Origin: a virus
UHGV virus genome: UHGV-0126577
Direction: 5' to 3' (one strand)
Length of the DNA stretch: 28,400 nucleotides
Positions within the stretch are counted from its first letter, which is position 1, and every line of letters begins with the position of its first letter. This document shows positions 1-28,400 of this stretch, in pieces. The notes below the pieces were generated by a model. The model worked only from the letters and a program-made list of their open reading frames with translations. It was not told where the DNA came from and searched no databases. The translations under genes were made by a program, and so were the position numbers.

Positions 1-403
1 CCGGCAACGCCTTTTTAGCTTTGCGTGGGTTAACCACATGGCCTTTAGTCCAGTACTCGTAGAGCACATCGTCACACTCTTCCTGATACTGGATTACCTT
101 GTCGCGGATTTCAGGGCGGACTTTGTTAGGGCTGATGGTTTGCAACCAGCCAGCAAGTTTGCGAAGTGCCAAACAAATAATCTCACGGCGCTGTTCATCC
201 CCAGGAAGCTGCATTGTGATTTTCACAATGCAGGTTTTAAACCGCTGCTTCATTTTCGTAAACTGTGAAGCCCAATCCATACCCATGCCTTCAACGATAG
301 GTTTCATTGGGGTGTACGGTTCTCCGTTGTGATTGACAACATAAAGTTCTGCGCCGTGGAATGGCACGTTGATAGTAGATACCGCTGTTGCTATACTCGT
401 CAT
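1..403 (-). CDS. Phage antirepressor-like protein (Ant-like), N-terminal part; start at 403, 3' end beyond the window
   Basis: Minus-strand frame open from the ATG at 403-401 to position 1 (MTSIATAVSTINVPFHGAELYVVNHNGEPYTPMKPIVEGMGMDW...). Not in the ORF track because no stop falls in the window. Sits downstream of the Arc-like gene as ant does in P22 immI. Family assignment is from memory of Ant/Bro-N-type N-termini. Confidence 0.55.
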   Translation of the reverse strand, partial: MTSIATAVSTINVPFHGAELYVVNHNGEPYTPMKPIVEGMGMDWASQFTKMKQRFKTCIVKITMQLPGDEQRREIICLALRKLAGWLQTISPNKVRPEIRDKVIQYQEECDDVLYEYWTKGHVVNPRKAKKALP

Positions 404-475
404 GTCGTTAATTCCTATACGTAGTTTTACGATACTGAAGCCCTGACGGTCTGGCCACCGTTGGGCTTCGCTGTT

Positions 476-643
476 TTATGCCACGCTATTCTTCTCACCA
501 GTGAGTCCATACACTTTCCTCAGCTGATAGATAATCTCTGTATTGAACTTTCGGCATTCTTTTTCGCCATTTCTTTCAATAGCTAACTTCACATCGTCCG
601 GAAAACGAACCCGTCGTTGACACATCTCTTTTGCTTTTTGCAT
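476..643 (-). CDS. Arc-like ribbon-helix-helix repressor (55 aa)
   Basis: The ORF 476..679 is trimmed to the internal ATG at 643-641, which is preceded by AAGGAG with a 7-nt spacer. Product MQKAKEMCQRRVRFPDDVKLAIERNGEKECRKFNTEIIYQLRKVY... has an RHH-like beta-strand/helix pattern and lies between the mnt-like and ant-like genes. Confidence 0.6.
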   Translation of the reverse strand: MQKAKEMCQRRVRFPDDVKLAIERNGEKECRKFNTEIIYQLRKVYGLTGEKNSVA

Positions 644-763
644 TTCATATCTCCTTAGCCCCACCGTGGGGCAAAACAATTGTCACACCGTGCGTCATTG
701 ATGTCAAGCACACGGTGAGGCATACTTCAATCATTGCAAGTAACTCAATATTTGGTGAAGAAC
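644..763. promoter_or_regulatory. Divergent, overlapping promoter/operator region (Pant-like on minus, Pmnt-like on plus)
   Basis: Minus strand: perfect -35 TTGACA (complement of 702-707), 17-nt spacer, -10 GACAAT (complement of 679-684). Plus strand: -35 TTGATG 698-703, 17-nt spacer, -10 CATACT 721-726. Heptamer CACCGTG at 662-668 and 686-692 and its reverse complement CACGGTG at 711-717. GC-rich inverted repeat GCCCCA-CCG-TGGGGC at 658-672, just upstream of the Arc-like SD. Confidence 0.45.
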
Positions 764-1195
764 ATGAGCAGAGAAGATCCACAACTAAGGATCAGACTTC
801 CCGTTGAAGTAAAAGAAAAAATAGAAATTTCTGCAAAAGCCAATAAGCGATCAATGAACGCTGAAATAGTACAACGTCTTGACACCAGCTTTCTGAAAGA
901 TATTCATGAAGATGACGTAATTTCTGCTTATGAAGCAAAAATTATTGCAAACAATGCACGGCATGAAATATCAAATATTATTTTCAAAAGAACTTTTAAT
1001 GAAATCAATAAAAAAATAACACTTGGACATACAAGTTTTTATATAAACCTTAATGACCTTGAACTGGAATCACTTGCAGATAATGATTACCAGATCATCT
1101 TTGAAAAAACATTTAATAAGCTCAATGAACTAGGTTACATCATCTGTGAAAACTCATGGGATGCAGATGGTTTTGGAATTGAAATACCTGAATAG
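764..1195 (+). CDS. Mnt-like ribbon-helix-helix repressor with an extended AT-rich C-terminal domain (143 aa)
   Basis: The ORF 734..1195 is trimmed to the ATG at 764. N-terminus MSREDPQLRIRLPVEVKEKIEISAKANKRSMNAEIVQRLDTSF matches the Arc/Mnt RHH pattern (P22 Mnt has RMPMEVREKL...GRSMNSELLQIV). The C-terminal ~95 aa are encoded by markedly AT-rich DNA. Confidence 0.6.
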   Translation: MSREDPQLRIRLPVEVKEKIEISAKANKRSMNAEIVQRLDTSFLKDIHEDDVISAYEAKIIANNARHEISNIIFKRTFNEINKKITLGHTSFYINLNDLELESLADNDYQIIFEKTFNKLNELGYIICENSWDADGFGIEIPE

Positions 1196-1285
1196 GAAGA
1201 ACAAAAGGCGTGTACATATTACACGTCTTTAATACAATTGAAAAACGCCACATTACTGATGTATGTTACAACAAGGAGCGATATT

Positions 1286-1849
1286 TTGAAAACCATATCT
1301 ATATTAAAGGTTGCATTAGGCGTCGCTATTATTTTGACTCTCTCAATATTGTTTTATTTTTACCACAAAAAAACTGCTATTGCTCTTGATGGTCACGCGG
1401 CAAACTCATTTTTCTCAGAGTACATAGTGCCGCTATCAGGAAGCGGTATAACAAATAAATATACTGACTATGACATCAAATATGGAATTGATGATGGGGA
1501 GACTATTGCATTACATGTAATCATTAAAAACCTAATGACAGTAAATAAAAATACAGACTTCAACGATAAAAATACAATACATCACAACAACAGCAAAACA
1601 TTAATTTCTTATAGTAGCAACATCTATACGGATAAATACCTAAAATACATCTCAGAAGATACAATAAAAGCAACCAGCGAAAAGTTAAAAAACATATATT
1701 GTGCATCCGGCAGTTTTCACAAATTATCGCCGCAAGAGCGTTTATTCTACGAAGCAAGAAAACAACGTAAGTCAATAATATTACATTATTATGCTGATTC
1801 AGGGGAGTCACTCATATTTAATATTGGGGTTTCCCCTGAATCATGCTAA
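1286..1849 (+). CDS. Membrane-anchored orphan protein (cargo/moron; candidate superinfection-exclusion-type function)
   Basis: Track ORF is 1238..1849. The in-frame TTG at 1286 is preceded by AAGGAG (1273-1278, 7-nt spacer) and gives an N-terminus KTISILKVALGVAIILTLSILFYFY typical of a signal-anchor. The ATG at 1238 lies within a candidate -35 (TTGAAA 1238-1243), so the start is uncertain. Very AT-rich compared with neighbours. Occupies the position of sieA in P22. Confidence 0.5.
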   Translation: MKTISILKVALGVAIILTLSILFYFYHKKTAIALDGHAANSFFSEYIVPLSGSGITNKYTDYDIKYGIDDGETIALHVIIKNLMTVNKNTDFNDKNTIHHNNSKTLISYSSNIYTDKYLKYISEDTIKATSEKLKNIYCASGSFHKLSPQERLFYEARKQRKSIILHYYADSGESLIFNIGVSPESC

Positions 1850-1860
1850 AGGCGTTTAAC

Positions 1861-4800
1861 TCACCGCATCACCGGATCCACCTGGTTTATTAGTGGCGCA
1901 ATCCAGAACAGGTTATTGCCTGGTATCAGGGTTCGGACATTATGCACAATACGATCACCGGCATCACCATTCAACACTCCTGCGGTCACATCAATGATGC
2001 TATCCGCAAGACCAAATGACGGTCCGAATAGAGATCCTACGAATCCACGACTGGCATACCTAGACTGTGTGCCAGTGCCAAATAAAGCCCCCAGCCCAAC
2101 AGCACCACCAGTAGCCTTTTCAGCCATGTTGTTATATTCCATCAATGGCCCAAGAATACCGGATCTATCTATACCCTCAAGCACCAGCTTCTCTGGTGAC
2201 CAGTCAACATTTTTCCCTTTCGATGCTTCTTTTAGCGCATAGACCAGTGAGCCAAGAGCAATCTGAAATGCAGTGCCATAATAAAATTGCGCAGTTCCTT
2301 CCTGTAACCCACCAAGTAGCGCACGGTTGTATGAAGCCGTTGTGAATGATTTAAACTGAAATATCGTTCGCCCCATTGGAGTACTCGCCCATAAAGGTGT
2401 GTCACCAATACCGGGGGTGATGATAGTGTTATTAACGTCTTTCAGAACCGCTGACTGGAATACTCCGGCAACGTACTGATCGTCCCATTTATCAAAGTTA
2501 CCAATGTGCCATCCCTCAATTACCTCACCATGTTTCTCGAACTCACTGCGAATACGCGCAGCCATATTGTCGTTGATACCGAGTTTTGCCATGCGACGTG
2601 CAGAAAACGCACCAGACAAAATACCGTCTGACGTGAGCATTCCGTTCATGGATTTGTTTATGTCATTAAATCGATCCATGAGTGTCAGCTTGCCGAAGGC
2701 ATCAGTAATTCGCTCCATTCCTGCTTCGACTGCTGTTGTCCTGGAAGAACTGTCAACAAGATCACCAATTGCACGAGAACGTGAATGCAGTACAGCTTCC
2801 AATCCAATCCCCATCTTCAACATCTCTTCTTTGCTGGCCTTAAATGCCGGTGATTGGGATATCTGAGAAGCATAGCCTTTCATGGTGTTACGGAAACCAT
2901 TAACCATAACCCCTCTGGCCAGATCTGGAATAGCTGATACTGTCATTCCACCGAGTTTGGTCGTGAAGTTCACATCCCGCAGAAAAGCGCCAGCACGAAC
3001 AAAAAACGAAGACGGATCATCAGGCATACCATATGTACCAACAAGACGATCGCGTAATGCTGTTATGTCTCTGAGATCATTTGCTCTTGATTTTGAAAGT
3101 CTGGACTGTTCTTTCCGTAATTCCTTTTCGTACTTTCGCATTAATGAATCGAGTTTACCCTGAGGAACAACTTCACCATTGCTCTCATAACGTGCTTTCA
3201 GATTTGCCACACTTTCGTCATATTTCGCCTTTATTTTTTCAGGCACTTCCCGTAACAGACTGTCATATTCGTCCTCAATTAATTGCAGACGCTCAGTCAT
3301 AGTTCGTTTACCAAATGTTCTCGTCAACTCAATTTCTGCTGCCGCTTCACGGATATGACGTTGCAGCACGTAATTCACATCACTTTCAAGATAATCCCTG
3401 ATAAGACTATCAGGAACATTTAATGTTCTTTCTTTCGTACTACCTGCGGCTTTTACAGAAAATACGCTGACAAAATCCTGTGGAACCTTAGCACCAGTAA
3501 TTTTATTAATTACGATATCCGCTGCAATTTCAGCATCCTCAGGATCCAGTGTTTTATTTCCTCTCGACCACCAGTCAACCAAAATACGTCGAAATTTATC
3601 GCGTTCACTGATTATTTTTCCAACTTTATATATACGTGGAAAATAGCTTGCCTGGCCTAATGCTTTCAGTTCTTCATCTGGCGGTAATAAACCAAGCTTT
3701 TGCATTTCAACCTTCACCCGATTTAATACAGTTCGCATCGCCTGCGCCGTTTCCTGAACAACAGGATTAGCATGCACATCACCGCTTCGCATAGCATTCC
3801 CAACCTGCTGACGAAATGAATCAAAACTCATGTCGCCACCATCAGCTTTATACTTTGCGTATGCCTGTTTATTTCCGACAACAACAGCAGCTTCTTCACG
3901 CTGCCATCCACGTGTACGGGTTTCTACAGCTACCGGTGTTTCAATCCCCCTTTCATTTCCTTTAAGGGTGAAATTATTTTCGGCTAACTCCAGCGTTGTT
4001 TTTCGCACTGTCTTGGACGGAGACTCCATTAACCTTGTCAAAGGAGTAAGATAGCTCCCTGCTTTCCATGCAGCCTTTCCAACCCACCCACCGGAAACAG
4101 GGGTTAAATCATCCAGAGTCGCTGTATCAATTTTCATAGCACCAACACTACCACCATCAGAAAGCGAAGCGGCAGCCCTGTCAGTCGCTGATGTAATGCT
4201 CATATTATCAAGAGCATCAGCAACCTCACGTGTGGCTGCAGCCCGGACGGATGGCGAAAGCGCAACACCAGCACTGGCAAACACGCCGCTCATCATCGCA
4301 CCCGCTGCAACGTGAGCGGCACTTTCACCCCATGAGCGTGTTATTTGCTGATTATTCAGCACAACCTCGCTTAATGCTGTACCGGCAGCACCAATCGCAA
4401 TCTGTGAGCCAATACGCGCCAGTGCCCCTCCTTGAGCACCGGGGATAAACATTGACGCAACAGTAACCGGATCCATTCCCGCAGCAATACTGGCAAGAGT
4501 TCCAACTACGCCAGCATCAGACAATAAACGTCTGTCTTCATTTTCATCATCTATCTGCTGCTTAATCCACGCCGTTTCCTCTGGCGATCGGGAATCTGCA
4601 AATTTCGCCCCCCAGTATTCATAACCGTGCAACTCATTTTTATCAGCATATGGGTTATAACCTTCGACCAGTTCAAACTGTCTGGCTGGTCGGAAAAAAC
4701 CAGCCAGAATATTGTTCTGTCGCATTGCAGCCCCCCATACGGAAGGCTCCGGTGGCAATGGCTCAGGATTAGCCCCTTCCGGAAGGGCAACATCAAACCC

Positions 4801-4875
4801 AGTTTGTTCCGGCAAAACATTACCTGACGGGATCAGTCCGTTATTAAGATCTTCAGCTTGTGCATAAACTGGCAT
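1861..4875 (-). CDS. Large internal virion/ejection protein (T7 gp16-like position), 1004 aa
   Basis: Long ORF ending the structural operon. Its start overlaps the upstream stop (TAATG). Gly/Ala-rich regions. Call is by position after the gp14/gp15-like genes. Confidence 0.6.
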   Translation of the reverse strand: MPVYAQAEDLNNGLIPSGNVLPEQTGFDVALPEGANPEPLPPEPSVWGAAMRQNNILAGFFRPARQFELVEGYNPYADKNELHGYEYWGAKFADSRSPEETAWIKQQIDDENEDRRLLSDAGVVGTLASIAAGMDPVTVASMFIPGAQGGALARIGSQIAIGAAGTALSEVVLNNQQITRSWGESAAHVAAGAMMSGVFASAGVALSPSVRAAATREVADALDNMSITSATDRAAASLSDGGSVGAMKIDTATLDDLTPVSGGWVGKAAWKAGSYLTPLTRLMESPSKTVRKTTLELAENNFTLKGNERGIETPVAVETRTRGWQREEAAVVVGNKQAYAKYKADGGDMSFDSFRQQVGNAMRSGDVHANPVVQETAQAMRTVLNRVKVEMQKLGLLPPDEELKALGQASYFPRIYKVGKIISERDKFRRILVDWWSRGNKTLDPEDAEIAADIVINKITGAKVPQDFVSVFSVKAAGSTKERTLNVPDSLIRDYLESDVNYVLQRHIREAAAEIELTRTFGKRTMTERLQLIEDEYDSLLREVPEKIKAKYDESVANLKARYESNGEVVPQGKLDSLMRKYEKELRKEQSRLSKSRANDLRDITALRDRLVGTYGMPDDPSSFFVRAGAFLRDVNFTTKLGGMTVSAIPDLARGVMVNGFRNTMKGYASQISQSPAFKASKEEMLKMGIGLEAVLHSRSRAIGDLVDSSSRTTAVEAGMERITDAFGKLTLMDRFNDINKSMNGMLTSDGILSGAFSARRMAKLGINDNMAARIRSEFEKHGEVIEGWHIGNFDKWDDQYVAGVFQSAVLKDVNNTIITPGIGDTPLWASTPMGRTIFQFKSFTTASYNRALLGGLQEGTAQFYYGTAFQIALGSLVYALKEASKGKNVDWSPEKLVLEGIDRSGILGPLMEYNNMAEKATGGAVGLGALFGTGTQSRYASRGFVGSLFGPSFGLADSIIDVTAGVLNGDAGDRIVHNVRTLIPGNNLFWIAPLINQVDPVMR

Positions 4876-7592
4876 TATTTAGATCCCCACGAAAAGTAAT
4901 CTTTAAATTTGTCCATACGTTCGTTATGCAGGCGCTGATACTGCTCATCCAGAGCGCGATGCTTGTCTTTGAAGTTTCGTATAGCCTGTCCACGCATAAT
5001 TTCTTCCTGCTCGTACTGCTCCCGTTCCTGCTGCATTTTCTTATAAGGTTCCCAATCTTCTAGTGATGGTTCCCAACGCATAGGACGCCCATGTTTGTTA
5101 TAAAACGGCTGGACCCGATCGATGCCATTTTCATCCTTAGTTCTTACCATAATGGCGTAATCACCATTACGAGGTGTTAACACGTCAGGGGTTATGAATA
5201 ATTCTCCATTAATACGACTCTCAGGGGTTTTTGTCTCAACTACAGGAGCATTACCTGACGTGATCCCAAGCAACGTCGGACTGGTTGTTATAATCTCTTT
5301 GCGCTCACCGTACATCAGCCGTTCTTTTTCAGCTTTCCACTGCGCCGCCTGCCAGCCTGACGGCCCATATTGATAAAGCGCCTCCGGTGCATATTTCATA
5401 AACTGCGCTTCTCCGTTAACCTCGCTGATACTCCAGGTGCGGGCTATCTGCTGGTTGGTCATTTGCTTCGCTACGTCAGCGTTACCACCAGCAACGCGGT
5501 AGTTAATGTCATACAGCGTCTGATAGTCATTACGGAATCTAGCTGCTTCCGGCGTCTGGTCATCCGCAGACGGATCCCAACGGAACCACTGCGCCATATT
5601 GCTGACAGCAGAATTCATCGCCTTGCTGCGATCATTTTTGTACTCTTTTGAACTCTGCGTTGATGCCAATTGAGCTTTAAGAGCATCGGTCTGGTTGTAC
5701 GTAAGGTTCTGCGCCTGCTCGATAGCCGCATCAGCAGACATGCCAGAATCAGTTAGTTGCTTAACAGTCAGATAAAAACCCTGCATATCCTTCGGCATAT
5801 TTCCAATAGATGCATTGTCTGTTTCATATAACCGACTAAACAGTTCAGCCGCATTTTTAACCACTTCCTGATTGCTGGATCGGGATACTGCTGAAAGCTG
5901 CGTGATGACCTGCGAAGGCATTATGCCAGTCTGAGCCACAAGCCGAACAACCCCATCATGAGTGGAGGCATCATTAATACGAAAGTTCTGCGCCATTTCT
6001 GTGTAATCAGCAGCTTTCTGCATTGACTTGTTGCTTGGGTCTAATTTTTCACCTATTGTCAGCGCCTCATTAAATCTGCGTGAATCCCGTTGCGCCTGAA
6101 TTGCTTCATTTGATCTCTGAAGCAATGCAGACAATTTTCCGTAAGCATCGAGTTTTAACGCATAGTGAGGATCGTTAACCTCAGGCTTCACTTTCTGCAT
6201 TTCTTCTTGCTGCTGAGAAGGAGGCAAATACTGAATTGCCTGGAATATTCTCGCGTTATCAATCGCTATATCCAGTTGGTTGATTATTTTATCTGCGTTT
6301 TTTCCATACCCCCTGATGATGGTCTCCTGAGCCGGTATATAATCTGGAACCTCACCGTTATATAGCTGGGCCATGGTGTTATTAATAGCTGGCTCAAGCT
6401 GTTCTAATATTAACTTCCTTTGCTTTTCTATCTGACTATTAGCAAGGTTATCTATTTGATAAATAGTCAGCGGATCCATTCCAGTTTTATTTTTTCTATA
6501 TCGGGAAAGCCACCCTTGTGTTTCTGATGGAAGATTTCTGATAAATTCTTCTTCTGATATTTCACCTTTACGTGGATCACCGACTTTGGCGATCAGTTTA
6601 TCCACGTTACCCATCCCCCAGTTATATGCTGCTCCGGCCAATATTTCGGAGCCGTACTTACCATACAGTTGATTTACATAGTCACTGGCGAGCATTTCAT
6701 GCTGTTGTTCGTCCGTAGGGTTGTATTCAACGCCACGCTTGGCCGCCAGTTCTTTCCCTGTGCCCGGCATTAACTGGTATTTCCCCTGGGCTCTCTCTCC
6801 AGAAGATGTTATCGGTCCTTCAAGAAGACTACCATCAGGATTAAAATGTCGATCACCTGATTCAACAAGGCGTATGGCACGCATGTCCATGCCTCCAGAA
6901 TCATTTTTCTGAAACAGACCATTTAGCCATCCTTCTGGATTGGCAGCGGCATAATTCTTCGCCCGCGTTTCTGTGGCACTGCGATCATCACTTTCTATTT
7001 CTTCCAGAATGCGTTCTTGTGACCATCCCCTGGCAGCTCCATATCTGGCAATGGCTACCATTCTGGAATTTCTGGCTAAAGTGGCAGTTTGCGGGTCATT
7101 CCAGGCATCCGCTTCATTTTGTATCCATAATTTTCTCGTTGCCTGATATTGCTCATCTTCATAGGCATTTGTCTGCCCTATCTCATGTCTGAGAACTCCA
7201 GTACTGAACTGAATTTTCTGTGTTCTGGCTTGTTGCAAAAACATATTTCTTGCTGCTTCATCAGTCAATGAAGCAGCTATTTCTTCCACATCCTGATCAA
7301 ATCCAGATATGTACTCTTGCCCCTTACCAATCGCATTTTTGCCTTGTTGTGCATAAAAACCGGTTTGAGGGTTATAAAGACGTTCATTGCTGCGCTGATT
7401 AAGCTGAAGGATGGCATCCTGAGACAATGCAACATTCGCTTTCTGCCTGGCTTCACCATATGCCACCGCATACTGATCTGCGACATTCGCCAGCACCTGA
7501 CCTGCTTGAGGAACATCGAAGGTTTGAAAACCACCGGTTTGCACACCACGACTTTGCACCTGGCGTCCGGATGTAGTAGGAACAACAGGCAT
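4875..7592 (-). CDS. Internal virion protein with lytic transglycosylase (SLT) domain, 905 aa
   Basis: SLT-like motif block in the translation: ...LVESGDRHFNPDGS...GKYQLMPGTGKEL...AYNWGMGNV. Strong SD AGGAGG 7 nt upstream of the ATG at 7592. Confidence 0.7.
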   Translation of the reverse strand: MPVVPTTSGRQVQSRGVQTGGFQTFDVPQAGQVLANVADQYAVAYGEARQKANVALSQDAILQLNQRSNERLYNPQTGFYAQQGKNAIGKGQEYISGFDQDVEEIAASLTDEAARNMFLQQARTQKIQFSTGVLRHEIGQTNAYEDEQYQATRKLWIQNEADAWNDPQTATLARNSRMVAIARYGAARGWSQERILEEIESDDRSATETRAKNYAAANPEGWLNGLFQKNDSGGMDMRAIRLVESGDRHFNPDGSLLEGPITSSGERAQGKYQLMPGTGKELAAKRGVEYNPTDEQQHEMLASDYVNQLYGKYGSEILAGAAYNWGMGNVDKLIAKVGDPRKGEISEEEFIRNLPSETQGWLSRYRKNKTGMDPLTIYQIDNLANSQIEKQRKLILEQLEPAINNTMAQLYNGEVPDYIPAQETIIRGYGKNADKIINQLDIAIDNARIFQAIQYLPPSQQQEEMQKVKPEVNDPHYALKLDAYGKLSALLQRSNEAIQAQRDSRRFNEALTIGEKLDPSNKSMQKAADYTEMAQNFRINDASTHDGVVRLVAQTGIMPSQVITQLSAVSRSSNQEVVKNAAELFSRLYETDNASIGNMPKDMQGFYLTVKQLTDSGMSADAAIEQAQNLTYNQTDALKAQLASTQSSKEYKNDRSKAMNSAVSNMAQWFRWDPSADDQTPEAARFRNDYQTLYDINYRVAGGNADVAKQMTNQQIARTWSISEVNGEAQFMKYAPEALYQYGPSGWQAAQWKAEKERLMYGERKEIITTSPTLLGITSGNAPVVETKTPESRINGELFITPDVLTPRNGDYAIMVRTKDENGIDRVQPFYNKHGRPMRWEPSLEDWEPYKKMQQEREQYEQEEIMRGQAIRNFKDKHRALDEQYQRLHNERMDKFKDYFSWGSK

Positions 7593-8158
7593 CAGTAACC
7601 TCCTATTTTGAATCGGGAGTCAGAATTCATAAAACCTGAGTTAGATAACATTGGCGTGTTTCCTTGCTTACTAATCGGATTGATACTTCCGCCACCCAAC
7701 TTATATGCACCGTATGCTTTTAGTGGTGCCGTTAACAAAGTGCTGGTCATCGATGATTTAGCAGCCGACTGAGCAGCAGCCCCCTGTGCCTGAGCATTCA
7801 TTCCCTGAACCTGATACCCATATGCCTCACGCTGAGCATTATTCACTGTCGTTAACGCATCAAGAGTGCCGAACTGAGCATTATCCGCAAAAACGTCAAG
7901 AGCTGTTCCGCTACTTAATTCCGCACCGGTAGCCCCCATAGTGGCCGCCGCAGTGCCTGAGCGTTGACGCATTTCACGACGACGCTGATCCGCTTCAATA
8001 TTCCCACGATTGATTGAATCCTGTGCCTGAGCTTCAGCAATTTCAGCATTCCGATCAGCTATGGCTGACTGGTATTTTGCCTGCTTGCTCTGGCTGTACA
8101 TTGACGCGGCTGTGGATGCCACTGTGACGGCAACCAAAGCGATGGCTGGGTTACACAT
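7592..8158 (-). CDS. Internal virion protein (T7 gp14-like), 188 aa
   Basis: Begins MC..., Ala/Gln-rich and low complexity, like T7 gp14. Start and stop overlap the neighbouring genes. Confidence 0.5.
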   Translation of the reverse strand: MCNPAIALVAVTVASTAASMYSQSKQAKYQSAIADRNAEIAEAQAQDSINRGNIEADQRRREMRQRSGTAAATMGATGAELSSGTALDVFADNAQFGTLDALTTVNNAQREAYGYQVQGMNAQAQGAAAQSAAKSSMTSTLLTAPLKAYGAYKLGGGSINPISKQGNTPMLSNSGFMNSDSRFKIGGY

Positions 8159-8622
8159 TATTTTCTCTCCATGTGAAATCTGTGGAAATTAAGACCAAGA
8201 GCACCATAAGGCGCGGCTTCTTCAAGCCTGAATCCAAGCCAGTGCAGCCATGCTTTGGCAACATGGTTTCGCTCGTCGACGTAGTTTTCCAGGCGCGGAT
8301 AAACTGCCAGCATCTGCTGCAATACAGGGCGGCAGTGGCGAAGAAATGTCTTCTGATATTTTTCAATACGGCTGGTTCCTACCAGCCAGGGCGTACCATT
8401 GCCACCGATCATTGACGCCGGAGATACGCCAAACATGGTTACCAGTTCTCCGTTCGCAAATCCTGACCAGGCCATAGTCGCAGTGCGAAGACCAACACGC
8501 AGCGCATCTTCGGTAGTCATCAGTGATACCGCATACAGTTCGTCAATATCAGCCTGACGAACATCCGGCAAAATCATCTGAAGATGCTCTTCGGTTGCGG
8601 GAATAATTTGAACATCGATCAT
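8158..8622 (-). CDS. Virion-associated protein (gp13-like position), 154 aa
   Basis: Translationally coupled ORF between the gp12-like and gp14-like genes. Function not recognisable from sequence. Confidence 0.45.
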   Translation of the reverse strand: MIDVQIIPATEEHLQMILPDVRQADIDELYAVSLMTTEDALRVGLRTATMAWSGFANGELVTMFGVSPASMIGGNGTPWLVGTSRIEKYQKTFLRHCRPVLQQMLAVYPRLENYVDERNHVAKAWLHWLGFRLEEAAPYGALGLNFHRFHMERK

Positions 8623-11093
8623 CAGAATCCCCCAACAGTAAGGCGAGGAATAACGGCAAGAACAGACAGCGGCAACGGATCAAGCTGACGGATTTTTACA
8701 CGTCCGTTTTTGCCCCAGTTACTGTCCAGTTTCACTTCTACTTTTCCGGTAGCATCATCAACAGGATCATCGTAGAACTCGAATTCACGCTGTGGATATT
8801 CGTACCATTTACCGCCGGGCGTAGTCGCCCAGATGCCGCGACTGGCATTCACAACCAGAGTAACGGAGGGGATCACCTGTTTTTTGTCCAGCAGCGTTTC
8901 CTGTCCGTTAATGTTGATATCCAGTGTTTCGAATTCAGCAGTTATTGGCAGGCCGATGTGCACAACAGCCCCAGGTGATTCCAGCGTGACGGCACCTCCG
9001 GAAACCACTTTCTGTGGTTCCACGTTCGCATCAGAGAGAATGTTTACGGTCTGGCCTTCAAGATGAGACAGGCCTCCAAATGTCCGGCGCGCCATCTGCC
9101 AGTTCGTGGTGGCCACATTCCTGAGGGATGGCGGGACGTTCCTGTTAGCACGAACCACTACAGCGGTGTTGCTGGTTACAGAAATAATGTCGCAACGTAA
9201 TTCTTTTGACACCTCATCGCCAGTATCAGGATCAGTTCCGGTATAAGGGAACTGTAGTTGCGCGCCGACATCACTACTGGTGAAGTACGCACCACCAGAA
9301 ACACTGATTGTATATTCCGCGCGGTAATCCCATTCGCCAGAACCACCAGTGATGATCATCGTTCTGTCAGACGTATTTCTTCCATCATAGCTAAGGCCAG
9401 AATCAACAAAGAAAGCATCTTCATCGCTGGTAAATAAACGGCTGGACAGTCGCTCGATGTATCTCACTGTTTGCCCGTTAACGGTTCGGTTAATGACGAA
9501 ATACACCGCATCTTCATTGCCTTCGCTGATACTGCATGTGCTTTCATATTTTCCGGTACTGGACTGTGGTGCCCATGCAAAAACCTGTTGATCACGCAAA
9601 TAGGTCATCACCAGTAATTTACCGTCATCACGAATGCAGAAGGCGCTGGAGTAAGGGACTATCGAGAAGCACCAGTCAACAATGCTGTGCTTCTGAAAAA
9701 GATGATTGGCAAGGATGGTCAGGTCGTTCCCCTGATAGCCGTCAACATCGAATGAGTAGGCCAGATCACGGACAACGCTGCCTTTCTCCTGGACGAACAG
9801 AGCAATATTCGCCACGGCAATTGGCGGGACGTTGCTTGAGCCATTTGATCCCTGAGAGCTGAATGCAAATGATGATGGGGTTAACACTTTGTTCTGGTCG
9901 CCGGTGATGACGTACTCACCTCCGGAAGTCAGCGCCACCAGAGAACCAACATCAATCAGGTGGCGGATCTCATTAACCTGACGTCCGGCATAGGTGTAGA
10001 TAATTCTGTCGTCATCCTGCGTAGGATTGCTTTTGCCAAAATCCTTATAATCCCCGGTACGGCTGGCCCAGATAGTCTGAGGAAACGCAGTCGATGCGGC
10101 GAAGTAAAGACGTTGTTGATAATAAACAACAGTGCCAGGATAACCATTAACACTGTTCCAGGCATATTTAGCCCATTTATAGCTGGCATTATCCTCGCCA
10201 ACTACCTGCGAAGGGATATAGGAAATCACCTCGGCAGTTGCAGTAGTTCCATTTGCAGCAGAGATACGGGCAATGCCAAAACCACTGTGCAGATACTCCC
10301 ACTCAATGCCGGTATCATCATCACCGGATCCGCCCCAGCCATCCCATGATGTGCCTTCTGTATGCGAAGGGCGCAAAGTGCCTGTTTTGCCTACTGTAAC
10401 GGCGCGATAGTAGTTACTGTCTGCACGGCGAATATCGCCAATTGACGTACTCTTACTGGTTTCCCATACCGGCACAGAATCCACTGCAGGCTGTTCCAGA
10501 TAGAACAATTTGCCTACCTGCTCCGCGCCAAAAATAGAGGCGCTTGCCGTTAACGTAATTGTCCCGGTGCTGGCGCTGGCATAAACCGTCACTGACTCGT
10601 CAATATTGATATCTTCAAATGGTCCGTTCTTCGTTACCACATCAACCAGTTGCCAGTTGTCATGCGCATAGCGACGCAACTCTTTCGGCGGGTATGCCGG
10701 ATGAACAAGCGTAAGCACGTCGGCGCTTTGCGTGAATTTAATTCGGAACAGATCGGCTTCAGTATATGGCGTGGAAATTTCATAAATAACATTGCTGCTG
10801 TTCAGCACCAACGCACCATCTTTGATAACGCGCATGTACTGGTGTCCGAACTCCAGAGCATAAGTCTGAACCGTCGAGAACTGGAACGGGATCAGGCGGC
10901 ATTTCCGATTTGGGTATTTGGCGGCACCGACAAAACGCGTACCAGGTCGATTCTCAACTCCGCCATACTGCCGCACGATAAAGTTATCGCACTTGCGCAA
11001 TGCCACCTGGTACTTCGCCATGTCAATACGACCGTACAACGACGGTCCAATCTCACCACCGGCAAAGCTGGGCTGGATCCAACTGATAGCCAT
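8622..11093 (-). CDS. Tail tubular protein B-like (T7 gp12-like), 823 aa
   Basis: N-terminus MAISWIQPSFAGGEIGPSLYGRID... resembles the T7 gp12 N-terminus (MALISQSIKNLKGGISQQPDIL...). Size and position after the gp11-like gene fit. Confidence 0.6.
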   Translation of the reverse strand: MAISWIQPSFAGGEIGPSLYGRIDMAKYQVALRKCDNFIVRQYGGVENRPGTRFVGAAKYPNRKCRLIPFQFSTVQTYALEFGHQYMRVIKDGALVLNSSNVIYEISTPYTEADLFRIKFTQSADVLTLVHPAYPPKELRRYAHDNWQLVDVVTKNGPFEDINIDESVTVYASASTGTITLTASASIFGAEQVGKLFYLEQPAVDSVPVWETSKSTSIGDIRRADSNYYRAVTVGKTGTLRPSHTEGTSWDGWGGSGDDDTGIEWEYLHSGFGIARISAANGTTATAEVISYIPSQVVGEDNASYKWAKYAWNSVNGYPGTVVYYQQRLYFAASTAFPQTIWASRTGDYKDFGKSNPTQDDDRIIYTYAGRQVNEIRHLIDVGSLVALTSGGEYVITGDQNKVLTPSSFAFSSQGSNGSSNVPPIAVANIALFVQEKGSVVRDLAYSFDVDGYQGNDLTILANHLFQKHSIVDWCFSIVPYSSAFCIRDDGKLLVMTYLRDQQVFAWAPQSSTGKYESTCSISEGNEDAVYFVINRTVNGQTVRYIERLSSRLFTSDEDAFFVDSGLSYDGRNTSDRTMIITGGSGEWDYRAEYTISVSGGAYFTSSDVGAQLQFPYTGTDPDTGDEVSKELRCDIISVTSNTAVVVRANRNVPPSLRNVATTNWQMARRTFGGLSHLEGQTVNILSDANVEPQKVVSGGAVTLESPGAVVHIGLPITAEFETLDININGQETLLDKKQVIPSVTLVVNASRGIWATTPGGKWYEYPQREFEFYDDPVDDATGKVEVKLDSNWGKNGRVKIRQLDPLPLSVLAVIPRLTVGGF

Positions 11094-11698
11094 CAGGACA
11101 ACCTCGCAATGGTAAACTCGTCAACCGGTGGCTGTGGTTCCTGTGATTCATTCTGGCTATGCGAGCCAGCACTAAGAATCACGCGATTGTACATATTGAG
11201 GGCAAACGTACCGAGGTCTGCATTCCCAGTCAGCGCCATGTTAATAGCTGCCGCAAGACGCCAGGCCAACGCCTCCATAAAAATGGCATCAAACATGTTC
11301 ACATCTGTAACGCGAGATACATACTTGAGCCATGCCTGCGGCTGGTCTGTGTAGATCAACTTTCCTGTTCCGTTGGTGTCTGCACCAACTTCGTACTGAA
11401 CGCGCATTGCTGCTGTTGGATTGCGTACACCAGGAAGCATAATTTCAGTAATGCGCAGACAATCGGACGGGTACTGGTACGCATATTCCCAGTCAGGCGG
11501 TGGATTGCTCGTATCTGCAAGCGCCACGCGTTTGGTAGCAAAGTTCCAGTCAAAATCAGAAAGCACAGCATCACGGCAGGCCTCAAAGTGCAGCGAACAT
11601 TCCCCCGCTTCCTTGCTGGCTTCCGTCAGGCTGTTAATACTGCGGCTGTTGCCAATATTGGACAGCGCACGATTGCAGATCTCTACTACAGAGGCCAT
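11093..11698 (-). CDS. Tail tubular protein A-like (T7 gp11-like), 201 aa
   Basis: Size and position match. N-terminal ...NRALSNIGNSRSINSLTEAS resembles the gp11 motif (...NDILASIGEPPVSTLEGD). SD AGGAG upstream. Confidence 0.55.
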   Translation of the reverse strand: MASVVEICNRALSNIGNSRSINSLTEASKEAGECSLHFEACRDAVLSDFDWNFATKRVALADTSNPPPDWEYAYQYPSDCLRITEIMLPGVRNPTAAMRVQYEVGADTNGTGKLIYTDQPQAWLKYVSRVTDVNMFDAIFMEALAWRLAAAINMALTGNADLGTFALNMYNRVILSAGSHSQNESQEPQPPVDEFTIARLS

Positions 11699-11719
11699 AA
11701 GTTTCTATACTCCTGCAAT

Positions 11720-11740
11720 AAAGGGGCCGAAGCCCCTTGT
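11720..11740 (-). terminator. Rho-independent terminator-like hairpin after the capsid gene block
   Basis: AGGGGC-cgaa-GCCCCT stem-loop followed by a T-rich run on the minus strand. Lies between the stop at 11755 and the gp11-like start at 11698. Confidence 0.45.
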
Positions 11741-11754
11741 CTGATTCGCGAGGC

Positions 11755-12090
11755 TTACACGCCCAGTTCTTTACGCTTATCTGCGATCTTCTCGCGTAGC
11801 GTTTCGGCTTTGGCGTTATGGTGTGGCTTCTCGTTAAAGAGCAATTCGTACTCTTCACGGAGCTTATCCAGTTCACCATCATCTGACACATCGTTGATGA
11901 TTTTGGTGCTGGTTGCTGCCATTGACACCTTTCCTGCAACTTTTGCTTTTGCCTGTCTGGCTGCATCGTTAACAGGTTCCAGTGCGCTACCAGGCTCACC
12001 TTCGTATTCGATTTCTGCCCCCTCCGGCCACAGAGTGTTATGGATATGAGAGAGGCGCAGAACGCGGTATCTTGGTTTCTCACCTGACAT
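11755..12090 (-). CDS. Small virion-associated protein (111 aa), hypothetical
   Basis: The ORF 11755..12099 begins at a GTG that abuts the SD. The ATG at 12090 has AAGGTGA 5 nt upstream. Charged, helical-looking C-terminus. Confidence 0.5.
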   Translation of the reverse strand: MSGEKPRYRVLRLSHIHNTLWPEGAEIEYEGEPGSALEPVNDAARQAKAKVAGKVSMAATSTKIINDVSDDGELDKLREEYELLFNEKPHHNAKAETLREKIADKRKELGV

Positions 12091-12100
12091 CGATATCACC

Positions 12101-12538
12101 TTAACCAGTTACTTTTGAGCGGATCGGGTACGGCGTATTGGCATCAACATCCAGACTGATACCCGCAGTGAATTTGCCAGCCGTTAGTGGGCCAGTTGCG
12201 ACGGAGTAGTTAACACGCAGATATCGCTGAACACCGGCAGGCACCTTTGCAGAAACAACTCGTTTACCTGCTGTCAGGGCGGTCTTTGCCAGTGCGCCAC
12301 TATCATAAATAGTGGTCCATGAGCTGTTATTCTCACTCGTCTGCAACTGGATGTTTACAGTTGCATCACCGCTTGCTGCGGCGGCTGCGTTAACCAGCAC
12401 CCAAAACTCAAGCGGGTAACCCACGCCGATATCACGACGTTTTCCGTCAATTGGACCGAGATCGATTACGTCAGTAGAAGCCGCGGTATCAGTTACCGCC
12501 TCTGCTTCGGAGAACATCAACAGTTTGTCGGTGATCAT
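12101..12538 (-). CDS. Putative minor capsid/decoration protein (145 aa)
   Basis: Lies directly downstream of the major capsid gene. Thr/Ala/Gly-rich, beta-rich-looking sequence. SD GGAG upstream. Confidence 0.45.
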   Translation of the reverse strand: MITDKLLMFSEAEAVTDTAASTDVIDLGPIDGKRRDIGVGYPLEFWVLVNAAAAASGDATVNIQLQTSENNSSWTTIYDSGALAKTALTAGKRVVSAKVPAGVQRYLRVNYSVATGPLTAGKFTAGISLDVDANTPYPIRSKVTG

Positions 12539-12589
12539 CTTCTTTCTCCATTAGTGGGTCTGTTACGACCCACAGGTTAATAACAGGCG

Positions 12590-13576
12590 TTACACCACGC
12601 GGGCTTCTGTTTCCAGAAGCGCATCAGTTTCACGGATTGGTACACCACGGAATGAAGTCCACCACTCTCCTTCTGTCTCTTTTACGCTGATCGCCAGAGA
12701 TGTTTTCTCCAGAGATTGCAGATCAAGAGCCTGGCCTACAGTGCGGTTCATGTAGAACACCGGGCGACCCATGCCACGATTTGGAATGCGATGCAGTGCT
12801 TTAACCATCAACTTCGCAATATTTGCGGCAGAGGAAGGTTCTGAAAGATTGCTGACATCGATGTTTGCAATGCGAACAACATAACGCCAGTCACGCAGAG
12901 AAAGTCCGTTATCCCATTTGTAATGGGTACGATAGCCTTCGTACTTGCCGCCATTAGCATCTTCCAGTGTCACCTGGCCTTTATCTTCCATCTGGATGCC
13001 AGCCTTCTGCCCTTTCGGGAAGATGCCATGCACGGTGTTTTCGCCCCACACCACTAACCAGATTGAGGTGTTATCTGTACCCGTGCCACCAGCATCAATG
13101 ATGTTCTGAGCATTACCCGCAGACAGGCTGGAATAGCGGGAGGACAGTCCCATAAACTGCTGAGGGTTAACGCTGGAATCACCATAAAACAGCGTCTGCG
13201 CCATCTGCTGATTCATCGCTTCAATAAATGCGCGGTCTTCAGACAGGCGGAATTCGGCGGTATTGCCGTTCAGATCAGCCAGTGACTTATCGACTTCAGC
13301 ATAGGTTTCCAACATACCAATGGAATCGGTGACCTGCACTGTGGTTGATTTGCTTGGTTGTACACCATAGTTCAACAAACGCCAGGTAGCTGAAGGTAAA
13401 CCAGAACGAATGGTGGTTTTGTGTCCGGTAGGAAGGTTCCCTTCGACAAAAGGCATATCCTGAAGGATCGGGTTAGTTTGACCGAGAAGCTCGATAATCT
13501 TATCGACTTTCCCATCTTTATCGACGCGCTTACCCCAGTCAGCCAGCGTTAGCGCAGTTAAGCCTTTAACAGCCAT
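12590..13576 (-). CDS. Major capsid protein (328 aa)
   Basis: Strong SD GAGAGGAA upstream of the ATG at 13576. Immediately follows the scaffold gene. Size is typical of a podovirus HK97-fold capsid protein. Confidence 0.75.
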   Translation of the reverse strand: MAVKGLTALTLADWGKRVDKDGKVDKIIELLGQTNPILQDMPFVEGNLPTGHKTTIRSGLPSATWRLLNYGVQPSKSTTVQVTDSIGMLETYAEVDKSLADLNGNTAEFRLSEDRAFIEAMNQQMAQTLFYGDSSVNPQQFMGLSSRYSSLSAGNAQNIIDAGGTGTDNTSIWLVVWGENTVHGIFPKGQKAGIQMEDKGQVTLEDANGGKYEGYRTHYKWDNGLSLRDWRYVVRIANIDVSNLSEPSSAANIAKLMVKALHRIPNRGMGRPVFYMNRTVGQALDLQSLEKTSLAISVKETEGEWWTSFRGVPIRETDALLETEARVV

Positions 13577-13590
13577 TGTTATTTCCTCTC

Positions 13591-14286
13591 TTATTTGCCA
13601 TAGAGCACTTCGGCCGCACTACGCTGGCCTTCATTACCACCGGTGACCATGCCATCCTCAGACATCGCCTTTCCGATTTTCACGAACGTTTTGACCAGAT
13701 CAGGGTGATTACCCAGTCCGGTGGTGTTCAGATATTCTTTGAGCTCAGGTGTCCCGAACTGGTCAAGCGCACGCTGTGCGGCGCTAAGGTTAGAAATCAA
13801 CTTGTCGCCACCGATTTCTTTGTCAGCTTTTACATCAGCAGCCCACTGCTCGGTTGTTTTCTGCCAGGCTTCTGCCTGGCGCTGCTGCACACCTGCCAGA
13901 ATCTTCGGATAAGCATCAACCAGCTTTTGCGCTTGCTCGTTGGTCAGGTTAAGTTCTCGCGCCACCGGCTCGAATTCCTTCAACGCTTCTGTATCCAGCT
14001 CTACGCCTTCGGCAGCCTGAAACTCGTACTTCTCAGGCGCACCCTCTGGTTTATCGCCGTCCTTTTTTTCATCCTGCTTATCGTTTTCAGGCTTTTTGTC
14101 ATCAGCAGGTTTATCGCCATCAGCAACAGGTTGTGGCTTATCACCTTCCGATTGTGATGGATCACCAACTGGAGCATGGTTATCACCTGCAGGCGCTGAC
14201 GGTTCTGACGCAGCCGGAGCTGCTCCACCATCGACTGGTTGCTCATTGCAAAGACGGCGATACAGCAAACGCTCAAATAAATTCAT
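13591..14286 (-). CDS. Scaffolding protein (231 aa)
   Basis: Acidic, Pro/Asp/Lys/Glu-rich, low-complexity N-half with a helical C-half. The track start 14292 is a GTG abutting the SD; the ATG at 14286 has AGGAG with a 5-nt spacer. Confidence 0.65.
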   Translation of the reverse strand: MNLFERLLYRRLCNEQPVDGGAAPAASEPSAPAGDNHAPVGDPSQSEGDKPQPVADGDKPADDKKPENDKQDEKKDGDKPEGAPEKYEFQAAEGVELDTEALKEFEPVARELNLTNEQAQKLVDAYPKILAGVQQRQAEAWQKTTEQWAADVKADKEIGGDKLISNLSAAQRALDQFGTPELKEYLNTTGLGNHPDLVKTFVKIGKAMSEDGMVTGGNEGQRSAAEVLYGK

Positions 14287-14288
14287 GA

Positions 14289-14585
14289 TCACTCCTGTTC
14301 ACTGGCCTCTTTGGCCATCTTCAAATACTGTTCAGGGCAATGCGCCATAACGCGCTGAAACAGTTCCAGCGCCAGATTGCGTTGCCCCTCATTAAATGCC
14401 ATTGCCATAGCGTCCATCGGTGAGATAGCGGAAAACACACGGCCTTTCTCCAGCACCGACCAGACAACGCGACGCCCCTGTTCACTGCTCATGACAAAGC
14501 GAATGTCATCAATTTCACGCTGTGCCATGTCACGTTGCTTACGGGCGTTTTCTTCTTTCAGTTGATCATCTTCGTAATCTGTCAT
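14289..14585 (-). CDS. Hypothetical head-assembly-associated protein (98 aa)
   Basis: Its start overlaps the portal stop (ATGA) and its stop abuts the scaffold SD. Confidence 0.55.
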   Translation of the reverse strand: MTDYEDDQLKEENARKQRDMAQREIDDIRFVMSSEQGRRVVWSVLEKGRVFSAISPMDAMAMAFNEGQRNLALELFQRVMAHCPEQYLKMAKEASEQE

Positions 14586-16261
14586 TGTGATTGCCCACCC
14601 TGACCACTAACTGCATTCGCCATAGCTGACAAAACACTCGGATCCGAAGTTTTAGCTTCGCTTAGCGTCTTGGCGCCCTGTGCCGCCGCCATTCCCATCG
14701 CCATCATTTGTTGCTGCTGTTGCTGCTGTGCCCGTTGCTGGCGAGCCTGCTCAACCTGTTCCTGCGGAACAATGACGGTTGGAGACACTCCGGACATATC
14801 AGCGAATGCATCGATCGCCTGATCAACGTTGAGTTTGTCGAGAGCTTCTGGTTTCGCTTGCGCAAGTTGACCAATGAAGTTGACCGTAGACGCCAGACTG
14901 GACAGGCCGATAGACTTCTGCGCCTGAGCCATGACGGAAATGTATTCGACCTTCAGGGGCATACCTTCCATCGCGTCAGGCGGTGGCGGCAGCATGTTTT
15001 TACGCACCATCATCGAGAAAGCGCGGTCAATGAGAGGATTAAGACATTCGTCGTTCAGACGCTCCAGAACCGGCCCCAACATCAGAAGTTTTTCTTCTTT
15101 CATTTCGATCACCGCTTCAACAGGCATCGAGCGGGTATTGATGTTCTGCAACATCATGAACAGATCGACAAAGTAGGCGCTGTTAATGATTTGACGAGTG
15201 TCCTGAATGTCTGCCACCAAATCTGCTGTACTGGGGTTAACCAGATAAGCAGGCCTGAAGCCATCCTGACCAGTAATCTGATCGATATACGTGATGTCGC
15301 CAGGAAGAAGGGAGGCGCGCTGATTCTTGAGGGAAGTCGGAGCAACCATCGGCGGATTGGTGGCTTTATCAATCAACTGCGACTTGCGCTTCTGGAGAAG
15401 CTGCAATGCCTTAACAGGTCCAAGCGCCAGCATACCCGGGCATGATGATCCATAAACATCTTCGCCGTTAACTTCCCAGCGCGGAGCCATAATTGGAAAC
15501 TCATCGAATCCGGACTCACGCAACAACTTGTCGTTATCGCCACCAACCTCGTAATAAACCGATTTGAATGGCTTGTTCTTGCTATCCAGCTTCGATGTAT
15601 CGCGGTCAATGTTCGGGTAAACCGAATGCATCACTTCAATCCACTTCTCGTAGGTGCCGCTTTCCCACATGCTTTTTACGGATTCGCTGACGTTATTTAG
15701 CCCGAACTCCTGAACAAGCTGACGAACAGTCATAGAGAACTTGCGAAAACAGGTGTCCACACTGCCACGAGGTGAGTTAGCCAGGTAGTAACTGCCTATC
15801 GGGAATGGCATTGTGCGAATGATGTCCTCGTCATCCTCCAGCACCGCCATTGCACCAGTGCTGTATGTGCCGAGGCTTCCGTATAACTGCGGCAGCGACT
15901 GATAGAGATTCGACTTATTGAACATATCGTTCATGCGGTTCTGCACCGCCTCAAGCCACAACTTAACAGGGCCATAATCCATCATTTCAGGATCTGGCGT
16001 AGCCAGGCGAAACCACGGACGCGCAGGGCTTGTGATGCCTGACATCATGCCGCTGGCGAGAGTGCGCGCCGCCATAGTCCCGGTCGAATCAATAATGCGT
16101 GTGTTGCGTCGATCGTTACGGTTGACCTCAGAAGTCAGAAAGCGGGAACCACGCGGGTTGATGTAATCACTCAACTCGCGCCAGTGCGGCTCGAACGACT
16201 GACGCTCGCTTTCAAGTTGTGCGAACTGTTTGTTCAATCGCTCTTTAGTTGTTTCCGCCAT
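14582..16261 (-). CDS. Portal (head-to-tail connector) protein, T7 gp8-like (559 aa)
   Basis: C-terminus ...QARQQRAQQQQQQQMMAMGMAAAQGA... closely resembles the Gln/Met/Ala-rich T7 gp8 C-terminus (...QQKMAQQSMQMGMDNGAAALAQGMAAQ...). Size and position match. Confidence 0.8.
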   Translation of the reverse strand: MAETTKERLNKQFAQLESERQSFEPHWRELSDYINPRGSRFLTSEVNRNDRRNTRIIDSTGTMAARTLASGMMSGITSPARPWFRLATPDPEMMDYGPVKLWLEAVQNRMNDMFNKSNLYQSLPQLYGSLGTYSTGAMAVLEDDEDIIRTMPFPIGSYYLANSPRGSVDTCFRKFSMTVRQLVQEFGLNNVSESVKSMWESGTYEKWIEVMHSVYPNIDRDTSKLDSKNKPFKSVYYEVGGDNDKLLRESGFDEFPIMAPRWEVNGEDVYGSSCPGMLALGPVKALQLLQKRKSQLIDKATNPPMVAPTSLKNQRASLLPGDITYIDQITGQDGFRPAYLVNPSTADLVADIQDTRQIINSAYFVDLFMMLQNINTRSMPVEAVIEMKEEKLLMLGPVLERLNDECLNPLIDRAFSMMVRKNMLPPPPDAMEGMPLKVEYISVMAQAQKSIGLSSLASTVNFIGQLAQAKPEALDKLNVDQAIDAFADMSGVSPTVIVPQEQVEQARQQRAQQQQQQQMMAMGMAAAQGAKTLSEAKTSDPSVLSAMANAVSGQGGQSQ

Positions 16262-16275
16262 TTCAATGACTCCGG

Positions 16276-16482
16276 TTACTGACCAAGCAGCGTTTTACCG
16301 CTGGTATTAGCGGTTGATGTGTCGCCCTGAGAACCGGTAAGCAGCGTAGAACTACGACCAGCAGCAGCGCGACGGCGACGTGTTTCTTCGTCGCGGGCAT
16401 CAACAACGGCGGCATCCTGCTCCTGTGGTGCTGCCTGAACTTCTGGTGTTGCAGGCACTGATGGTGAGCTACCCATGCACAT
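16276..16482 (-). CDS. Small hypothetical protein (68 aa), first gene of the structural operon
   Basis: ATG at 16482 is preceded by the GGAGTCATTGA element, the same element that precedes the portal start. The overlapping alternative-frame ORF 16263..16502 is rejected. Confidence 0.4.
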   Translation of the reverse strand: MCMGSSPSVPATPEVQAAPQEQDAAVVDARDEETRRRRAAAGRSSTLLTGSQGDTSTANTSGKTLLGQ

Positions 16483-16550
16483 ATCAATGACTCCGTACGC
16501 AATTAAATTATTACCAATTTAACCACATATGTTTTATTTATCGTAGAAGG

Positions 16551-16587
16551 TTGACATTTAACGCGTTAATTATTACCTTTCAGGTAA
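16551..16587 (+). promoter_or_regulatory. Promoter-like -35 TTGACA with operator TTACCTTTCAGGTAA
   Basis: Perfect TTGACA at 16551-16556. The block TAATTATTACCTT is shared with the PL-like promoter near 26379. Palindrome TTACC-N5-GGTAA at 16573-16587. Orientation is uncertain: it could serve the plus-strand tRNA cassette and/or the minus-strand structural operon. Confidence 0.35.
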
Positions 16588-16909
16588 CTAAAGAGCTCAT
16601 TCCGGTTACTAACCTGACTGGCTTGTCGTTAAATTGAACAGGTGGAGTGAGCTTTTATTTTGAGCAGTACGGCGTATGGCACATGCGACGATAGCGGTCT
16701 GGATACGTTTAAGGGGCACCCTCCCTTGCTCGGGCAAACGAACCAGGTAGCCGGAATGTGCAAGTCGAGCGGTTTTATTCCGCGCACGGGGATTCACCAT
16801 CCCGGCTATTCGGTGTGACGCCTCGGAAGAGACGAGGGTACAACGATGAGAGCATTTATGGAGCCGCGACAAAGTGTGGCGCCTTAACAGGCTAAGTGCT
16901 CTCAGCGTT

Positions 16910-16986
16910 GTGGCATTAGCTCAGTCGGACAGAGCAACCGCCTTCTAAGCGGTTGGTCGCAGGTTCGAATCCTGCATGCCACGCCA
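16910..16986 (+). tRNA. tRNA-Arg (anticodon UCU)
   Basis: Cloverleaf folded by hand: acceptor GTGGCAT/ATGCCAC (7 bp), D-stem GCTC/GAGC, anticodon stem ACCGC/GCGGT with loop CTTCTAA (anticodon TCT at 16944-16946), T-stem GCAGG/CCTGC with loop TTCGAAT, discriminator G and an encoded CCA. Confidence 0.85.
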
Positions 16987-17184
16987 GAATCACGCCTAAG
17001 GACCGTGATGCCAGAAGTTCCAGGTGCTTGGCGGTGATGGTTTCCCTTGAAGGACTATCACCGCCCTTTTTACAGCAGGACGCCATTGCGATGACTTCAT
17101 GCTGTAAACCAGTACAGCCACGGAAGGCATAACTCATTGCTTCCAGTTCGCCCGGTTCGCCGGGCATTTTTTTAAGGTGAGATC

Positions 17185-17607
17185 ATGAAAACAGCCGACA
17201 TGCTAGCTAAATATCTAAATGAATGGCCGTGCAAATATGTACGCATTGTTCAGGGTGATGATTCAATTTTTTATGGTGTTTTTGCAGGAAATGAAATGCT
17301 TTGTGAAGCAATTCCAGGTGAGCGACTTGCCGGGTTAACGCTTAGCGATGACCATGGAATAGGAGTTACTTGCCATGACTGGATTTCAGCGCAGAAAACT
17401 GAAATGGAAAAAGGCAATGTGTTTGATATTTCTCGCGCTGTATACGCCAAAGAAAAAAGTGATGATGATTACATGCGCGAAAACTTATACAACATGAAGT
17501 TACAATGCCTGGCTGAAGTGCTTAGTAAAAGATCTTTACTTGATGTGGTTGGTGCTGAGCAGGACGCCAAGGCAATCAACGCCGCATTCGATAAAATAAC
17601 CTTCTAA
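17185..17607 (+). CDS. Orphan protein linked to the tRNA (140 aa), function unknown
   Basis: Strong SD AAGGTGAG 5 nt upstream of the ATG. Opposite strand to the flanking structural and terminase genes. Followed by a strong terminator. Moderately AT-rich. Confidence 0.65.
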   Translation: MKTADMLAKYLNEWPCKYVRIVQGDDSIFYGVFAGNEMLCEAIPGERLAGLTLSDDHGIGVTCHDWISAQKTEMEKGNVFDISRAVYAKEKSDDDYMRENLYNMKLQCLAEVLSKRSLLDVVGAEQDAKAINAAFDKITF

Positions 17608-17610
17608 CGC

Positions 17611-17624
17611 CGTGACATGTCACA
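17611..17624. repeat. Perfect palindrome CGTGACATGTCACA, copy 1
   Basis: The 12-bp core GTGACATGTCAC is its own reverse complement. An identical 14-mer occurs at 19829-19842. Confidence 0.8.
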
Positions 17625-17627
17625 ATC

Positions 17628-25240: not shown

Positions 25241-25251
25241 GAATAGATATG

Positions 25252-25273
25252 AAAAGACCGCCGGGTGGCGGTC
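25252..25273 (-). terminator. tR1-like terminator hairpin downstream of the cro-like gene
   Basis: GACCGCC-gggt-GGCGGTC stem with a T-run on the minus strand, 23 nt after the cro-like stop. Confidence 0.45.
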
Positions 25274-25295
25274 TACAGAGGGTTGTAGCTGGATA

Positions 25296-25526
25296 TCATG
25301 AGTAGAAGAAGTATGCCAGTTCTGCTTTTGAGCGCAGCCATTGTCTTGTTTTACAGGCTTTAAAAAGCCCATTCATCAATACTTTACCTGGCATTTTTCG
25401 CTTACCTGTTAAGTGAGTCTGGATATAGTGACTCGTCGTTCCGGCTTCCTGTGCGAAGGCTTCACGCTCATCCGGAGTAAGTGCAAGCCAGTGCTTTTTG
25501 AAATCGAAATGTCCGTTATCGCTCAT
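25296..25526 (-). CDS. Cro-like HTH regulator (76 aa)
   Basis: First gene of the minus-strand early operon, divergent from the CI-like gene. Helix-turn-helix-like segment REAFAQEAGTTSHYIQTHLTGKRK. Confidence 0.55.
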   Translation of the reverse strand: MSDNGHFDFKKHWLALTPDEREAFAQEAGTTSHYIQTHLTGKRKMPGKVLMNGLFKACKTRQWLRSKAELAYFFYS

Positions 25527-25562
25527 AGCTATTGCCTGATATTTATTTCAGATAATAAATAT

Positions 25563-25625
25563 TCACCCATAAGGTAACAAAAATCAAGAATAGTTACCTA
25601 TGAGGTGCATTTACCTGTTGGGTAA
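25563..25625. promoter_or_regulatory. OR-like tripartite operator with divergent promoters
   Basis: Three palindromes: TCACCCATAAGGTAA 25563-25577, TTACCTATGAGGTGC 25594-25608, TTACCTGTTGGGTAA 25611-25625. Minus-strand promoter candidate: -35 TTGTTA, 17-nt spacer, -10 TATTAT, with the first operator in the spacer. Confidence 0.5.
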
Positions 25626-25680
25626 TATTGCTTTAAATTGAATCATCTACTGATTCATATATGAGGCGATTTTCCAGAAA

Positions 25681-26265
25681 ATGAAAAGTATCCAGGACGT
25701 CCGCAGGCAAAATCTCAACGACTTGATCGACCGTGAATTCAATGGTGTTCAGACGCGGATGGCTGAAAAACTTGGAACTCAGGCAAATCTGGTAAACCGC
25801 TGGGCTCTTGGCAAGAAGGTTATCGGCGACCAGGTTGCACGAAAAATTGAAGCTGCCGCCAATAAACCCCGTAACTGGCTTGATATCGATCGCTCGCTTT
25901 CTCAGGAAGGTTTTCAGCCTGTCGGCCCAAGCGACATTGGCCAGCTGGCGGCTCACAACCTGGAACGCTGGATGAGCGAAAGCCGCGACCTTTCAACACA
26001 GGGAAAACTTCACCGCGCATCCGGCGTAGCCCAGGTGACAATCAGCCGCCTATTAAACAATGAGGTCAGCGTTTCCATTTCCACCCTGGAGAATGTTGCA
26101 TCCGCATTCGGGCGTCACGGCTATGAATTACTGATTCACCCGCACGACCCTGCGACCATCAACTATGATCGCTCGCGCTACGCATTGTTACCCGAAACCG
26201 AGAAAGCAAAGATCGAAAGTTACATTGAATTTGTCATCAACCAGAACGAAAAAAACAAACAATAA
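25681..26265 (+). CDS. CI-like repressor with two HTH domains and no S24 peptidase domain (194 aa)
   Basis: XRE-type HTH at about aa 20-70 (...VQTRMAEKLGTQANLVNRWALGKKVIGDQVARKIEAAANKPRNWL...) and a second HTH-like segment at about aa 110-160. No Ser-Lys autocleavage domain by size or sequence. Divergent from the cro-like gene. Confidence 0.65.
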   Translation: MKSIQDVRRQNLNDLIDREFNGVQTRMAEKLGTQANLVNRWALGKKVIGDQVARKIEAAANKPRNWLDIDRSLSQEGFQPVGPSDIGQLAAHNLERWMSESRDLSTQGKLHRASGVAQVTISRLLNNEVSVSISTLENVASAFGRHGYELLIHPHDPATINYDRSRYALLPETEKAKIESYIEFVINQNEKNKQ

Positions 26266-26285
26266 AACCATATTTTTCAGTAAGT

Positions 26286-26309
26286 AAGCCGCCTTATGGC
26301 GGCTTTTTT
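26286..26309 (+). terminator. Rho-independent terminator after the CI-like gene
   Basis: AAGCCGCC-ttat-GGCGGCTT hairpin followed by TTTTTT. Confidence 0.7.
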
Positions 26310-26322
26310 ATTGCCTATTCGA

Positions 26323-26413
26323 TTACCTAACGGGTAATTTTTTTAACTCATATCTATTGACATCAAACCATATAAGCATAATTATTACCTTAACGGTAAC
26401 AGACCGAGGTAAC
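26323..26413 (+). promoter_or_regulatory. PL-like promoter with OL-like operators
   Basis: Operators TTACCTAACGGGTAA 26323-26337 and TTACCTTAACGGTAA 26385-26399, plus a half-site GAGGTAA at 26406-26412. Perfect -35 TTGACA at 26357-26362, 17-nt spacer, -10 AATTAT at 26380-26385. Confidence 0.5.
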
Positions 26414-26418
26414 AAGTT

Positions 26419-26571
26419 ATGCAGTGGAAAATCATCAACGGTTGGTACTGCGTTACTGCATGCGGATTCATGAGCTGGAAGTTCCGCACCTTACAGGAAG
26501 GCATTAAGTGGGCTTTCGTCAGCAAAGAAGCTCGCGATGTGGCCAACGATAACGAGATATGGGAGGGCTGA
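26419..26571 (+). CDS. Small protein (50 aa), first gene of the PL-like operon
   Basis: ATG at 26419 with GAGGT 6 nt upstream. Not in the ORF track (under 60 aa). Weak N-terminal resemblance to lambda CIII (MQYAIAGW versus MQWKIINGW), which is speculative. Confidence 0.35.
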   Translation: MQWKIINGWYCVTACGFMSWKFRTLQEGIKWAFVSKEARDVANDNEIWEG

Positions 26572-26573
26572 TA

Positions 26574-26873
26574 ATGAACGTTAATCAGCAGAAAAATCTT
26601 CAAAAAATCATGCTGGCATTCGACAAGGACTACCGCCTGTCAGAACAGCTATATGACCGACAAGTTGAACTGATTGAGAGCATCCGACTTCATCAACTGT
26701 CCTCAACTTTCGACGTTGTAACAGGCAAAGGCGTTCGTCAGGAAGTGCTGGAGGCTGCTAAAGACAGCCCTGAGTTCGAAGAACTGATGGATGCCTATCG
26801 GCGAGAGGCAATGGCAATTATCGCCCGCTGGGATCTGGCGGATCAGCTTGATGGACAGAGGGACGCGGCATGA
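26574..26873 (+). CDS. Hypothetical protein (99 aa)
   Basis: The track ORF starts at 26559. The ATG at 26574 has GGAGGG 6 nt upstream. Its stop overlaps the exonuclease start (ATGA). Confidence 0.5.
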   Translation: MNVNQQKNLQKIMLAFDKDYRLSEQLYDRQVELIESIRLHQLSSTFDVVTGKGVRQEVLEAAKDSPEFEELMDAYRREAMAIIARWDLADQLDGQRDAA

Positions 26874-27691
26874 ATCCGGGAATTTATTTCGATATCAGCA
26901 ACGAAGACTACCACGCCGGTGACGGCGTGAGTAAGTCGCAACTGGACATGGTTGCCAAGAATCCGGCGCTTCTTAAATGGGTTCAGGCAGCACCAGAAGA
27001 CGAAGAGAAAAAGTCTGCACTGGATATGGGAACCGCATTGCACTGTCTGCTTCTGGAGCCTGGAGAGTTCGACAAACGCTTCATTGTTTCACCGAAATTC
27101 GATCGTCGGACGAAACAAGGTAAAGCTGACGAAGAGGCATTTCTTCGTGATGTGGCGGATATGGGGATTACGGTACTTGATGCCGAGCAGTGGCGGAAAC
27201 TGGAGCTGATGCGTGATAGCGCAATGGCTCACCCGGCGGCACGCTGGATGCTGGAAGCACCTGGTTACTGCGAAGCATCAATGTACTGGAACGATGAAGA
27301 TACTGGTGAGTTGTGCCGCATTCGTCCAGACAAATGGCTGAACGAGCACAACGTGATCATCGACGTGAAAAAGGTTGCAGATATGGACCGTTTTGCACGT
27401 CACATCGAGGAATTCCGCTACCACGTGCAGGACGCAATGTACCGCGAAGGCGCAATGAGGGTTACTGGTCAGCCGCATGGTTTTTTCTTTCTTGCCGTGA
27501 GCGAAAGCATTGATTGTGGTCGGTATCCGGTACGCGTGTTCGAGCTGGATGCGCCGGATGTCGATGCCGGGCACGCTCTGTTCCGCCGGGATCTGAATAC
27601 CTATCACGAATGCCGCATCAACGATGAGTGGGGCGGAGTGGAAATTATTAAACGCCCTGACTGGGCACGTAAACAGGATATGTACGTATGA
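26870..27691 (+). CDS. YqaJ/lambda-Exo-type recombination exonuclease (273 aa)
   Basis: PD-(D/E)XK-type core ...IRPDKW...IIDVKKV...EEFRYHVQDAMY... typical of YqaJ-like viral recombinases. Directly upstream of, and overlapping, the RecT-like gene. Confidence 0.75.
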   Translation: MNPGIYFDISNEDYHAGDGVSKSQLDMVAKNPALLKWVQAAPEDEEKKSALDMGTALHCLLLEPGEFDKRFIVSPKFDRRTKQGKADEEAFLRDVADMGITVLDAEQWRKLELMRDSAMAHPAARWMLEAPGYCEASMYWNDEDTGELCRIRPDKWLNEHNVIIDVKKVADMDRFARHIEEFRYHVQDAMYREGAMRVTGQPHGFFFLAVSESIDCGRYPVRVFELDAPDVDAGHALFRRDLNTYHECRINDEWGGVEIIKRPDWARKQDMYV

Positions 27692-28400
27692 GCAATGATA
27701 TCGCAATCACATCACAACCAGGCGCAACTGTAGGCACTGCTGCGGCAATCTTCAGCCCCGAGGGAATGAATCAACTGGTGCGTTTCGCTGAGTTGATGTC
27801 ACAAAGCAAAGCGACTGTACCGAAACATCTTGAAGGCAAACCTGCCGATTGCCTGGCGGTGACCATGCAGGCGGCACAGTGGGGAATGAACCCTTTCGCC
27901 GTGGCGCAGAAAACGCATGTGGTAAACGGAACGTTAGGCTACGAAGCACAGTTGGTAAACGCGGTCGTATCCTCGTCAAGCCTGCTGGCGACACGCCTGA
28001 ATTATCGCTGGAGCGGTGACTGGTCGAATGTTAACGGCAAAACAGATAAATCACCGAATCTGACGGTAACTGTGTCAGCAGTTCTTAAAGGAGAAGCAGA
28101 ACCACGTGAGCTTACCATCAGTATGGCGCAAGCCGGAGTGCGTAACTCTCCATTGTGGGAACAGGATCCTCGCCAGCAGCTTGCCTATCTTTGCACGAAA
28201 CGATGGGCTCGCCTGCACGCTCCTGATGTACTTCTCGGTGTTTACACCCCTGACGAATTACAGGAAACGGCACCGCGCGTTGAACGAGACATTACTCCGC
28301 AAACAACTACTGCTGCGGGAATGAACAGTCTGATCAACGCTAAACCAGTGAAAAAGCCTGATGAGCAAACGCGTAAAGCGGATAGCCGTGATCCAGAAGA
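27688..28400 (+). CDS. RecT/Red-beta-type single-strand annealing recombinase, N-terminal part (runs off the window)
   Basis: Frame open from the ATG at 27688 to the window end. Motif ...AQWGMNPFAVAQKTHVVNGTLGYEAQL... is RecT-like. Paired with the upstream exonuclease. Confidence 0.7.
   Translation, partial: MSNDIAITSQPGATVGTAAAIFSPEGMNQLVRFAELMSQSKATVPKHLEGKPADCLAVTMQAAQWGMNPFAVAQKTHVVNGTLGYEAQLVNAVVSSSSLLATRLNYRWSGDWSNVNGKTDKSPNLTVTVSAVLKGEAEPRELTISMAQAGVRNSPLWEQDPRQQLAYLCTKRWARLHAPDVLLGVYTPDELQETAPRVERDITPQTTTAAGMNSLINAKPVKKPDEQTRKADSRDPE

Follow-up and report, generated by a model that had tools for sequence, protein, structure and literature searches.

Related phages and the extent of the window

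Described relatives of the prophage analysed here include TL-2011b, a near-identical phage, and the related phiV10 and epsilon15 of the genus Uetakevirus, both of them short-tailed podoviruses; the phage group comprises this genus and its close relatives. A relation of the tail of the epsilon15-type lineage to that of T7 was published in 2016, and the epsilon15 capsid and terminase were grouped with those of siphoviruses (Hardies et al. 2016, PMC4819975). ZX5, another close relative, was described as a short-tailed podovirus; over-expression of its ORF21 repressor, whose sequence is reportedly the same as that of the phiV10 repressor, blocked lytic growth, and the antirepressor tested in this phage was a Bro-type protein, different from the Ant encoded here (PMC9782041).

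The window, i.e., the whole stretch of DNA analysed, is 28.4 kb long and makes up about two-thirds of a prophage, with the tailspike and lysis genes, the integrase, and the attachment sites lying outside it. By sequence comparison, the window is 97.8% identical to TL-2011b over 83% of its first 25 kb, and in 41 complete genomes of E. coli at least 80% of these 25 kb is present. The integration site of the TL-2011b-like prophage in related E. coli genomes is adjacent to guaA, and the full prophage extends from yfgI to guaA and carries the integrase, tailspike, and lysis genes. From terS to the gp14 homologue, the window proteins are 34 to 94% identical to epsilon15 gp1–gp14, mostly at least 60%. 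The window thus very probably represents about two-thirds of a TL-2011b-like prophage that appears to be intact, or to have been so until recently, and that belongs to the temperate, short-tailed epsilon15/phiV10 group, in agreement with the temperate podovirus proposed in an earlier note on this DNA. The three kinds of module named there, virion, early, and immI, are all present, but the mosaic they form is not new: it is that of the known TL-2011b/phiV10/epsilon15 lineage, an ordinary E. coli prophage.

Head and packaging genes

The virion genes occupy the minus strand between position 19719, where terS starts, and position 1861. Those for packaging and the head are arranged in the following order, interrupted by a tRNA gene and one protein gene, which form a plus-strand island of opposite direction:

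19123..19719, minus strand: terS, terminase small subunit, Terminase_2 family (Pfam PF03592, E 1.4e-29)
17651..19126, minus strand: terL, terminase large subunit, non-T7 type (phrog_2, E 1e-52)
17185..17607, plus strand: p140, accessory gene ('Gp49 family'; phrog_4846, PGAP name from a relative)
16910..16986, plus strand: tRNA-Arg, anticodon TCT (ARAGORN; Rfam tRNA, 73.3 bits)
16276..16482, minus strand: p68, small conserved protein, heading the portal operon (phrog_831)
14582..16261, minus strand: portal protein, T7 gp8 family (Pfam PF12236, E 1.6e-187)
14289..14585, minus strand: Bbp19-like small head-module protein (Pfam Phage_Bbp19, E 2.8e-17)
13591..14292, minus strand: p233, 'protease' in the annotation of relatives (phrog_458 'protease')
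12590..13576, minus strand: major capsid protein, epsilon15 gp7/BPP-1 type (Pfam GP7, E 2.8e-149)
12101..12538, minus strand: capsid cement protein, Bbp16 family (Pfam Bbp16, E 3.4e-46)
11755..12099, minus strand: p114, small protein, homologue of epsilon15 gp9 (phrog_590; 40% identity)

Both terminase subunits are encoded upstream of the portal gene and neither is of the T7 type: the small terminase gp18 of T7 belongs to PF11123, unlike TerS (its start at 19719 was set by alignment with epsilon15 and TL-2011b), while the large subunit, 94% identical to epsilon15 gp2, has no match to the Pfam families of T7 gp19. p68 is a homologue of epsilon15 gp3 (88% identity). The portal protein shares its Pfam family with T7 gp8, as expected from the C-terminal cue picked up in the earlier note; it gives reciprocal matches to phrog_332 and phrog_449, and matches the solved Carin-1 portal (8CK0) with E 6e-179. 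The capsid protein scores 412.8 bits against NCBIfam MCP_gp7_epsi_15 (cut-off 75), matches the BPP-1 (3J4U, E 8e-129) and epsilon15 (3J40, E 3e-86) structures, and falls outside the Gp10A-like Pfam family of T7. No peptidase match was found for p233 in Pfam, NCBIfam, or PDB; its N-terminus is of low complexity and its C-terminus helical, and its position and composition make a scaffolding protein the more likely assignment. The predicted head is of the epsilon15/BPP-1 type, with an HK97-fold capsid protein and a Bbp16 cement protein, and would be filled by a non-T7 terminase via a portal of the gp8 family.

Tail and ejection proteins

Downstream of p114 come the genes of the tail and the internal core:

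11093..11698, minus strand: p201, tubular tail protein A, the tail adaptor, with a T7 gp11 fold (AF2 model, Foldseek)
8622..11093, minus strand: p823, tubular tail protein B, the tail nozzle, with a T7 gp12 fold (sequence, AF2, Foldseek, hhalign)
8158..8622, minus strand: p154, T7 gp13-type internal virion protein (phrog_308, E 9e-63)
7592..8158, minus strand: p188, T7 gp14-family core protein (Pfam PF24072 T7_gp14, 32.9 bits, cut-off 27)
4875..7592, minus strand: p905, internal virion protein with a lytic transglycosylase domain, in gp15 position (Pfam SLT)
1861..4875, minus strand: p1004, T7 gp16-type internal virion (ejection) protein without the lytic domain (phrog_342)

The AF2 model of p201 (pLDDT 87.7) matches in Foldseek the Carin-1 adaptor chain 8CK1_E (E 8e-16) and T7 gp11 (7BOX, E 1.8e-6, TM 0.58–0.62). 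p823 matches the solved Carin-1 nozzle 8CK1_A already by sequence (E 2e-216), and its model (pLDDT 90.6) matches T7 gp12 (7EY9, 6R21, 7BOY) with E from 1e-21 to 1e-25 and TM 0.52–0.55; hhalign with T7 gp12 gives E 9.9e-5. The gp11/gp12 likeness noticed earlier in the N-termini extends to the predicted structures, with only 12–14% identity between the two models and the solved T7 proteins.

Among the core proteins, p154 shares phrog_308 with T7 gp13 (E 1e-42 for the latter), and p188, the Ala/Gln-rich protein starting with MCNPAIALVA that had been singled out as gp14-like, indeed passes the Pfam family to which T7 gp14 belongs and is 60% identical to epsilon15 gp14. The SLT domain of p905 spans residues 263–342 (Pfam, E 1.1e-7), and the protein shows 31% identity to residues 13–142 of T7 gp16. 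p1004 covers positions 203–1225 of the 1235 of phrog_342 (E 1.4e-208), the PHROG of T7 gp16, and in tblastn directly matches gp16-type proteins of Autographiviridae, e.g., that of Ralstonia RSB1 (E 8e-8). The two largest proteins differ from the alleles of epsilon15 and phiV10, the likeness of p905 to epsilon15 gp15 being limited to the first ca. 250 amino acids and p1004 having no match to epsilon15 gp16/gp17, so their roles are assigned from PHROG and domain matches only.

The homology of the virion genes is demonstrated, while the roles of their products would follow those of solved relatives. By analogy with these, the short tail would consist of a gp11-type adaptor of 12 subunits and a gp12-type nozzle of six. 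The gp13-, gp14-, and gp16-type proteins and the SLT-bearing one would be packaged inside the head as a core and, as in T7, ejected on infection to cut the cell wall and form an envelope-spanning channel.

The immI cassette

The left end of the window (1–1195) is a genuine P22-type immI cassette, including the sar antisense RNA, followed by a gene in sieA position:

1..403, minus strand: ant, encoding the N-terminal portion of an antirepressor of the P22 type (Pfam P22_AR_N, E 8.3e-44)
405..472, plus strand: sar antisense RNA (Rfam RF00262, 45.2 bits, gathering score 43; E 2.5e-6 for the whole window)
476..643, minus strand: arc-like gene, 55 amino acids, heading the ant operon (position of arc; 'Arc-like repressor' in the TL-2011b annotation)
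764..1195, plus strand: mnt-like gene, 143 amino acids, divergent from arc–ant (Pfam Arc, E 1.1e-14)
1238..1849, plus strand: gene of a membrane-type protein (phrog_8033, unknown function; 35% G+C)

ant starts with an ATG at 403 and continues past the left end of the window; its product is 48% identical to residues 17–130 of P22 Ant, and the DNA of positions 1–469 is 82–86% identical to that of the P22-like phages CUS-3 and S.Kent 1-2-1. sar is complementary to the arc–ant spacer and the ant ribosome-binding site, is preceded by a promoter-like site (TTGATA-17-TATACT, 369–397), and ends with a terminator stem (448–467) followed by a T-run, a layout identical to that annotated in P22. The arc-like product resembles P22 Arc weakly (32% over 40 amino acids, E 0.005 in a tiny database) and has no Pfam match. 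A Pant-like promoter flanked by an inverted repeat lies at 707–679. The Mnt-like protein has an Arc/ribbon-helix-helix N-terminus and an additional C-terminal part; it shows 32% identity with P22 Mnt across 88 aligned positions (E 2e-12) and matches phrog_795, the family whose name is used for the annotation of P22 mnt. No similarity to P22 SieA was found for the product of 1238..1849, which is assigned by position only. The P22-like immI proposed earlier is therefore borne out by Ant, the Mnt-like protein, sar, and the location between the ejection and tailspike genes, which is the same in P22.

The early region

The early region occupies 19.8–28.4 kb and is organized around divergent CI-like and Cro-like genes:

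19838..20185, minus strand: p115, putative regulator of transcription, encoded immediately ahead of the virion genes (phrog_536 'transcriptional regulator', E 5.6e-54)
20291..23215, minus strand: variable accessory ('nin-like') region (DUF551, Ea22-like, DUF7739, DUF1064/resolvase-like)
23333..24133, minus strand: lambda P-family helicase loader (Pfam Phage_lambda_P, E 1.5e-56; phrog_109)
24115..24930, minus strand: replication initiator with an HTH_36 N-terminus and a DnaT C-terminus (Pfam; phrog_1032)
25296..25526, minus strand: cro-like gene, heading the rightward early operon, divergent from the repressor gene (phrog_35, E 5.6e-13)
25681..26265, plus strand: prophage repressor p194 (CI-like) with two helix-turn-helix regions (Pfam HTH_3, YdaS-type HTH)
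26870–27691, plus strand: RecE-type PD-(D/E)XK exonuclease (Pfam DUF3799, E 1e-21; phrog_412 'exonuclease VIII')
27688 onward, plus strand: RecT, cut by the window end at 28400 (Pfam RecT, E 8e-32)

p115 is conserved (80% identity to epsilon15 gp49), with no match in Pfam, NCBIfam, or PDB, and the cro-like product is 76% identical to epsilon15 gp39. In Pfam the repressor matches HTH-type families only, a YdaS-type HTH at residues 21–61 and HTH_3 at 106–147, and no Peptidase_S24 (LexA-like peptidase). The lambda-like regulation, replication, and recombination inferred earlier hold in part: the architecture, the P homologue, and the origin-like iterons (a TCCCGTTTTTGGGA-type repeat occurring six times within the initiator gene, 24527–24679) are shared with lambda. 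However, the initiator is of the DnaT/HTH_36 type, recombination of the RecE/RecT type rather than Red, no homologue of lambda N or Q was detected in the window, and the repressor lacks an S24 match.

Relation to T7 and P22

The genes for the portal, adaptor, nozzle, and internal core are homologous to T7 genes 8 and 11–16 and follow the same order, which makes the T7 tail and DNA-ejection proteins distant relatives of those encoded here. Direct pairwise BLASTP and phmmer searches against T7 proteins reveal nothing beyond the SLT domain and a weak signal for gp16, so the T7-like cues reflect remote homology, not close similarity. Such an order, together with Pfam or PHROG families common to both for gp8, gp13, gp14, and gp16, could be expected of a true T7-family phage (Autographiviridae-derived) turned temperate, with its RNAP gene and promoters outside the window. 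This reading is hardly credible, since the capsid, the protein in scaffold position, both terminase subunits, and the DNA replication genes are all non-T7, and it is refuted by complete relatives free of an RNAP gene: none is present in the TL-2011b, phiV10, and epsilon15 genomes or in the full MSB1_8B prophage. tblastn with T7 RNAP gave nothing better than E 1 in the window and two complete relatives, and the best window match to the 23-nt T7 promoter consensus has seven mismatches. The complete relatives likewise contain no T7 promoter. The earlier note, which saw no such promoter and presumed transcription by the host, was right on both points; its T7-like virion module stands for the portal, adaptor, nozzle, core proteins, and gene order, but not for the capsid, cement protein, and terminase, and the closest lineage is TL-2011b/phiV10/epsilon15.

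P22 is likewise a temperate podovirus under lambdoid regulation, and the immI cassette, with its ant–sar DNA so close to that of P22-like phages, would suit a prophage of the Lederbergvirus type. The virion genes make this very improbable: in BLASTP no virion protein of the window matches its P22 counterpart at E ≤0.05, the portal is of the gp8 family, the adaptor model that fits T7 gp11 reaches only E 0.86 with P22 gp4, and the nozzle is about 16 orders of magnitude closer to T7 gp12 than to P22 gp10 (Foldseek E 2e-8, hhalign E 0.11 for gp10). Moreover, the needle and homologues of gp23(Q) and gp24(N) are absent. A defective remnant of a phage, no longer forming particles, is less improbable but still unlikely; the window is only a part of the element, and the accessory region at 20.3–22.6 kb shows patchy identity to relatives, with pseudogenes there in MSB1_8B. 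Nevertheless, the essential virion, replication, and control genes of the window are all full-length ORFs of the same lengths as in plaque-forming relatives, and the regulatory sites are intact.

Putative operators and proposed control of lysogeny

The TL-2011b-like prophage carries a putative operator motif, ATTACC-N5-GGTAAT, in seven exact and three one-mismatch copies, all of them intergenic or at a start codon although only 6.7% of the window is intergenic; this count was not reached in any of 100 shuffles. In the epsilon15 RefSeq record this motif occurs at equivalent positions and is annotated as repressor-binding, including the copies that precede terS and the portal operon. The sites and their surroundings are as follows:

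16573..16587, no strand: putative repressor operator TTACCTTTCAGGTAA, exact match, upstream of the p68–portal operon
19719..19788, minus strand: pre-terS control region, a terminator-like hairpin (19788–19771) followed by two operators
23219..23295, no strand: two exact operators between the P and DUF1064 genes (motif match)
25563..25625, no strand: OR, three operators (25563, 25594, 25611) between the cro-like and CI-like genes
26286..26399, plus strand: terminator past the repressor gene and, beyond it, a PL-like promoter (26357–26385) flanked by two exact operators (26323, 26385)

The position of the site before the portal operon is conserved, its epsilon15 equivalent (2931–2947) being annotated as repressor-binding. 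The terS operators (19751–19737, exact; 19733–19719, one mismatch) overlap the ribosome-binding site and start codon of terS; this control region is conserved in epsilon15 (12–27, annotated as repressor-binding), phiV10, and TL-2011b. The pair between P and DUF1064 is also found in epsilon15 (35907, 35969) and phiV10, and in the relatives an operator lies upstream of the tailspike gene as well. Late control probably acts through p115 and the terminator-plus-operators arrangement ahead of terS. The palindrome could also function as a small RNA hairpin masking the terS and p114b ribosome-binding sites.

As no phage RNAP is present, the virion genes must be transcribed by the host RNA polymerase, which would carry out all transcription. 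The two-HTH repressor, with no self-cleavage domain matched, would bind the motif at OR, OL, the internal early site, and before terS and the portal operon, as suggested by the sequence and the annotation of relatives. With operators at both early and virion promoters, one repressor would silence both gene sets directly. Since it is not expected to cleave itself, derepression probably proceeds via antirepressors, of which the immI cassette would supply Ant, restrained by the sar antisense RNA and by two repressors, one Mnt-like and the other Arc-like.

Lineage and prophage context

The window represents about two thirds of a temperate phage of a known kind, as follows from the identity of its relatives and from their genomic context. 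In a megablast comparison of its first 25 kb with 50,697 phage records, the best match is TL-2011b (acc. no. NC_019445; origin in an EHEC O103:H25 outbreak strain), with an identity of 97.8% at 83% query coverage. Next come the phiV10-type phages EC.W1-9, PAS61, phiv142-3, ZX5, and phiV10 (ca. 97–98% identity over 45–61%, with phiV10 itself at 45%), and the epsilon15-type Salmonella phages show ca. 77% identity in the structural genes (over 33% for epsilon15). The first megablast also returned 65 Synechococcus phages, which were rejected as relatives because they match by tRNA-Arg similarity alone (91% over 68 nt). According to the records, the genus Uetakevirus has two named species, epsilon15 and phiV10, while the TL-2011b record gives no genus.

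At least 80% of the first 25 kb is carried by 41 of 5,426 complete E. coli genomes, and prophages of the TL-2011b type are common in both pathogenic and commensal strains. In the best genome match, strain MSB1_8B, the prophage is ca. 41 kb in size and lies between yfgI and guaA, with a tyrosine integrase gene toward guaA and the tailspike and lysis genes at the opposite side. The guaA-side integrase, the tailspike, and the lysis cassette lie outside the window and are found in the near-identical prophages. For ZX5, phiV10, and epsilon15, a P4-type integrase and integration at the guaA 3' end have been reported (PMC9782041), and the related E. coli prophages likewise lie next to guaA. ZX5 has been reported to be short-tailed (PMC9782041), and the authors describing Ab31 compare its virion, among lytic Podoviridae, with that of epsilon15 and of phiV10. 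The tail proteins of the window fit podovirus adaptor and nozzle folds.

The likeness to TL-2011b comprises the immI cassette (the P22-type module at the left end of the window; 96.6% identity), common alleles of the p905 and p1004 genes (99.6% for p1004), and the tail, head, terminase, repressor, and recombination genes, all of which lie within matching DNA. The two differ in the accessory genes at ca. 20.3–22.6 kb and in the initiator and loader genes, which bear other annotated names in TL-2011b. With phiV10 and epsilon15 the window shares the genome plan and the gene order. It is homologous to epsilon15 from terS to the gp14 gene, with 94% identity of TerL, 88% of the nozzle, 85% of the adaptor, and 81% of the portal protein.

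Gene organization

Nearly all genes of the window are located on the minus strand. Proteins designated p68, p114, and so on are named by their length in amino acids.

Genes of the window, with coordinates, strand, and description
25526–25296, minus strand: cro-like gene of the early operon, followed by a small Zn-finger-like gene
24930–24115, minus strand: initiator gene
24133–23333, minus strand: gene of the lambda P-type loader
23215–20291, minus strand: variable accessory block
20185–19838, minus strand: p115, a conserved small regulator, followed by terS and terL
Between terL and p68, plus strand: island of tRNA-Arg(TCT) and one accessory gene
Following the island, minus strand, in transcription order: p68, portal, Bbp19-like protein, p233, capsid, Bbp16 cement protein, p114
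Following p114, minus strand for the virion genes, in transcription order: adaptor p201, nozzle p823, p154, p188, p905, p1004, then immI
25681–26265, plus strand: repressor gene, followed by a terminator, a PL-like promoter, two small genes, and the genes for a PD-(D/E)XK exonuclease and RecT

The tRNA-Arg(TCT) gene (16910–16986, plus strand) is situated between terL and the portal operon, in a direction opposed to that of the virion genes. In phiV10 (PhiV10p04) and TL-2011b (gp24) a 252-nt CDS for a hypothetical protein is annotated between the homologue of the p140 gene of the window and the portal operon. The window ORF of the same length (16916–17167, minus strand) overlaps the tRNA-Arg gene on the opposite strand, and therefore the 252-nt CDS of both phages is probably a mis-annotation.

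Portal, tail, and internal core

The earlier note described the virion module as a whole as T7-like. That description holds for the portal, the tail tube, and the internal core, as judged from profiles and folds, but not for the head shell and the packaging enzyme, which belong to other families. The gene order, with portal followed by adaptor, nozzle, gp13, gp14, and gp15/16 counterparts, is that of T7. When 15 window proteins were compared with 15 T7 proteins by BLASTP and phmmer, only two signals were found, one from the SLT (lytic transglycosylase) domain, with 31% identity between residues 224–354 of p905 and residues 13–142 of T7 gp16, and the other a faint one between p1004 and gp16. 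Homology to gp15 was undetectable in these searches, as it was for Hardies et al. (PMC4819975). Since pairwise searches detect so little, the relationship to T7 is remote, and pairwise sequence comparison is too weak an instrument for the T7 question.

Protein families are more informative for four of the proteins. The portal protein belongs to Pfam PF12236 (E 1.6e-187) together with T7 gp8, and each of the two matches the PHROG of the other. p188 matches the Pfam family T7_gp14 with 32.9 bits (cut-off 27), and p154 and T7 gp13 have phrog_308 in common. p1004 shares phrog_342 with T7 gp16 and spans positions 203–1225 of the profile, that is, all but the N-terminal lytic domain; a tblastn search with it also finds gp16-type Autographiviridae proteins directly, among them that of Ralstonia RSB1 (E 8e-8). 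The SLT lytic domain is nevertheless present in the core, on p905, the protein neighbouring the gp16-type one: in the window it lies in the middle of a protein in the gp15 position, whereas in T7 it forms the N-terminus of gp16.

The adaptor and the nozzle have no Pfam or PHROG family in common with T7, the Pfam families Tube and Phage_nozzle being unmatched, and for this reason their folds were tested. The AlphaFold2 model of p201 (pLDDT 87.7) matches the Carin-1 connector in Foldseek (E 8e-16) and T7 gp11 (7BOX, 6R21, 7EY7) with E 2e-6 to 9e-5 (best 1.8e-6), probability 1.00, and TM 0.54–0.62, the identity to T7 being at best 12–14%; P22 gp4 reaches only E 0.86. The model of p823 (pLDDT 90.6) matches the Carin-1 nozzle with E 4e-87 and TM 0.91, and T7 gp12 over the whole length (7EY9, 6R21, 7BOY) with E 1e-21 to 1e-25, TM 0.52–0.55, and Foldseek probability 1.00, while P22 gp10 is far weaker (E 2e-8). 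A sequence profile supports the same relationship. The first search for nozzle homologues gave only relatives at least 81% identical and thus no deep alignment, and an exhaustive representative search was used instead; the resulting profile of 36 diverse homologues aligned in hhalign with residues 350–466 of T7 gp12 (E 9.9e-5; P22 gp10 control, E 0.11). This alignment falls within the gp12 segment 354–556 named by Hardies et al. in 2016 as linking the epsilon15, T7, phiRIO-1, and P22 groups (PMC4819975).

In phmmer searches against all PDB sequences p188, p1004, p233, and p115 gave no matches, and p905 matched only bacterial lytic transglycosylases. NCBIfam models gave nothing for the tail and core proteins, that of the capsid being the sole match. 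The closest relatives with solved structures are Carin-1 of Cobetia (PDB 8CJZ, 8CK0, 8CK1) and BPP-1 of Bordetella (3J4U). The former resembles the window in the nozzle (E 2e-216, with 44% identity in the fold alignment), the portal (E 6e-179), and the connector (E 4e-26), the latter in the capsid, and the Bbp16 and Bbp19 families are shared. These phages differ from the window in their hosts and life-style modules, the comparison having covered virion genes only.

The large ejection proteins are those of a different allele than in epsilon15 and phiV10, two in number (1861–7592) as opposed to three. p905 is like epsilon15 gp15 in its first ca. 250 residues only, and in BLASTP p1004 matches neither gp16 nor gp17 of epsilon15, nor p19 or p20 of phiV10. 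Apart from the TL-2011b homologue, the phage proteins closest to p1004 are those of a Klebsiella phage (36%) and of Vibrio podophages of ca. 32 kb (32%). From these comparisons it follows that the large ejection proteins come as a two-protein set in this lineage.

Head and packaging genes

The capsid protein belongs to the epsilon15 gp7 family (NCBIfam equivalog NF045672, 412.8 bits, cut-off 75; Pfam GP7, E 2.8e-149). It is only 44% identical to gp7 and is closest to that of BPP-1 (3J4U, E 8e-129), and it is accompanied by Bbp16 cement and Bbp19-like proteins. The capsid families differ between the window (PF20911, phrog_212) and T7 gp10 (PF21703, phrog_267), and the window has a cement protein, unlike T7. 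p233 and the T7 scaffold gp9 fall in different PHROGs. terS belongs to Terminase_2, as opposed to PF11123 for T7 gp18, and terL has no match to the families of T7 gp19, including PF22530. The terminase genes also differ in location, terS and terL lying upstream of the portal gene in the window and after the tail fibre gene in T7. Hardies et al. in 2016 grouped the terminase and capsid of epsilon15 with siphovirus lineages (PMC4819975).

The p233 gene (13591–14292) is labelled as coding for a protease, peptidase, or endoprotease in the relatives. Its product matched neither a peptidase family nor a protease of solved structure; the N-terminus is acidic, Pro-rich, and of low complexity, and the gene lies between the portal and capsid genes, in the position of a scaffold. 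p233 may be a mislabelled scaffolding protein.

The gap between the p114 and adaptor genes (11698–11755) is just 56 nt. In phiV10 (p13) and TL-2011b (gp32) a 324-nt homologue of epsilon15 gp10 is situated between these two genes. gp10 is the capsid "staple" of epsilon15, whose record cites in a note the solved capsid chain 3J40_N. The MSB1_8B prophage, like the window, has no gp10 homologue and keeps the Bbp16-type cement protein alone.

Early region

The regulation had earlier been called lambda-like, which proves right for the architecture, the P-family loader, and the iterons, but not for the type of initiator, the RecE/RecT recombination genes, the absence of an S24 match, or the absence of N and Q. 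As in lambda, the repressor gene and the cro-like gene point away from each other, separated by three operators (OR), and beyond the repressor gene come a terminator and then a PL-like promoter that has two operators (OL). PL leads to the recombination genes and, in the relatives, on to the excisionase and integrase genes. The rightward operon comprises the initiator gene and, after it, a gene coding for a protein of the lambda P family (PF06992, E 1.5e-56). Also as in lambda, the initiator gene contains internal iterons.

These are six iteron-like repeats (24527–24679) with the core ATCCCGTTTTTGGGAT, spaced by 18–24 nt with one spacing of 45, and they code for a repeated NGMLNDPK peptide. Judged by sequence, they form the probable replication origin.

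The initiator, in turn, is composed of HTH_36 and DnaT and is not a member of the lambda O family, while the exonuclease is of the RecE type (DUF3799, phrog_412), not Exo, and is paired with RecT. The 194-aa repressor has two HTH regions and matches HTH-type families only, with no S24 peptidase match in Pfam. No match to N or Q antiterminators was found in Pfam or PHROG among the scanned window proteins, and none is annotated in the complete relatives. Two further differences from lambda are the presence of operators also before the virion genes and the far-end location of the lysis genes, which follow the tailspike gene.

The P22-type immI cassette

The reading of the left end as a P22-like immI region is the best-supported part of the earlier description: Ant, the Mnt-like protein, sar, and the layout and position are all borne out, the match of the arc-like gene being marginal. 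As in P22, ant, sar, a mnt-like gene, and a candidate arc gene stand in the same relative orientation, and the cassette is flanked by the ejection-protein genes on one side and the tailspike gene on the other. The truncated gene at 1–403 matches P22_AR_N (E 8.3e-44) and its product is 48% identical to P22 Ant. Upstream of ant, in the position of arc, lies a gene for a 55-aa protein, together with a Pant-like promoter (TTGACA-17-GACAAT) with a flanking inverted repeat. Divergent from this promoter is the gene for a Mnt-like protein of 143 aa, of the Arc-type ribbon-helix-helix class, with 32% identity to P22 Mnt (E 2e-12) and ca. 60 extra C-terminal residues. The sar RNA (405–472; Rfam RF00262, 45.2 bits, gathering score 43) lies on the opposite strand of the arc–ant spacer, with a promoter-like site of its own within the start of ant (369–397) and a terminator (448–467) followed by a T-run. 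From this placement and these signals it follows that sar is antisense to the ribosome-binding site of ant, which it overlaps, as annotated in P22.

The weak point of the assignment is the arc-like gene, whose resemblance to Arc appears marginal at the sequence level (32% over 40 aa, E 0.005 in a 21-protein database, with no Pfam Arc match). The window differs from P22 also in the sieA position, which is occupied by an unrelated AT-rich gene for a membrane protein, and in the repressor that is the target, which is not of the S24-containing c2 type.

The ant–sar DNA is 82–86% identical to that of the P22-like CUS-3 and S.Kent 1-2-1, which shows recent exchange. The cassette is present in TL-2011b and absent from epsilon15 and phiV10; neither of the latter two has the P22-type arc–sar–ant–mnt arrangement, and phiV10 has a Bro-type antirepressor.

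The G+C content falls to 35% over 1000–2000, which comprises the C-terminal extension of the Mnt-like protein (gene at 764–1195) and the membrane-protein gene of unknown function (1238–1849). The latter resembles an imported accessory gene ("moron") and might have a role in superinfection exclusion. In the relatives, a YafO-family toxin gene, a Bro-N gene, and small accessory genes are located between immI/ant and the tailspike gene. This accessory region (8156–9095 in the full MSB1_8B prophage, L001, and 11585–12130 in the sequence of another relative, L002) lies outside the window and varies between TL-2011b and MSB1_8B.

Transcription of the virion genes

A tblastn search with T7 RNA polymerase gave nothing below E 1 in the window, the full MSB1_8B prophage, or TL-2011b, and no RNA polymerase is annotated in any of the complete relatives examined (the MSB1_8B prophage, TL-2011b, phiV10, and epsilon15). 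The best match of the window to the 23-nt T7 promoter consensus has 7 mismatches. The earlier failure to recognise a phage polymerase promoter by eye is thereby confirmed, and the search for the gene beyond the window gave the same answer. The virion genes must therefore be transcribed by host RNA polymerase, in agreement with what the note had presumed. The window thus differs from T7 in being temperate and in having neither the RNA polymerase, nor T7 promoters, nor T7 replication genes.

The palindrome TTACC-N5-GGTAA occurs in the window in seven exact copies and three with one mismatch. All 10 are intergenic or lie on a start codon, although intergenic DNA makes up just 6.7% of the window. 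When as many as two mismatches are allowed, 26 matches are observed as compared with 8.0 ± 2.6 in shuffled sequences.

Operator sites found by motif search
16573
19719–19751
23219–23295
25226
25563–25625
26323–26399

Apart from OR and OL, two sites overlap the ribosome-binding site of terS, directly after a conserved terminator hairpin. A further pair precedes the DUF1064 gene, and the remaining sites lie before the p68–portal operon and after the cro-like gene. The motif and the positions are alike in epsilon15 and are kept in phiV10, TL-2011b, and MSB1_8B, and the RefSeq record of epsilon15 annotates the equivalents (12–27, 2931–2947, 19895–19911, OL, and 35906–35922) as repressor-binding. 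The operator set is therefore a known, genus-wide feature. The repressors of epsilon15 and the window share only 42% identity, yet the motif is unchanged; as motif and repressor do not co-vary, the comparison offers no independent proof of which protein binds the operators. At the start sites of terS and p114b the palindrome may also act as an RNA hairpin.

Such a distribution suggests that one repressor would shut off the early and the virion operons directly, and that derepression would proceed through antirepressors, here the Ant of immI. The dependence on antirepressors is proposed because no self-cleavage domain is detected in the repressor. The likeliest positive late factor would be p115, 80% identical to epsilon15 gp49 and assigned to phrog_536 ("transcriptional regulator"). 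In ZX5, over-expression of the ORF21 repressor, reported to be identical in sequence to that of phiV10, abolished free phage, and a Bro-type antirepressor favoured the lytic cycle (PMC9782041); the antirepressor tested there thus differs in type from the Ant of the window.

Two other candidate control signals were rejected. A search for LexA boxes of the form CTGT-N8-ACAG yielded four loose matches; chance alone would give about as many, and none is near ant or the switch. A sigma-70-like promoter (19841–19812) upstream of the terS terminator, in an arrangement resembling lambda PR'–tR', has its −10 element deleted in epsilon15.

A perfect 12-bp palindrome, GTGACATGTCAC (19829–19840, minus strand), overlaps the end of p115 at its stop codon; the terminator and operators of terS follow downstream. 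It is kept in epsilon15 and TL-2011b, and its phiV10 counterpart has one substitution (GTGACATGTTAC). It is a candidate binding site for a further regulator.

Global silencing of the "stoperator-like" kind is known from mycobacteriophage L5. A comparable scheme can be put forward tentatively for the whole group, with rather more doubt than confidence: a single non-cleavable repressor with two HTH regions would directly silence the whole genome at about a dozen identical palindromic operators placed before every operon, those of the T7-type virion genes included, there would be no cascade of the N/Q type, and induction would depend wholly on antirepressors such as the imported Ant. If true, this would be a "stoperator-like" scheme in an enterobacterial podovirus, of which the mechanism alone would be new, the sites having already been annotated in epsilon15.

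Significance

The observation of a mosaic temperate podovirus is confirmed and its interpretation is partly supported. The lineage has already been sequenced and partly characterised, and its link to T7 was published in 2016 by Hardies et al. (PMC4819975). Little is at stake in the assignment, by which the window is filed under a known phage lineage and the label "T7-like" is corrected to fit the portal, the tail tube, and the ejection proteins only. The window provides a clean example of module exchange between podovirus groups, as within an epsilon15-type backbone it combines a P22 immI cassette with another allele of the ejection proteins.

Follow-up and report, generated by a model that had tools for sequence, protein, structure and literature searches.

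Judged from sequence and gene content, positions 644–763 of the 28.4-kb window (the whole stretch of viral DNA that was analyzed) form the regulatory region of an antirepressor switch of the immI type, with the same gene set as P22 immI. Three 17-bp operators of the Mnt type lie in this region between two back-to-back promoters and are probably read by a 143-aa Mnt-like RHH repressor. This layout would work like OR1-OR2-OR3 of phage lambda and not like the Oarc and Omnt of P22, because the sites are 17 bp long, are spaced 24 and 25 bp apart, and span two divergent promoters. Membership in the immI family, by gene content, the sar RNA, and an Omnt homologue, is the known part of this system. 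The two added operators and a new C-terminal domain of Mnt are new, and the Oarc and promoter-overlap features of P22 are absent.

Gene content and setting of the module

P22 immI and its repressors Arc and Mnt are textbook models of RHH-DNA recognition and secondary immunity. A P22 immI-type switch was proposed for this DNA in a preliminary description, and the gene content bears this out. The 5' part of the antirepressor gene ant is located on the minus strand at 1–403 (ATG at 403–401; the gene continues beyond the window start). Its product has a PF10547 domain (P22_AR_N; 3.1e-45), belongs to phrog_524 (anti-repressor Ant), and is annotated as Ant in Escherichia phage TL-2011b. Directly upstream of ant, the ORF list has an arc-like RHH gene (643 to 476, minus strand) encoding 55 aa (MQKAKEMCQRRVRFP...). 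This protein shares 33% identity with P22 Arc (BLASTP, E=4e-5), is assigned to phrog_228 (Arc-like repressor), and belongs to a family with 34 distinct members. On the plus strand, the mnt-like repressor gene (765–1195) encodes a 143-aa protein (MSREDPQLRIRLP...) that matches PF03869 (1.1e-14) and is 32% identical to P22 Mnt over residues 1–86 (BLASTP, E=3e-14). In the AF2 model (pLDDT 80.6), the Mnt-like protein combines an RHH domain with a long helix and an additional alpha/beta domain at the C terminus, which the 83-aa P22 Mnt lacks. In the alignment, the long helix (residues 55–86) corresponds to the C-terminal part of P22 Mnt.

The junction between arc-like and ant contains the sar antisense RNA (405–472, plus strand). 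It matches Rfam RF00262 over the full length (1–68) at 45.2 bits, above the gathering score of 43 (E=1.8e-7), and was the sole match in an Rfam scan of positions 1–2000. The sar RNA could pair with both the leader and the ribosome-binding site of ant, and its 3' end is a terminator hairpin (terminator-like site at 448–467, followed by a T run). A Psar-like promoter, TTGATA-17-TATACT (369–397, plus strand; 10/12 in a consensus scan, with TG before the -10), is present inside the start of ant, at a relative position that matches Psar in the P22 annotation. Thus, as in P22 immI, mnt diverges from arc-ant, the antirepressor is of the P22_AR_N type, two RHH repressors are encoded, and sar and Psar are found at the arc-ant junction. 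The arc-mnt intergenic region is longer in the window (644–764, 121 bp) than in P22 (90 bp). At the other end of the module, a terminator-like hairpin was found by consensus scan on the minus strand, 3' of the mnt-like gene (1209–1225). By eye, the same stem precedes a T-rich run on the plus strand.

The window phage is a Uetakevirus of the TL-2011b type, whereas the P22 type is Lederbergvirus. TL-2011b is a Uetakevirus (PMC11522302), and bases 1–1900 of the window share 96.6% identity with it. Other Uetakeviruses align with the window only from about 7.4–8.2 kb onward, so the immI block is an inserted module. When positions 600–800 were compared with phages by distant blastn, TL-2011b was the sole match.

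Promoters and operator sites

On the minus strand, the predicted Pant-like promoter TTGACA-17-GACAAT has its -35 at 702–707 and its -10 at 679–684, with an extended -10 TG at 687–686. It was located independently by consensus scan, with a score of 10/12. On the plus strand, direct reading gives the predicted Pmnt-like promoter TTGATG-17-CATACT, with its -35 at 698–703 and its -10 at 721–726. This promoter scored 8/12, which is under the scan threshold, but is nevertheless supported because TTGnnG-17-CATAAT is conserved in 60 related upstream regions, where the pattern on the other strand is TTGACA-17-GACAnT. More precisely, the Pmnt-like promoter is kept in these 60 loci as TTG(a/c)(t/a)G-17-CATAAT (with CATAAT in most relatives at the position of CATACT), its -10 region GGCATAaT is conserved among relatives, and its -35 pattern is also found in the Pseudomonas inovirus PfAC03 and in Xenorhabdus. 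The Pant-like -10 is kept as GACA(c/a)T in the 60 loci, and GTCAA of its -35 is at least 90% conserved. The overlapping divergent promoters of the preliminary description therefore stand, with the minus-strand promoter scoring above the plus-strand one and both conserved across the family. Their -35 hexamers are arranged back to back, jointly covering 698–707 with a 2-bp overlap, with about 61 bp between the predicted starts. In P22, in contrast, the promoters occupy 1194–1222 (plus) and 1199–1227 (minus), and each -35 lies over the -10 of the other.

Direct reading also confirms the heptamers that had been described: CACCGTG at 662–668 and 686–692, and its reverse complement CACGGTG at 711–717. 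Their centres (665, 689, and 714) are 24 and 25 bp apart. As had been stated, copies lie within both promoter spacers, with 686–692 in the Pant-like spacer and 711–717 in the Pmnt-like spacer. Each heptamer is the centre of a candidate 17-bp operator. Site C (O1; 657–673), AGCCCCAC-C-GTGGGGCA, is centred at about +8 of the Pant-like promoter (start ~672) and -68 of the Pmnt-like promoter (start ~733). As AGCCCCACCGTGGGGCA, it has 7/8 symmetric pairs, and its halves match the family half-site TGCCCCAC at 7/8 and 8/8 positions. Site B (O2; 681–697), TGTCACAC-C-GTGCGTCA, is centred at -17 of Pant and -44 of Pmnt, covers the Pant-like spacer and -10, and adjoins the Pmnt-like -35; as TGTCACACCGTGCGTCA, it has 6/8 symmetric pairs. 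Site A (O3; 706–722), AAGCACAC-G-GTGAGGCA, is centred at -42 of Pant and -19 of Pmnt, lies in the Pmnt-like spacer, and touches the Pant-like -35. As AAGCACACGGTGAGGCA, site A has only 4/8 symmetric pairs and may therefore bind poorly. Thus, in this lineage site A is degenerate and site C is the perfect one (7/8 pairs over 17 bp). A search of the 28.4-kb window for extra operator copies elsewhere found none, and no palindromic flanks were found around the fourth heptamer copy, at 13031.

The P22 reference used for comparison was record BK000583, in which Omnt and Oarc are annotated. The annotated P22 Mnt operator, AGGTCCACGGTGGACCT, has CAC-S-GTG precisely at its centre; its palindrome is AGGTCCAC-G-GTGGACCT, in which this centre reads CACGGTG. 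Read in the arc direction, P22 has TATATT-ctcaat-AGGTCCACGGTGGACCT and the window has GACAAT-tgttt-TGCCCCACGGTGGGGCT. The window palindrome GCCCCACCGTGGGGC shares the CCACSGTGG core with P22 Omnt, and its centre is located 14 bp past the Pant-like -10, compared with 15 bp for Omnt. A Mnt-type palindrome with a CAC-S-GTG core 14–15 bp past the Pant -10 is thus common to both systems. The CCACGGTGG core is the same in Omnt and site C, and the outer positions alone differ, symmetrically. By position as well as by sequence, site C is the homologue of P22 Omnt. The earlier statement that the sequence differs from the P22 operators is consequently too broad, since the CAC-S-GTG core is identical to the Omnt centre and the difference is confined to the outer half-site positions (TGCC in the window family and AGGT in P22). 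In addition, the DNA-facing strand of the Mnt-like protein has Q and R at the positions of P22 Mnt H6 and N8. A distinct immI specificity relative to P22 is therefore plausible.

The two systems differ more strongly in their remaining sites. P22 has one Oarc and one Omnt, whereas the window has three Mnt-type operators and no TAGA-box Arc operator: the P22-type Arc operator ATGATAGAAGCACTCTACTAT (21 bp, with TAGA boxes) had no match in the window at up to three mismatches. The Pant-like spacer contains a CAC-S-GTG site in place of the TAGA-box Oarc. The P22 Oarc is likewise located in the Pant spacer, and site B is 3 bp nearer to the -10.

Conservation of the sites and the repressor that they follow

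Related loci were collected from genomes (25) and viral contigs (80), and these 105 loci gave 71 distinct upstream regions, 60 of which are of the Enterobacterales type. The conservation figures are drawn from related sequences, so the observations are not independent. Nearly all of the 71 regions have three CAC-N-GTG heptamers in the same arrangement. The relatives are found across Enterobacterales, Yersinia pestis, Acinetobacter, Pseudomonas Pf phages, and Burkholderiales, and the exact immI type is present in 36 of 5426 complete E. coli genomes. Among the 60 Enterobacterales-type regions, anchored on the middle site, the left part of the consensus reads ...tGCCyCACsGTGrGGCA-(variable spacer) and the right part reads aAgTGTCACACCGTGCGTCATTGatGTCAACCCCACsGTGGGGCATAaT. 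In these regions, conservation is 90% or higher for the heptamers and for the promoter hexamers, and the only conserved intergenic elements are the three sites and these hexamers. The spacer between sites C and B is unconserved in sequence and variable in length, so that the centres of the two sites are 24, 26, or 27 bp apart. The operator consensus of the family is the 17-bp palindrome TGCCCCAC-S-GTGGGGCA, with palindromy that extends about 7–8 bp to each side of the centre.

These data also bear on whether the three heptamers came together by chance in intergenic DNA that is rich in GC. The count on both strands of the 28.4-kb window (four) is close to the expected 3.3, as such a cluster would have it. 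However, the Poisson expectation for three heptamers within 56 bp is 7e-5, none of 1500 mononucleotide shuffles produced such a cluster, and the heptamer positions are kept across Gamma-, Beta-, and Alphaproteobacterial loci. A chance origin is extremely improbable, and the comparative data exclude it.

The three sites vary in different ways among the relatives. The centre base of site C is C in 41, G in 15, and T in 3, and that of site A is C in 37, G in 20, and A in 3. Such free flips are as expected at the dyad of a site for a symmetric protein. One centre-base flip is already seen among close E. coli relatives. Site A is flanked by AACCC/GGGCA in 50 of 60 relatives, which makes it the near-perfect palindrome ACCCCAC-S-GTGGGGC. 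Site B, on the other hand, is flanked by TGTCA/CGTCA in 55 of 60 loci and has C as its centre base in 59 of 60. A simple Mnt-like site would not be expected to show this asymmetry, which may point to further constraints or to another protein that reads the site.

Site C includes the inverted repeat GCCCCA-CCG-TGGGGC (658–672), which had been described as a GC hairpin in the arc leader. The repeat was said to lie 15 nt before the Shine-Dalgarno of the arc-like gene; in fact, 15 nt is its own length, and its end is 1 nt away from this Shine-Dalgarno, AAGGAG (656–651 on the minus strand, by direct reading). Folded into an RNA hairpin at the 5' terminus of the arc-ant mRNA, the repeat could affect stability or translation, and the arc-strand RNA does fold as a 6-bp stem (-10.7 kcal/mol) adjoining the Shine-Dalgarno. 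However, the z-score is only -1.8, and this palindrome type recurs at two more places in the window. Moreover, the hairpin is intact on the arc strand in 8 and on the opposite strand in 10 of 17 distinct site C variants, and the best palindrome of the relatives is site A, which is upstream of the predicted mnt start. The relatives thus give no sign of selection for an RNA hairpin, and a role as such is very improbable. Given that its centre is 14 bp past the -10, as compared with 15 bp in P22, GCCCCACCGTGGGGC is better explained as a DNA palindrome that is homologous to Omnt in position than as an RNA element. The RNA-element reading was rejected, with sar as the sole Rfam match in 1–2000, the z-score of -1.8, and no strand-specific conservation among the site C variants.

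P22 Mnt is a tetramer in which Arg2, His6, Asn8, and Arg10 contact operator bases, and the tetramer binds a 17-bp operator. When MSREDPQLRIRLP is aligned with MARDDPHFNFRMP of P22 Mnt, the equivalents of Arg2 and Arg10 are kept, while H6 is replaced by Q and N8 by R. The Mnt-like family has 260 matches at E <=1e-5, and a profile built from it matches the structure 1mnt at 2.2e-7. Apart from an occasional L8F or L12I, the N-terminus MSREDPQLRIRLP is invariant in 29 proteins that elsewhere share only 59–69% identity with the query, and the N-terminal pattern of the Mnt-like relatives is MSREDPQL[RK]xRxP.

This N-terminus is the sole constant partner of the three sites across the divergent-gene types. 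The three-site layout, together with the overlapping -35 hexamers, occurs with a different small RHH protein as the divergent gene in Acinetobacter, Pseudorhodoferax, and Giesbergeria, with a 58-aa protein without a Pfam match in Xenorhabdus and Serratia, and with an HTH_17 excisionase in PfAC03. The sites are thus also present when the divergent gene does not encode a homologue of Arc, which argues that all three belong to the Mnt-like repressor. The preliminary description had assigned the heptamers to two RHH repressors. The heptamers are indeed operator cores, but all three track the Mnt-like protein and are retained without an Arc homologue.

The correspondence between protein and site extends to the variable positions. 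P22 and epsilon34 Mnt have the strand HFNFR and the half-site AGGTCCAC, L and SE1 Mnt have QFNLR and AAGACCAC, and the Mnt-like proteins of the window family have QLRIR and TGCCCCAC. Other Mnt types retain the CAC-S-GTG core, and the flanks change together with the variable strand residues. The two Arg that are invariant across Mnt types match the invariant CAC/GTG; in P22 Mnt, these residues contact bases.

An alternative is that each heptamer is the full site of one RHH dimer, as in omega-repressor heptads or MetJ boxes, with flanks that only tune affinity. CAC-S-GTG alone is invariant in all lineages and the flanks vary by lineage and site, as such a mode would have it, and two Arg per strand could contact both G of each GTG. 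Nevertheless, within each lineage the flanks stay palindromic to about 7 bp on each side (e.g., GGGATCACGGTGGTCCC, AAACCACCGTGGTTT, and GCCCCACCGTGGGGC), which speaks against this mode. Furthermore, the P22 Mnt operator, which has the same CAC-S-GTG, is annotated with a length that extends beyond its core 17-bp palindrome, and the Mnt-like protein retains the long helix 55–86 that is aligned with the C-terminal region of P22 Mnt. Binding by one dimer per heptamer is thus quite unlikely compared with recognition of 17-bp operators by the Mnt-like repressor.

For the Arc-like protein, we infer that the DNA-facing strand residues are Q9, R11 (R/K in the family), and R13. This strand repeats the Q-x-R-x-R pattern of the Mnt-like strand. 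In several outgroups, the partner RHH protein also mirrors the Mnt-like strand, e.g., PQLKIRLP with AQVKIRLP or VQLKIRV. The shared Q-x-R-x-R strand would allow both repressors to read the same core, as CI and Cro do. The target of the Arc-like protein is probably site B or the operator set of the Mnt-like repressor. Site B is a candidate because it is located in the Pant spacer, as is Oarc, and because it has fixed flanks and a fixed centre base.

These features may also be explained by a division of labour, in which site C is the sole Mnt-like operator. The Arc-like repressor would then use sites B and A, either as half-sites or as operators, and would close both promoters as P22 Arc does. 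The location of P22 Oarc in the Pant spacer near the position of site B is consistent with this, as are the family-specific flanks and fixed centre of site B, unlike C and A, and an Arc-like strand that could read the CAC-S-GTG core. However, the same three-site layout accompanies an excisionase in PfAC03 and a partner protein without an RHH match elsewhere, and in most relatives it is site A, with flanks like those of C, and not C itself, that best fits the common palindrome. All 80 loci returned by the Arc-like search carry both the Mnt-like gene and the sites, and thus give no association of the Arc-like protein with the sites independent of the Mnt-like gene. We consider such a division unlikely, and the assignment of all three sites to the Mnt-like repressor is preferred.

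Predicted regulation and comparison with other systems

The effects on each promoter described here, as well as the start sites at ~672 and ~733, repressor binding, and oligomeric state, are what we infer from this arrangement. Occupancy of site C, just 3' of the Pant-like promoter, would block transcription of arc-ant and thus maintain lysogeny. Together, occupied sites C and B would shut off arc-ant, so that the antirepressor would be kept off in the lysogen, which is the function of P22 Mnt. Site B would cover the spacer and -10 of the Pant-like promoter and could either help the Pmnt-like promoter or be neutral toward it. Occupancy of site A would result in negative autoregulation of the mnt-like gene. 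The operator spacings of 24–30 bp are out of helical phase, so any cooperativity is speculative.

In lambda OR, three operators between PR and PRM are read by CI and Cro, and the centre spacings are 24 and 23 bp. As in the window (24 and 25 bp), three 17-bp dyad sites are arranged across two divergent promoters, with two sites on the 'lytic' promoter, one on the promoter of the repressor itself, and the middle site adjoining the -35 of the repressor promoter. Both systems also combine a big maintenance repressor that has a C-terminal domain with a small repressor encoded by the first gene. However, the lambda proteins are HTH and those of the window are RHH. The likeness is a functional analogy, in which cooperativity, activation from the middle site, and use of the operators by the small protein are conjectural for the window. 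Moreover, lambda OR is a primary immunity region, whereas the window module controls an antirepressor.

A further and tentative possibility, which we think doubtful, is that this is an RHH-built equivalent of lambda OR, in which the Mnt-like protein (as the CI analogue, large, with a C-terminal domain, and responsible for lysogenic maintenance) and the Arc-like protein (as the Cro analogue, small, and encoded first in the operon that is derepressed) read the same three operators with different orders of preference. If so, the odd flanks and fixed centre base of site B would set the preference order, and a bistable two-repressor switch would have evolved separately from the HTH switches, in the form of a cassette that moves among podoviruses, other prophages, and filamentous phages.

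Two other groups of phages are informative. The immI region is reported to be degraded in phages L, ST64T, and SE1 (PMC8022706). Like the window, these phages have a Mnt-type N-terminus, MGRDDPQFNLRLP, with an upstream palindrome of the same core, which is the perfect TAAGACCAC-G-GTGGTCTTA. Unlike the window, they have a single operator and no arc or ant. PfAC03 has a Mnt-like N-terminus, MSREDPQFKLRMP, and three CAC-S-GTG palindromes (GGGATCACGGTGGTCCC twice and AAGACCACCGTGGTCCA), and its -35 hexamers, TTGCTG and TTGACA, are arranged back to back with an overlap, all features shared with the window. However, PfAC03 is an inovirus with an excisionase in place of arc-ant, and its operator flanks differ. 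In Pf prophages, an Arc-family gene has been described in place of repressor C, and Arc/Mnt-domain genes have been noted without analysis of operators (PMC7549136). The 'ant moron' is highly variable, and the P22 version alone has been studied (PMC2629481; PMC8022706). A literature search returned nothing on this operator, on the TL-2011b immI, or on binding or transcription of any family member.

Taken together, these comparisons show that a different immI architecture is common, with three Mnt-type operators, back-to-back promoters, and a Mnt that has a new C-terminal domain. The natural series HFNFR/AGGTCCAC, QFNLR/AAGACCAC, and QLRIR/TGCCCCAC would make the RHH recognition code directly testable. 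From this architecture, one would predict which immunity specificity antirepressor control has in the prophages of pathogenic E. coli, and possibly also how excision is controlled in Pf phages.

Putative operator sites among relatives and a near-copy of their core in the sar terminator

The three putative 17-bp Mnt-type operators of the window, designated sites C, B, and A (657-673, 681-697, and 706-722, respectively), vary among related loci. Upstream of the mnt-like gene, L070 (IMGVR_UViG_2808606796_000003) has a deletion variant with one hybrid site, GCCC[CACCGTG]AGGCATAAT, in which the arc-like leader is fused directly to the -10 element of Pmnt, the predicted promoter of the mnt-like gene. 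It looks as if sites C and A recombined in this locus, with the loss of site B and the entire predicted arc-ant promoter (Pant). In the Proteus loci L012 and L014, the core of the arc-proximal site C is degenerate (CAATGTG) and sites B and A are retained. In some lineages, site C is therefore the one of the three that is most dispensable or most open to tuning. In the window, the loop of the sar antisense RNA terminator (453-465) also includes GGCCACCGTTGG, which differs from the operator core CCACCGTGG by one change; this near-copy is probably due to chance.

A similar cassette in a filamentous phage

The cassette, with its three operators and its promoters back to back, recurs at 820-900 in the Pseudomonas inovirus PfAC03 (L114), a filamentous Pf phage. 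Its location between genes that encode a Mnt-like repressor and an excisionase suggests that in this phage it governs excision or the decision between lysis and lysogeny.

The mnt-like gene and its downstream neighbor

Downstream of the mnt-like gene, window 1286-1849 (+ strand) encodes a predicted 187-aa membrane protein assigned to phrog_8033 (function unknown), with no Pfam match. This gene takes the place of P22 sieA, with mnt on one side and the large injection-type gene on the other, and may be a superinfection-exclusion gene.

In the published genome of Escherichia phage TL-2011b (L001), the mnt-like gene is frameshifted by one additional G in codon 9 (CTAAGGGATC versus CTAAGGATC; L001 about 3788-3792, corresponding to window about 789-791). 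The only annotation there is a shorter 'hypothetical protein' that starts further downstream. The extra G represents either a true mnt-null phage or a sequencing error. If TL-2011b is truly mnt-null, derepression of ant would be expected.

What the first reader, a model, noticed from the sequence alone, without database searches (positions are those of the whole stretch)
764..1849. AT-rich cargo at the P22 sieA position: membrane-anchored orphan protein beside a Mnt-like repressor with a foreign C-terminal domain
Base composition drops sharply from about 850 to 1850, against roughly 50% GC in the flanking ejection-protein and Arc/Ant-like genes. The AT-rich tract covers the C-terminal two thirds of the Mnt-like gene and the whole downstream gene, which encodes a protein with a single N-terminal transmembrane anchor and no recognisable motif. 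In P22 this slot, between the last ejection gene and mnt, holds sieA. Acquisition is therefore recent and the location is a known cargo hotspot. The product is a candidate superinfection-exclusion or abortive-infection effector, and the chimeric Mnt-like protein may regulate or sense it. This is the most likely place in the window for an undescribed phage-exclusion function.
Basis: partly seen in the sequence, partly recalled or inferred. Interest (0 to 1): 0.7.

Follow-up and report, generated by a model that had tools for sequence, protein, structure and literature searches.

The report
Prophage membrane protein in sieA-like slot
An AT-rich island in an E. coli prophage holds a P22-style Mnt repressor gene and, beside the phage's DNA-ejection genes, an uncharacterised membrane-anchored periplasmic protein with a secretin-pilotin-like fold; it is a plausible but untested blocker of infection by related phages.

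Summary
Window 800-1800 is 27-36% GC against 44-50% in the flanks, and it is the only strong AT-rich island in the 28.4 kb.

The window is a TL-2011b-like temperate podophage with T7-type internal virion (ejectosome) genes. Its layout copies P22 immI: ant, sar RNA, arc, operators, Mnt-like gene, then a convergent gene abutting the last ejectosome gene, where P22 has sieA.

- **Mnt-like protein:** it is not a recent chimera. It is a full Mnt (DNA-binding fold plus tetramerisation helix) with a conserved 57-residue extension. At least 262 protein clusters across Enterobacterales share it, and the two homologues whose loci were examined sit in arc-ant cassettes without the downstream gene.
- **"Orphan" protein:** it belongs to a small, fast-evolving family. 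All eight further contexts examined place it at the same position, and only the window type has the Mnt-like gene upstream.
- **AT-richness:** the five relatives measured are also AT-poorer than their flanks, so recent acquisition is not shown.

The modelled periplasmic domain has the AspS/PA3611 pilotin topology with two invariant cysteines. It shows no sequence homology to AspS or to SieA. Near-identical E. coli prophages carry two other small membrane proteins in this slot. Superinfection exclusion is the best guess and is untested.

The parts
1..403 (-). 5' part of the antirepressor gene ant (runs off the window start)
   Evidence: Corresponds to TL-2011b gp42 'anti-repressor Ant'; the ATG is read at 403-401 on the minus strand.
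405..472 (+). sar antisense RNA, antisense to the arc-ant junction
   Evidence: Rfam RF00262 sar, 45.2 bits against a gathering score of 43, E 2e-07, full model 1-68. A terminator-like hairpin lies at 448-467 followed by a T run.
476..643 (-). arc-like repressor gene (55 aa)
   Evidence: PGAP calls a 168-nt gene here in the E. coli copies, with product MQKAKEMCQRRVRFPDDVKL.... It gives Arc-like PHROG hits and corresponds to TL-2011b gp41 'Arc-like repressor'.
644..763 (.). Divergent promoter and operator region
   Evidence: Three CACCGTG/CACGGTG repeats lie at 662, 686 and 711, and 658-672 holds the palindrome GCCCCAC-C-GTGGGGC. A minus-strand promoter-like site (TTGACA-17-GACAAT with an extended TG) spans 707-679. 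The block is nearly invariant in the Enterobacter and Yersinia pestis cassettes. A plus-strand TTGATG(699)-17-CATACT(722) was read by eye and is inferred.
764..1195 (+). Mnt-like repressor gene (143 aa): ribbon-helix-helix fold, Mnt-type helix, and a conserved 57-residue C-terminal extension
   Evidence: Pfam Arc E 1.1e-14; phrog_1388 matched full length. 32% identity to P22 Mnt over residues 1-86. At least 262 homologous clusters. pN/pS 0-0.06.
1209..1225 (.). Hairpin CGTGTA-CATAT-TACACG between the two genes
   Evidence: The terminator-like scan flagged it on the minus strand. On the plus strand it is followed by TCTTTAAT. Its function is not shown.
1211..1267 (+). Promoter-like hexamers upstream of the membrane-protein gene
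   Evidence: TGTACA-16-TACAAT (1211-1238) and TTGAAA-18-TATGTT (1238-1267), each 9 of 12 matches. These are consensus matches only.
1286..1849 (+). Gene for a 187-aa inner-membrane-anchored periplasmic protein (phrog_8033; equals TL-2011b gp39) with an AspS/PA3611-like fold
1861..4875 (-). Last large internal virion (ejectosome) protein gene, 1004 aa, convergent with the membrane-protein gene
   Evidence: Matches TL-2011b gp38. About 32% identical to a Vibrio phage CKB-S2 protein annotated 'putative internal virion protein 1'. Preceded by a 905-aa gene whose TL-2011b and E. coli copies are annotated as a lytic transglycosylase / SLT-domain protein. In related loci the gene one further upstream is a T7_gp14-like gene.
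1867..1911 (.). Mosaic junction: 45 nt conserved next to the variable slot
   Evidence: Similarity among the slot alleles begins at about 1866. The 45 nt are 100% identical in ST131-type prophages, where they carry no annotated feature.

Best explanation
The AT-rich tract contains two independent units.

Unit 1 is the repressor arm of a portable P22-type immI cassette: ant, sar antisense RNA, arc, overlapping divergent promoters with CACCGTG operators, and an Mnt-like repressor. The repressor is a complete Mnt with an added, conserved 57-residue C-terminal extension. It most likely binds the conserved operators as a higher-order oligomer and keeps the antirepressor off in the lysogen.

Unit 2 is a separate accessory gene, probably prophage-expressed, in the position of P22 sieA: convergent with, and 11 nt from, the last ejectosome gene. 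Its product is anchored in the inner membrane by one N-terminal helix (N-terminus in, C-terminus out). It exposes a periplasmic domain, probably disulfide-bonded, with the fold of the AspS/PA3611 pilotins, which bind a short segment of a partner protein. The most likely role is superinfection exclusion. Sitting where the trans-envelope DNA conduit must assemble, it would bind a segment of an incoming phage's ejected internal virion proteins, or otherwise block their insertion, and so stop DNA entry as P22 SieA does.

Shown: anatomy, family, synteny, composition, modelled fold. Inferred: topology, the disulfide, expression from the prophage, and the exclusion function and its target.
For: - immI cassette: sar RF00262 above the gathering score; Arc-type ribbon-helix-helix; 32% identity to all of P22 Mnt; the same gene order as P22; operator block conserved in E. 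coli, Enterobacter and Y. pestis cassettes; mnt-like pN/pS 0-0.06.
- Independence: the two Mnt-like homologues examined in context have no downstream partner; none of the eight further family contexts has an Arc/Mnt-like gene upstream.
- Real gene: an intact ORF in three further full-length copies (TL-2011b and two E. coli genomes), inside a 1.2-kb segment held at 97-100% identity by 36 E. coli genomes; pN/pS 0.2-0.3 in the divergent pair; family motifs and two conserved cysteines.
- Position: 9 of 9 contexts (the window plus eight others) are convergent with the 3' end of the last 937-1133-aa internal virion protein gene, sometimes overlapping it.
- Fast evolution: 28-30% identity where the neighbouring gene is 41-74% identical.
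- Topology: positive N-flank, negative or neutral C-flank, and two exported cysteines in nearly every member.
- Slot behaviour: two other small membrane proteins occupy the same slot in near-identical prophages.
Against: - No functional data exist, and nothing links the protein physically to the ejectosome.
- There is no homology to SieA (hhalign probability 0.3%), and the architecture differs (one transmembrane helix against three).
- The AspS similarity is fold-level only: hhalign against E. coli YghG gives 0.5%, Foldseek E-values are 0.09-0.29, and no Pfam hit appeared in any member.
- The model rests on a 16-sequence alignment, and residues 93-103 have low confidence.
- The promoter and terminator are consensus matches no more frequent than in shuffled sequence. 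Very AT-rich DNA may be silenced by H-NS in E. coli (general knowledge).
- Prophages with different slot occupants have nearly the same ejectosome gene end, so no co-variation with the proposed target is visible.
- The function of the Mnt extension is unknown.
Confidence: 0.42

Rival explanations
1. Lysogenic conversion aimed at a host envelope machine. The inner-membrane-tethered pilotin-like domain would bind a host periplasmic partner, such as the S-domain of a secretin (type II secretion GspD, or the pIV secretin of filamentous phages) or another outer-membrane assembly client. That would change secretion, surface structures or receptor availability rather than acting on the incoming ejectosome.
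For: The only structural relatives are secretin pilotins and PA3611, whose known activity is binding the secretin S-domain (PMC3542185). E. coli carries an AspS-type pilotin, yghG, beside type II secretion genes. The periplasmic location and the cysteine pair fit.
Against: There is no sequence similarity to YghG or AspS. The protein has no lipobox, so it cannot do a pilotin's outer-membrane targeting job. The gene is locked to the ejectosome operon end in nine of nine contexts, and in no locus examined does it sit beside secretion genes. Mislocalising a secretin to the inner membrane is generally harmful (general knowledge).
Confidence: 0.18
2. A toxic abortive-infection effector controlled or sensed by the neighbouring Mnt-like protein, so that the two genes form one system.
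For: The two genes are adjacent on the same strand, 90 nt apart, inside one AT-rich tract, and they travel together in 36 E. coli genomes.
Against: The two families occur apart in every other context examined. The Mnt-like operators lie in the arc-ant control region and not upstream of the membrane-protein gene. There is no significant PADLOC hit; ThsB at E 0.013 is below any credible level. A hairpin and promoter-like sites separate the genes. TL-2011b keeps the membrane-protein gene intact although its Mnt-like gene is frameshifted.
Confidence: 0.06
3. A lytic-cycle helper: a periplasmic chaperone or assembly factor for the phage's own envelope-spanning proteins, or a lysis modulator, rather than a lysogen function.
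For: The synteny with the ejectosome genes is strict (nine of nine contexts). The fold is pilotin- or chaperone-like.
Against: The gene is on the strand opposite the late operon in every lineage. tblastn found no copy in any other deposited phage, and the two relatives inspected (Escherichia phage EC.W1-9, Vibrio phage CKB-S2) have a co-directional gene, not a convergent one, after the ejectosome gene. It can be replaced by unrelated genes in near-identical prophages, so it is not needed for virion function. Ejectosome proteins are packaged from the cytoplasm, not the periplasm (general knowledge of T7- and P22-type phages).
Confidence: 0.07
4. A silent or decaying passenger gene with no current function in E. 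coli, kept only by linkage.
For: GC is very low, so H-NS silencing is plausible. Close alleles differ by 6 non-synonymous and 1 synonymous, or 3 and 0, changes. One variant has a 7-residue deletion.
Against: The ORF is intact in every full-length copy examined. Motifs and both cysteines are conserved at 28-44% identity across the lineages. pN/pS is 0.2-0.3 in the divergent pair. The deletion lies in the low-confidence surface insertion.
Confidence: 0.1

Closest known systems
P22 SieA (superinfection exclusion A, Lederbergvirus)
   Same: The gene position and orientation are the same: convergent with the last ejection-protein gene, downstream of mnt, on the strand opposite the late genes. Both are small inner-membrane proteins. 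Both are highly divergent at a fixed locus: SieA types share less than 30% identity (PMC10883804), and this family shares 28-44%.
   Different: There is no sequence homology (hhalign 0.3%). This protein has one N-terminal anchor and a roughly 150-residue periplasmic domain, against three predicted transmembrane segments in SieA. The host phage has T7-type internal virion proteins, not P22 gp7/gp20/gp16. No exclusion phenotype has been tested.
AspS / EpsS / GspS-beta (YghG) pilotins and PA3611
   Same: The modelled topology matches (helix 1, strands 1-3, helices 2-3, strands 4-5, C-terminal helix). The cysteine pair sits at the end of helix 2 and in the C-terminal turn. Both are periplasmic.
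   Different: Sequence similarity is not detectable. This protein has a transmembrane anchor in place of a lipoprotein signal, and a 29-residue insertion in the window's subfamily. It is encoded in a prophage and not in a type II secretion locus.
P22 Mnt repressor (Arc/MetJ ribbon-helix-helix family)
   Same: 32% identity over the whole 83-residue Mnt, including the C-terminal tetramerisation helix. The gene is divergent from arc-ant, with sar present.
   Different: It carries a conserved extra 57-residue C-terminal extension with no detectable relatives. The operator sequences differ (CACCGTG repeats). The cassette is mobile among podophage and siphophage prophages of many Enterobacterales.
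Membrane-tethered injection blockers of other phages (lactococcal Tuc2009 Sie, streptococcal TP-J34 lipoprotein Ltp, HK97 gp15, T4 Imm/Sp)
   Same: The general design is shared: a small prophage- or phage-encoded protein tethered to the membrane, facing outward, and blocking DNA entry. Tuc2009 and TP-J34 are cited in PMC10883804; HK97 gp15 and T4 Imm/Sp appear in PMC11436027.
   Different: There is no sequence relationship (the PHROG scan returned only phrog_8033, of unknown function). BFVD gave no significant structural match. The targets are different phage types.

Membership tests
P22 SieA family | Sequence homology to one of the SieA types | tested here: not met
   hhalign of the family profile A2 against P22 SieA gives probability 0.3%. 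Only P22 SieA, one of the three types, was compared.
P22 SieA family | Polytopic inner-membrane protein (three predicted transmembrane segments) | tested here: not met
   One hydrophobic segment (residues 4-22); the maximum Kyte-Doolittle value elsewhere is 0.83. SieA topology is from PMC10883804.
P22 SieA family | Gene between the last ejection gene and mnt, on the opposite strand | tested here: met
   Window gene order compared with the P22 annotation.
P22 SieA family | Blocks DNA injection by related phages | not testable with these tools
   This needs expression and plating, or potassium-efflux assays.
AspS/GspS-beta pilotin family (including PA3611) | Alpha/beta fold: helix 1, strands 1-3, helices 2-3, strands 4-5, helix 4 | tested here: met
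AspS/GspS-beta pilotin family (including PA3611) | Conserved disulfide linking helix 2 to the C-terminal helix | tested here: inconclusive
   C139 at the end of helix 124-138 is invariant, and C187 in the C-terminal turn is conserved in every full-length member. The positions are equivalent to AspS Cys74 and Cys111. The model coordinates could not be inspected.
AspS/GspS-beta pilotin family (including PA3611) | Detectable sequence homology | tested here: not met
   No pilotin family among the Pfam hits of the 16 members. The profile search of PDB sequences did not find 4ftf or 3npd. hhalign against E. coli YghG gives 0.5%.
AspS/GspS-beta pilotin family (including PA3611) | Lipoprotein signal and outer-membrane targeting (AspS-type; PA3611 lacks it) | tested here: not met
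   The window protein has no cysteine in its N-terminal segment. Relatives have a cysteine preceded by L, V or I, which is not a canonical lipobox.
AspS/GspS-beta pilotin family (including PA3611) | Encoded with, and binding, a secretin | tested here: not met
   All nine contexts are prophage ejectosome operon ends. Binding cannot be tested here.
Mnt/Arc ribbon-helix-helix repressors of immI | N-terminal Arc-type ribbon-helix-helix domain | tested here: met
   Pfam PF03869 at E 1.1e-14. PDB profile hits to Arc and Mnt (1mnt, E 2.9e-07).
Mnt/Arc ribbon-helix-helix repressors of immI | Mnt-type C-terminal oligomerisation helix | tested here: met
   BLASTP aligns residues 55-86 with P22 Mnt residues 52-83; overall 32% identity, E 3e-14. 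Oligomerisation itself is not tested.
Mnt/Arc ribbon-helix-helix repressors of immI | Divergent from arc-ant, with sar RNA and shared operators | tested here: met
   Operator binding is not testable here.
Moron (independently expressed prophage accessory gene) | Composition distinct from the flanks | tested here: met
Moron (independently expressed prophage accessory gene) | Own promoter and terminator; expressed in the lysogen | tested here: inconclusive
   Only 9-of-12 consensus promoter matches and weak hairpins were found, and site counts are not above shuffled sequence. No expression data are available.

The most novel reading that the evidence does not exclude
The 187-aa protein founds a new structural class of superinfection-exclusion proteins. 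It would be an inner-membrane-tethered, pilotin-fold periplasmic 'decoy' that captures a helix of the incoming T7-type ejectosome (or of a secretin-like conduit) and aborts DNA entry. Its alleles would diversify in an arms race while staying genetically linked to the ejectosome operon.
Probability: 0.25. Interest if true: 0.65.

Novelty: new variant of a known kind. Interest (0 to 1): 0.45.

Why it matters
If the exclusion role holds, this would be the counterpart of P22 SieA for temperate podophages that use T7-type internal virion proteins, built on a completely different protein. A soluble, modelled periplasmic domain is easier to study than polytopic SieA. It could be used to map which part of the ejectosome is exposed in the periplasm during DNA entry.

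The result would also extend the AspS/PA3611 fold, so far tied to secretin biogenesis, to phage-phage conflict. Separately, the work identifies a widespread, portable arc-ant-sar-mnt cassette whose Mnt carries a conserved extra domain of unknown function. Among the hosts seen here is a Yersinia pestis prophage.

If the gene shows no phenotype, the region is an ordinary accessory-gene slot.

Tried and rejected
- Single-sequence AF2 of the membrane protein was too poor to use (pLDDT 51.8); the model built on alignment A2 was used instead.
- The afdb50 fold library was not available. BFVD gave nothing significant (best E 0.015, TM 0.28).
Contexts were obtained through the look-up of encoding contigs instead.
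- A PADLOC ThsB/TIR hit (E 0.013, 13.9 bits) was rejected as noise.
- Pfam hits to single family members (Imm42 at 0.0044, ParE and others) were rejected: one member each, all below cut-off.
- A PDB profile hit to iota-carbonic anhydrase (whole-sequence E 2.4e-05, but each stretch at E 1.5 or worse, summed over a repeat protein) was rejected as not supported by the fold search.
- The idea that the slot occupant of strain MS 196-1 (175 aa) is a divergent family member was rejected (hhalign 0.3%).
- Searches for relatives of the Mnt C-terminal extension found only leucine-rich-repeat noise at E 0.1 or worse and its own PHROG.
- The assumption that TL-2011b is epsilon15-like (from memory) was not used. 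The internal virion proteins point to a T7-type ejectosome, and the record's taxonomy is unclassified Caudoviricetes.
- Literature searches found no paper on TL-2011b gp39 or gp40, or on periplasmic exclusion proteins for such phages.
Full report
**Observation**

The composition drop is real and local. In 200-nt windows GC is 0.265-0.355 from 801 to 1800, against 0.44-0.50 on either side. In 500-nt windows the window-wide mean is 0.484 (sd 0.046), and the only windows below 0.38 start at 601-1501, with a minimum of 0.312.

Two plus-strand genes fill the tract.
- The first is 764-1195, 143 aa, starting MSREDPQLRIRLP.
- The second lies in ORF 1238-1849. Its start is best placed at TTG 1286, seven nt after AAGGAG, which gives 187 aa. 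PGAP and the TL-2011b record annotate the same 564-nt gene.
- Gene GC is 31.9% for the first (GC3 22.9%) and 32.8% for the second, against 46.4% for the adjacent 1004-aa gene.

**What the window is**

Positions 400-2000 are 99.1% identical to Escherichia phage TL-2011b, from an O103:H25 EHEC strain. Positions 700-1900 occur in full in 36 of 5426 complete E. coli genomes, always on the chromosome.

The minus-strand late genes next to the tract encode large internal virion proteins.
- The last one is 1004 aa and is preceded by a 905-aa gene. The TL-2011b and E. coli copies of that gene are annotated as a lytic transglycosylase (SLT-domain) protein.
- In related loci the gene one further upstream is T7_gp14-like.
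- A 32%-identical Vibrio phage protein is annotated as an internal virion protein.

So this is a temperate podophage with a T7-type ejectosome, not a P22-like phage. The layout nevertheless mirrors P22 immI. P22 has gene 16, then sieA, orf59a and mnt on the other strand, then arc and ant. Read in the same sense, the window has the 1004-aa gene, then the 187-aa gene and the Mnt-like gene on the other strand, then arc (476-643) and ant (1-403). Rfam finds sar RNA at 405-472, above its gathering score.

**The Mnt-like gene**

Pfam Arc matches residues 2-46 (E 1.1e-14). BLASTP aligns residues 1-86 with the entire P22 Mnt, including its C-terminal tetramerisation helix (32% identity, E 3e-14). Only about residues 87-143 are additional.

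That extension is not a local accident.
- The full-length architecture equals phrog_1388.
- It recurs in at least 262 protein clusters from Citrobacter, Enterobacter, Salmonella, Klebsiella, Yersinia, Proteus, Hafnia and other genera. The listed full-length relatives outside E. coli are 58-69% identical.
- Mean column identity is 73%, and many columns in the extension are invariant.
- Within E. coli its pN/pS is 0-0.06.

In Enterobacter prophages and in a lambda-like Yersinia pestis prophage the homologue is divergent from a 55-aa arc-like gene and a Bro-N or P22_AR_C antirepressor. The cassette is inserted among siphophage tail genes, and no same-strand gene follows it. The intergenic control block, with three CACCGTG/CACGGTG repeats and overlapping divergent promoter hexamers, is nearly invariant between these cassettes and the window.

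This gene is therefore the repressor of a portable arc-ant-sar-mnt cassette. The extension has no detectable relatives, and its role is unknown. Extra oligomerisation or ligand sensing are guesses only.

The window's copy is more AT-rich (31.9%) than the Enterobacter (43%) and Yersinia (39.8%) copies. This fits an origin in a lower-GC host but does not date the transfer.

**The membrane protein: family**

The word-indexed search found only near-identical sequences. The exhaustive HMMER search found 17 representatives, and a profile search added Providencia and Proteus proteins.

The alignment shows several shared features.
- A basic N-terminus is followed by one hydrophobic segment.
- The motifs LSGxxAxFFxxYxxP and DYxxxYGxDD are conserved.
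- YC (C139) is invariant, and the protein ends in a conserved SPxSC (C187).

Across members the N-flank carries a net charge of +2 to +4 and the C-flank is mostly negative. Nearly all members have exactly two cysteines after the anchor. This argues for an N-in, C-out topology and a periplasmic disulfide, which is an inference.

**The membrane protein: fold**

With the 16-sequence alignment, AF2 gives pLDDT 77 and pTM 0.69, with the core above 90.
- Foldseek independently ranks AspS, PA3611 and EpsS at the top (probabilities 0.95, 0.89 and 0.38; E 0.09-1.4).
- The AspS paper describes helix 1, strands 1-3, helices 2-3, strands 4-5 and helix 4, with a conserved disulfide from helix 2 to helix 4 that PA3611 shares (PMC3542185).
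- The model has the same order of elements, with C139 ending the helix-2 equivalent and C187 in the C-terminal turn.

Sequence methods do not see the relationship, and there is no lipobox. I file it as 'AspS/PA3611-like fold, membership not shown'.

**The membrane protein: genomic behaviour**

Eight further family contexts were examined: L011, L012-14, L015, L016-18 (carrying the protein that NCBI names from Providencia), L019, L031, L032 and L033. In all eight the gene is convergent with, and within 0-31 nt of or overlapping, the 3' end of the last 937-1133-aa internal virion gene. Two of them, L011 and L033, are short contigs that reach only a fragment of that gene. None of the eight upstream neighbours is an Arc/Mnt-like gene, and they differ from lineage to lineage.

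The protein is 28-30% identical between lineages whose neighbouring ejectosome protein is 41-74% identical. Its pN/pS (0.2-0.3, with close alleles differing by 6 non-synonymous and 1 synonymous changes) exceeds that of its neighbours. In the five relatives measured it is 3-13 GC points below the local background.

So it is a long-standing, rapidly diverging accessory gene of this phage group. AT-richness is a standing property of the gene, not proof of recent arrival.

The slot is also exchangeable. In E. coli prophages whose ejectosome gene end is 95-99.5% identical, the junction lies at that gene's stop codon (about window 1866). The slot can instead hold either of two other proteins.
- WP_000451652: 175 aa, with an N-terminal transmembrane anchor, on the plus strand (phrog_21690).
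- WP_001555166: 98 aa, with two hydrophobic segments, on the minus strand (phrog_21905).

No copy was found by tblastn in any other deposited phage. The two relatives inspected (Escherichia phage EC.W1-9 and Vibrio phage CKB-S2) have a co-directional gene after the ejectosome gene, not a convergent one.

**Mechanism**

The best-supported reading is a prophage accessory gene whose product sits in the inner membrane facing the periplasm and acts on DNA entry by related phages.

The closest precedent is P22 SieA (PMC10883804).
- It occupies the same slot and is an inner-membrane protein.
- Escape mutations map to the C-terminal regions of ejection proteins gp16 and gp20.

The pilotin-like fold suggests capture of a short helical segment of a partner. 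The partner could be an ejected internal virion protein (preferred, because of the strict linkage to that operon) or a host secretin (the rival). None of this has been tested. Promoter and terminator calls are consensus matches no more frequent than in shuffles, and H-NS silencing is possible.

I give the exclusion function about 0.4. The anatomical description deserves about 0.9.

**Verdict**

The Mnt 'chimera' and the 'recent acquisition' claims are corrected, and the two genes are uncoupled. What remains is an uncharacterised, testable candidate exclusion protein of a new structural type in a known kind of slot. Interest is moderate.

Noticed in passing
window 405-472 (+): A sar antisense RNA (Rfam RF00262, 45.2 bits, above the gathering score) lies between ant and arc. 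The P22-type immI control circuit is therefore complete in this non-P22 podophage.
   Followed up: partly
L001 (TL-2011b) about 6365-6797; window 764-1195: In the TL-2011b reference genome the Mnt-like gene has a 1-nt insertion after codon 9 (MSREDPQLRDQTSR*). It is annotated only as a 113-aa 'hypothetical protein' gp40. The window and the E. coli chromosomal copies are intact.
   Followed up: yes
window 1867-1911: A 45-nt stretch at the 3' end of the 1004-aa gene is 100% identical in many ST131-type E. coli prophages, where it carries no annotated feature and sits next to a different gene set (DUF919 protein, 98-aa WP_001555166). It looks like a shared recombination joint.
   Followed up: partly
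L020 4448-4975 (+); L022 3180-3476 (-): The same slot has alternative occupants in near-identical prophages. One is a 175-aa protein with an N-terminal transmembrane anchor (WP_000451652, phrog_21690). The other is a 98-aa protein with two glycine-rich hydrophobic segments (WP_001555166, phrog_21905). Both are uncharacterised.
   Followed up: partly
L002-L010 (Enterobacter and Yersinia pestis prophages), about 3600-5450 in each locus: The arc / antirepressor / Mnt-like cassette, with almost the same operator block, is inserted in the middle of siphophage tail-gene clusters. One such insertion lies between the lambda-like tail genes L/K and I/J of a Y. pestis prophage found on several hundred contigs.
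   Followed up: partly
L012 7492-7869 (-): An uncalled 125-aa ORF with a lipoprotein-like N-terminus (…FLAIGC…) lies in the 600-nt gap upstream of the family member in this lineage. It may be another envelope accessory gene.
   Followed up: no
window 1209-1225: A 6-bp-stem hairpin lies between the Mnt-like and membrane-protein genes. The scan called it a minus-strand terminator, so it could end late-operon read-through that runs antisense across the membrane-protein gene. Alternatively it could act as the Mnt-gene terminator on the plus strand.
   Followed up: no

Follow-up and report, generated by a model that had tools for sequence, protein, structure and literature searches.

Positions 16588-16909 of the window (the whole 28,400-nt stretch of DNA analysed, from the virus genome UHGV-0126577) encode on the plus strand a non-coding, structured RNA element, which belongs to a previously unnamed and apparently undescribed family of structured phage RNA; the family is real and strongly supported. 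The element has three parts, namely a leader hairpin (H0), a 179-nt core and a long stem (H6); in the core, four helices are supported by covariation, as is one of two pseudoknot candidates, the other being invariant. Its carriers are three unrelated groups of temperate enterobacterial phages (epsilon15-like phages, lambdoid phages and P1-type phage-plasmids), and in all three settings the element lies behind a promoter that is under the control of that phage's own repressor. As for its role, a processed, trans-acting stable RNA is the most likely reading, followed by antitermination, with ribozyme, sensor, passive-leader and minus-strand readings ranked lower.

Layout of the locus and fold of the RNA

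The window is an E. coli prophage of the epsilon15/phiV10-like kind (Uetakevirus), with its late genes on the minus strand. A plus-strand insert lies between the terminase gene and gp3, and it consists of the 16588-16909 element, a tRNA-Arg(UCU), two terminator-like hairpins, a 140-codon ORF and a third terminator. The features of the region are the following:

19126-17651, minus strand: terminase large subunit, late gene
16482-16276, minus strand: gp3, late gene
16261-14582, minus strand: portal, late gene
16551-16587, plus strand: predicted promoter, with -35 TTGACA at 16551-16556, a 17-bp spacer and -10 TACCTT at 16574-16579
16573-16587: inverted repeat TTACCTTTCAGGTAA, overlapping the -10 element and start site of the predicted promoter
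16591-16656, plus strand: leader hairpin H0, stem AAAGAGCUCAUUCC / GGAGUGAGCUUUU, with GUCGUUAAAU in the loop
16667-16845, plus strand: conserved core RNA, 179 nt, with five helices and two candidate pseudoknots
16841-16856 with 16895-16910, plus strand: long stem H6, CAACGAUGAGAGCAUU with AGUGCUCUCAGCGUUG, its last base being tRNA base +1
16910-16986, plus strand: tRNA-Arg(UCU) by ARAGORN (Rfam: 16910-16983, 73.3 bits)
16990-17008, plus strand: trailer hairpin UCACG-CCUAAGGAC-CGUGA, kept in many loci after tRNA-Arg or tRNA-like domains
17030-17071, plus strand: T1, terminator-like hairpin at 17030-17065 with U-tract, its loop carrying UUUCCCUUGA
17150-17173, plus strand: T2, second terminator-like hairpin at 17150-17165, with the ORF140 ribosome-binding site directly 3'
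17185-17607, plus strand: ORF140, 140 codons, matching phrog_4846, a phrog of unknown function
17628-17647, plus strand: third terminator

The interval 16588-16909 reaches, almost exactly, from where transcription is predicted to start to base -1 of the tRNA. The start is placed near 16586, and the transcript would then run through H0, core and H6 into the tRNA, so that the interval singled out by the first-pass annotation is essentially the whole RNA 5' of the tRNA; lying upstream of the tRNA and on the same strand, the element is physically part of the tRNA precursor. The description as a long pre-tRNA leader is right in that the sequence is non-coding, structured and upstream on the same strand, but it is too weak, because the core also occurs without tRNA-Arg: it does so in the lambdoid phages, and it lies downstream of tRNA-Ile2 in P1, which makes it an RNA element in its own right.

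Regarding the promoter, its activity is predicted from sequence; the -10 element is weak, and for that reason a simple consensus scan missed it; the arrangement TTGACA-17-TACCTT is kept, together with the inverted repeat, in the epsilon15-like relatives whose upstream flank was examined. The inverted repeat is read as a putative repressor operator: the pattern TTACC-N5-GGTAA has 7 exact occurrences in the window, where 0.02 would be expected; between divergent genes for HTH regulators, at 25563-25625, there is one exact copy together with two near ones (1-2 mismatches); and a site homologous to TTACCTTTCAGGTAA is annotated as a repressor-binding site in the epsilon15 record. Further downstream, T1 is kept as GGCGG...CCGCC-UUUUU in most full-length copies.

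The core has about 60 invariant bases, and its parts in the window are:

16670-16674/16686-16690, plus strand: helix P1, with the invariant loop UAUGGCACAUG
16698-16702/16743-16747, plus strand: helix P2, closing a variable extension
16746-16764, plus strand: invariant strand GGUAGCCGGAAUGUGCAAG
16764-16766/16804-16806, plus strand: weak helix P3, 3 bp
16789-16792/16800-16803, plus strand: covarying helix P4
16821-16825/16833-16837, plus strand: covarying helix P5, with the loop GAAGAGA
16679-16684 with 16756-16761, plus strand: candidate pseudoknot PK1, GCACAU of the P1 loop being complementary to AUGUGC
16795-16798 with 16812-16815, plus strand: covarying pseudoknot PK2, CACC of the P4 loop with GGUG

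Folding that is better than that of dinucleotide shuffles is weak evidence when taken alone (z = -2.65 on the plus strand and -2.60 on the minus strand), and the decisive evidence is comparative. A covariance model, R1, was built from 33 diverse copies with helices derived by hand; its score for the window copy is 140.5 bits (E = 1e-37), within a range of 110-160 bits for the 100 copies that it recovers. In the model alignment of 98 distinct sequences, standard pairs occupy 98.0% of the pair cells, compared with 89.1% in column shuffles and 29-45% when the partners are slid by 1-3 columns. Changes on both sides occur at 14 pairs, and P1, P2, P4 and P5 have three to four such pairs each; an independent mutual-information scan places the pairs of these four helices highest. 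Covariation in related phages, a check proposed in the first-pass annotation, is thus found, and the three hairpins that it had pointed out are present as well: CCTCG/CGAGG (16821-16825/16833-16837) is P5 and GGGAT/ATCCC (16789-16793/16799-16803) is P4, both kept by compensatory changes, as are further helices that it had not pointed out, and TTGC-tcgg-GCAA (16726-16737) lies inside the P2 extension.

As for the pseudoknots, the first pair of PK2 is C-G in 81 copies, A-U in 13, a gap in 4 and unpaired in none, and PK2 is among the top-ranked pairs of the mutual-information scan; since the A-U form is found with different P4 stems (those of the L002 type and of L132), it arose at least twice. 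The two strands of PK1 are perfectly complementary in 98 of 98 distinct copies, and RNAalifold also proposes this pairing; both strands are invariant, hence covariation is unable to test it. Neither P3 nor PK1 gets support from covariation, and two more pairings weighed for the window, a fourth pair in P3 and UAGCCGG with CCGGCUA as an alternative, likewise remained unsupported.

The G.U pairs are frequent (50 and 11 in P1, 97 in P2, 31 and 17 in P4) and would be A.C mismatches on the minus strand, which identifies the plus strand as the structured RNA; this assignment agrees with the sense orientation of the element in its lambdoid and P1 settings. Protein coding is ruled out on either strand: core lengths fall into all three mod-3 classes, where a minus-strand frame is open, its phase through the three invariant blocks varies, with more than 20 phase combinations among the copies, and 21 of the 98 copies lack any such frame. 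The first-pass annotation was right that 16588-16909 contains no credible ORF and that the 87-aa ORF on the minus strand (16609-16872) is implausible; no frame is kept through the invariant blocks, so the "hypothetical proteins" annotated across the element are artefacts, which R1 would allow annotation pipelines to drop.

The flanking parts are more variable. H0, a helix of the minimum-free-energy fold, has the same layout as H6; its homologues (AAAGCGCAC...GUCGUUAAAU...GUGCGCUU) occur in many epsilon15-like relatives and are missing from others, and it is thus an optional module. In H6, 87.5% of the cells are paired, against 29-58% with slid partners, and 4 pairs change on both sides; this stem closes a lineage-variable insert of about 30-110 nt in relatives, which in some of them holds T-arm-like sequence. 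H6 is in tandem in the loci L010, L055 and L098, and in L133 a tRNA-like domain lies upstream; the modules can thus be shuffled, repeated or placed upstream.

Distribution, settings and neighbours

Phages that are unrelated to epsilon15 share, at 70-83% identity, a stretch of about 245 nt whose end falls at the first bases of the tRNA. The lambdoid carriers include mEp460, cdtI and the Stx2c, Stx2a_1447 and Stx2k phages, and the element is also present in P1, P7, D6 and SJ46; similarity matches were obtained in 83 phage records and 590 P1-type plasmids, and an exact-pattern scan of viral contigs gave at least 120 loci. When the pattern was scanned against one genome per species, about 23 of the 41 matches passed R1, all in Enterobacterales apart from one short MAG contig labelled Bacillota; the remaining matches fail R1 and are due to chance. 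In complete E. coli genomes, the core occurs in 1838 of 5426 (about a third), at 2467 places, 551 of which are on plasmids, and no feature is annotated under the core match in 30 listed E. coli genome records. The core RNA is among the commonest unannotated E. coli features found in this analysis, and its carriers include Stx2-converting and O157 typing phages.

The genomic settings were surveyed by ORF clustering around 57 representative loci. In 29 of them the element comes directly after a cI-type repressor gene, a terminator and a P_L-type promoter, and about 20 have it between portal and terminase, the arrangement of the window. In mEp460, it is just downstream of the cI-type repressor and on the same strand, and a phage whose recorded host is Stenotrophomonas likewise has it after the repressor gene. 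At the lambdoid loci, the terminator after cI is followed by a sigma-70-like promoter, whose -35 or spacer carries operator sequences of O_R (TTGC-N7-GCAA in mEp460, TTAGA...TCTAA in L006); O_R-type operators in a promoter behind cI mark it as P_L/O_L, and the element is therefore what is transcribed first leftward on derepression. In P1, the element is located between trnI and ban, inside the C1-controlled ban operon; there it consists of the core alone, which lies about 90 nt upstream of ban and has neither terminator nor tRNA after it. The repressor systems of the window, of the lambdoid phages and of P1 are unrelated, so that three separate systems control the same RNA; that it has come under the phage's own repressor in each of three unrelated phage families argues for its importance at the lytic switch.

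Clustering of the ORFs at the 57 loci revealed no protein partner common to the settings; the neighbouring genes are specific to each of them (cI/cII, portal/terminase, or ban). No ORF follows the module in L098, and only remnants of 8 and 28 codons are left behind it in L061 and L162, with the RNA intact in all three loci. It follows that the module works alone or with host factors. Epsilon15 itself lacks the core, which was lost along with the 5' half of T1.

What recurs next to the core is a tRNA or a stem-closed tRNA-like domain, which flanks 79 of the 95 distinct copies with enough flanking sequence for the tally (83%). If the long processing-type stems H0 and H6 are taken in as well, nearly all copies have such a neighbour. 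In detail, tRNA-Arg(UCU) comes next in 19 copies and tRNA-Ile in one, 12 copies are preceded by tRNA-Ile2(CAU), and a further 47 are followed by a tRNA-like domain (52 if 5 of the tRNA-Ile2 copies are included), such a domain being counted when it opens with the conserved GUUGUGG and closes with CCACAAC. In the epsilon15-type copies with tRNA-Arg that were checked, the GUGG at the end of the element is also where the tRNA begins; the checked P1-type copies have about 13-14 nt between the end of tRNA-Ile2 and the core.

In relatives, the slot of tRNA-Arg often holds a tRNA-like domain without anticodon arm, the equivalence of the slots being based on the common flanks, GUUGUGG at the 5' side and CCAC...AAUCACG at the 3' side. 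These domains have a multi-branch fold, with an acceptor-like stem, a T-arm by the 3' strand and often a D-arm-like hairpin; some of them have the canonical T-loop UUCGAUU. The anticodon arm is replaced by a hypervariable insert of 60-100 nt, one type of which copies helix 11 of 16S rRNA (BLAST against the rrnH operon), and the domains precede the same trailer hairpin and terminator as tRNA-Arg does. RNase P recognises the half of a tRNA made of acceptor and T-arm; the tRNA-like domains keep both, and the enzyme would consequently be expected to make the 3' end of the RNA upstream. Taken together, the locus looks like a miniature stable-RNA operon.

The proposal that the interval is a degenerate tRNA remnant fits these neighbouring modules of the relatives and fails for the core, as neither ARAGORN nor the Rfam tRNA model (RF00005) detects a tRNA or pseudogene in 16588-16909. 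ARAGORN finds no tmRNA in the window or its relatives, and a tmRNA-like reading of the tRNA-like domains was discarded because they have G3-C70 instead of the G3.U70 of tmRNA, and hypervariable interiors.

Regarding known RNA families, the core RNA is not a member of any of those tested. In the window, Rfam 15 at gathering threshold reports only the tRNA (16910-16983) and sar (405-472); at E ≤ 10 it has no match in the core or H6, and the Rfam check suggested in the first-pass annotation gives no family. Only one match at E ≤ 10 touches 16588-16909, namely a lncRNA at chance level (16576-16638, 11.3 bits for a threshold of 70 bits), and in 11 other loci nothing in Rfam covers the element. The models of self-cleaving ribozymes (HDV-like/theta, hammerhead, twister, pistol, hatchet, glmS) and those of ROOL and GOLLD likewise give no match at E ≤ 10. 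Mimicry of host rRNA by the core was rejected after BLAST against the rrnH operon gave no similarity for it, and resemblances by eye to SRP RNA, RNase P RNA and group II domain V have no model score in their support. The literature consulted, including that on phiV10/epsilon15, P1 ban/trnI, GOLLD/ROOL and put RNA, yielded no description of the core RNA; two preprints, one on the Pas sRNA and one on P1vir hfq, are unrelated to it. The first-pass alternative of an sRNA comes closest in spirit; still, a 179-nt core with two pseudoknots and about 60 invariant bases is unlike a base-pairing sRNA.

Function and competing readings

With a probability of about 0.4, the element is a stable RNA of the lytic phase, cut out by host enzymes that process tRNA and rRNA, and acting on a conserved host component. 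According to this scheme, derepression of the prophage would cause the locus to be transcribed like a small stable-RNA operon. RNase P would cut at +1 of tRNA-Arg or of the tRNA-like domain, leaving the 3' end ...CGUU, and RNase III or RNase E would cut at or near H0 and H6, whose stems of 16-20 bp are of the type that RNase III cleaves, or behind the upstream tRNA as in P1. The freed RNA, of 180-320 nt, would accumulate in the lytic phase and act without a phage protein partner, by binding to a conserved host component or assembling on it; the machinery of tRNA/translation or of RNA processing is the most plausible place to find that component. The P1 copy, which is the core only with no tRNA following, counts against the RNA being processed in this manner; besides, a cis-acting leader would explain equally well why the element comes first in its transcripts, that is, at P_L in the lambdoid phages and before T1, T2 and ORF140 in the window. 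Identification of the target would open new phage-host biology.

A tentative possibility, to which a somewhat lower likelihood is assigned, is that the core represents a new class of functional RNA that needs no dedicated protein, either as a catalytic or self-assembling RNA around which a stable-RNA operon carried by phages is built, or as an RNA that by itself modifies host RNA polymerase or ribosomes, and that is turned on when the repressor is lost. If so, unrelated temperate phages, P1 and Stx-converting phages included, would switch on such an RNA at repressor loss.

Antitermination in cis, in the manner of put or EAR, is rather unlikely and yet the best of the rivals: as it emerges, the core would attach to the transcribing RNA polymerase, which could then pass T1, T2 and later terminators, with expression of the genes behind the element as the result. 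The position of the element in 29 of the 57 loci, directly after cI, terminator and P_L-type promoter, is the slot of putL in HK022 (PMC9378689), and no N gene is annotated in the three lambdoid carriers whose annotation was examined. Strong terminators stand before promoter-less genes on the same strand, with the ribosome-binding site of ORF140 abutting the U-tract of T2; conserved RNA modules lie beyond T1, which must then often be read through; and the core and the 5' half of T1 were lost jointly in epsilon15. Against it, each phage has a single copy and none on the P_R side, and the RNA is intact where there is no gene to be expressed behind the module (L098) or only tiny ORF remnants (L061, L162). 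Read-through in the epsilon15-like phages would proceed antisense into the terminase gene, lambdoids of the L031 type have no terminator after the core, and in L083 and L075 the core is closely followed by a separate rrn-type boxA, suggesting that antitermination is supplied otherwise. Furthermore, a tRNA or tRNA-like domain has no obvious role between an antiterminator and its terminator, and the fold and size of the core differ from those of put (70 nt, two stem-loops).

A lambda-type nut site (boxA CGCUCUUA / UGCUCUUUA, boxB with a GAAAA/GAAGA pentaloop, and an N gene), was also considered. The P5 loop GAAGAGA has 7 nt and resembles boxB in composition only; the boxA-like GUGCUCU(U/C) forms part of the H6 stem, where it covaries with the strand opposite, and only 2 of 95 copies contain an exact boxA, for which reasons the nut site was dropped as a general explanation.

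That the core is a ribozyme or a processing element for the neighbouring tRNA, for instance self-cleaving to trim leaders or trailers, is improbable. It adjoins tRNAs on either side, and its compact double-pseudoknot fold has many invariant unpaired bases; HDV-like theta ribozymes beside phage tRNAs, reportedly described by Kienbeck et al. in 2024, are a precedent. However, no ribozyme family matches at E ≤ 10, many copies are not close to a true tRNA, the host already has RNase P and RNase E to make such cuts, and no conserved context of a cleavage site is seen at the 5' edge of the element. Slighter still are the chances of a riboswitch-like sensor of a host metabolite or of the state of a tRNA, setting termination at T1/T2: the architecture is aptamer-like, with invariant junction bases and terminators downstream, but 190-300 nt, including a tRNA or tRNA-like domain, separate the core from T1, an overlapping expression platform is lacking, no terminator accompanies the P1 copy, and no riboswitch family matches.

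A passive pre-tRNA leader, left by decayed tRNA genes and with no function of its own, is very doubtful. In its favour are the tRNA-like modules next to the core in relatives and the T-arm sequence in some H6 inserts; it is already contradicted by covariation: the core is not tRNA-like, it keeps 70-83% identity with compensatory changes across unrelated phages that have no tRNA-Arg, and decay would not preserve 60 invariant bases. Finally, function of the minus strand, as an RNase III or other processing site in the terminase-gp3/portal late mRNA or as the 87-aa protein (16609-16872), is hardly credible, for although the late operon must be transcribed through the element on that strand, which also folds well (z = -2.6), carries a predicted RNase III site in the epsilon15 record and has a hypothetical protein annotated in several records, the element is sense to cI/P_L in the lambdoids and to the ban operon in P1, its abundant G.U pairs would become A.C, and its indels are not multiples of three and leave no frame through the invariant blocks.

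Comparison with known systems

Release of a non-coding RNA by tRNA punctuation has precedents, since RNase P processing releases the C4 RNA of P1/P7 and the CI RNA of P4, and the MALAT1-mascRNA pair is of the same type. By analogy, the tRNA or tRNA-like structure directly 3' of the element would let RNase P set its 3' end; the core RNA is unrelated to C4, CI and MALAT1. RNAs C and D of T4 (species 1 and 2) are small stable RNAs that are co-transcribed and processed with the phage tRNAs, among them a tRNA-Arg. No similarity between them and the core RNA was detected, the matches to the core in the phage collection coming from temperate enterobacterial phages only; T4 is virulent. DicF is a regulatory RNA of the Qin prophage; it is processed from the dicB operon, a repressor-controlled early-left operon of lambdoid type, and the P1 ban operon contains both a dicF-like region and the core RNA; DicF is, however, a short Hfq-dependent base-pairing sRNA, and the core is large and tightly folded.

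The put RNAs of HK022 are about 70 nt long, with two stem-loops forming a V shape, and exist as an L and R pair; they suppress termination in cis via the zinc-binding domain of the RNA polymerase beta' subunit (PMC9378689). The core RNA resembles put and the EAR of Bacillus in that it is protein-free and very highly conserved in sequence (PMC9378689), and, as with putL, it comes first on the P_L transcript, ahead of terminators, in lambdoids with no annotated N. It differs from put in being a single-copy, 179-nt double pseudoknot, which occurs also as a stand-alone module and in the ban operon of P1.

The closest kind to the core RNA is the ROOL/GOLLD group, phage RNAs found near tRNA islands, of which GOLLD sometimes holds tRNAs and rises during lysis (PMC12286853). 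Why phages keep large structured RNAs beside their tRNA genes is a long-standing question, unanswered for ROOL, GOLLD and the stable RNAs of T4 alike, and the core RNA offers a tractable E. coli system to address it. Like ROOL and GOLLD, it is encoded by phages or prophages beside tRNA genes (PMC12286853), it may have tRNAs or tRNA-like units in its variable regions, and it combines multiple pseudoknots with the lack of a co-encoded protein partner. ROOL and GOLLD are much larger, about 580 and 800 nt against the 179 nt of the core, and have no sequence or model similarity with it; in contrast to them, the core RNA is found in Enterobacterales hosts and behind repressor-controlled promoters.

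Conserved sequences around the tRNA and changes in the element

Regarding the region 3' of the tRNA-Arg(UCU) gene, two hairpins were located in the window:

16990-17008, + strand: trailer hairpin, UCACG-CCUAAGGAC-CGUGA
17030-17071, + strand: terminator T1 with the loop motif UUUCCCUUGA (also at 1840-1880 of locus L001)

The trailer hairpin is conserved in many phages, both 3' of tRNA-Arg and 3' of the tRNA-like domains that fill its slot; its sequence in relatives, AUCACGCCUUA, resembles the 3' end of 16S rRNA, AUCACCUCCUUA. As for T1, its loop motif UUUCCCUUGA is also found in relatives in the P2 loop of the core, the 179-nt conserved structured RNA; in epsilon15 and L125, most of the core, the long stem H6 and the tRNA have been lost by deletion between the P2-loop and T1-loop copies of this motif.

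One phage, L022, has two copies of the element:

L022 3992-4155, - strand: element copy
L022 4799-4960, - strand: element copy

The downstream copy has decayed, with GGUAGCCGG changed to GGAAGCUGG, and a gene on the opposite strand is inserted between the two.

rRNA-like and antitermination-like sequences in relatives

A copy of 16S rRNA helix 11 is embedded in tRNA-like domains of one type (L066 4600-4646, and the interiors of L093 and L098); it is 82-85% identical to nt 243-282 of E. coli 16S over 40 nt and is matched by the Rfam SSU model with E = 3.6e-6. Other loci have elements recalling antitermination signals:

L083, ~+196 relative to the core start: rrn-type boxA
L075, ~+189 relative to the core start: rrn-type boxA
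L006 1860-1935, 5' of the element: CCGG-GAAAGA-CCGG hairpin array
L006 2300-2560, 3' of the element: CCGG-GAAAGA-CCGG hairpin array

The boxA (TGCTCTTTAACAA) is exact or near-exact and lies ~20 nt 3' of P5, and the L083 boxA region is identical to the rrnH 16S-23S spacer at 21 of 22 bases; the match suggests that this P_L leader is subject to Nus-factor antitermination. The arrays of the L006 phage group comprise at least seven hairpins with boxB-like loops.

Open reading frames over and beyond the element

Minus-strand "hypothetical proteins" are annotated over the element in mEp460 (L002 2443-2811, mEp460_037), with equivalents in 29 of 57 loci; no consistent reading frame was found among them, and they are probably mis-annotations. 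Separately, the Rha/antirepressor region of mEp460 matches other RNAs:

L002 206-293, - strand: C4 antisense RNA
L002 318-394, - strand: isrK
L002 355-407, - strand: c4-a1b1 (weak match)

Beyond the tRNA, the window has a cargo ORF whose position is occupied by varying ORFs among relatives:

17150-17607, + strand: terminator-like hairpin T2 and ORF140 (phrog_4846)

ORF140, which some RefSeq records name "Gp49 family", has its start 12 nt past the T2 U-tract and can only be expressed by read-through.

Candidate control sites of the prophage

The left end of the window has a sar RNA match suggestive of an antirepressor control region of P22 type (immI-like):

405-472, + strand: sar RNA (RF00262), 45.2 bits (gathering threshold, 43)

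The window as a whole has seven exact copies of the inverted repeat TTACC-N5-GGTAA, against 0.02 expected:

16573, 19737, 23219, 23281, 25611, 26323, 26385: exact copies
19719, 25226, 25563, 25594: near copies

The copies cluster at the immunity switch, and others stand at several promoter-like sites, among them the region upstream of the small terminase gene. The repeats resemble dispersed operator sites for the prophage repressor, in the manner of C1 in P1.

What the first reader, a model, noticed from the sequence alone, without database searches (positions are those of the whole stretch)
25563..25625. Tripartite OR-like operator with asymmetric spacing
Sites at 25594 and 25611 are separated by only 2 bp, while the site at 25563 is 16 bp away and has an imperfect left arm (TCACC). 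This arrangement suggests differential affinity and cooperativity, as for OR1-OR3. The CI-like gene has a weak, distant SD (GAGG 14 nt upstream), so its translation signal is atypical.
Basis: partly seen in the sequence, partly recalled or inferred. Interest (0 to 1): 0.4.

Follow-up and report, generated by a model that had tools for sequence, protein, structure and literature searches.

The report
Three-site repressor operator of a phiV10-like prophage
The three palindromes are real and form the main control region between the repressor gene and the first lytic gene of a common E. coli prophage of the phiV10/epsilon15 type, but the repressor belongs to the already described SPC32H family rather than the lambda CI family, and the same binding motif guards at least five other places in the phage genome.

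Summary
Observation confirmed. Sites A (25563-77, TCACCcataaGGTAA), B (25594-608, TTACCtatgaGGTGC) and C (25611-25, TTACCtgttgGGTAA) lie between a divergent repressor gene and a Cro-like gene. The gaps are 16 bp and 2 bp.

- **Not chance:** perfect TTACC-N5-GGTAA occurs 7 times in the window against 0.02 expected.
- **Origin:** the window is a phiV10-type Uetakevirus prophage. This immunity region is present in 540 of 5,426 complete E. coli genomes.
- **Conservation:** the layout A, 15-16 bp, B, 2 bp, C is kept in eight immunity groups whose repressors are only 42-78% identical to this one.
- **Repressor:** it is a full-length homologue of Salmonella phage SPC32H Rep (PDB 5D50). That protein has no autocleavage domain, binds DNA as a tetramer and is inactivated by a LexA-controlled antirepressor. 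It is not a lambda-type CI.
- **Promoters:** site A lies inside the predicted lytic promoter. Sites B and C lie upstream, at or next to the unmapped repressor promoter.
- **Wider set:** the three sites are one cluster of an 11-site set in this window. The epsilon15 RefSeq record already annotates seven such sites as repressor-binding, though none in its own equivalent region.
- **Strength order differs from lambda:** the site nearest the repressor gene is the best match, and the site in the lytic promoter is always imperfect.

Verdict: a real and ordinary feature, and a new member of a known kind.

The parts
25563..25577 (.). Operator site A (TCACCcataaGGTAA), 1 mismatch. It lies in the spacer and -35 of the predicted lytic promoter P_R.
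   Evidence: Weight-matrix score 16.0 bits, rank 9 of 28,377. One arm deviates from TTACC/GGTAA in all 8 groups: TCACC/GGTGA in six, GGTGT in BUCT711, GGTTC in Serratia.
25594..25608 (.). Operator site B (TTACCtatgaGGTGC), 2 mismatches in the right arm.
   Evidence: Score 9.0 bits, rank 11. The arms are invariant and only the central 5 bp vary in 80 loci. The degenerate GGTKC arm is kept in Tyrion, Serratia, E. coli P0070 and Raoultella relatives. B is perfect in epsilon15, SPC32H and BUCT711.
25611..25625 (.). Operator site C (TTACCtgttgGGTAA), perfect core, nearest the repressor gene.
   Evidence: Score 21.7 bits. Perfect in all 8 groups and always 17 bp centre-to-centre from B.
25552..25580 (-). 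Predicted lytic promoter P_R: -35 TTGTTA (25580-25575), 17-bp spacer, -10 TATTAT (25557-25552). An alternative -35, TTGATT (25587-25582), is conserved in most groups.
   Evidence: Scan tool. The epsilon15 equivalent is TTGATT/16/AATAAT.
25296..25526 (-). Cro-like 76-aa HTH protein (phiV10 gp41), first gene of the rightward operon.
   Evidence: phrog_35 'transcriptional repressor', E 5.6e-13. The recognition helix GTTSHYIQ(T/V)H is near-invariant across groups; only Serratia differs more. It is 27% identical to the Rep DNA-binding domain over 41 aa.
25681..26265 (+). Repressor Rep (194 aa, phiV10 gp40), SPC32H-Rep family.
   Evidence: PDB 5D50, E 4e-42, over the full length. No S24 peptidase domain. 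100% identical to the phiV10 and ZX5 repressors.
25611..25639 (+). Candidate repressor promoter: -35 TTACCT (the left arm of C), 17 bp, -10 TAAATT. Read by eye only.
   Evidence: A TAAAT(T/A)-like element 16-17 bp after TTACCY is present in all groups. It does not pass the scan tool.
25663..25666 (+). GAGG, 14 nt upstream of the repressor ATG; the only Shine-Dalgarno-like element.
   Evidence: No such element 5-10 nt from the ATG in any of the five groups aligned.
25639..25657 (.). Unique perfect palindrome TGAATCA-N5-TGATTCA between site C and the repressor ATG. Function unknown.
   Evidence: a single perfect copy. An inverted repeat at the same position but with different sequence occurs in relatives. 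The RNA fold is not significant, z = -1.8.
26323..26399 (+). Leftward early promoter region (OL/P_L): sites 26323-37 and 26385-99, 62 bp apart, flank the promoter TTGACA/17/AATTAT (26357-85).
25226..25240 (.). 1-mismatch site just after the terminator (25274-25255, minus strand) that follows the Cro-like gene.
   Evidence: 16.6 bits. An equivalent 1-mismatch site occurs in Tyrion, BUCT711 and Raoultella.
23219..23295 (-). Pair of perfect sites 62 bp apart, between the replication P gene and the DUF1064 operon. The proximal site covers the Shine-Dalgarno sequence of the DUF1064 gene.
   Evidence: The same 62-bp pair occurs in epsilon15, SPC32H, Tyrion, BUCT711 and Raoultella.
19719..19751 (-). 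Pair of sites 18 bp apart, between a terminator (19788-19771) and the small terminase start codon (19716).
   Evidence: The same pair occurs in epsilon15 (12 and 30) and Tyrion (67 and 85).
16573..16587 (.). Perfect site upstream of the portal operon. It overlaps the -10 position of a plus-strand TTGACA promoter (16551) that faces tRNA-Arg.
   Evidence: Equivalent sites occur in all four relatives, and the epsilon15 record annotates its own as repressor-binding.

Best explanation
The three palindromes are the rightward operator (OR) of a phiV10-type Uetakevirus prophage. They are binding sites (consensus A-TTACC-W5-GGTAA-T) for the phage repressor Rep, a homologue of Salmonella phage SPC32H Rep.

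Shown here:
- The sites exist and are far beyond chance.
- Their arms are constrained while their centres vary.
- Number, order and spacing are conserved across eight immunity groups.
- Site A lies inside the predicted promoter of the Cro-like gene and replication operon.
- Rep is a full-length SPC32H-Rep homologue with a nearly invariant recognition helix.

Inferred:
- Rep tetramers, each with two pairs of DNA-binding domains, anchor on the consensus site C.
- They fill the weaker sites B and A cooperatively. A and B are 31 bp apart, about 3 helical turns, so they face the same side of the DNA. B and C are 17 bp apart and are out of phase.
- Rep at A blocks RNA polymerase at P_R.
- Rep at B and C regulates the repressor's own promoter, whose position is not established.
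- Induction is not by repressor cleavage. A LexA-controlled antirepressor, encoded outside this window, binds the Rep C-terminal domain and takes the tetramer apart. That frees this operator and the other clusters (P_L, the post-replication operon, terS, the portal/tRNA region) together.
- The Cro-like protein then presumably shuts off repressor synthesis. Its DNA target is unknown.
For: - **Sequence and statistics:**
- **Identity of the element:** 97-99% DNA identity to phiV10, ZX5, EC.W1-9 and TL-2011b.
- **Rep homology:** PDB 5D50 and 5D4Z; no S24 domain.
- **Rep properties from the literature:** Rep binds palindromic sites as a tetramer, using DNA-binding-domain pairs drawn from different dimers, and Ant breaks the tetramer (PMC9638917). 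Domain order is DNA-binding domain, dimerisation domain, tetramerisation domain (PMC9986798). The ZX5 repressor, 100% identical to this one, and its antirepressor affect the lysis-lysogeny balance experimentally (PMC9782041).
- **Prior annotation:** the epsilon15 RefSeq record marks seven ATTACC-N5-GGTAAT sites as 'protein_bind: repressor'.
- **Conserved sites:** the core motif and site positions are shared by five genomes.
- **Conserved architecture:** OR layout is the same in eight groups; B-C is 17 bp in 8 of 8 and A-B is 30-31 bp.
- **Constraint on the arms:** in 80 loci, variation within sites A and B falls only in the central 5 bp; 0 of 30 arm positions vary.
- **Promoters:** P_R and P_L were called by the scan tool with sites overlapping them.
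- **Recognition helix:** the Rep helix N-L-V/I-N/S-R-W is nearly invariant.
- **Induction system:** phiV10 has an Ant homologue, 88% identical to SPC32H Ant, with a LexA box (CTGTGTATTTATACAG) upstream.
Against: - No binding data for this phage or for these three sites were available. The primary SPC32H papers (Kim & Ryu 2013; Kim et al. 2016) and the epsilon15 genome paper (Kropinski et al. 2007) are not in the held library, so I could not check which operator DNA was tested.
- The epsilon15 'repressor' features are predictions, and they omit its own OR region.
- The repressor promoter is not established. The only conserved candidate puts its -35 inside the strongest site, which would make the repressor shut itself off unless another promoter is used.
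- The antirepressor gene is not in this window.
- Promoter calls are consensus matches only. In the 1.3-kb scan that called P_R and P_L, 3 promoter-like matches were found against 2.7 expected from shuffles.
Confidence: 0.8

Rival explanations
1. A lambda-type bistable switch. The repressor and the Cro-like gp41 compete for the same three sites with opposite affinity orders, as CI and Cro do at OR1-OR3. Pairwise cooperativity between adjacent repressor dimers sets the switch.
For: - The divergent repressor and Cro-like gene layout has three sites between them.
- gp41 is an HTH regulator distantly similar to the Rep DNA-binding domain.
- Its recognition helix is as conserved as the operator core.
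- The missing Shine-Dalgarno sequence on the repressor gene recalls leaderless lambda cI.
Against: - Rep has no S24 cleavage domain. It is a tetramer that is removed by an antirepressor (PMC9638917).
- The best site is nearest the repressor gene and the site in the lytic promoter is the conserved weak one, the reverse of lambda.
- The same motif occurs at 8 further sites in the window, including before terS.
- The recognition helices of gp41 (TSHYIQTH) and Rep (ANLVNRW) differ.
- There is no evidence that gp41 binds these sites.
Confidence: 0.25
2. Only two of the sites work. B is a decayed relic, and the region is in effect a bipartite operator: A for P_R and C for the repressor promoter.
For: B has two arm mismatches and scores only 9.0 bits, against 16.0 for A and 21.7 for C.
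Against: - B's position, 2 bp from C, is fixed in 8 of 8 groups, and B is a perfect site in epsilon15, SPC32H and BUCT711.
- In 80 loci both arms of B, including GGTGC, never vary, while 4 of its 5 central positions do.
- B still ranks 11th of 28,377 positions.
- An equivalent strong-plus-weak adjacent pair stands before terS.
Confidence: 0.1
3. The palindromes are bound by some other factor, such as gp41, a late regulator or a host protein, and mark transcription-unit boundaries rather than repressor operators.
For: - Four clusters sit 10-14 nt after an intrinsic terminator.
- The pair before terS has no recognisable sigma-70 promoter next to it.
- No direct Rep-DNA data could be read.
Against: - Sites overlap the -10 or spacer of the two tool-called early promoters P_R and P_L.
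- The literature describes Rep binding palindromic sites (PMC9638917).
- The epsilon15 curators assigned the motif to the repressor.
- The Rep recognition helix is conserved in step with the motif.
Confidence: 0.07

Closest known systems
Rep/Ant lysis-lysogeny switch of Salmonella phage SPC32H (Kim & Ryu 2013; Kim et al. 2016; PDB 5D50, 5D4Z), with the repressor-binding sites annotated in the Salmonella phage epsilon15 RefSeq record NC_004775.2
   Same: - The repressor is homologous over its full length (E 4e-42).
- The operator core TTACC-N5-GGTAA is the same.
- The OR layout is the same: three sites, with B-C 17 bp and A-B 30-31 bp apart.
- Clusters lie at the same genome positions.
- phiV10 carries an Ant homologue with a LexA box.
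   Different: - Rep is only 42% identical to the SPC32H and epsilon15 repressors.
- B is degenerate here but perfect in epsilon15 and SPC32H.
- The weak arm of A is on the opposite side.
- OL has two sites here against three in epsilon15.
- The epsilon15 record does not annotate its own three OR sites.
Lambda OR (OR1-OR2-OR3) with CI and Cro
   Same: Three partly palindromic sites lie between a divergent repressor gene and a Cro-like gene. One site lies in the lytic promoter. The matches to consensus are unequal. The repressor gene lacks a normal Shine-Dalgarno sequence.
   Different: - Spacing is uneven (17 and 31 bp, against 23-24 bp in lambda).
- The strongest site is nearest the repressor gene.
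- The repressor is not cleaved; it is a tetramer inactivated by an antirepressor.
- The same motif guards at least five other regions, including late genes.
- Cro binding to these sites is untested.
Repressors with many operators spread over the genome (phiC31 c repressor with conserved inverted repeats; mycobacteriophage L5 gp71 'stoperators'). This comparison is from my own knowledge.
   Same: One repressor motif is repeated at many intergenic positions, so several transcription units are silenced directly.
   Different: The proteins are unrelated. The L5 sites are asymmetric and depend on orientation. Here the sites are palindromic and form pairs at fixed spacings of 17-18 bp or 62 bp.

Membership tests
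SPC32H/epsilon15-type Rep-operator system (Uetakevirus immunity region) | Repressor homologous over its full length to SPC32H Rep (DNA-binding domain, middle dimerisation domain, C-terminal tetramerisation and Ant-binding domain) | tested here: met
   phmmer against PDB: 5D50_A, E 4e-42, residues 1-190 aligned to 2-197; 5D4Z, E 4e-20. Domain order is described in PMC9986798.
SPC32H/epsilon15-type Rep-operator system (Uetakevirus immunity region) | No LexA/CI-type S24 autocleavage domain | tested here: met
   The Pfam scan finds only HTH families.
SPC32H/epsilon15-type Rep-operator system (Uetakevirus immunity region) | Operator palindrome ATTACC-N5-GGTAAT repeated at conserved intergenic positions | tested here: met
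   7 perfect and 4 near-perfect sites in the window. The positions match those in epsilon15, SPC32H, Tyrion and BUCT711 and the epsilon15 'repressor' features.
SPC32H/epsilon15-type Rep-operator system (Uetakevirus immunity region) | Small antirepressor Ant under LexA control | tested here: inconclusive
   No Ant homologue lies inside the window. phiV10, whose repressor is identical and whose immunity-region DNA is 97.6% identical, has one (88% identical to SPC32H Ant) with CTGTGTATTTATACAG upstream.
SPC32H/epsilon15-type Rep-operator system (Uetakevirus immunity region) | Rep binds the operator as a tetramer | not testable with these tools
   Known only for SPC32H Rep, through secondary descriptions (PMC9638917).
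Lambda-type OR (CI/Cro tripartite operator) | Three repressor sites between divergent repressor and cro genes | tested here: met
Lambda-type OR (CI/Cro tripartite operator) | Repressor with an S24 C-terminal domain, inactivated by RecA-stimulated self-cleavage | tested here: not met
Lambda-type OR (CI/Cro tripartite operator) | Sites overlap both the lytic promoter and the repressor-maintenance promoter | tested here: inconclusive
   P_R overlaps site A. No repressor promoter passes the scan. A conserved candidate, TTACCT/17/TAAATT, overlaps C, read by eye.
Lambda-type OR (CI/Cro tripartite operator) | The highest-affinity repressor site is the one in the lytic promoter (OR1) | tested here: not met
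   By match to consensus the order is C > A > B. The site within the lytic promoter is imperfect in all 8 groups. This uses sequence as a proxy, not measured affinity.
Lambda-type OR (CI/Cro tripartite operator) | Cro binds the same three sites with the opposite preference | not testable with these tools
   gp41 is an HTH protein, but its target is unknown.

The most novel reading that the evidence does not exclude
Across the whole genus, with repressors down to 42% identity and hosts in Escherichia, Salmonella, Klebsiella, Enterobacter, Serratia and Raoultella, the operator half-site, the Rep recognition helix and the OR geometry (17 and 30-31 bp) stay fixed. The C-terminal, antirepressor-binding part of Rep diverges. 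On this reading, immunity specificity in these phages would be set by the pairing of antirepressor with repressor, not by the pairing of repressor with operator as in lambdoid phages. A single Rep tetramer would bridge the in-phase pair A and B, or the 62-bp pairs, so that the conserved weak site in the lytic promoter depends entirely on an intact tetramer. That would make all promoters fire together once Ant splits the tetramer.
Probability: 0.3. Interest if true: 0.5.

Novelty: new member of a known kind. Interest (0 to 1): 0.3.

Why it matters
This immunity region sits in about one in ten complete E. coli genomes (540 of 5,426). The phiV10 record annotates no operators, and the epsilon15 record omits its own rep/cro-side operators. 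An exact map of the three sites, their conserved spacing and the other eight sites in the window gives direct targets for footprinting, for engineering non-inducible or constitutively lytic derivatives, and for testing how a tetrameric repressor removed by an antirepressor uses paired sites. It does not reveal a new kind of regulation.

Tried and rejected
- **Primary literature.** I tried to read Kropinski et al. 2007 (PMC2698709), Kim & Ryu 2013 (PMC3807360) and Kim et al. 2016 (PMC4983836) to learn which operator DNA was tested. None is held. Literature searches for operators of phiV10, epsilon15 or Uetakevirus found no description of them.\n- **Repressor promoter.** I looked for a sigma-70 promoter for the repressor gene in 25600-25680 and none passes the scan. 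Several hand-read candidates (TTGCTT, TTGAAT, TTTAAA as -35) have poor -10 elements or poor spacing. I could not support a leaderless start in this group. In epsilon15 and SPC32H, TTAGGT/17/TACAAT ends 4 nt before the ATG (by eye), but the scan tool did not call it.\n- **The TGAATCA-N5-TGATTCA palindrome (25639-57).** I tested it as a second operator or an RNA hairpin. It is unique in the window. The RNA fold is not significant, z = -1.8. Its sequence changes between relatives while the gp41 recognition helix does not, so gp41 is not an obvious binder. It remains unexplained.\n- **Known RNA families.** Rfam finds nothing meaningful in 25100-26500; all four matches are far below their gathering scores and lie at the terminator.\n- **Covariation between repressor and operator.** I looked for a change of operator sequence in step with the Rep recognition helix in relatives of 52-59% identity. 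Both are essentially invariant, so no covariation test was possible.\n- **The 2-mismatch match at 25402, inside the gp41 gene.** It scores -0.9 bits and was rejected as chance.

Full report
**1. What is in the sequence**

The interval 25527-25680 is the intergenic region between two divergent genes. One is a minus-strand 76-codon ORF (25296-25526). The other is a plus-strand 194-codon ORF (25681-26265).

- A: 25563-25577, TCACC-CATAA-GGTAA
- B: 25594-25608, TTACC-TATGA-GGTGC
- C: 25611-25625, TTACC-TGTTG-GGTAA

The gaps are 16 bp and 2 bp, which gives centre-to-centre distances of 31 and 17 bp.

**2. Chance is excluded**

- Perfect TTACC-N5-GGTAA occurs 7 times in the 28.4-kb window against 0.02 expected from dinucleotide-preserving shuffles.
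- With up to two mismatches there are 26 matches against 8.0 expected.
- Three such sites starting within 48 bp arose in 1 of 1000 Markov simulations.
- I built a weight matrix from 43 distinct perfect-core sites of five related genomes. It gives the extended consensus A-TTACC-WWWWW-GGTAA-T.
- The 11 best scores in the window are the seven perfect sites plus 25226, A, 19719 and B. The next score drops from 9.0 to 6.1 bits.
- By my reading of the ORF map and the phiV10 annotation, all 11 sites are intergenic.

**3. What the window is**

The region is 97-99% identical to Escherichia phages phiV10, EC.W1-9, PAS61, ZX5 and TL-2011b, and 76.5% identical to Enterobacter phage Tyrion. All are Uetakevirus, the epsilon15-like podoviruses.

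The gene order matches phiV10. On the minus strand it runs gp41, gp42, a DnaT-like initiator, a lambda-P-like protein, DUF1064 and so on, then terS, terL and the structural genes. On the plus strand it runs repressor, gp39, gp38, RecE-like, RecT. The immunity region occurs in 540 of 5,426 complete E. coli genomes.

**4. The proteins**

- **Repressor.** The 194-aa protein is 100% identical to the phiV10 and ZX5 repressors.
  - It aligns over its full length with the repressor of Salmonella phage SPC32H (PDB 5D50, E 4e-42; 5D4Z covers the C-terminal half).
  - Pfam finds only HTH families and no S24 peptidase.
- **What the literature says about Rep.**
  - It has an N-terminal DNA-binding domain, a middle dimerisation domain and a C-terminal tetramerisation and Ant-binding domain (PMC9986798). 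The Pfam HTH_3 hit at residues 106-147 falls in the part of the protein downstream of the DNA-binding domain, so it probably corresponds to the dimerisation domain; this is my inference.
  - It binds palindromic sites as a tetramer. Each pair of DNA-binding domains is contributed by different dimers.
  - A tetrameric antirepressor, Ant, splits it into weakly binding dimers (PMC9638917).
  - From my own knowledge of Kim & Ryu 2013, which I could not re-read, ant is controlled by LexA.
- **Antirepressor.** phiV10 carries an Ant homologue 88% identical to SPC32H Ant. A canonical LexA box, CTGTGTATTTATACAG, lies just upstream. The window itself contains no Ant gene.
- **Experimental support.** For ZX5, the repressor and a (Bro-N type) antirepressor were shown to shift the lysis-lysogeny balance, but no operators were defined (PMC9782041).
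- **Cro-like protein.** The 76-aa protein matches phrog_35, 'transcriptional repressor' (E 5.6e-13).
  - It resembles the Rep DNA-binding domain faintly: 27% over 41 aa, pairwise E 0.001.
  - It is Cro-like by position and fold. Its DNA target is unknown.

**5. Comparative evidence**

The epsilon15 RefSeq record already carries seven 'protein_bind: repressor' features. All are ATTACC-N5-GGTAAT. None is in its own rep-gp39 intergenic region.

Scanning five genomes shows the same core in 7-11 perfect copies per sequence scanned, at corresponding places:
- two sites 18 bp apart before terS
- one before the gp3/portal operon
- one between ant and the tailspike gene (outside this window)
- one before the lysis genes
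- a 1-mismatch site near attP/int
- two or three sites 62-63 bp apart at the leftward early promoter
- three at OR
- a 1-mismatch site after the Cro-like gene
- two sites 62 bp apart before the DUF1064/RuvC operon

The OR region has the same architecture in eight immunity groups: window/phiV10, Tyrion, Klebsiella BUCT711, epsilon15, SPC32H, and prophages of Serratia, E. coli and Raoultella whose repressors are 54-59% identical to this one.
- The layout is A, then 15-16 bp, then B, then 2 bp, then C.
- B-C is 17 bp centre-to-centre in 8 of 8 groups, and A-B is 30 or 31 bp.
- C is perfect everywhere.
- A always has one imperfect arm (TCACC/GGTGA in six groups, GGTGT in BUCT711, GGTTC in Serratia). 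The weak arm is on the Cro side in the phiV10, Tyrion, E. coli P0070 and Raoultella groups and on the opposite side in the epsilon15, SPC32H, Klebsiella and Serratia groups.
- B keeps a degenerate GGT(G/T)C arm in the window's clade and is perfect in the epsilon15, SPC32H and Klebsiella groups.

Among 80 metagenomic or prophage loci with an identical repressor, every polymorphism inside A or B falls in the central five bases. None of the 30 arm positions of A and B varies, including B's non-consensus arm.

The Rep recognition helix (N-L-V/I-N/S-R-W) is almost invariant across all homologues examined. This fits the invariant half-site.

**6. How it most likely works**

- **P_R.** The scan tool calls a minus-strand promoter, TTGTTA/17/TATTAT (25580-25552), with A in its spacer and -35.
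  - In epsilon15 the call is TTGATT/16/AATAAT, with A in the spacer and -10.
  - Either way, Rep at A would exclude RNA polymerase from the promoter of the Cro-like gene and replication operon. This step is inferred from geometry.
- **P_L.** The tool calls TTGACA/17/AATTAT (26357-26385). One site lies 19 bp upstream of the -35 and another starts at the last base of the -10.
  - By eye, the promoter before DUF1064 has the same design.
- **Phasing.** The recurring spacings are 17-18 bp, which is out of helical phase, and 31 or 62 bp, which is about 3 and 6 turns and therefore in phase. A tetramer has two pairs of DNA-binding domains.
  - I therefore infer cooperative occupation of paired sites: the weak A, and here B, are held by tetramers anchored on consensus sites.
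  - Which pairs one tetramer bridges cannot be decided with these tools.
- **Induction.** It would follow the SPC32H scheme. LexA cleavage leads to Ant, the tetramer is disassembled, and all clusters are released together.

**7. The repressor's own expression is unresolved**

No plus-strand promoter passes the scan. One element is conserved: TAAAT(T/A) lies 16-17 bp downstream of the TTACCY arm of C in all groups. If that is the promoter, C overlaps its -35 and the repressor would limit its own synthesis.

No group has a Shine-Dalgarno sequence 5-10 nt from the ATG. A short-leader or leaderless transcript is possible but not shown.

**8. Comparison with what is known**

- In function the region resembles lambda OR. 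It is a three-site operator between divergent repressor and cro-like genes, with unequal sites.
- It fails two defining lambda features that I could test. The repressor has no S24 cleavage domain. The strength order is reversed, with the consensus site nearest the repressor gene and the weak site in the lytic promoter.
- It meets the testable features of the SPC32H/epsilon15 Rep system.
- Because one motif guards many transcription units, it also resembles multi-operator repressors such as those of phiC31 or L5. That comparison is from my own knowledge.

**9. Verdict**

This is a real, conserved and functionally important operator cluster. It belongs to an already described repressor family and uses a motif already annotated in a relative. 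What appears un-annotated in the records I saw is the three-site OR itself and its conserved asymmetry. I rate it a new member of a known kind, of modest interest.

Noticed in passing
window 16551-16587 and 16910-16986: A plus-strand TTGACA (16551-56) lies 17 bp before TACCTT, which is inside the perfect Rep site at 16573. It faces a tRNA-Arg(TCT) gene (16910-86, plus strand) and the ORF at 17185-17607. That suggests a Rep-controlled tRNA/gp03 unit running opposite to the structural genes. The 83-codon minus-strand ORF at 16916-17167 (phiV10 gp04) overlaps the tRNA and may not be a real gene.
   Followed up: partly
window 25639-25657: A unique perfect palindrome, TGAATCA-tctac-TGATTCA, lies between site C and the repressor start codon. 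Relatives have an inverted repeat at the same position with a different sequence (TGAAT..ATTCA in Tyrion, AATAA..TTATT in Raoultella). The gp41 recognition helix does not change with it, and the RNA fold is not significant (z = -1.8).
   Followed up: partly
window 26286-26337, 25226-25274, 23281-23314, 19737-19788: In four places an intrinsic terminator is followed 10-14 nt later by a Rep site, and in three of the four then by a promoter-like sequence. The early region looks like a chain of modules made of terminator, operator and promoter, each silenced directly.
   Followed up: partly
window 23219-23233 and 19719-19733: The promoter-proximal Rep sites cover the Shine-Dalgarno sequences of the DUF1064 gene (AGAGGTAAatcATG) and of terS (GGGTGGTTAtgATG). 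No sigma-70 promoter is recognisable between the terminator and terS, so the role of the terS pair (roadblock or activator site) is unclear.
   Followed up: no
L005 (epsilon15 NC_004775.2) 33341-33402: The epsilon15 RefSeq record annotates seven repressor-binding sites but none of the three in its own rep-gp39 intergenic region (33341, 33358, 33388). It also omits perfect sites at 24704 and 35969. These sites lack the flanking A or T of the 17-bp consensus on at least one side.
   Followed up: yes
window 25272-25299 (plus strand): The scan tool calls a plus-strand promoter-like site, TCTACA/16/TATCAT, at the 3' end of the Cro-like gene. It reads antisense through that gene towards the repressor gene. 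Its position recalls lambda P_RE, and it lies 32 bp downstream of the 1-mismatch Rep site at 25226.
   Followed up: no
window 734-1849 (plus strand): Two plus-strand ORFs sit at the left end, where phiV10 has a Bro-N antirepressor gene. One matches Arc-like and partition-ATPase PHROG families as well as phrog_1388, and the other matches phrog_8033. This is apparently a different accessory cassette. No SPC32H-type Ant homologue lies inside the window.
   Followed up: partly
L001 (phiV10) 18214-18283: In the phiV10 intergenic region between the tail fibre gene and ant, a 1-mismatch Rep site (TTACCTTTCAGGTGA) lies 39 bp upstream of a canonical LexA box (CTGTGTATTTATACAG), just before the Ant homologue.
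   Followed up: partly

Follow-up and report, generated by a model that had tools for sequence, protein, structure and literature searches.

Salmonella phage SPC32H is said to encode a small antirepressor, the product of a LexA-repressed gene, that inactivates the repressor Rep (work attributed to Kim & Ryu 2013, J Virol, and Kim et al. 2016, PNAS; described second-hand in PMC7380047, PMC9638917 and PMC9986798), and Rep itself reportedly stays uncleaved during the SOS response (Kim & Ryu 2013). Behind its DNA-binding domain (DBD), SPC32H Rep carries a middle dimerization domain (MDD) and a separate C-terminal CAD, the latter of p53-like TetDloop fold and mediating both tetramerization and Ant binding (PMC9986798). 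The Ant tetramer binds two Rep dimers, whereby the Rep tetramer is broken (PMC9638917), and LexA-controlled Ant is known in Salmonella phages (PMC7380047). The Gifsy prophages and coliphage 186, with its Tum protein, follow the same logic, in which a non-cleavable repressor is combined with an antirepressor whose gene is repressed by LexA and lies far away from the immunity region (PMC3121763); no sequence relationship between these and the system described here was found, and Gifsy repressors are single-domain proteins of ~136 aa. In P22, which has an Ant of its own in the immI module, induction needs no immI Ant, and ant mutants stay SOS-inducible (PMC3121763; PMC7380047).

The window analyzed here, a stretch of 28,400 nucleotides, comprises most of an Escherichia coli Uetakevirus prophage (phiV10/epsilon15-like podophage). 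Over its entire extent it matches prophages in complete E. coli genomes at ~98% identity across ~90% of its length, and its immunity region (25200–26400) is 96–99% identical to those of phiV10, vB_EcoP_ZX5 (ZX5), TL-2011b and a dozen other E. coli phages. The region around the repressor gene, rep, occurs in 566 of 5,426 complete E. coli genomes (~10%). The 194-aa open reading frame that had been proposed as the immunity repressor from the sequence alone, on the plus strand with an ATG start, proved real; its product is 100% identical to phiV10 gp40, ZX5 ORF21 and the repressors of phiv142-3 and of O157 typing phages 9 and 10, among others. Two of the relatives compared are the prophage of E. 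coli OkiPb01683, 99.9% identical over window positions 1–1900, and Escherichia phage TL-2011b (NC_019445), a prophage of the same type with the same immI insertion, 96.6% identical over this interval and with a Rep 98.5% identical. TL-2011b is known from annotation only, and no functional or domain study of its Ant was found in the searchable literature. Features of the window are compiled in Table 1.

Table 1. Features of the repressor locus, its candidate operators and the immI module in the 28.4-kb window.
Feature	Position	Strand	Evidence
ant, 5′ part (134 codons, cut by window edge)	403..1	-	P22_AR_N, E 3e-45
sar antisense RNA, spanning ant ribosome-binding region	405..472	+	Rfam RF00262
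arc-like ribbon-helix-helix gene, heading ant operon	476..643	-	PHROG Arc-like, E 3.4e-5; RefSeq coordinates
immI control region	655..722	.	Palindrome, CACCGTG/CACGGTG copies, Pant-like promoter
mnt-like gene, transcribed divergently from arc-ant (143 aa)	764..1195	+	Pfam Arc, E 1.1e-14
Further operator-like palindromes	16573-87, 19719-33, 19737-51, 23219-33, 23281-95, 25226-40	.	All intergenic
cro-like early gene, divergent from rep	25296..25526	-	phrog_35 transcriptional repressor, E 5.6e-13
Three operator palindromes TTACC-N5-GGTAA, rep/cro-like interval	25563-77, 25594-608, 25611-25	.	Repeat family D1
rep, master lysogeny repressor of SPC32H-Rep type	25681..26265	+	ORF, ATG start, 194 aa, homology
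Rep aa 1–72, N-terminal HTH DNA-binding domain	25681..25896	+	HTH signal, SPC32H homology
Rep aa 89–149, second HTH_3-like domain	25945..26127	+	Best Pfam HTH_3 stretch inside
Rep aa 150–190, putative tetramerization/Ant-binding element (CAD/TetDloop-like)	26128..26250	+	Aligned to 5D4Z/5D50
Terminator-like hairpin past rep	26286..26305	+	phiV10 annotation has terminator at equivalent place
PL-like control region	26323..26399	+	Two perfect operator palindromes and promoter-like site

Sequence comparison revealed Rep as a homolog of SPC32H Rep (PDB 5D50, 5D4Z) over its full length, covering DBD, MDD and CAD: aa 1–190 align with residues 2–197 of chain 5D50_A at 42% identity (E 4e-42). Aa 1–72 alone match this chain (E 1.6e-18), with 53% identity between the two DBDs and an invariant NLVNRW helix, while identity amounts to 34% in aa 89–149 and 46% in aa 150–190. 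Pfam matched HTH_3 twice, most strongly at aa 106–147 (E 1.2e-9), and returned a YdaS/Cro-type HTH signal for the N-terminus (aa 21–61). The tandem-HTH description given by the sequence-only reading thus holds for the two HTH-like domains, but not for the last ~45 residues (aa 150–190), which are CAD-like. By homology, the architecture would rather run from the DBD via a middle HTH_3-like domain, predicted to dimerize and not to read DNA, to a CAD that probably serves tetramerization and Ant binding. An origin of the two HTH-like halves by internal duplication was rejected, as they share no detectable similarity, and an AlphaFold2 model built from the single Rep sequence was set aside as unusable (mean pLDDT 45); a homolog has a crystal structure. 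Nor is this repressor type uncommon, as had been supposed: it has been crystallized (5D50/5D4Z) and occurs in about a tenth of complete E. coli genomes, and the GenBank record of phiV10 already states 'two helix-turn-helix motifs' for gp40. Overexpression of the ZX5 repressor, identical to Rep, abolished free phage and transcription of lysis genes (PMC9782041).

The surroundings of rep likewise follow SPC32H. Gene order is identical, with rep divergent from a cro-like gene, whose product is ~75% identical to SPC32H_042, and with replication genes (DnaT-like/O and lambda-P-like) past the latter. Between rep and the cro-like gene lies the triplet of palindromes that accompanies an SPC32H-type Rep, with the same consensus and a similar spacing (31/17 bp vs. 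30/17 bp in SPC32H). This common consensus fits the invariant NLVNRW helix of both DBDs, and TTACC-N5-GGTAA can be considered the candidate operator of Rep. Downstream of rep, a promoter-like site (26357–26385) for the recombination (exonuclease/RecT) operon sits between two further palindromes (26323–37 and 26385–99) with a spacing of 62 bp; this pair recurs with identical spacing in phiV10, SPC32H and TL-2011b. In total, the window holds seven perfect TTACC-N5-GGTAA copies, against 0.02 expected, and three copies with one mismatch. Of the dispersed copies, some precede the terminase gene and the portal cluster, and others follow the P gene (another 62-bp pair) or cro, at positions kept in phiV10, SPC32H and TL-2011b. 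The palindrome is found in most of the intergenic regions that this phage has. Such conserved intergenic placement suggests that Rep, or another factor, may control most of the phage transcription units. A candidate LexA box in the leader of the cro-like gene (25536–25551, CTG-N10-CAG) is unlikely to be genuine, as it reads CTGA/TCAG instead of CTGT/ACAG and has no counterpart in SPC32H. Elsewhere in the window, CTGT-N8-ACAG matches with GC-rich centers occur at 12560 and 17102 and are kept in phiV10 and TL-2011b; nothing further pointing to SOS boxes was found at either position.

At the opposite end of the window, where an Ant-like gene under Arc/Mnt-like control had been proposed, we indeed found a P22-type immI module consisting of mnt-like and arc-like genes, the sar antisense RNA and the 5′ part of ant. 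Gene order and orientation are as in P22, arc lying upstream of ant in one operon and mnt being divergent, and in both cases the module is flanked by the ejection-protein genes on one side and the tailspike gene on the other. The Mnt-like protein shares 32% identity with P22 Mnt (E 3e-14) and is 60 aa longer, whereas the Arc-like protein is a weak match to P22 Arc (33% identity, E 4e-5). The sar RNA lies across the arc–ant junction; its match to RF00262 is full-length and above threshold (45.2 bits vs. a gathering score of 43; E 1.3e-7), and promoter and terminator scans placed a promoter-like site at 369–397 (+) and a terminator hairpin at 448–467. In the control region, the palindrome GCCCCAC-C-GTGGGGC (658–672) lies just downstream of the Pant-like promoter (707–679, minus strand), with two extra CACCGTG/CACGGTG copies at 686 and 711. 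It resembles the P22 Mnt operator Omnt GGTCCACGGTGGACC, both having the core CCAC(C/G)GTGG, and may be bound by the Mnt-like protein. No LexA box was found between arc and mnt. A 187-aa membrane protein adjoining mnt, at the position of P22 sieA, was considered as a SieA homolog and rejected for want of similarity. The resident repressor sets this prophage apart from P22, as it appears not to be of the cleavable C2/CI type. The immI insertion is also far from general: phiV10 and ZX5, despite their identical repressor, lack it, and it occurs in only 34–41 of the ~530–566 E. coli genomes with Rep.

A second departure from P22 concerns Ant itself. The window retains the P22_AR_N part, but the full-length gene of the near-identical prophages lacks the P22-type C-terminal region. 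In OkiPb01683, the full-length immI Ant (314 aa) is composite. Its aa 1–203 are nearly identical to Ant of CUS-3 and of Stx2 phage 1717, a similarity that ends abruptly after ARVPLEGE; the alignment with P22 Ant (40% identity over aa 1–214) stops at residue ~214, so that homology with P22 is confined to the N-terminal two-thirds. The C-terminal third is instead SPC32H-Ant-like: aa 233–309 match the SPC32H Ant chain of the Rep–Ant co-crystal (5D50_E, E 8e-14) and share 42% identity with the small Ant of the same prophage. The last 89 residues are 100% identical in OkiPb01683 and TL-2011b gp42, and judging from these relatives, the immI Ant of the source genome probably ends in the same domain. 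As this domain is homologous to the Rep-binding Ant of SPC32H, the chimeric immI Ant very plausibly binds Rep. Between immI and the small ant, a further gene, preceded by a Rep-type operator, encodes a Bro-N protein with the same C-terminal domain. Its equivalent in ZX5 is ORF4, overexpression of which reduced lysogens ~1000-fold (PMC9782041); both the repressor and the anti-repressor activities in ZX5 are known from overexpression only. The ZX5 study missed the SPC32H-Ant-like domain in ORF4 as well as the small LexA-controlled ant. SPC32H has neither the Bro-N::Ant nor the P22_AR_N::Ant fusion, both of which were added in the present prophage lineage. Across 1.84 billion representative proteins the Ant domain returned only 60 matches, among which it is fused to AntA, Bro-N, Phage_pRha and ORF6N heads.

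The near-identity of aa 1–203 to Ants of phages with CI-like repressors, together with the lower GC content of immI and its possession of its own regulators, might indicate that the immI Ant acts on the CI/C2-type repressors that other prophages encode and not on Rep, the module being a passenger of horizontal transfer. We consider this unlikely, given that the C-terminal third has been exchanged precisely for an Ant domain which, free or fused, is confined to Rep-bearing phages among 50,697 phage records. Moreover, that domain shares 91% identity with its C-terminal counterpart in the experimentally active ZX5 ORF4 anti-repressor, and ZX5 has an identical Rep. A Rep-directed chimera fits a broader reading, to which we assign even chances: in the TL-2011b-like sublineage, one non-cleavable repressor would be the target of three paralogous Ant domains, each with a control of its own, namely a free 85-aa Ant under LexA, Bro-N::Ant, and P22_AR_N::Ant under Mnt/Arc/sar. 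The last of these would have arisen by a C-terminal swap, in which the 'specificity' third of a P22/CUS-3-type Ant was exchanged for a Rep-docking domain.

Neither the small Ant nor a fused Ant domain gave a tblastn match in the window, which consequently does not encode this domain. In OkiPb01683, however, an 85-aa small Ant, 88% identical to that of SPC32H, is encoded ~3 kb to the left of the equivalent of the window start. As in SPC32H, where the 86-aa Ant gene adjoins the tailspike gene behind TACTGTATGTTTATACAGT, the gene neighbors the tailspike gene and sits behind a LexA box, TACTGTATATTCATACAGT. Small Ant and a LexA box of the form TACTGTAT-N4-ATACAGT are common to OkiPb01683, TL-2011b, phiV10, ZX5 and SPC32H. 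It speaks against a simple transfer of the SPC32H mechanism that, compared with SPC32H, Ant is far better preserved than its presumed partner: Rep is only 42% identical overall and 46% in the Ant-docking segment, whereas Ant reaches 88%. The two genes nevertheless travel together. Among the 50,697 phage records, Rep is present in 36 and the small Ant in 35, all of which also carry Rep; in complete E. coli genomes, 529 contain the LexA-box–ant segment vs. 566 with the rep region. Judged from these relatives, the small ant is expected in the source genome, too, and Ant is likely to bind this exact Rep as it does that of SPC32H.

These frequencies bear on which Ant induces the prophage. The sequence-only reading had concluded that induction is probably driven by an antirepressor, which fits both the published mechanism of SPC32H Rep and the ZX5 overexpression results (PMC9782041). 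It had assigned the trigger to the Ant under Arc/Mnt control, and this part is not supported. In its favor, the immI module is complete, and in near-identical prophages its Ant has a C-terminal domain of the Rep-binding type. Yet P22 can be induced without Ant (PMC3121763; PMC7380047), Mnt, a maintenance repressor, is not known to respond to SOS, and the arc–mnt interval is devoid of a LexA box. In addition, the scarcity of immI among Rep genomes, set against the small ant in 35 of 36 Rep-bearing phage records and in nearly as many genomes as rep, rules out immI as the general inducer of this family. Induction of this prophage by its P22-type Ant hence appears quite improbable. On the same grounds (dispensability of P22 Ant, absence of a LexA box from immI and its rarity), the small Ant is most likely the SOS trigger, while the regulation of the immI Ant points to an anti-immunity role in superinfection, as in P22, rather than to induction.

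Pfam returned no Peptidase_S24 match in Rep, no Ala-Gly or Cys-Gly dipeptide occurs anywhere in its sequence, and a search of all window frames with an approximate LexA query, to be taken as a lead only, found no LexA/S24-like sequence. Rep hence lacks the S24 domain, Ser/Lys dyad and Ala-Gly site that characterize autocleavable repressors of the LexA/CI type, and, with aa 1–190 aligned to 5D50_A, a hidden peptidase domain has no space left. The absence of a LexA/S24-type domain, proposed from the sequence alone, is thereby borne out, and RecA-mediated self-cleavage, with neither an S24 domain nor an Ala-Gly site in place, is unlikely for this exact protein, as had been suggested. RecA-stimulated self-cleavage through a cryptic catalytic site is very improbable indeed, as both potential cleavage dipeptides and any S24 match are missing and the non-peptidase folds of 5D50/5D4Z account for the full length of Rep.

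Taken together, the explanation we favor, and hold with good confidence, is a repressor of the SPC32H-Rep type with the small LexA-controlled Ant as SOS input and immI as a second input. Rep would be a three-part protein by homology, in which the N-terminal HTH reads DNA, the middle HTH_3-like domain dimerizes and the C-terminal part tetramerizes and docks Ant. As a tetramer, it would occupy the 15-bp TTACC-N5-GGTAA sites, i.e. the rep–cro triplet and the 62-bp pair at the PL-like promoter, and thereby keep the lytic genes off. Upon RecA activation, Rep would not be self-cleaved; the SOS signal would rather enter via LexA, whose consensus box overlaps the promoter of the small 85-aa ant beside the tailspike gene in the relatives. 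Once LexA is cleaved, small Ant would be made and bind the C-terminal domain of Rep, such that the tetramer is broken and the DNA released. The immI module (mnt, arc, sar, ant) may constitute an SOS-independent input that Mnt silences in the lysogen. Its chimeric Ant would act in trans on infection or superinfection, overriding Rep immunity, and is most likely not the induction trigger.

For this family, the literature already covers the repressor architecture, the lack of an autocleavage domain and induction by antirepressors; the finding as first written was therefore already known. What seems fresh, from the comparison of domains, is that the tail of a P22-style immI Ant has been replaced by the repressor-binding domain of the Rep family. 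No description of this chimera or of the threefold Ant-domain arrangement was found in the searchable literature, a scope outside of which the primary SPC32H papers fall.

With about a tenth of complete E. coli genomes carrying the Rep/Ant switch, including O157-typing and O-antigen-modifying phages, induction via a LexA-controlled Ant instead of repressor cleavage matters for predicting how SOS-inducing antibiotics induce prophages, and the same knowledge is useful for engineering such phages. The chimeric Ant, if confirmed, would represent a natural experiment on what encodes the specificity of an antirepressor and how unrelated lineages of podophages exchange it, and would also inform on anti-immunity warfare between prophages. 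If true, the C-terminus of a large phage antirepressor would be directly shown to be an exchangeable, repressor-specific warhead, and immI phages could break the immunity of E. coli lysogens that carry the same Rep but no Mnt (~10% of complete genomes).

The palindrome TTACC-N5-GGTAA recurs across the phage, with seven perfect copies in the window against 0.02 expected and three further copies carrying one mismatch, all of them intergenic. At two loci in the window, paired copies are spaced by exactly 62 bp. The related phages phiV10, SPC32H and TL-2011b retain the same palindrome positions and spacing, despite the Rep (master repressor) proteins of the E. coli phages and SPC32H being only 42% identical. 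This pattern suggests that the palindromes, as candidate sites, could serve a genome-wide control by Rep, possibly involving looping between them. Two further elements lie in the leader of the cro-like gene: the sequence CTGATATTTATTTCAG, which fits CTG-N10-CAG, and an inverted repeat of 9 bp with perfectly matching arms, ATATTTATT/AATAAATAT. Neither has an equivalent in SPC32H, the phage compared.

Positions of the features discussed (window coordinates unless L003, a near-identical prophage of E. coli OkiPb01683, is named)
Feature	Position	Strand	Remark
TTACC-N5-GGTAA sites	16573-16587, 19719-19751, 23219-23233, 23281-23295, 25226-25240, 25563-25625, 26323-26337, 26385-26399
CTG-N10-CAG motif	25536-25551		cro-like gene leader
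9-bp inverted repeat	25539-25562		cro-like gene leader
Rep	25681-26265	+
sar RNA	405-472	+	between arc and ant
sar promoter-like site	369-397
Low-GC gene	1238/1286-1849	+	187-203-aa product; adjoins mnt
Exonuclease VIII-like gene	26870-27691	+	followed by RecT gene
RecT gene	starts after exonuclease VIII-like gene, passes right end (28400)	+
Ant-domain proteins	L003 9029-12403		free small Ant, Bro-N fusion, P22_AR_N fusion; ~0.6-3 kb left of window start
Small Ant	L003 9029-9286
Rep-type palindrome	L003 9318

At the left end, the immI module encodes a sar antisense RNA that matches Rfam RF00262 over its full length, scoring higher than the gathering cutoff, and that has a promoter-like site of its own; its host here is a non-P22-like phage. 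The gene beside mnt (GC about 30-35%) occupies the spot held in P22 by sieA, and its product possesses an N-terminal hydrophobic segment. Sequence comparison revealed no similarity of this product to SieA and its sole match was PHROG 8033; the gene may act in exclusion or represent a moron. At the right end, the exonuclease VIII-like and RecT genes are separate, as in TL-2011b, whereas the phiV10 annotation gives a single RecE-RecT fusion.

When the E. coli phages are compared with SPC32H, small Ant (the 85-aa antirepressor) shows 88% identity, against 42% for Rep and 46% for Rep's Ant-docking segment, which is strangely uneven for two partners that bind each other specifically. Small Ant may be constrained by its own tetramer, or Ant may recognise a small conserved surface. 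In the L003 prophage, an SPC32H-Ant-like domain occurs on three proteins, with a YafO-family toxin gene situated between the genes for them. A perfect Rep-type palindrome separates small ant on one side from the Bro-N::ant gene on the other, and this arrangement hints at a positive feedback that would be controlled by Rep in this region.
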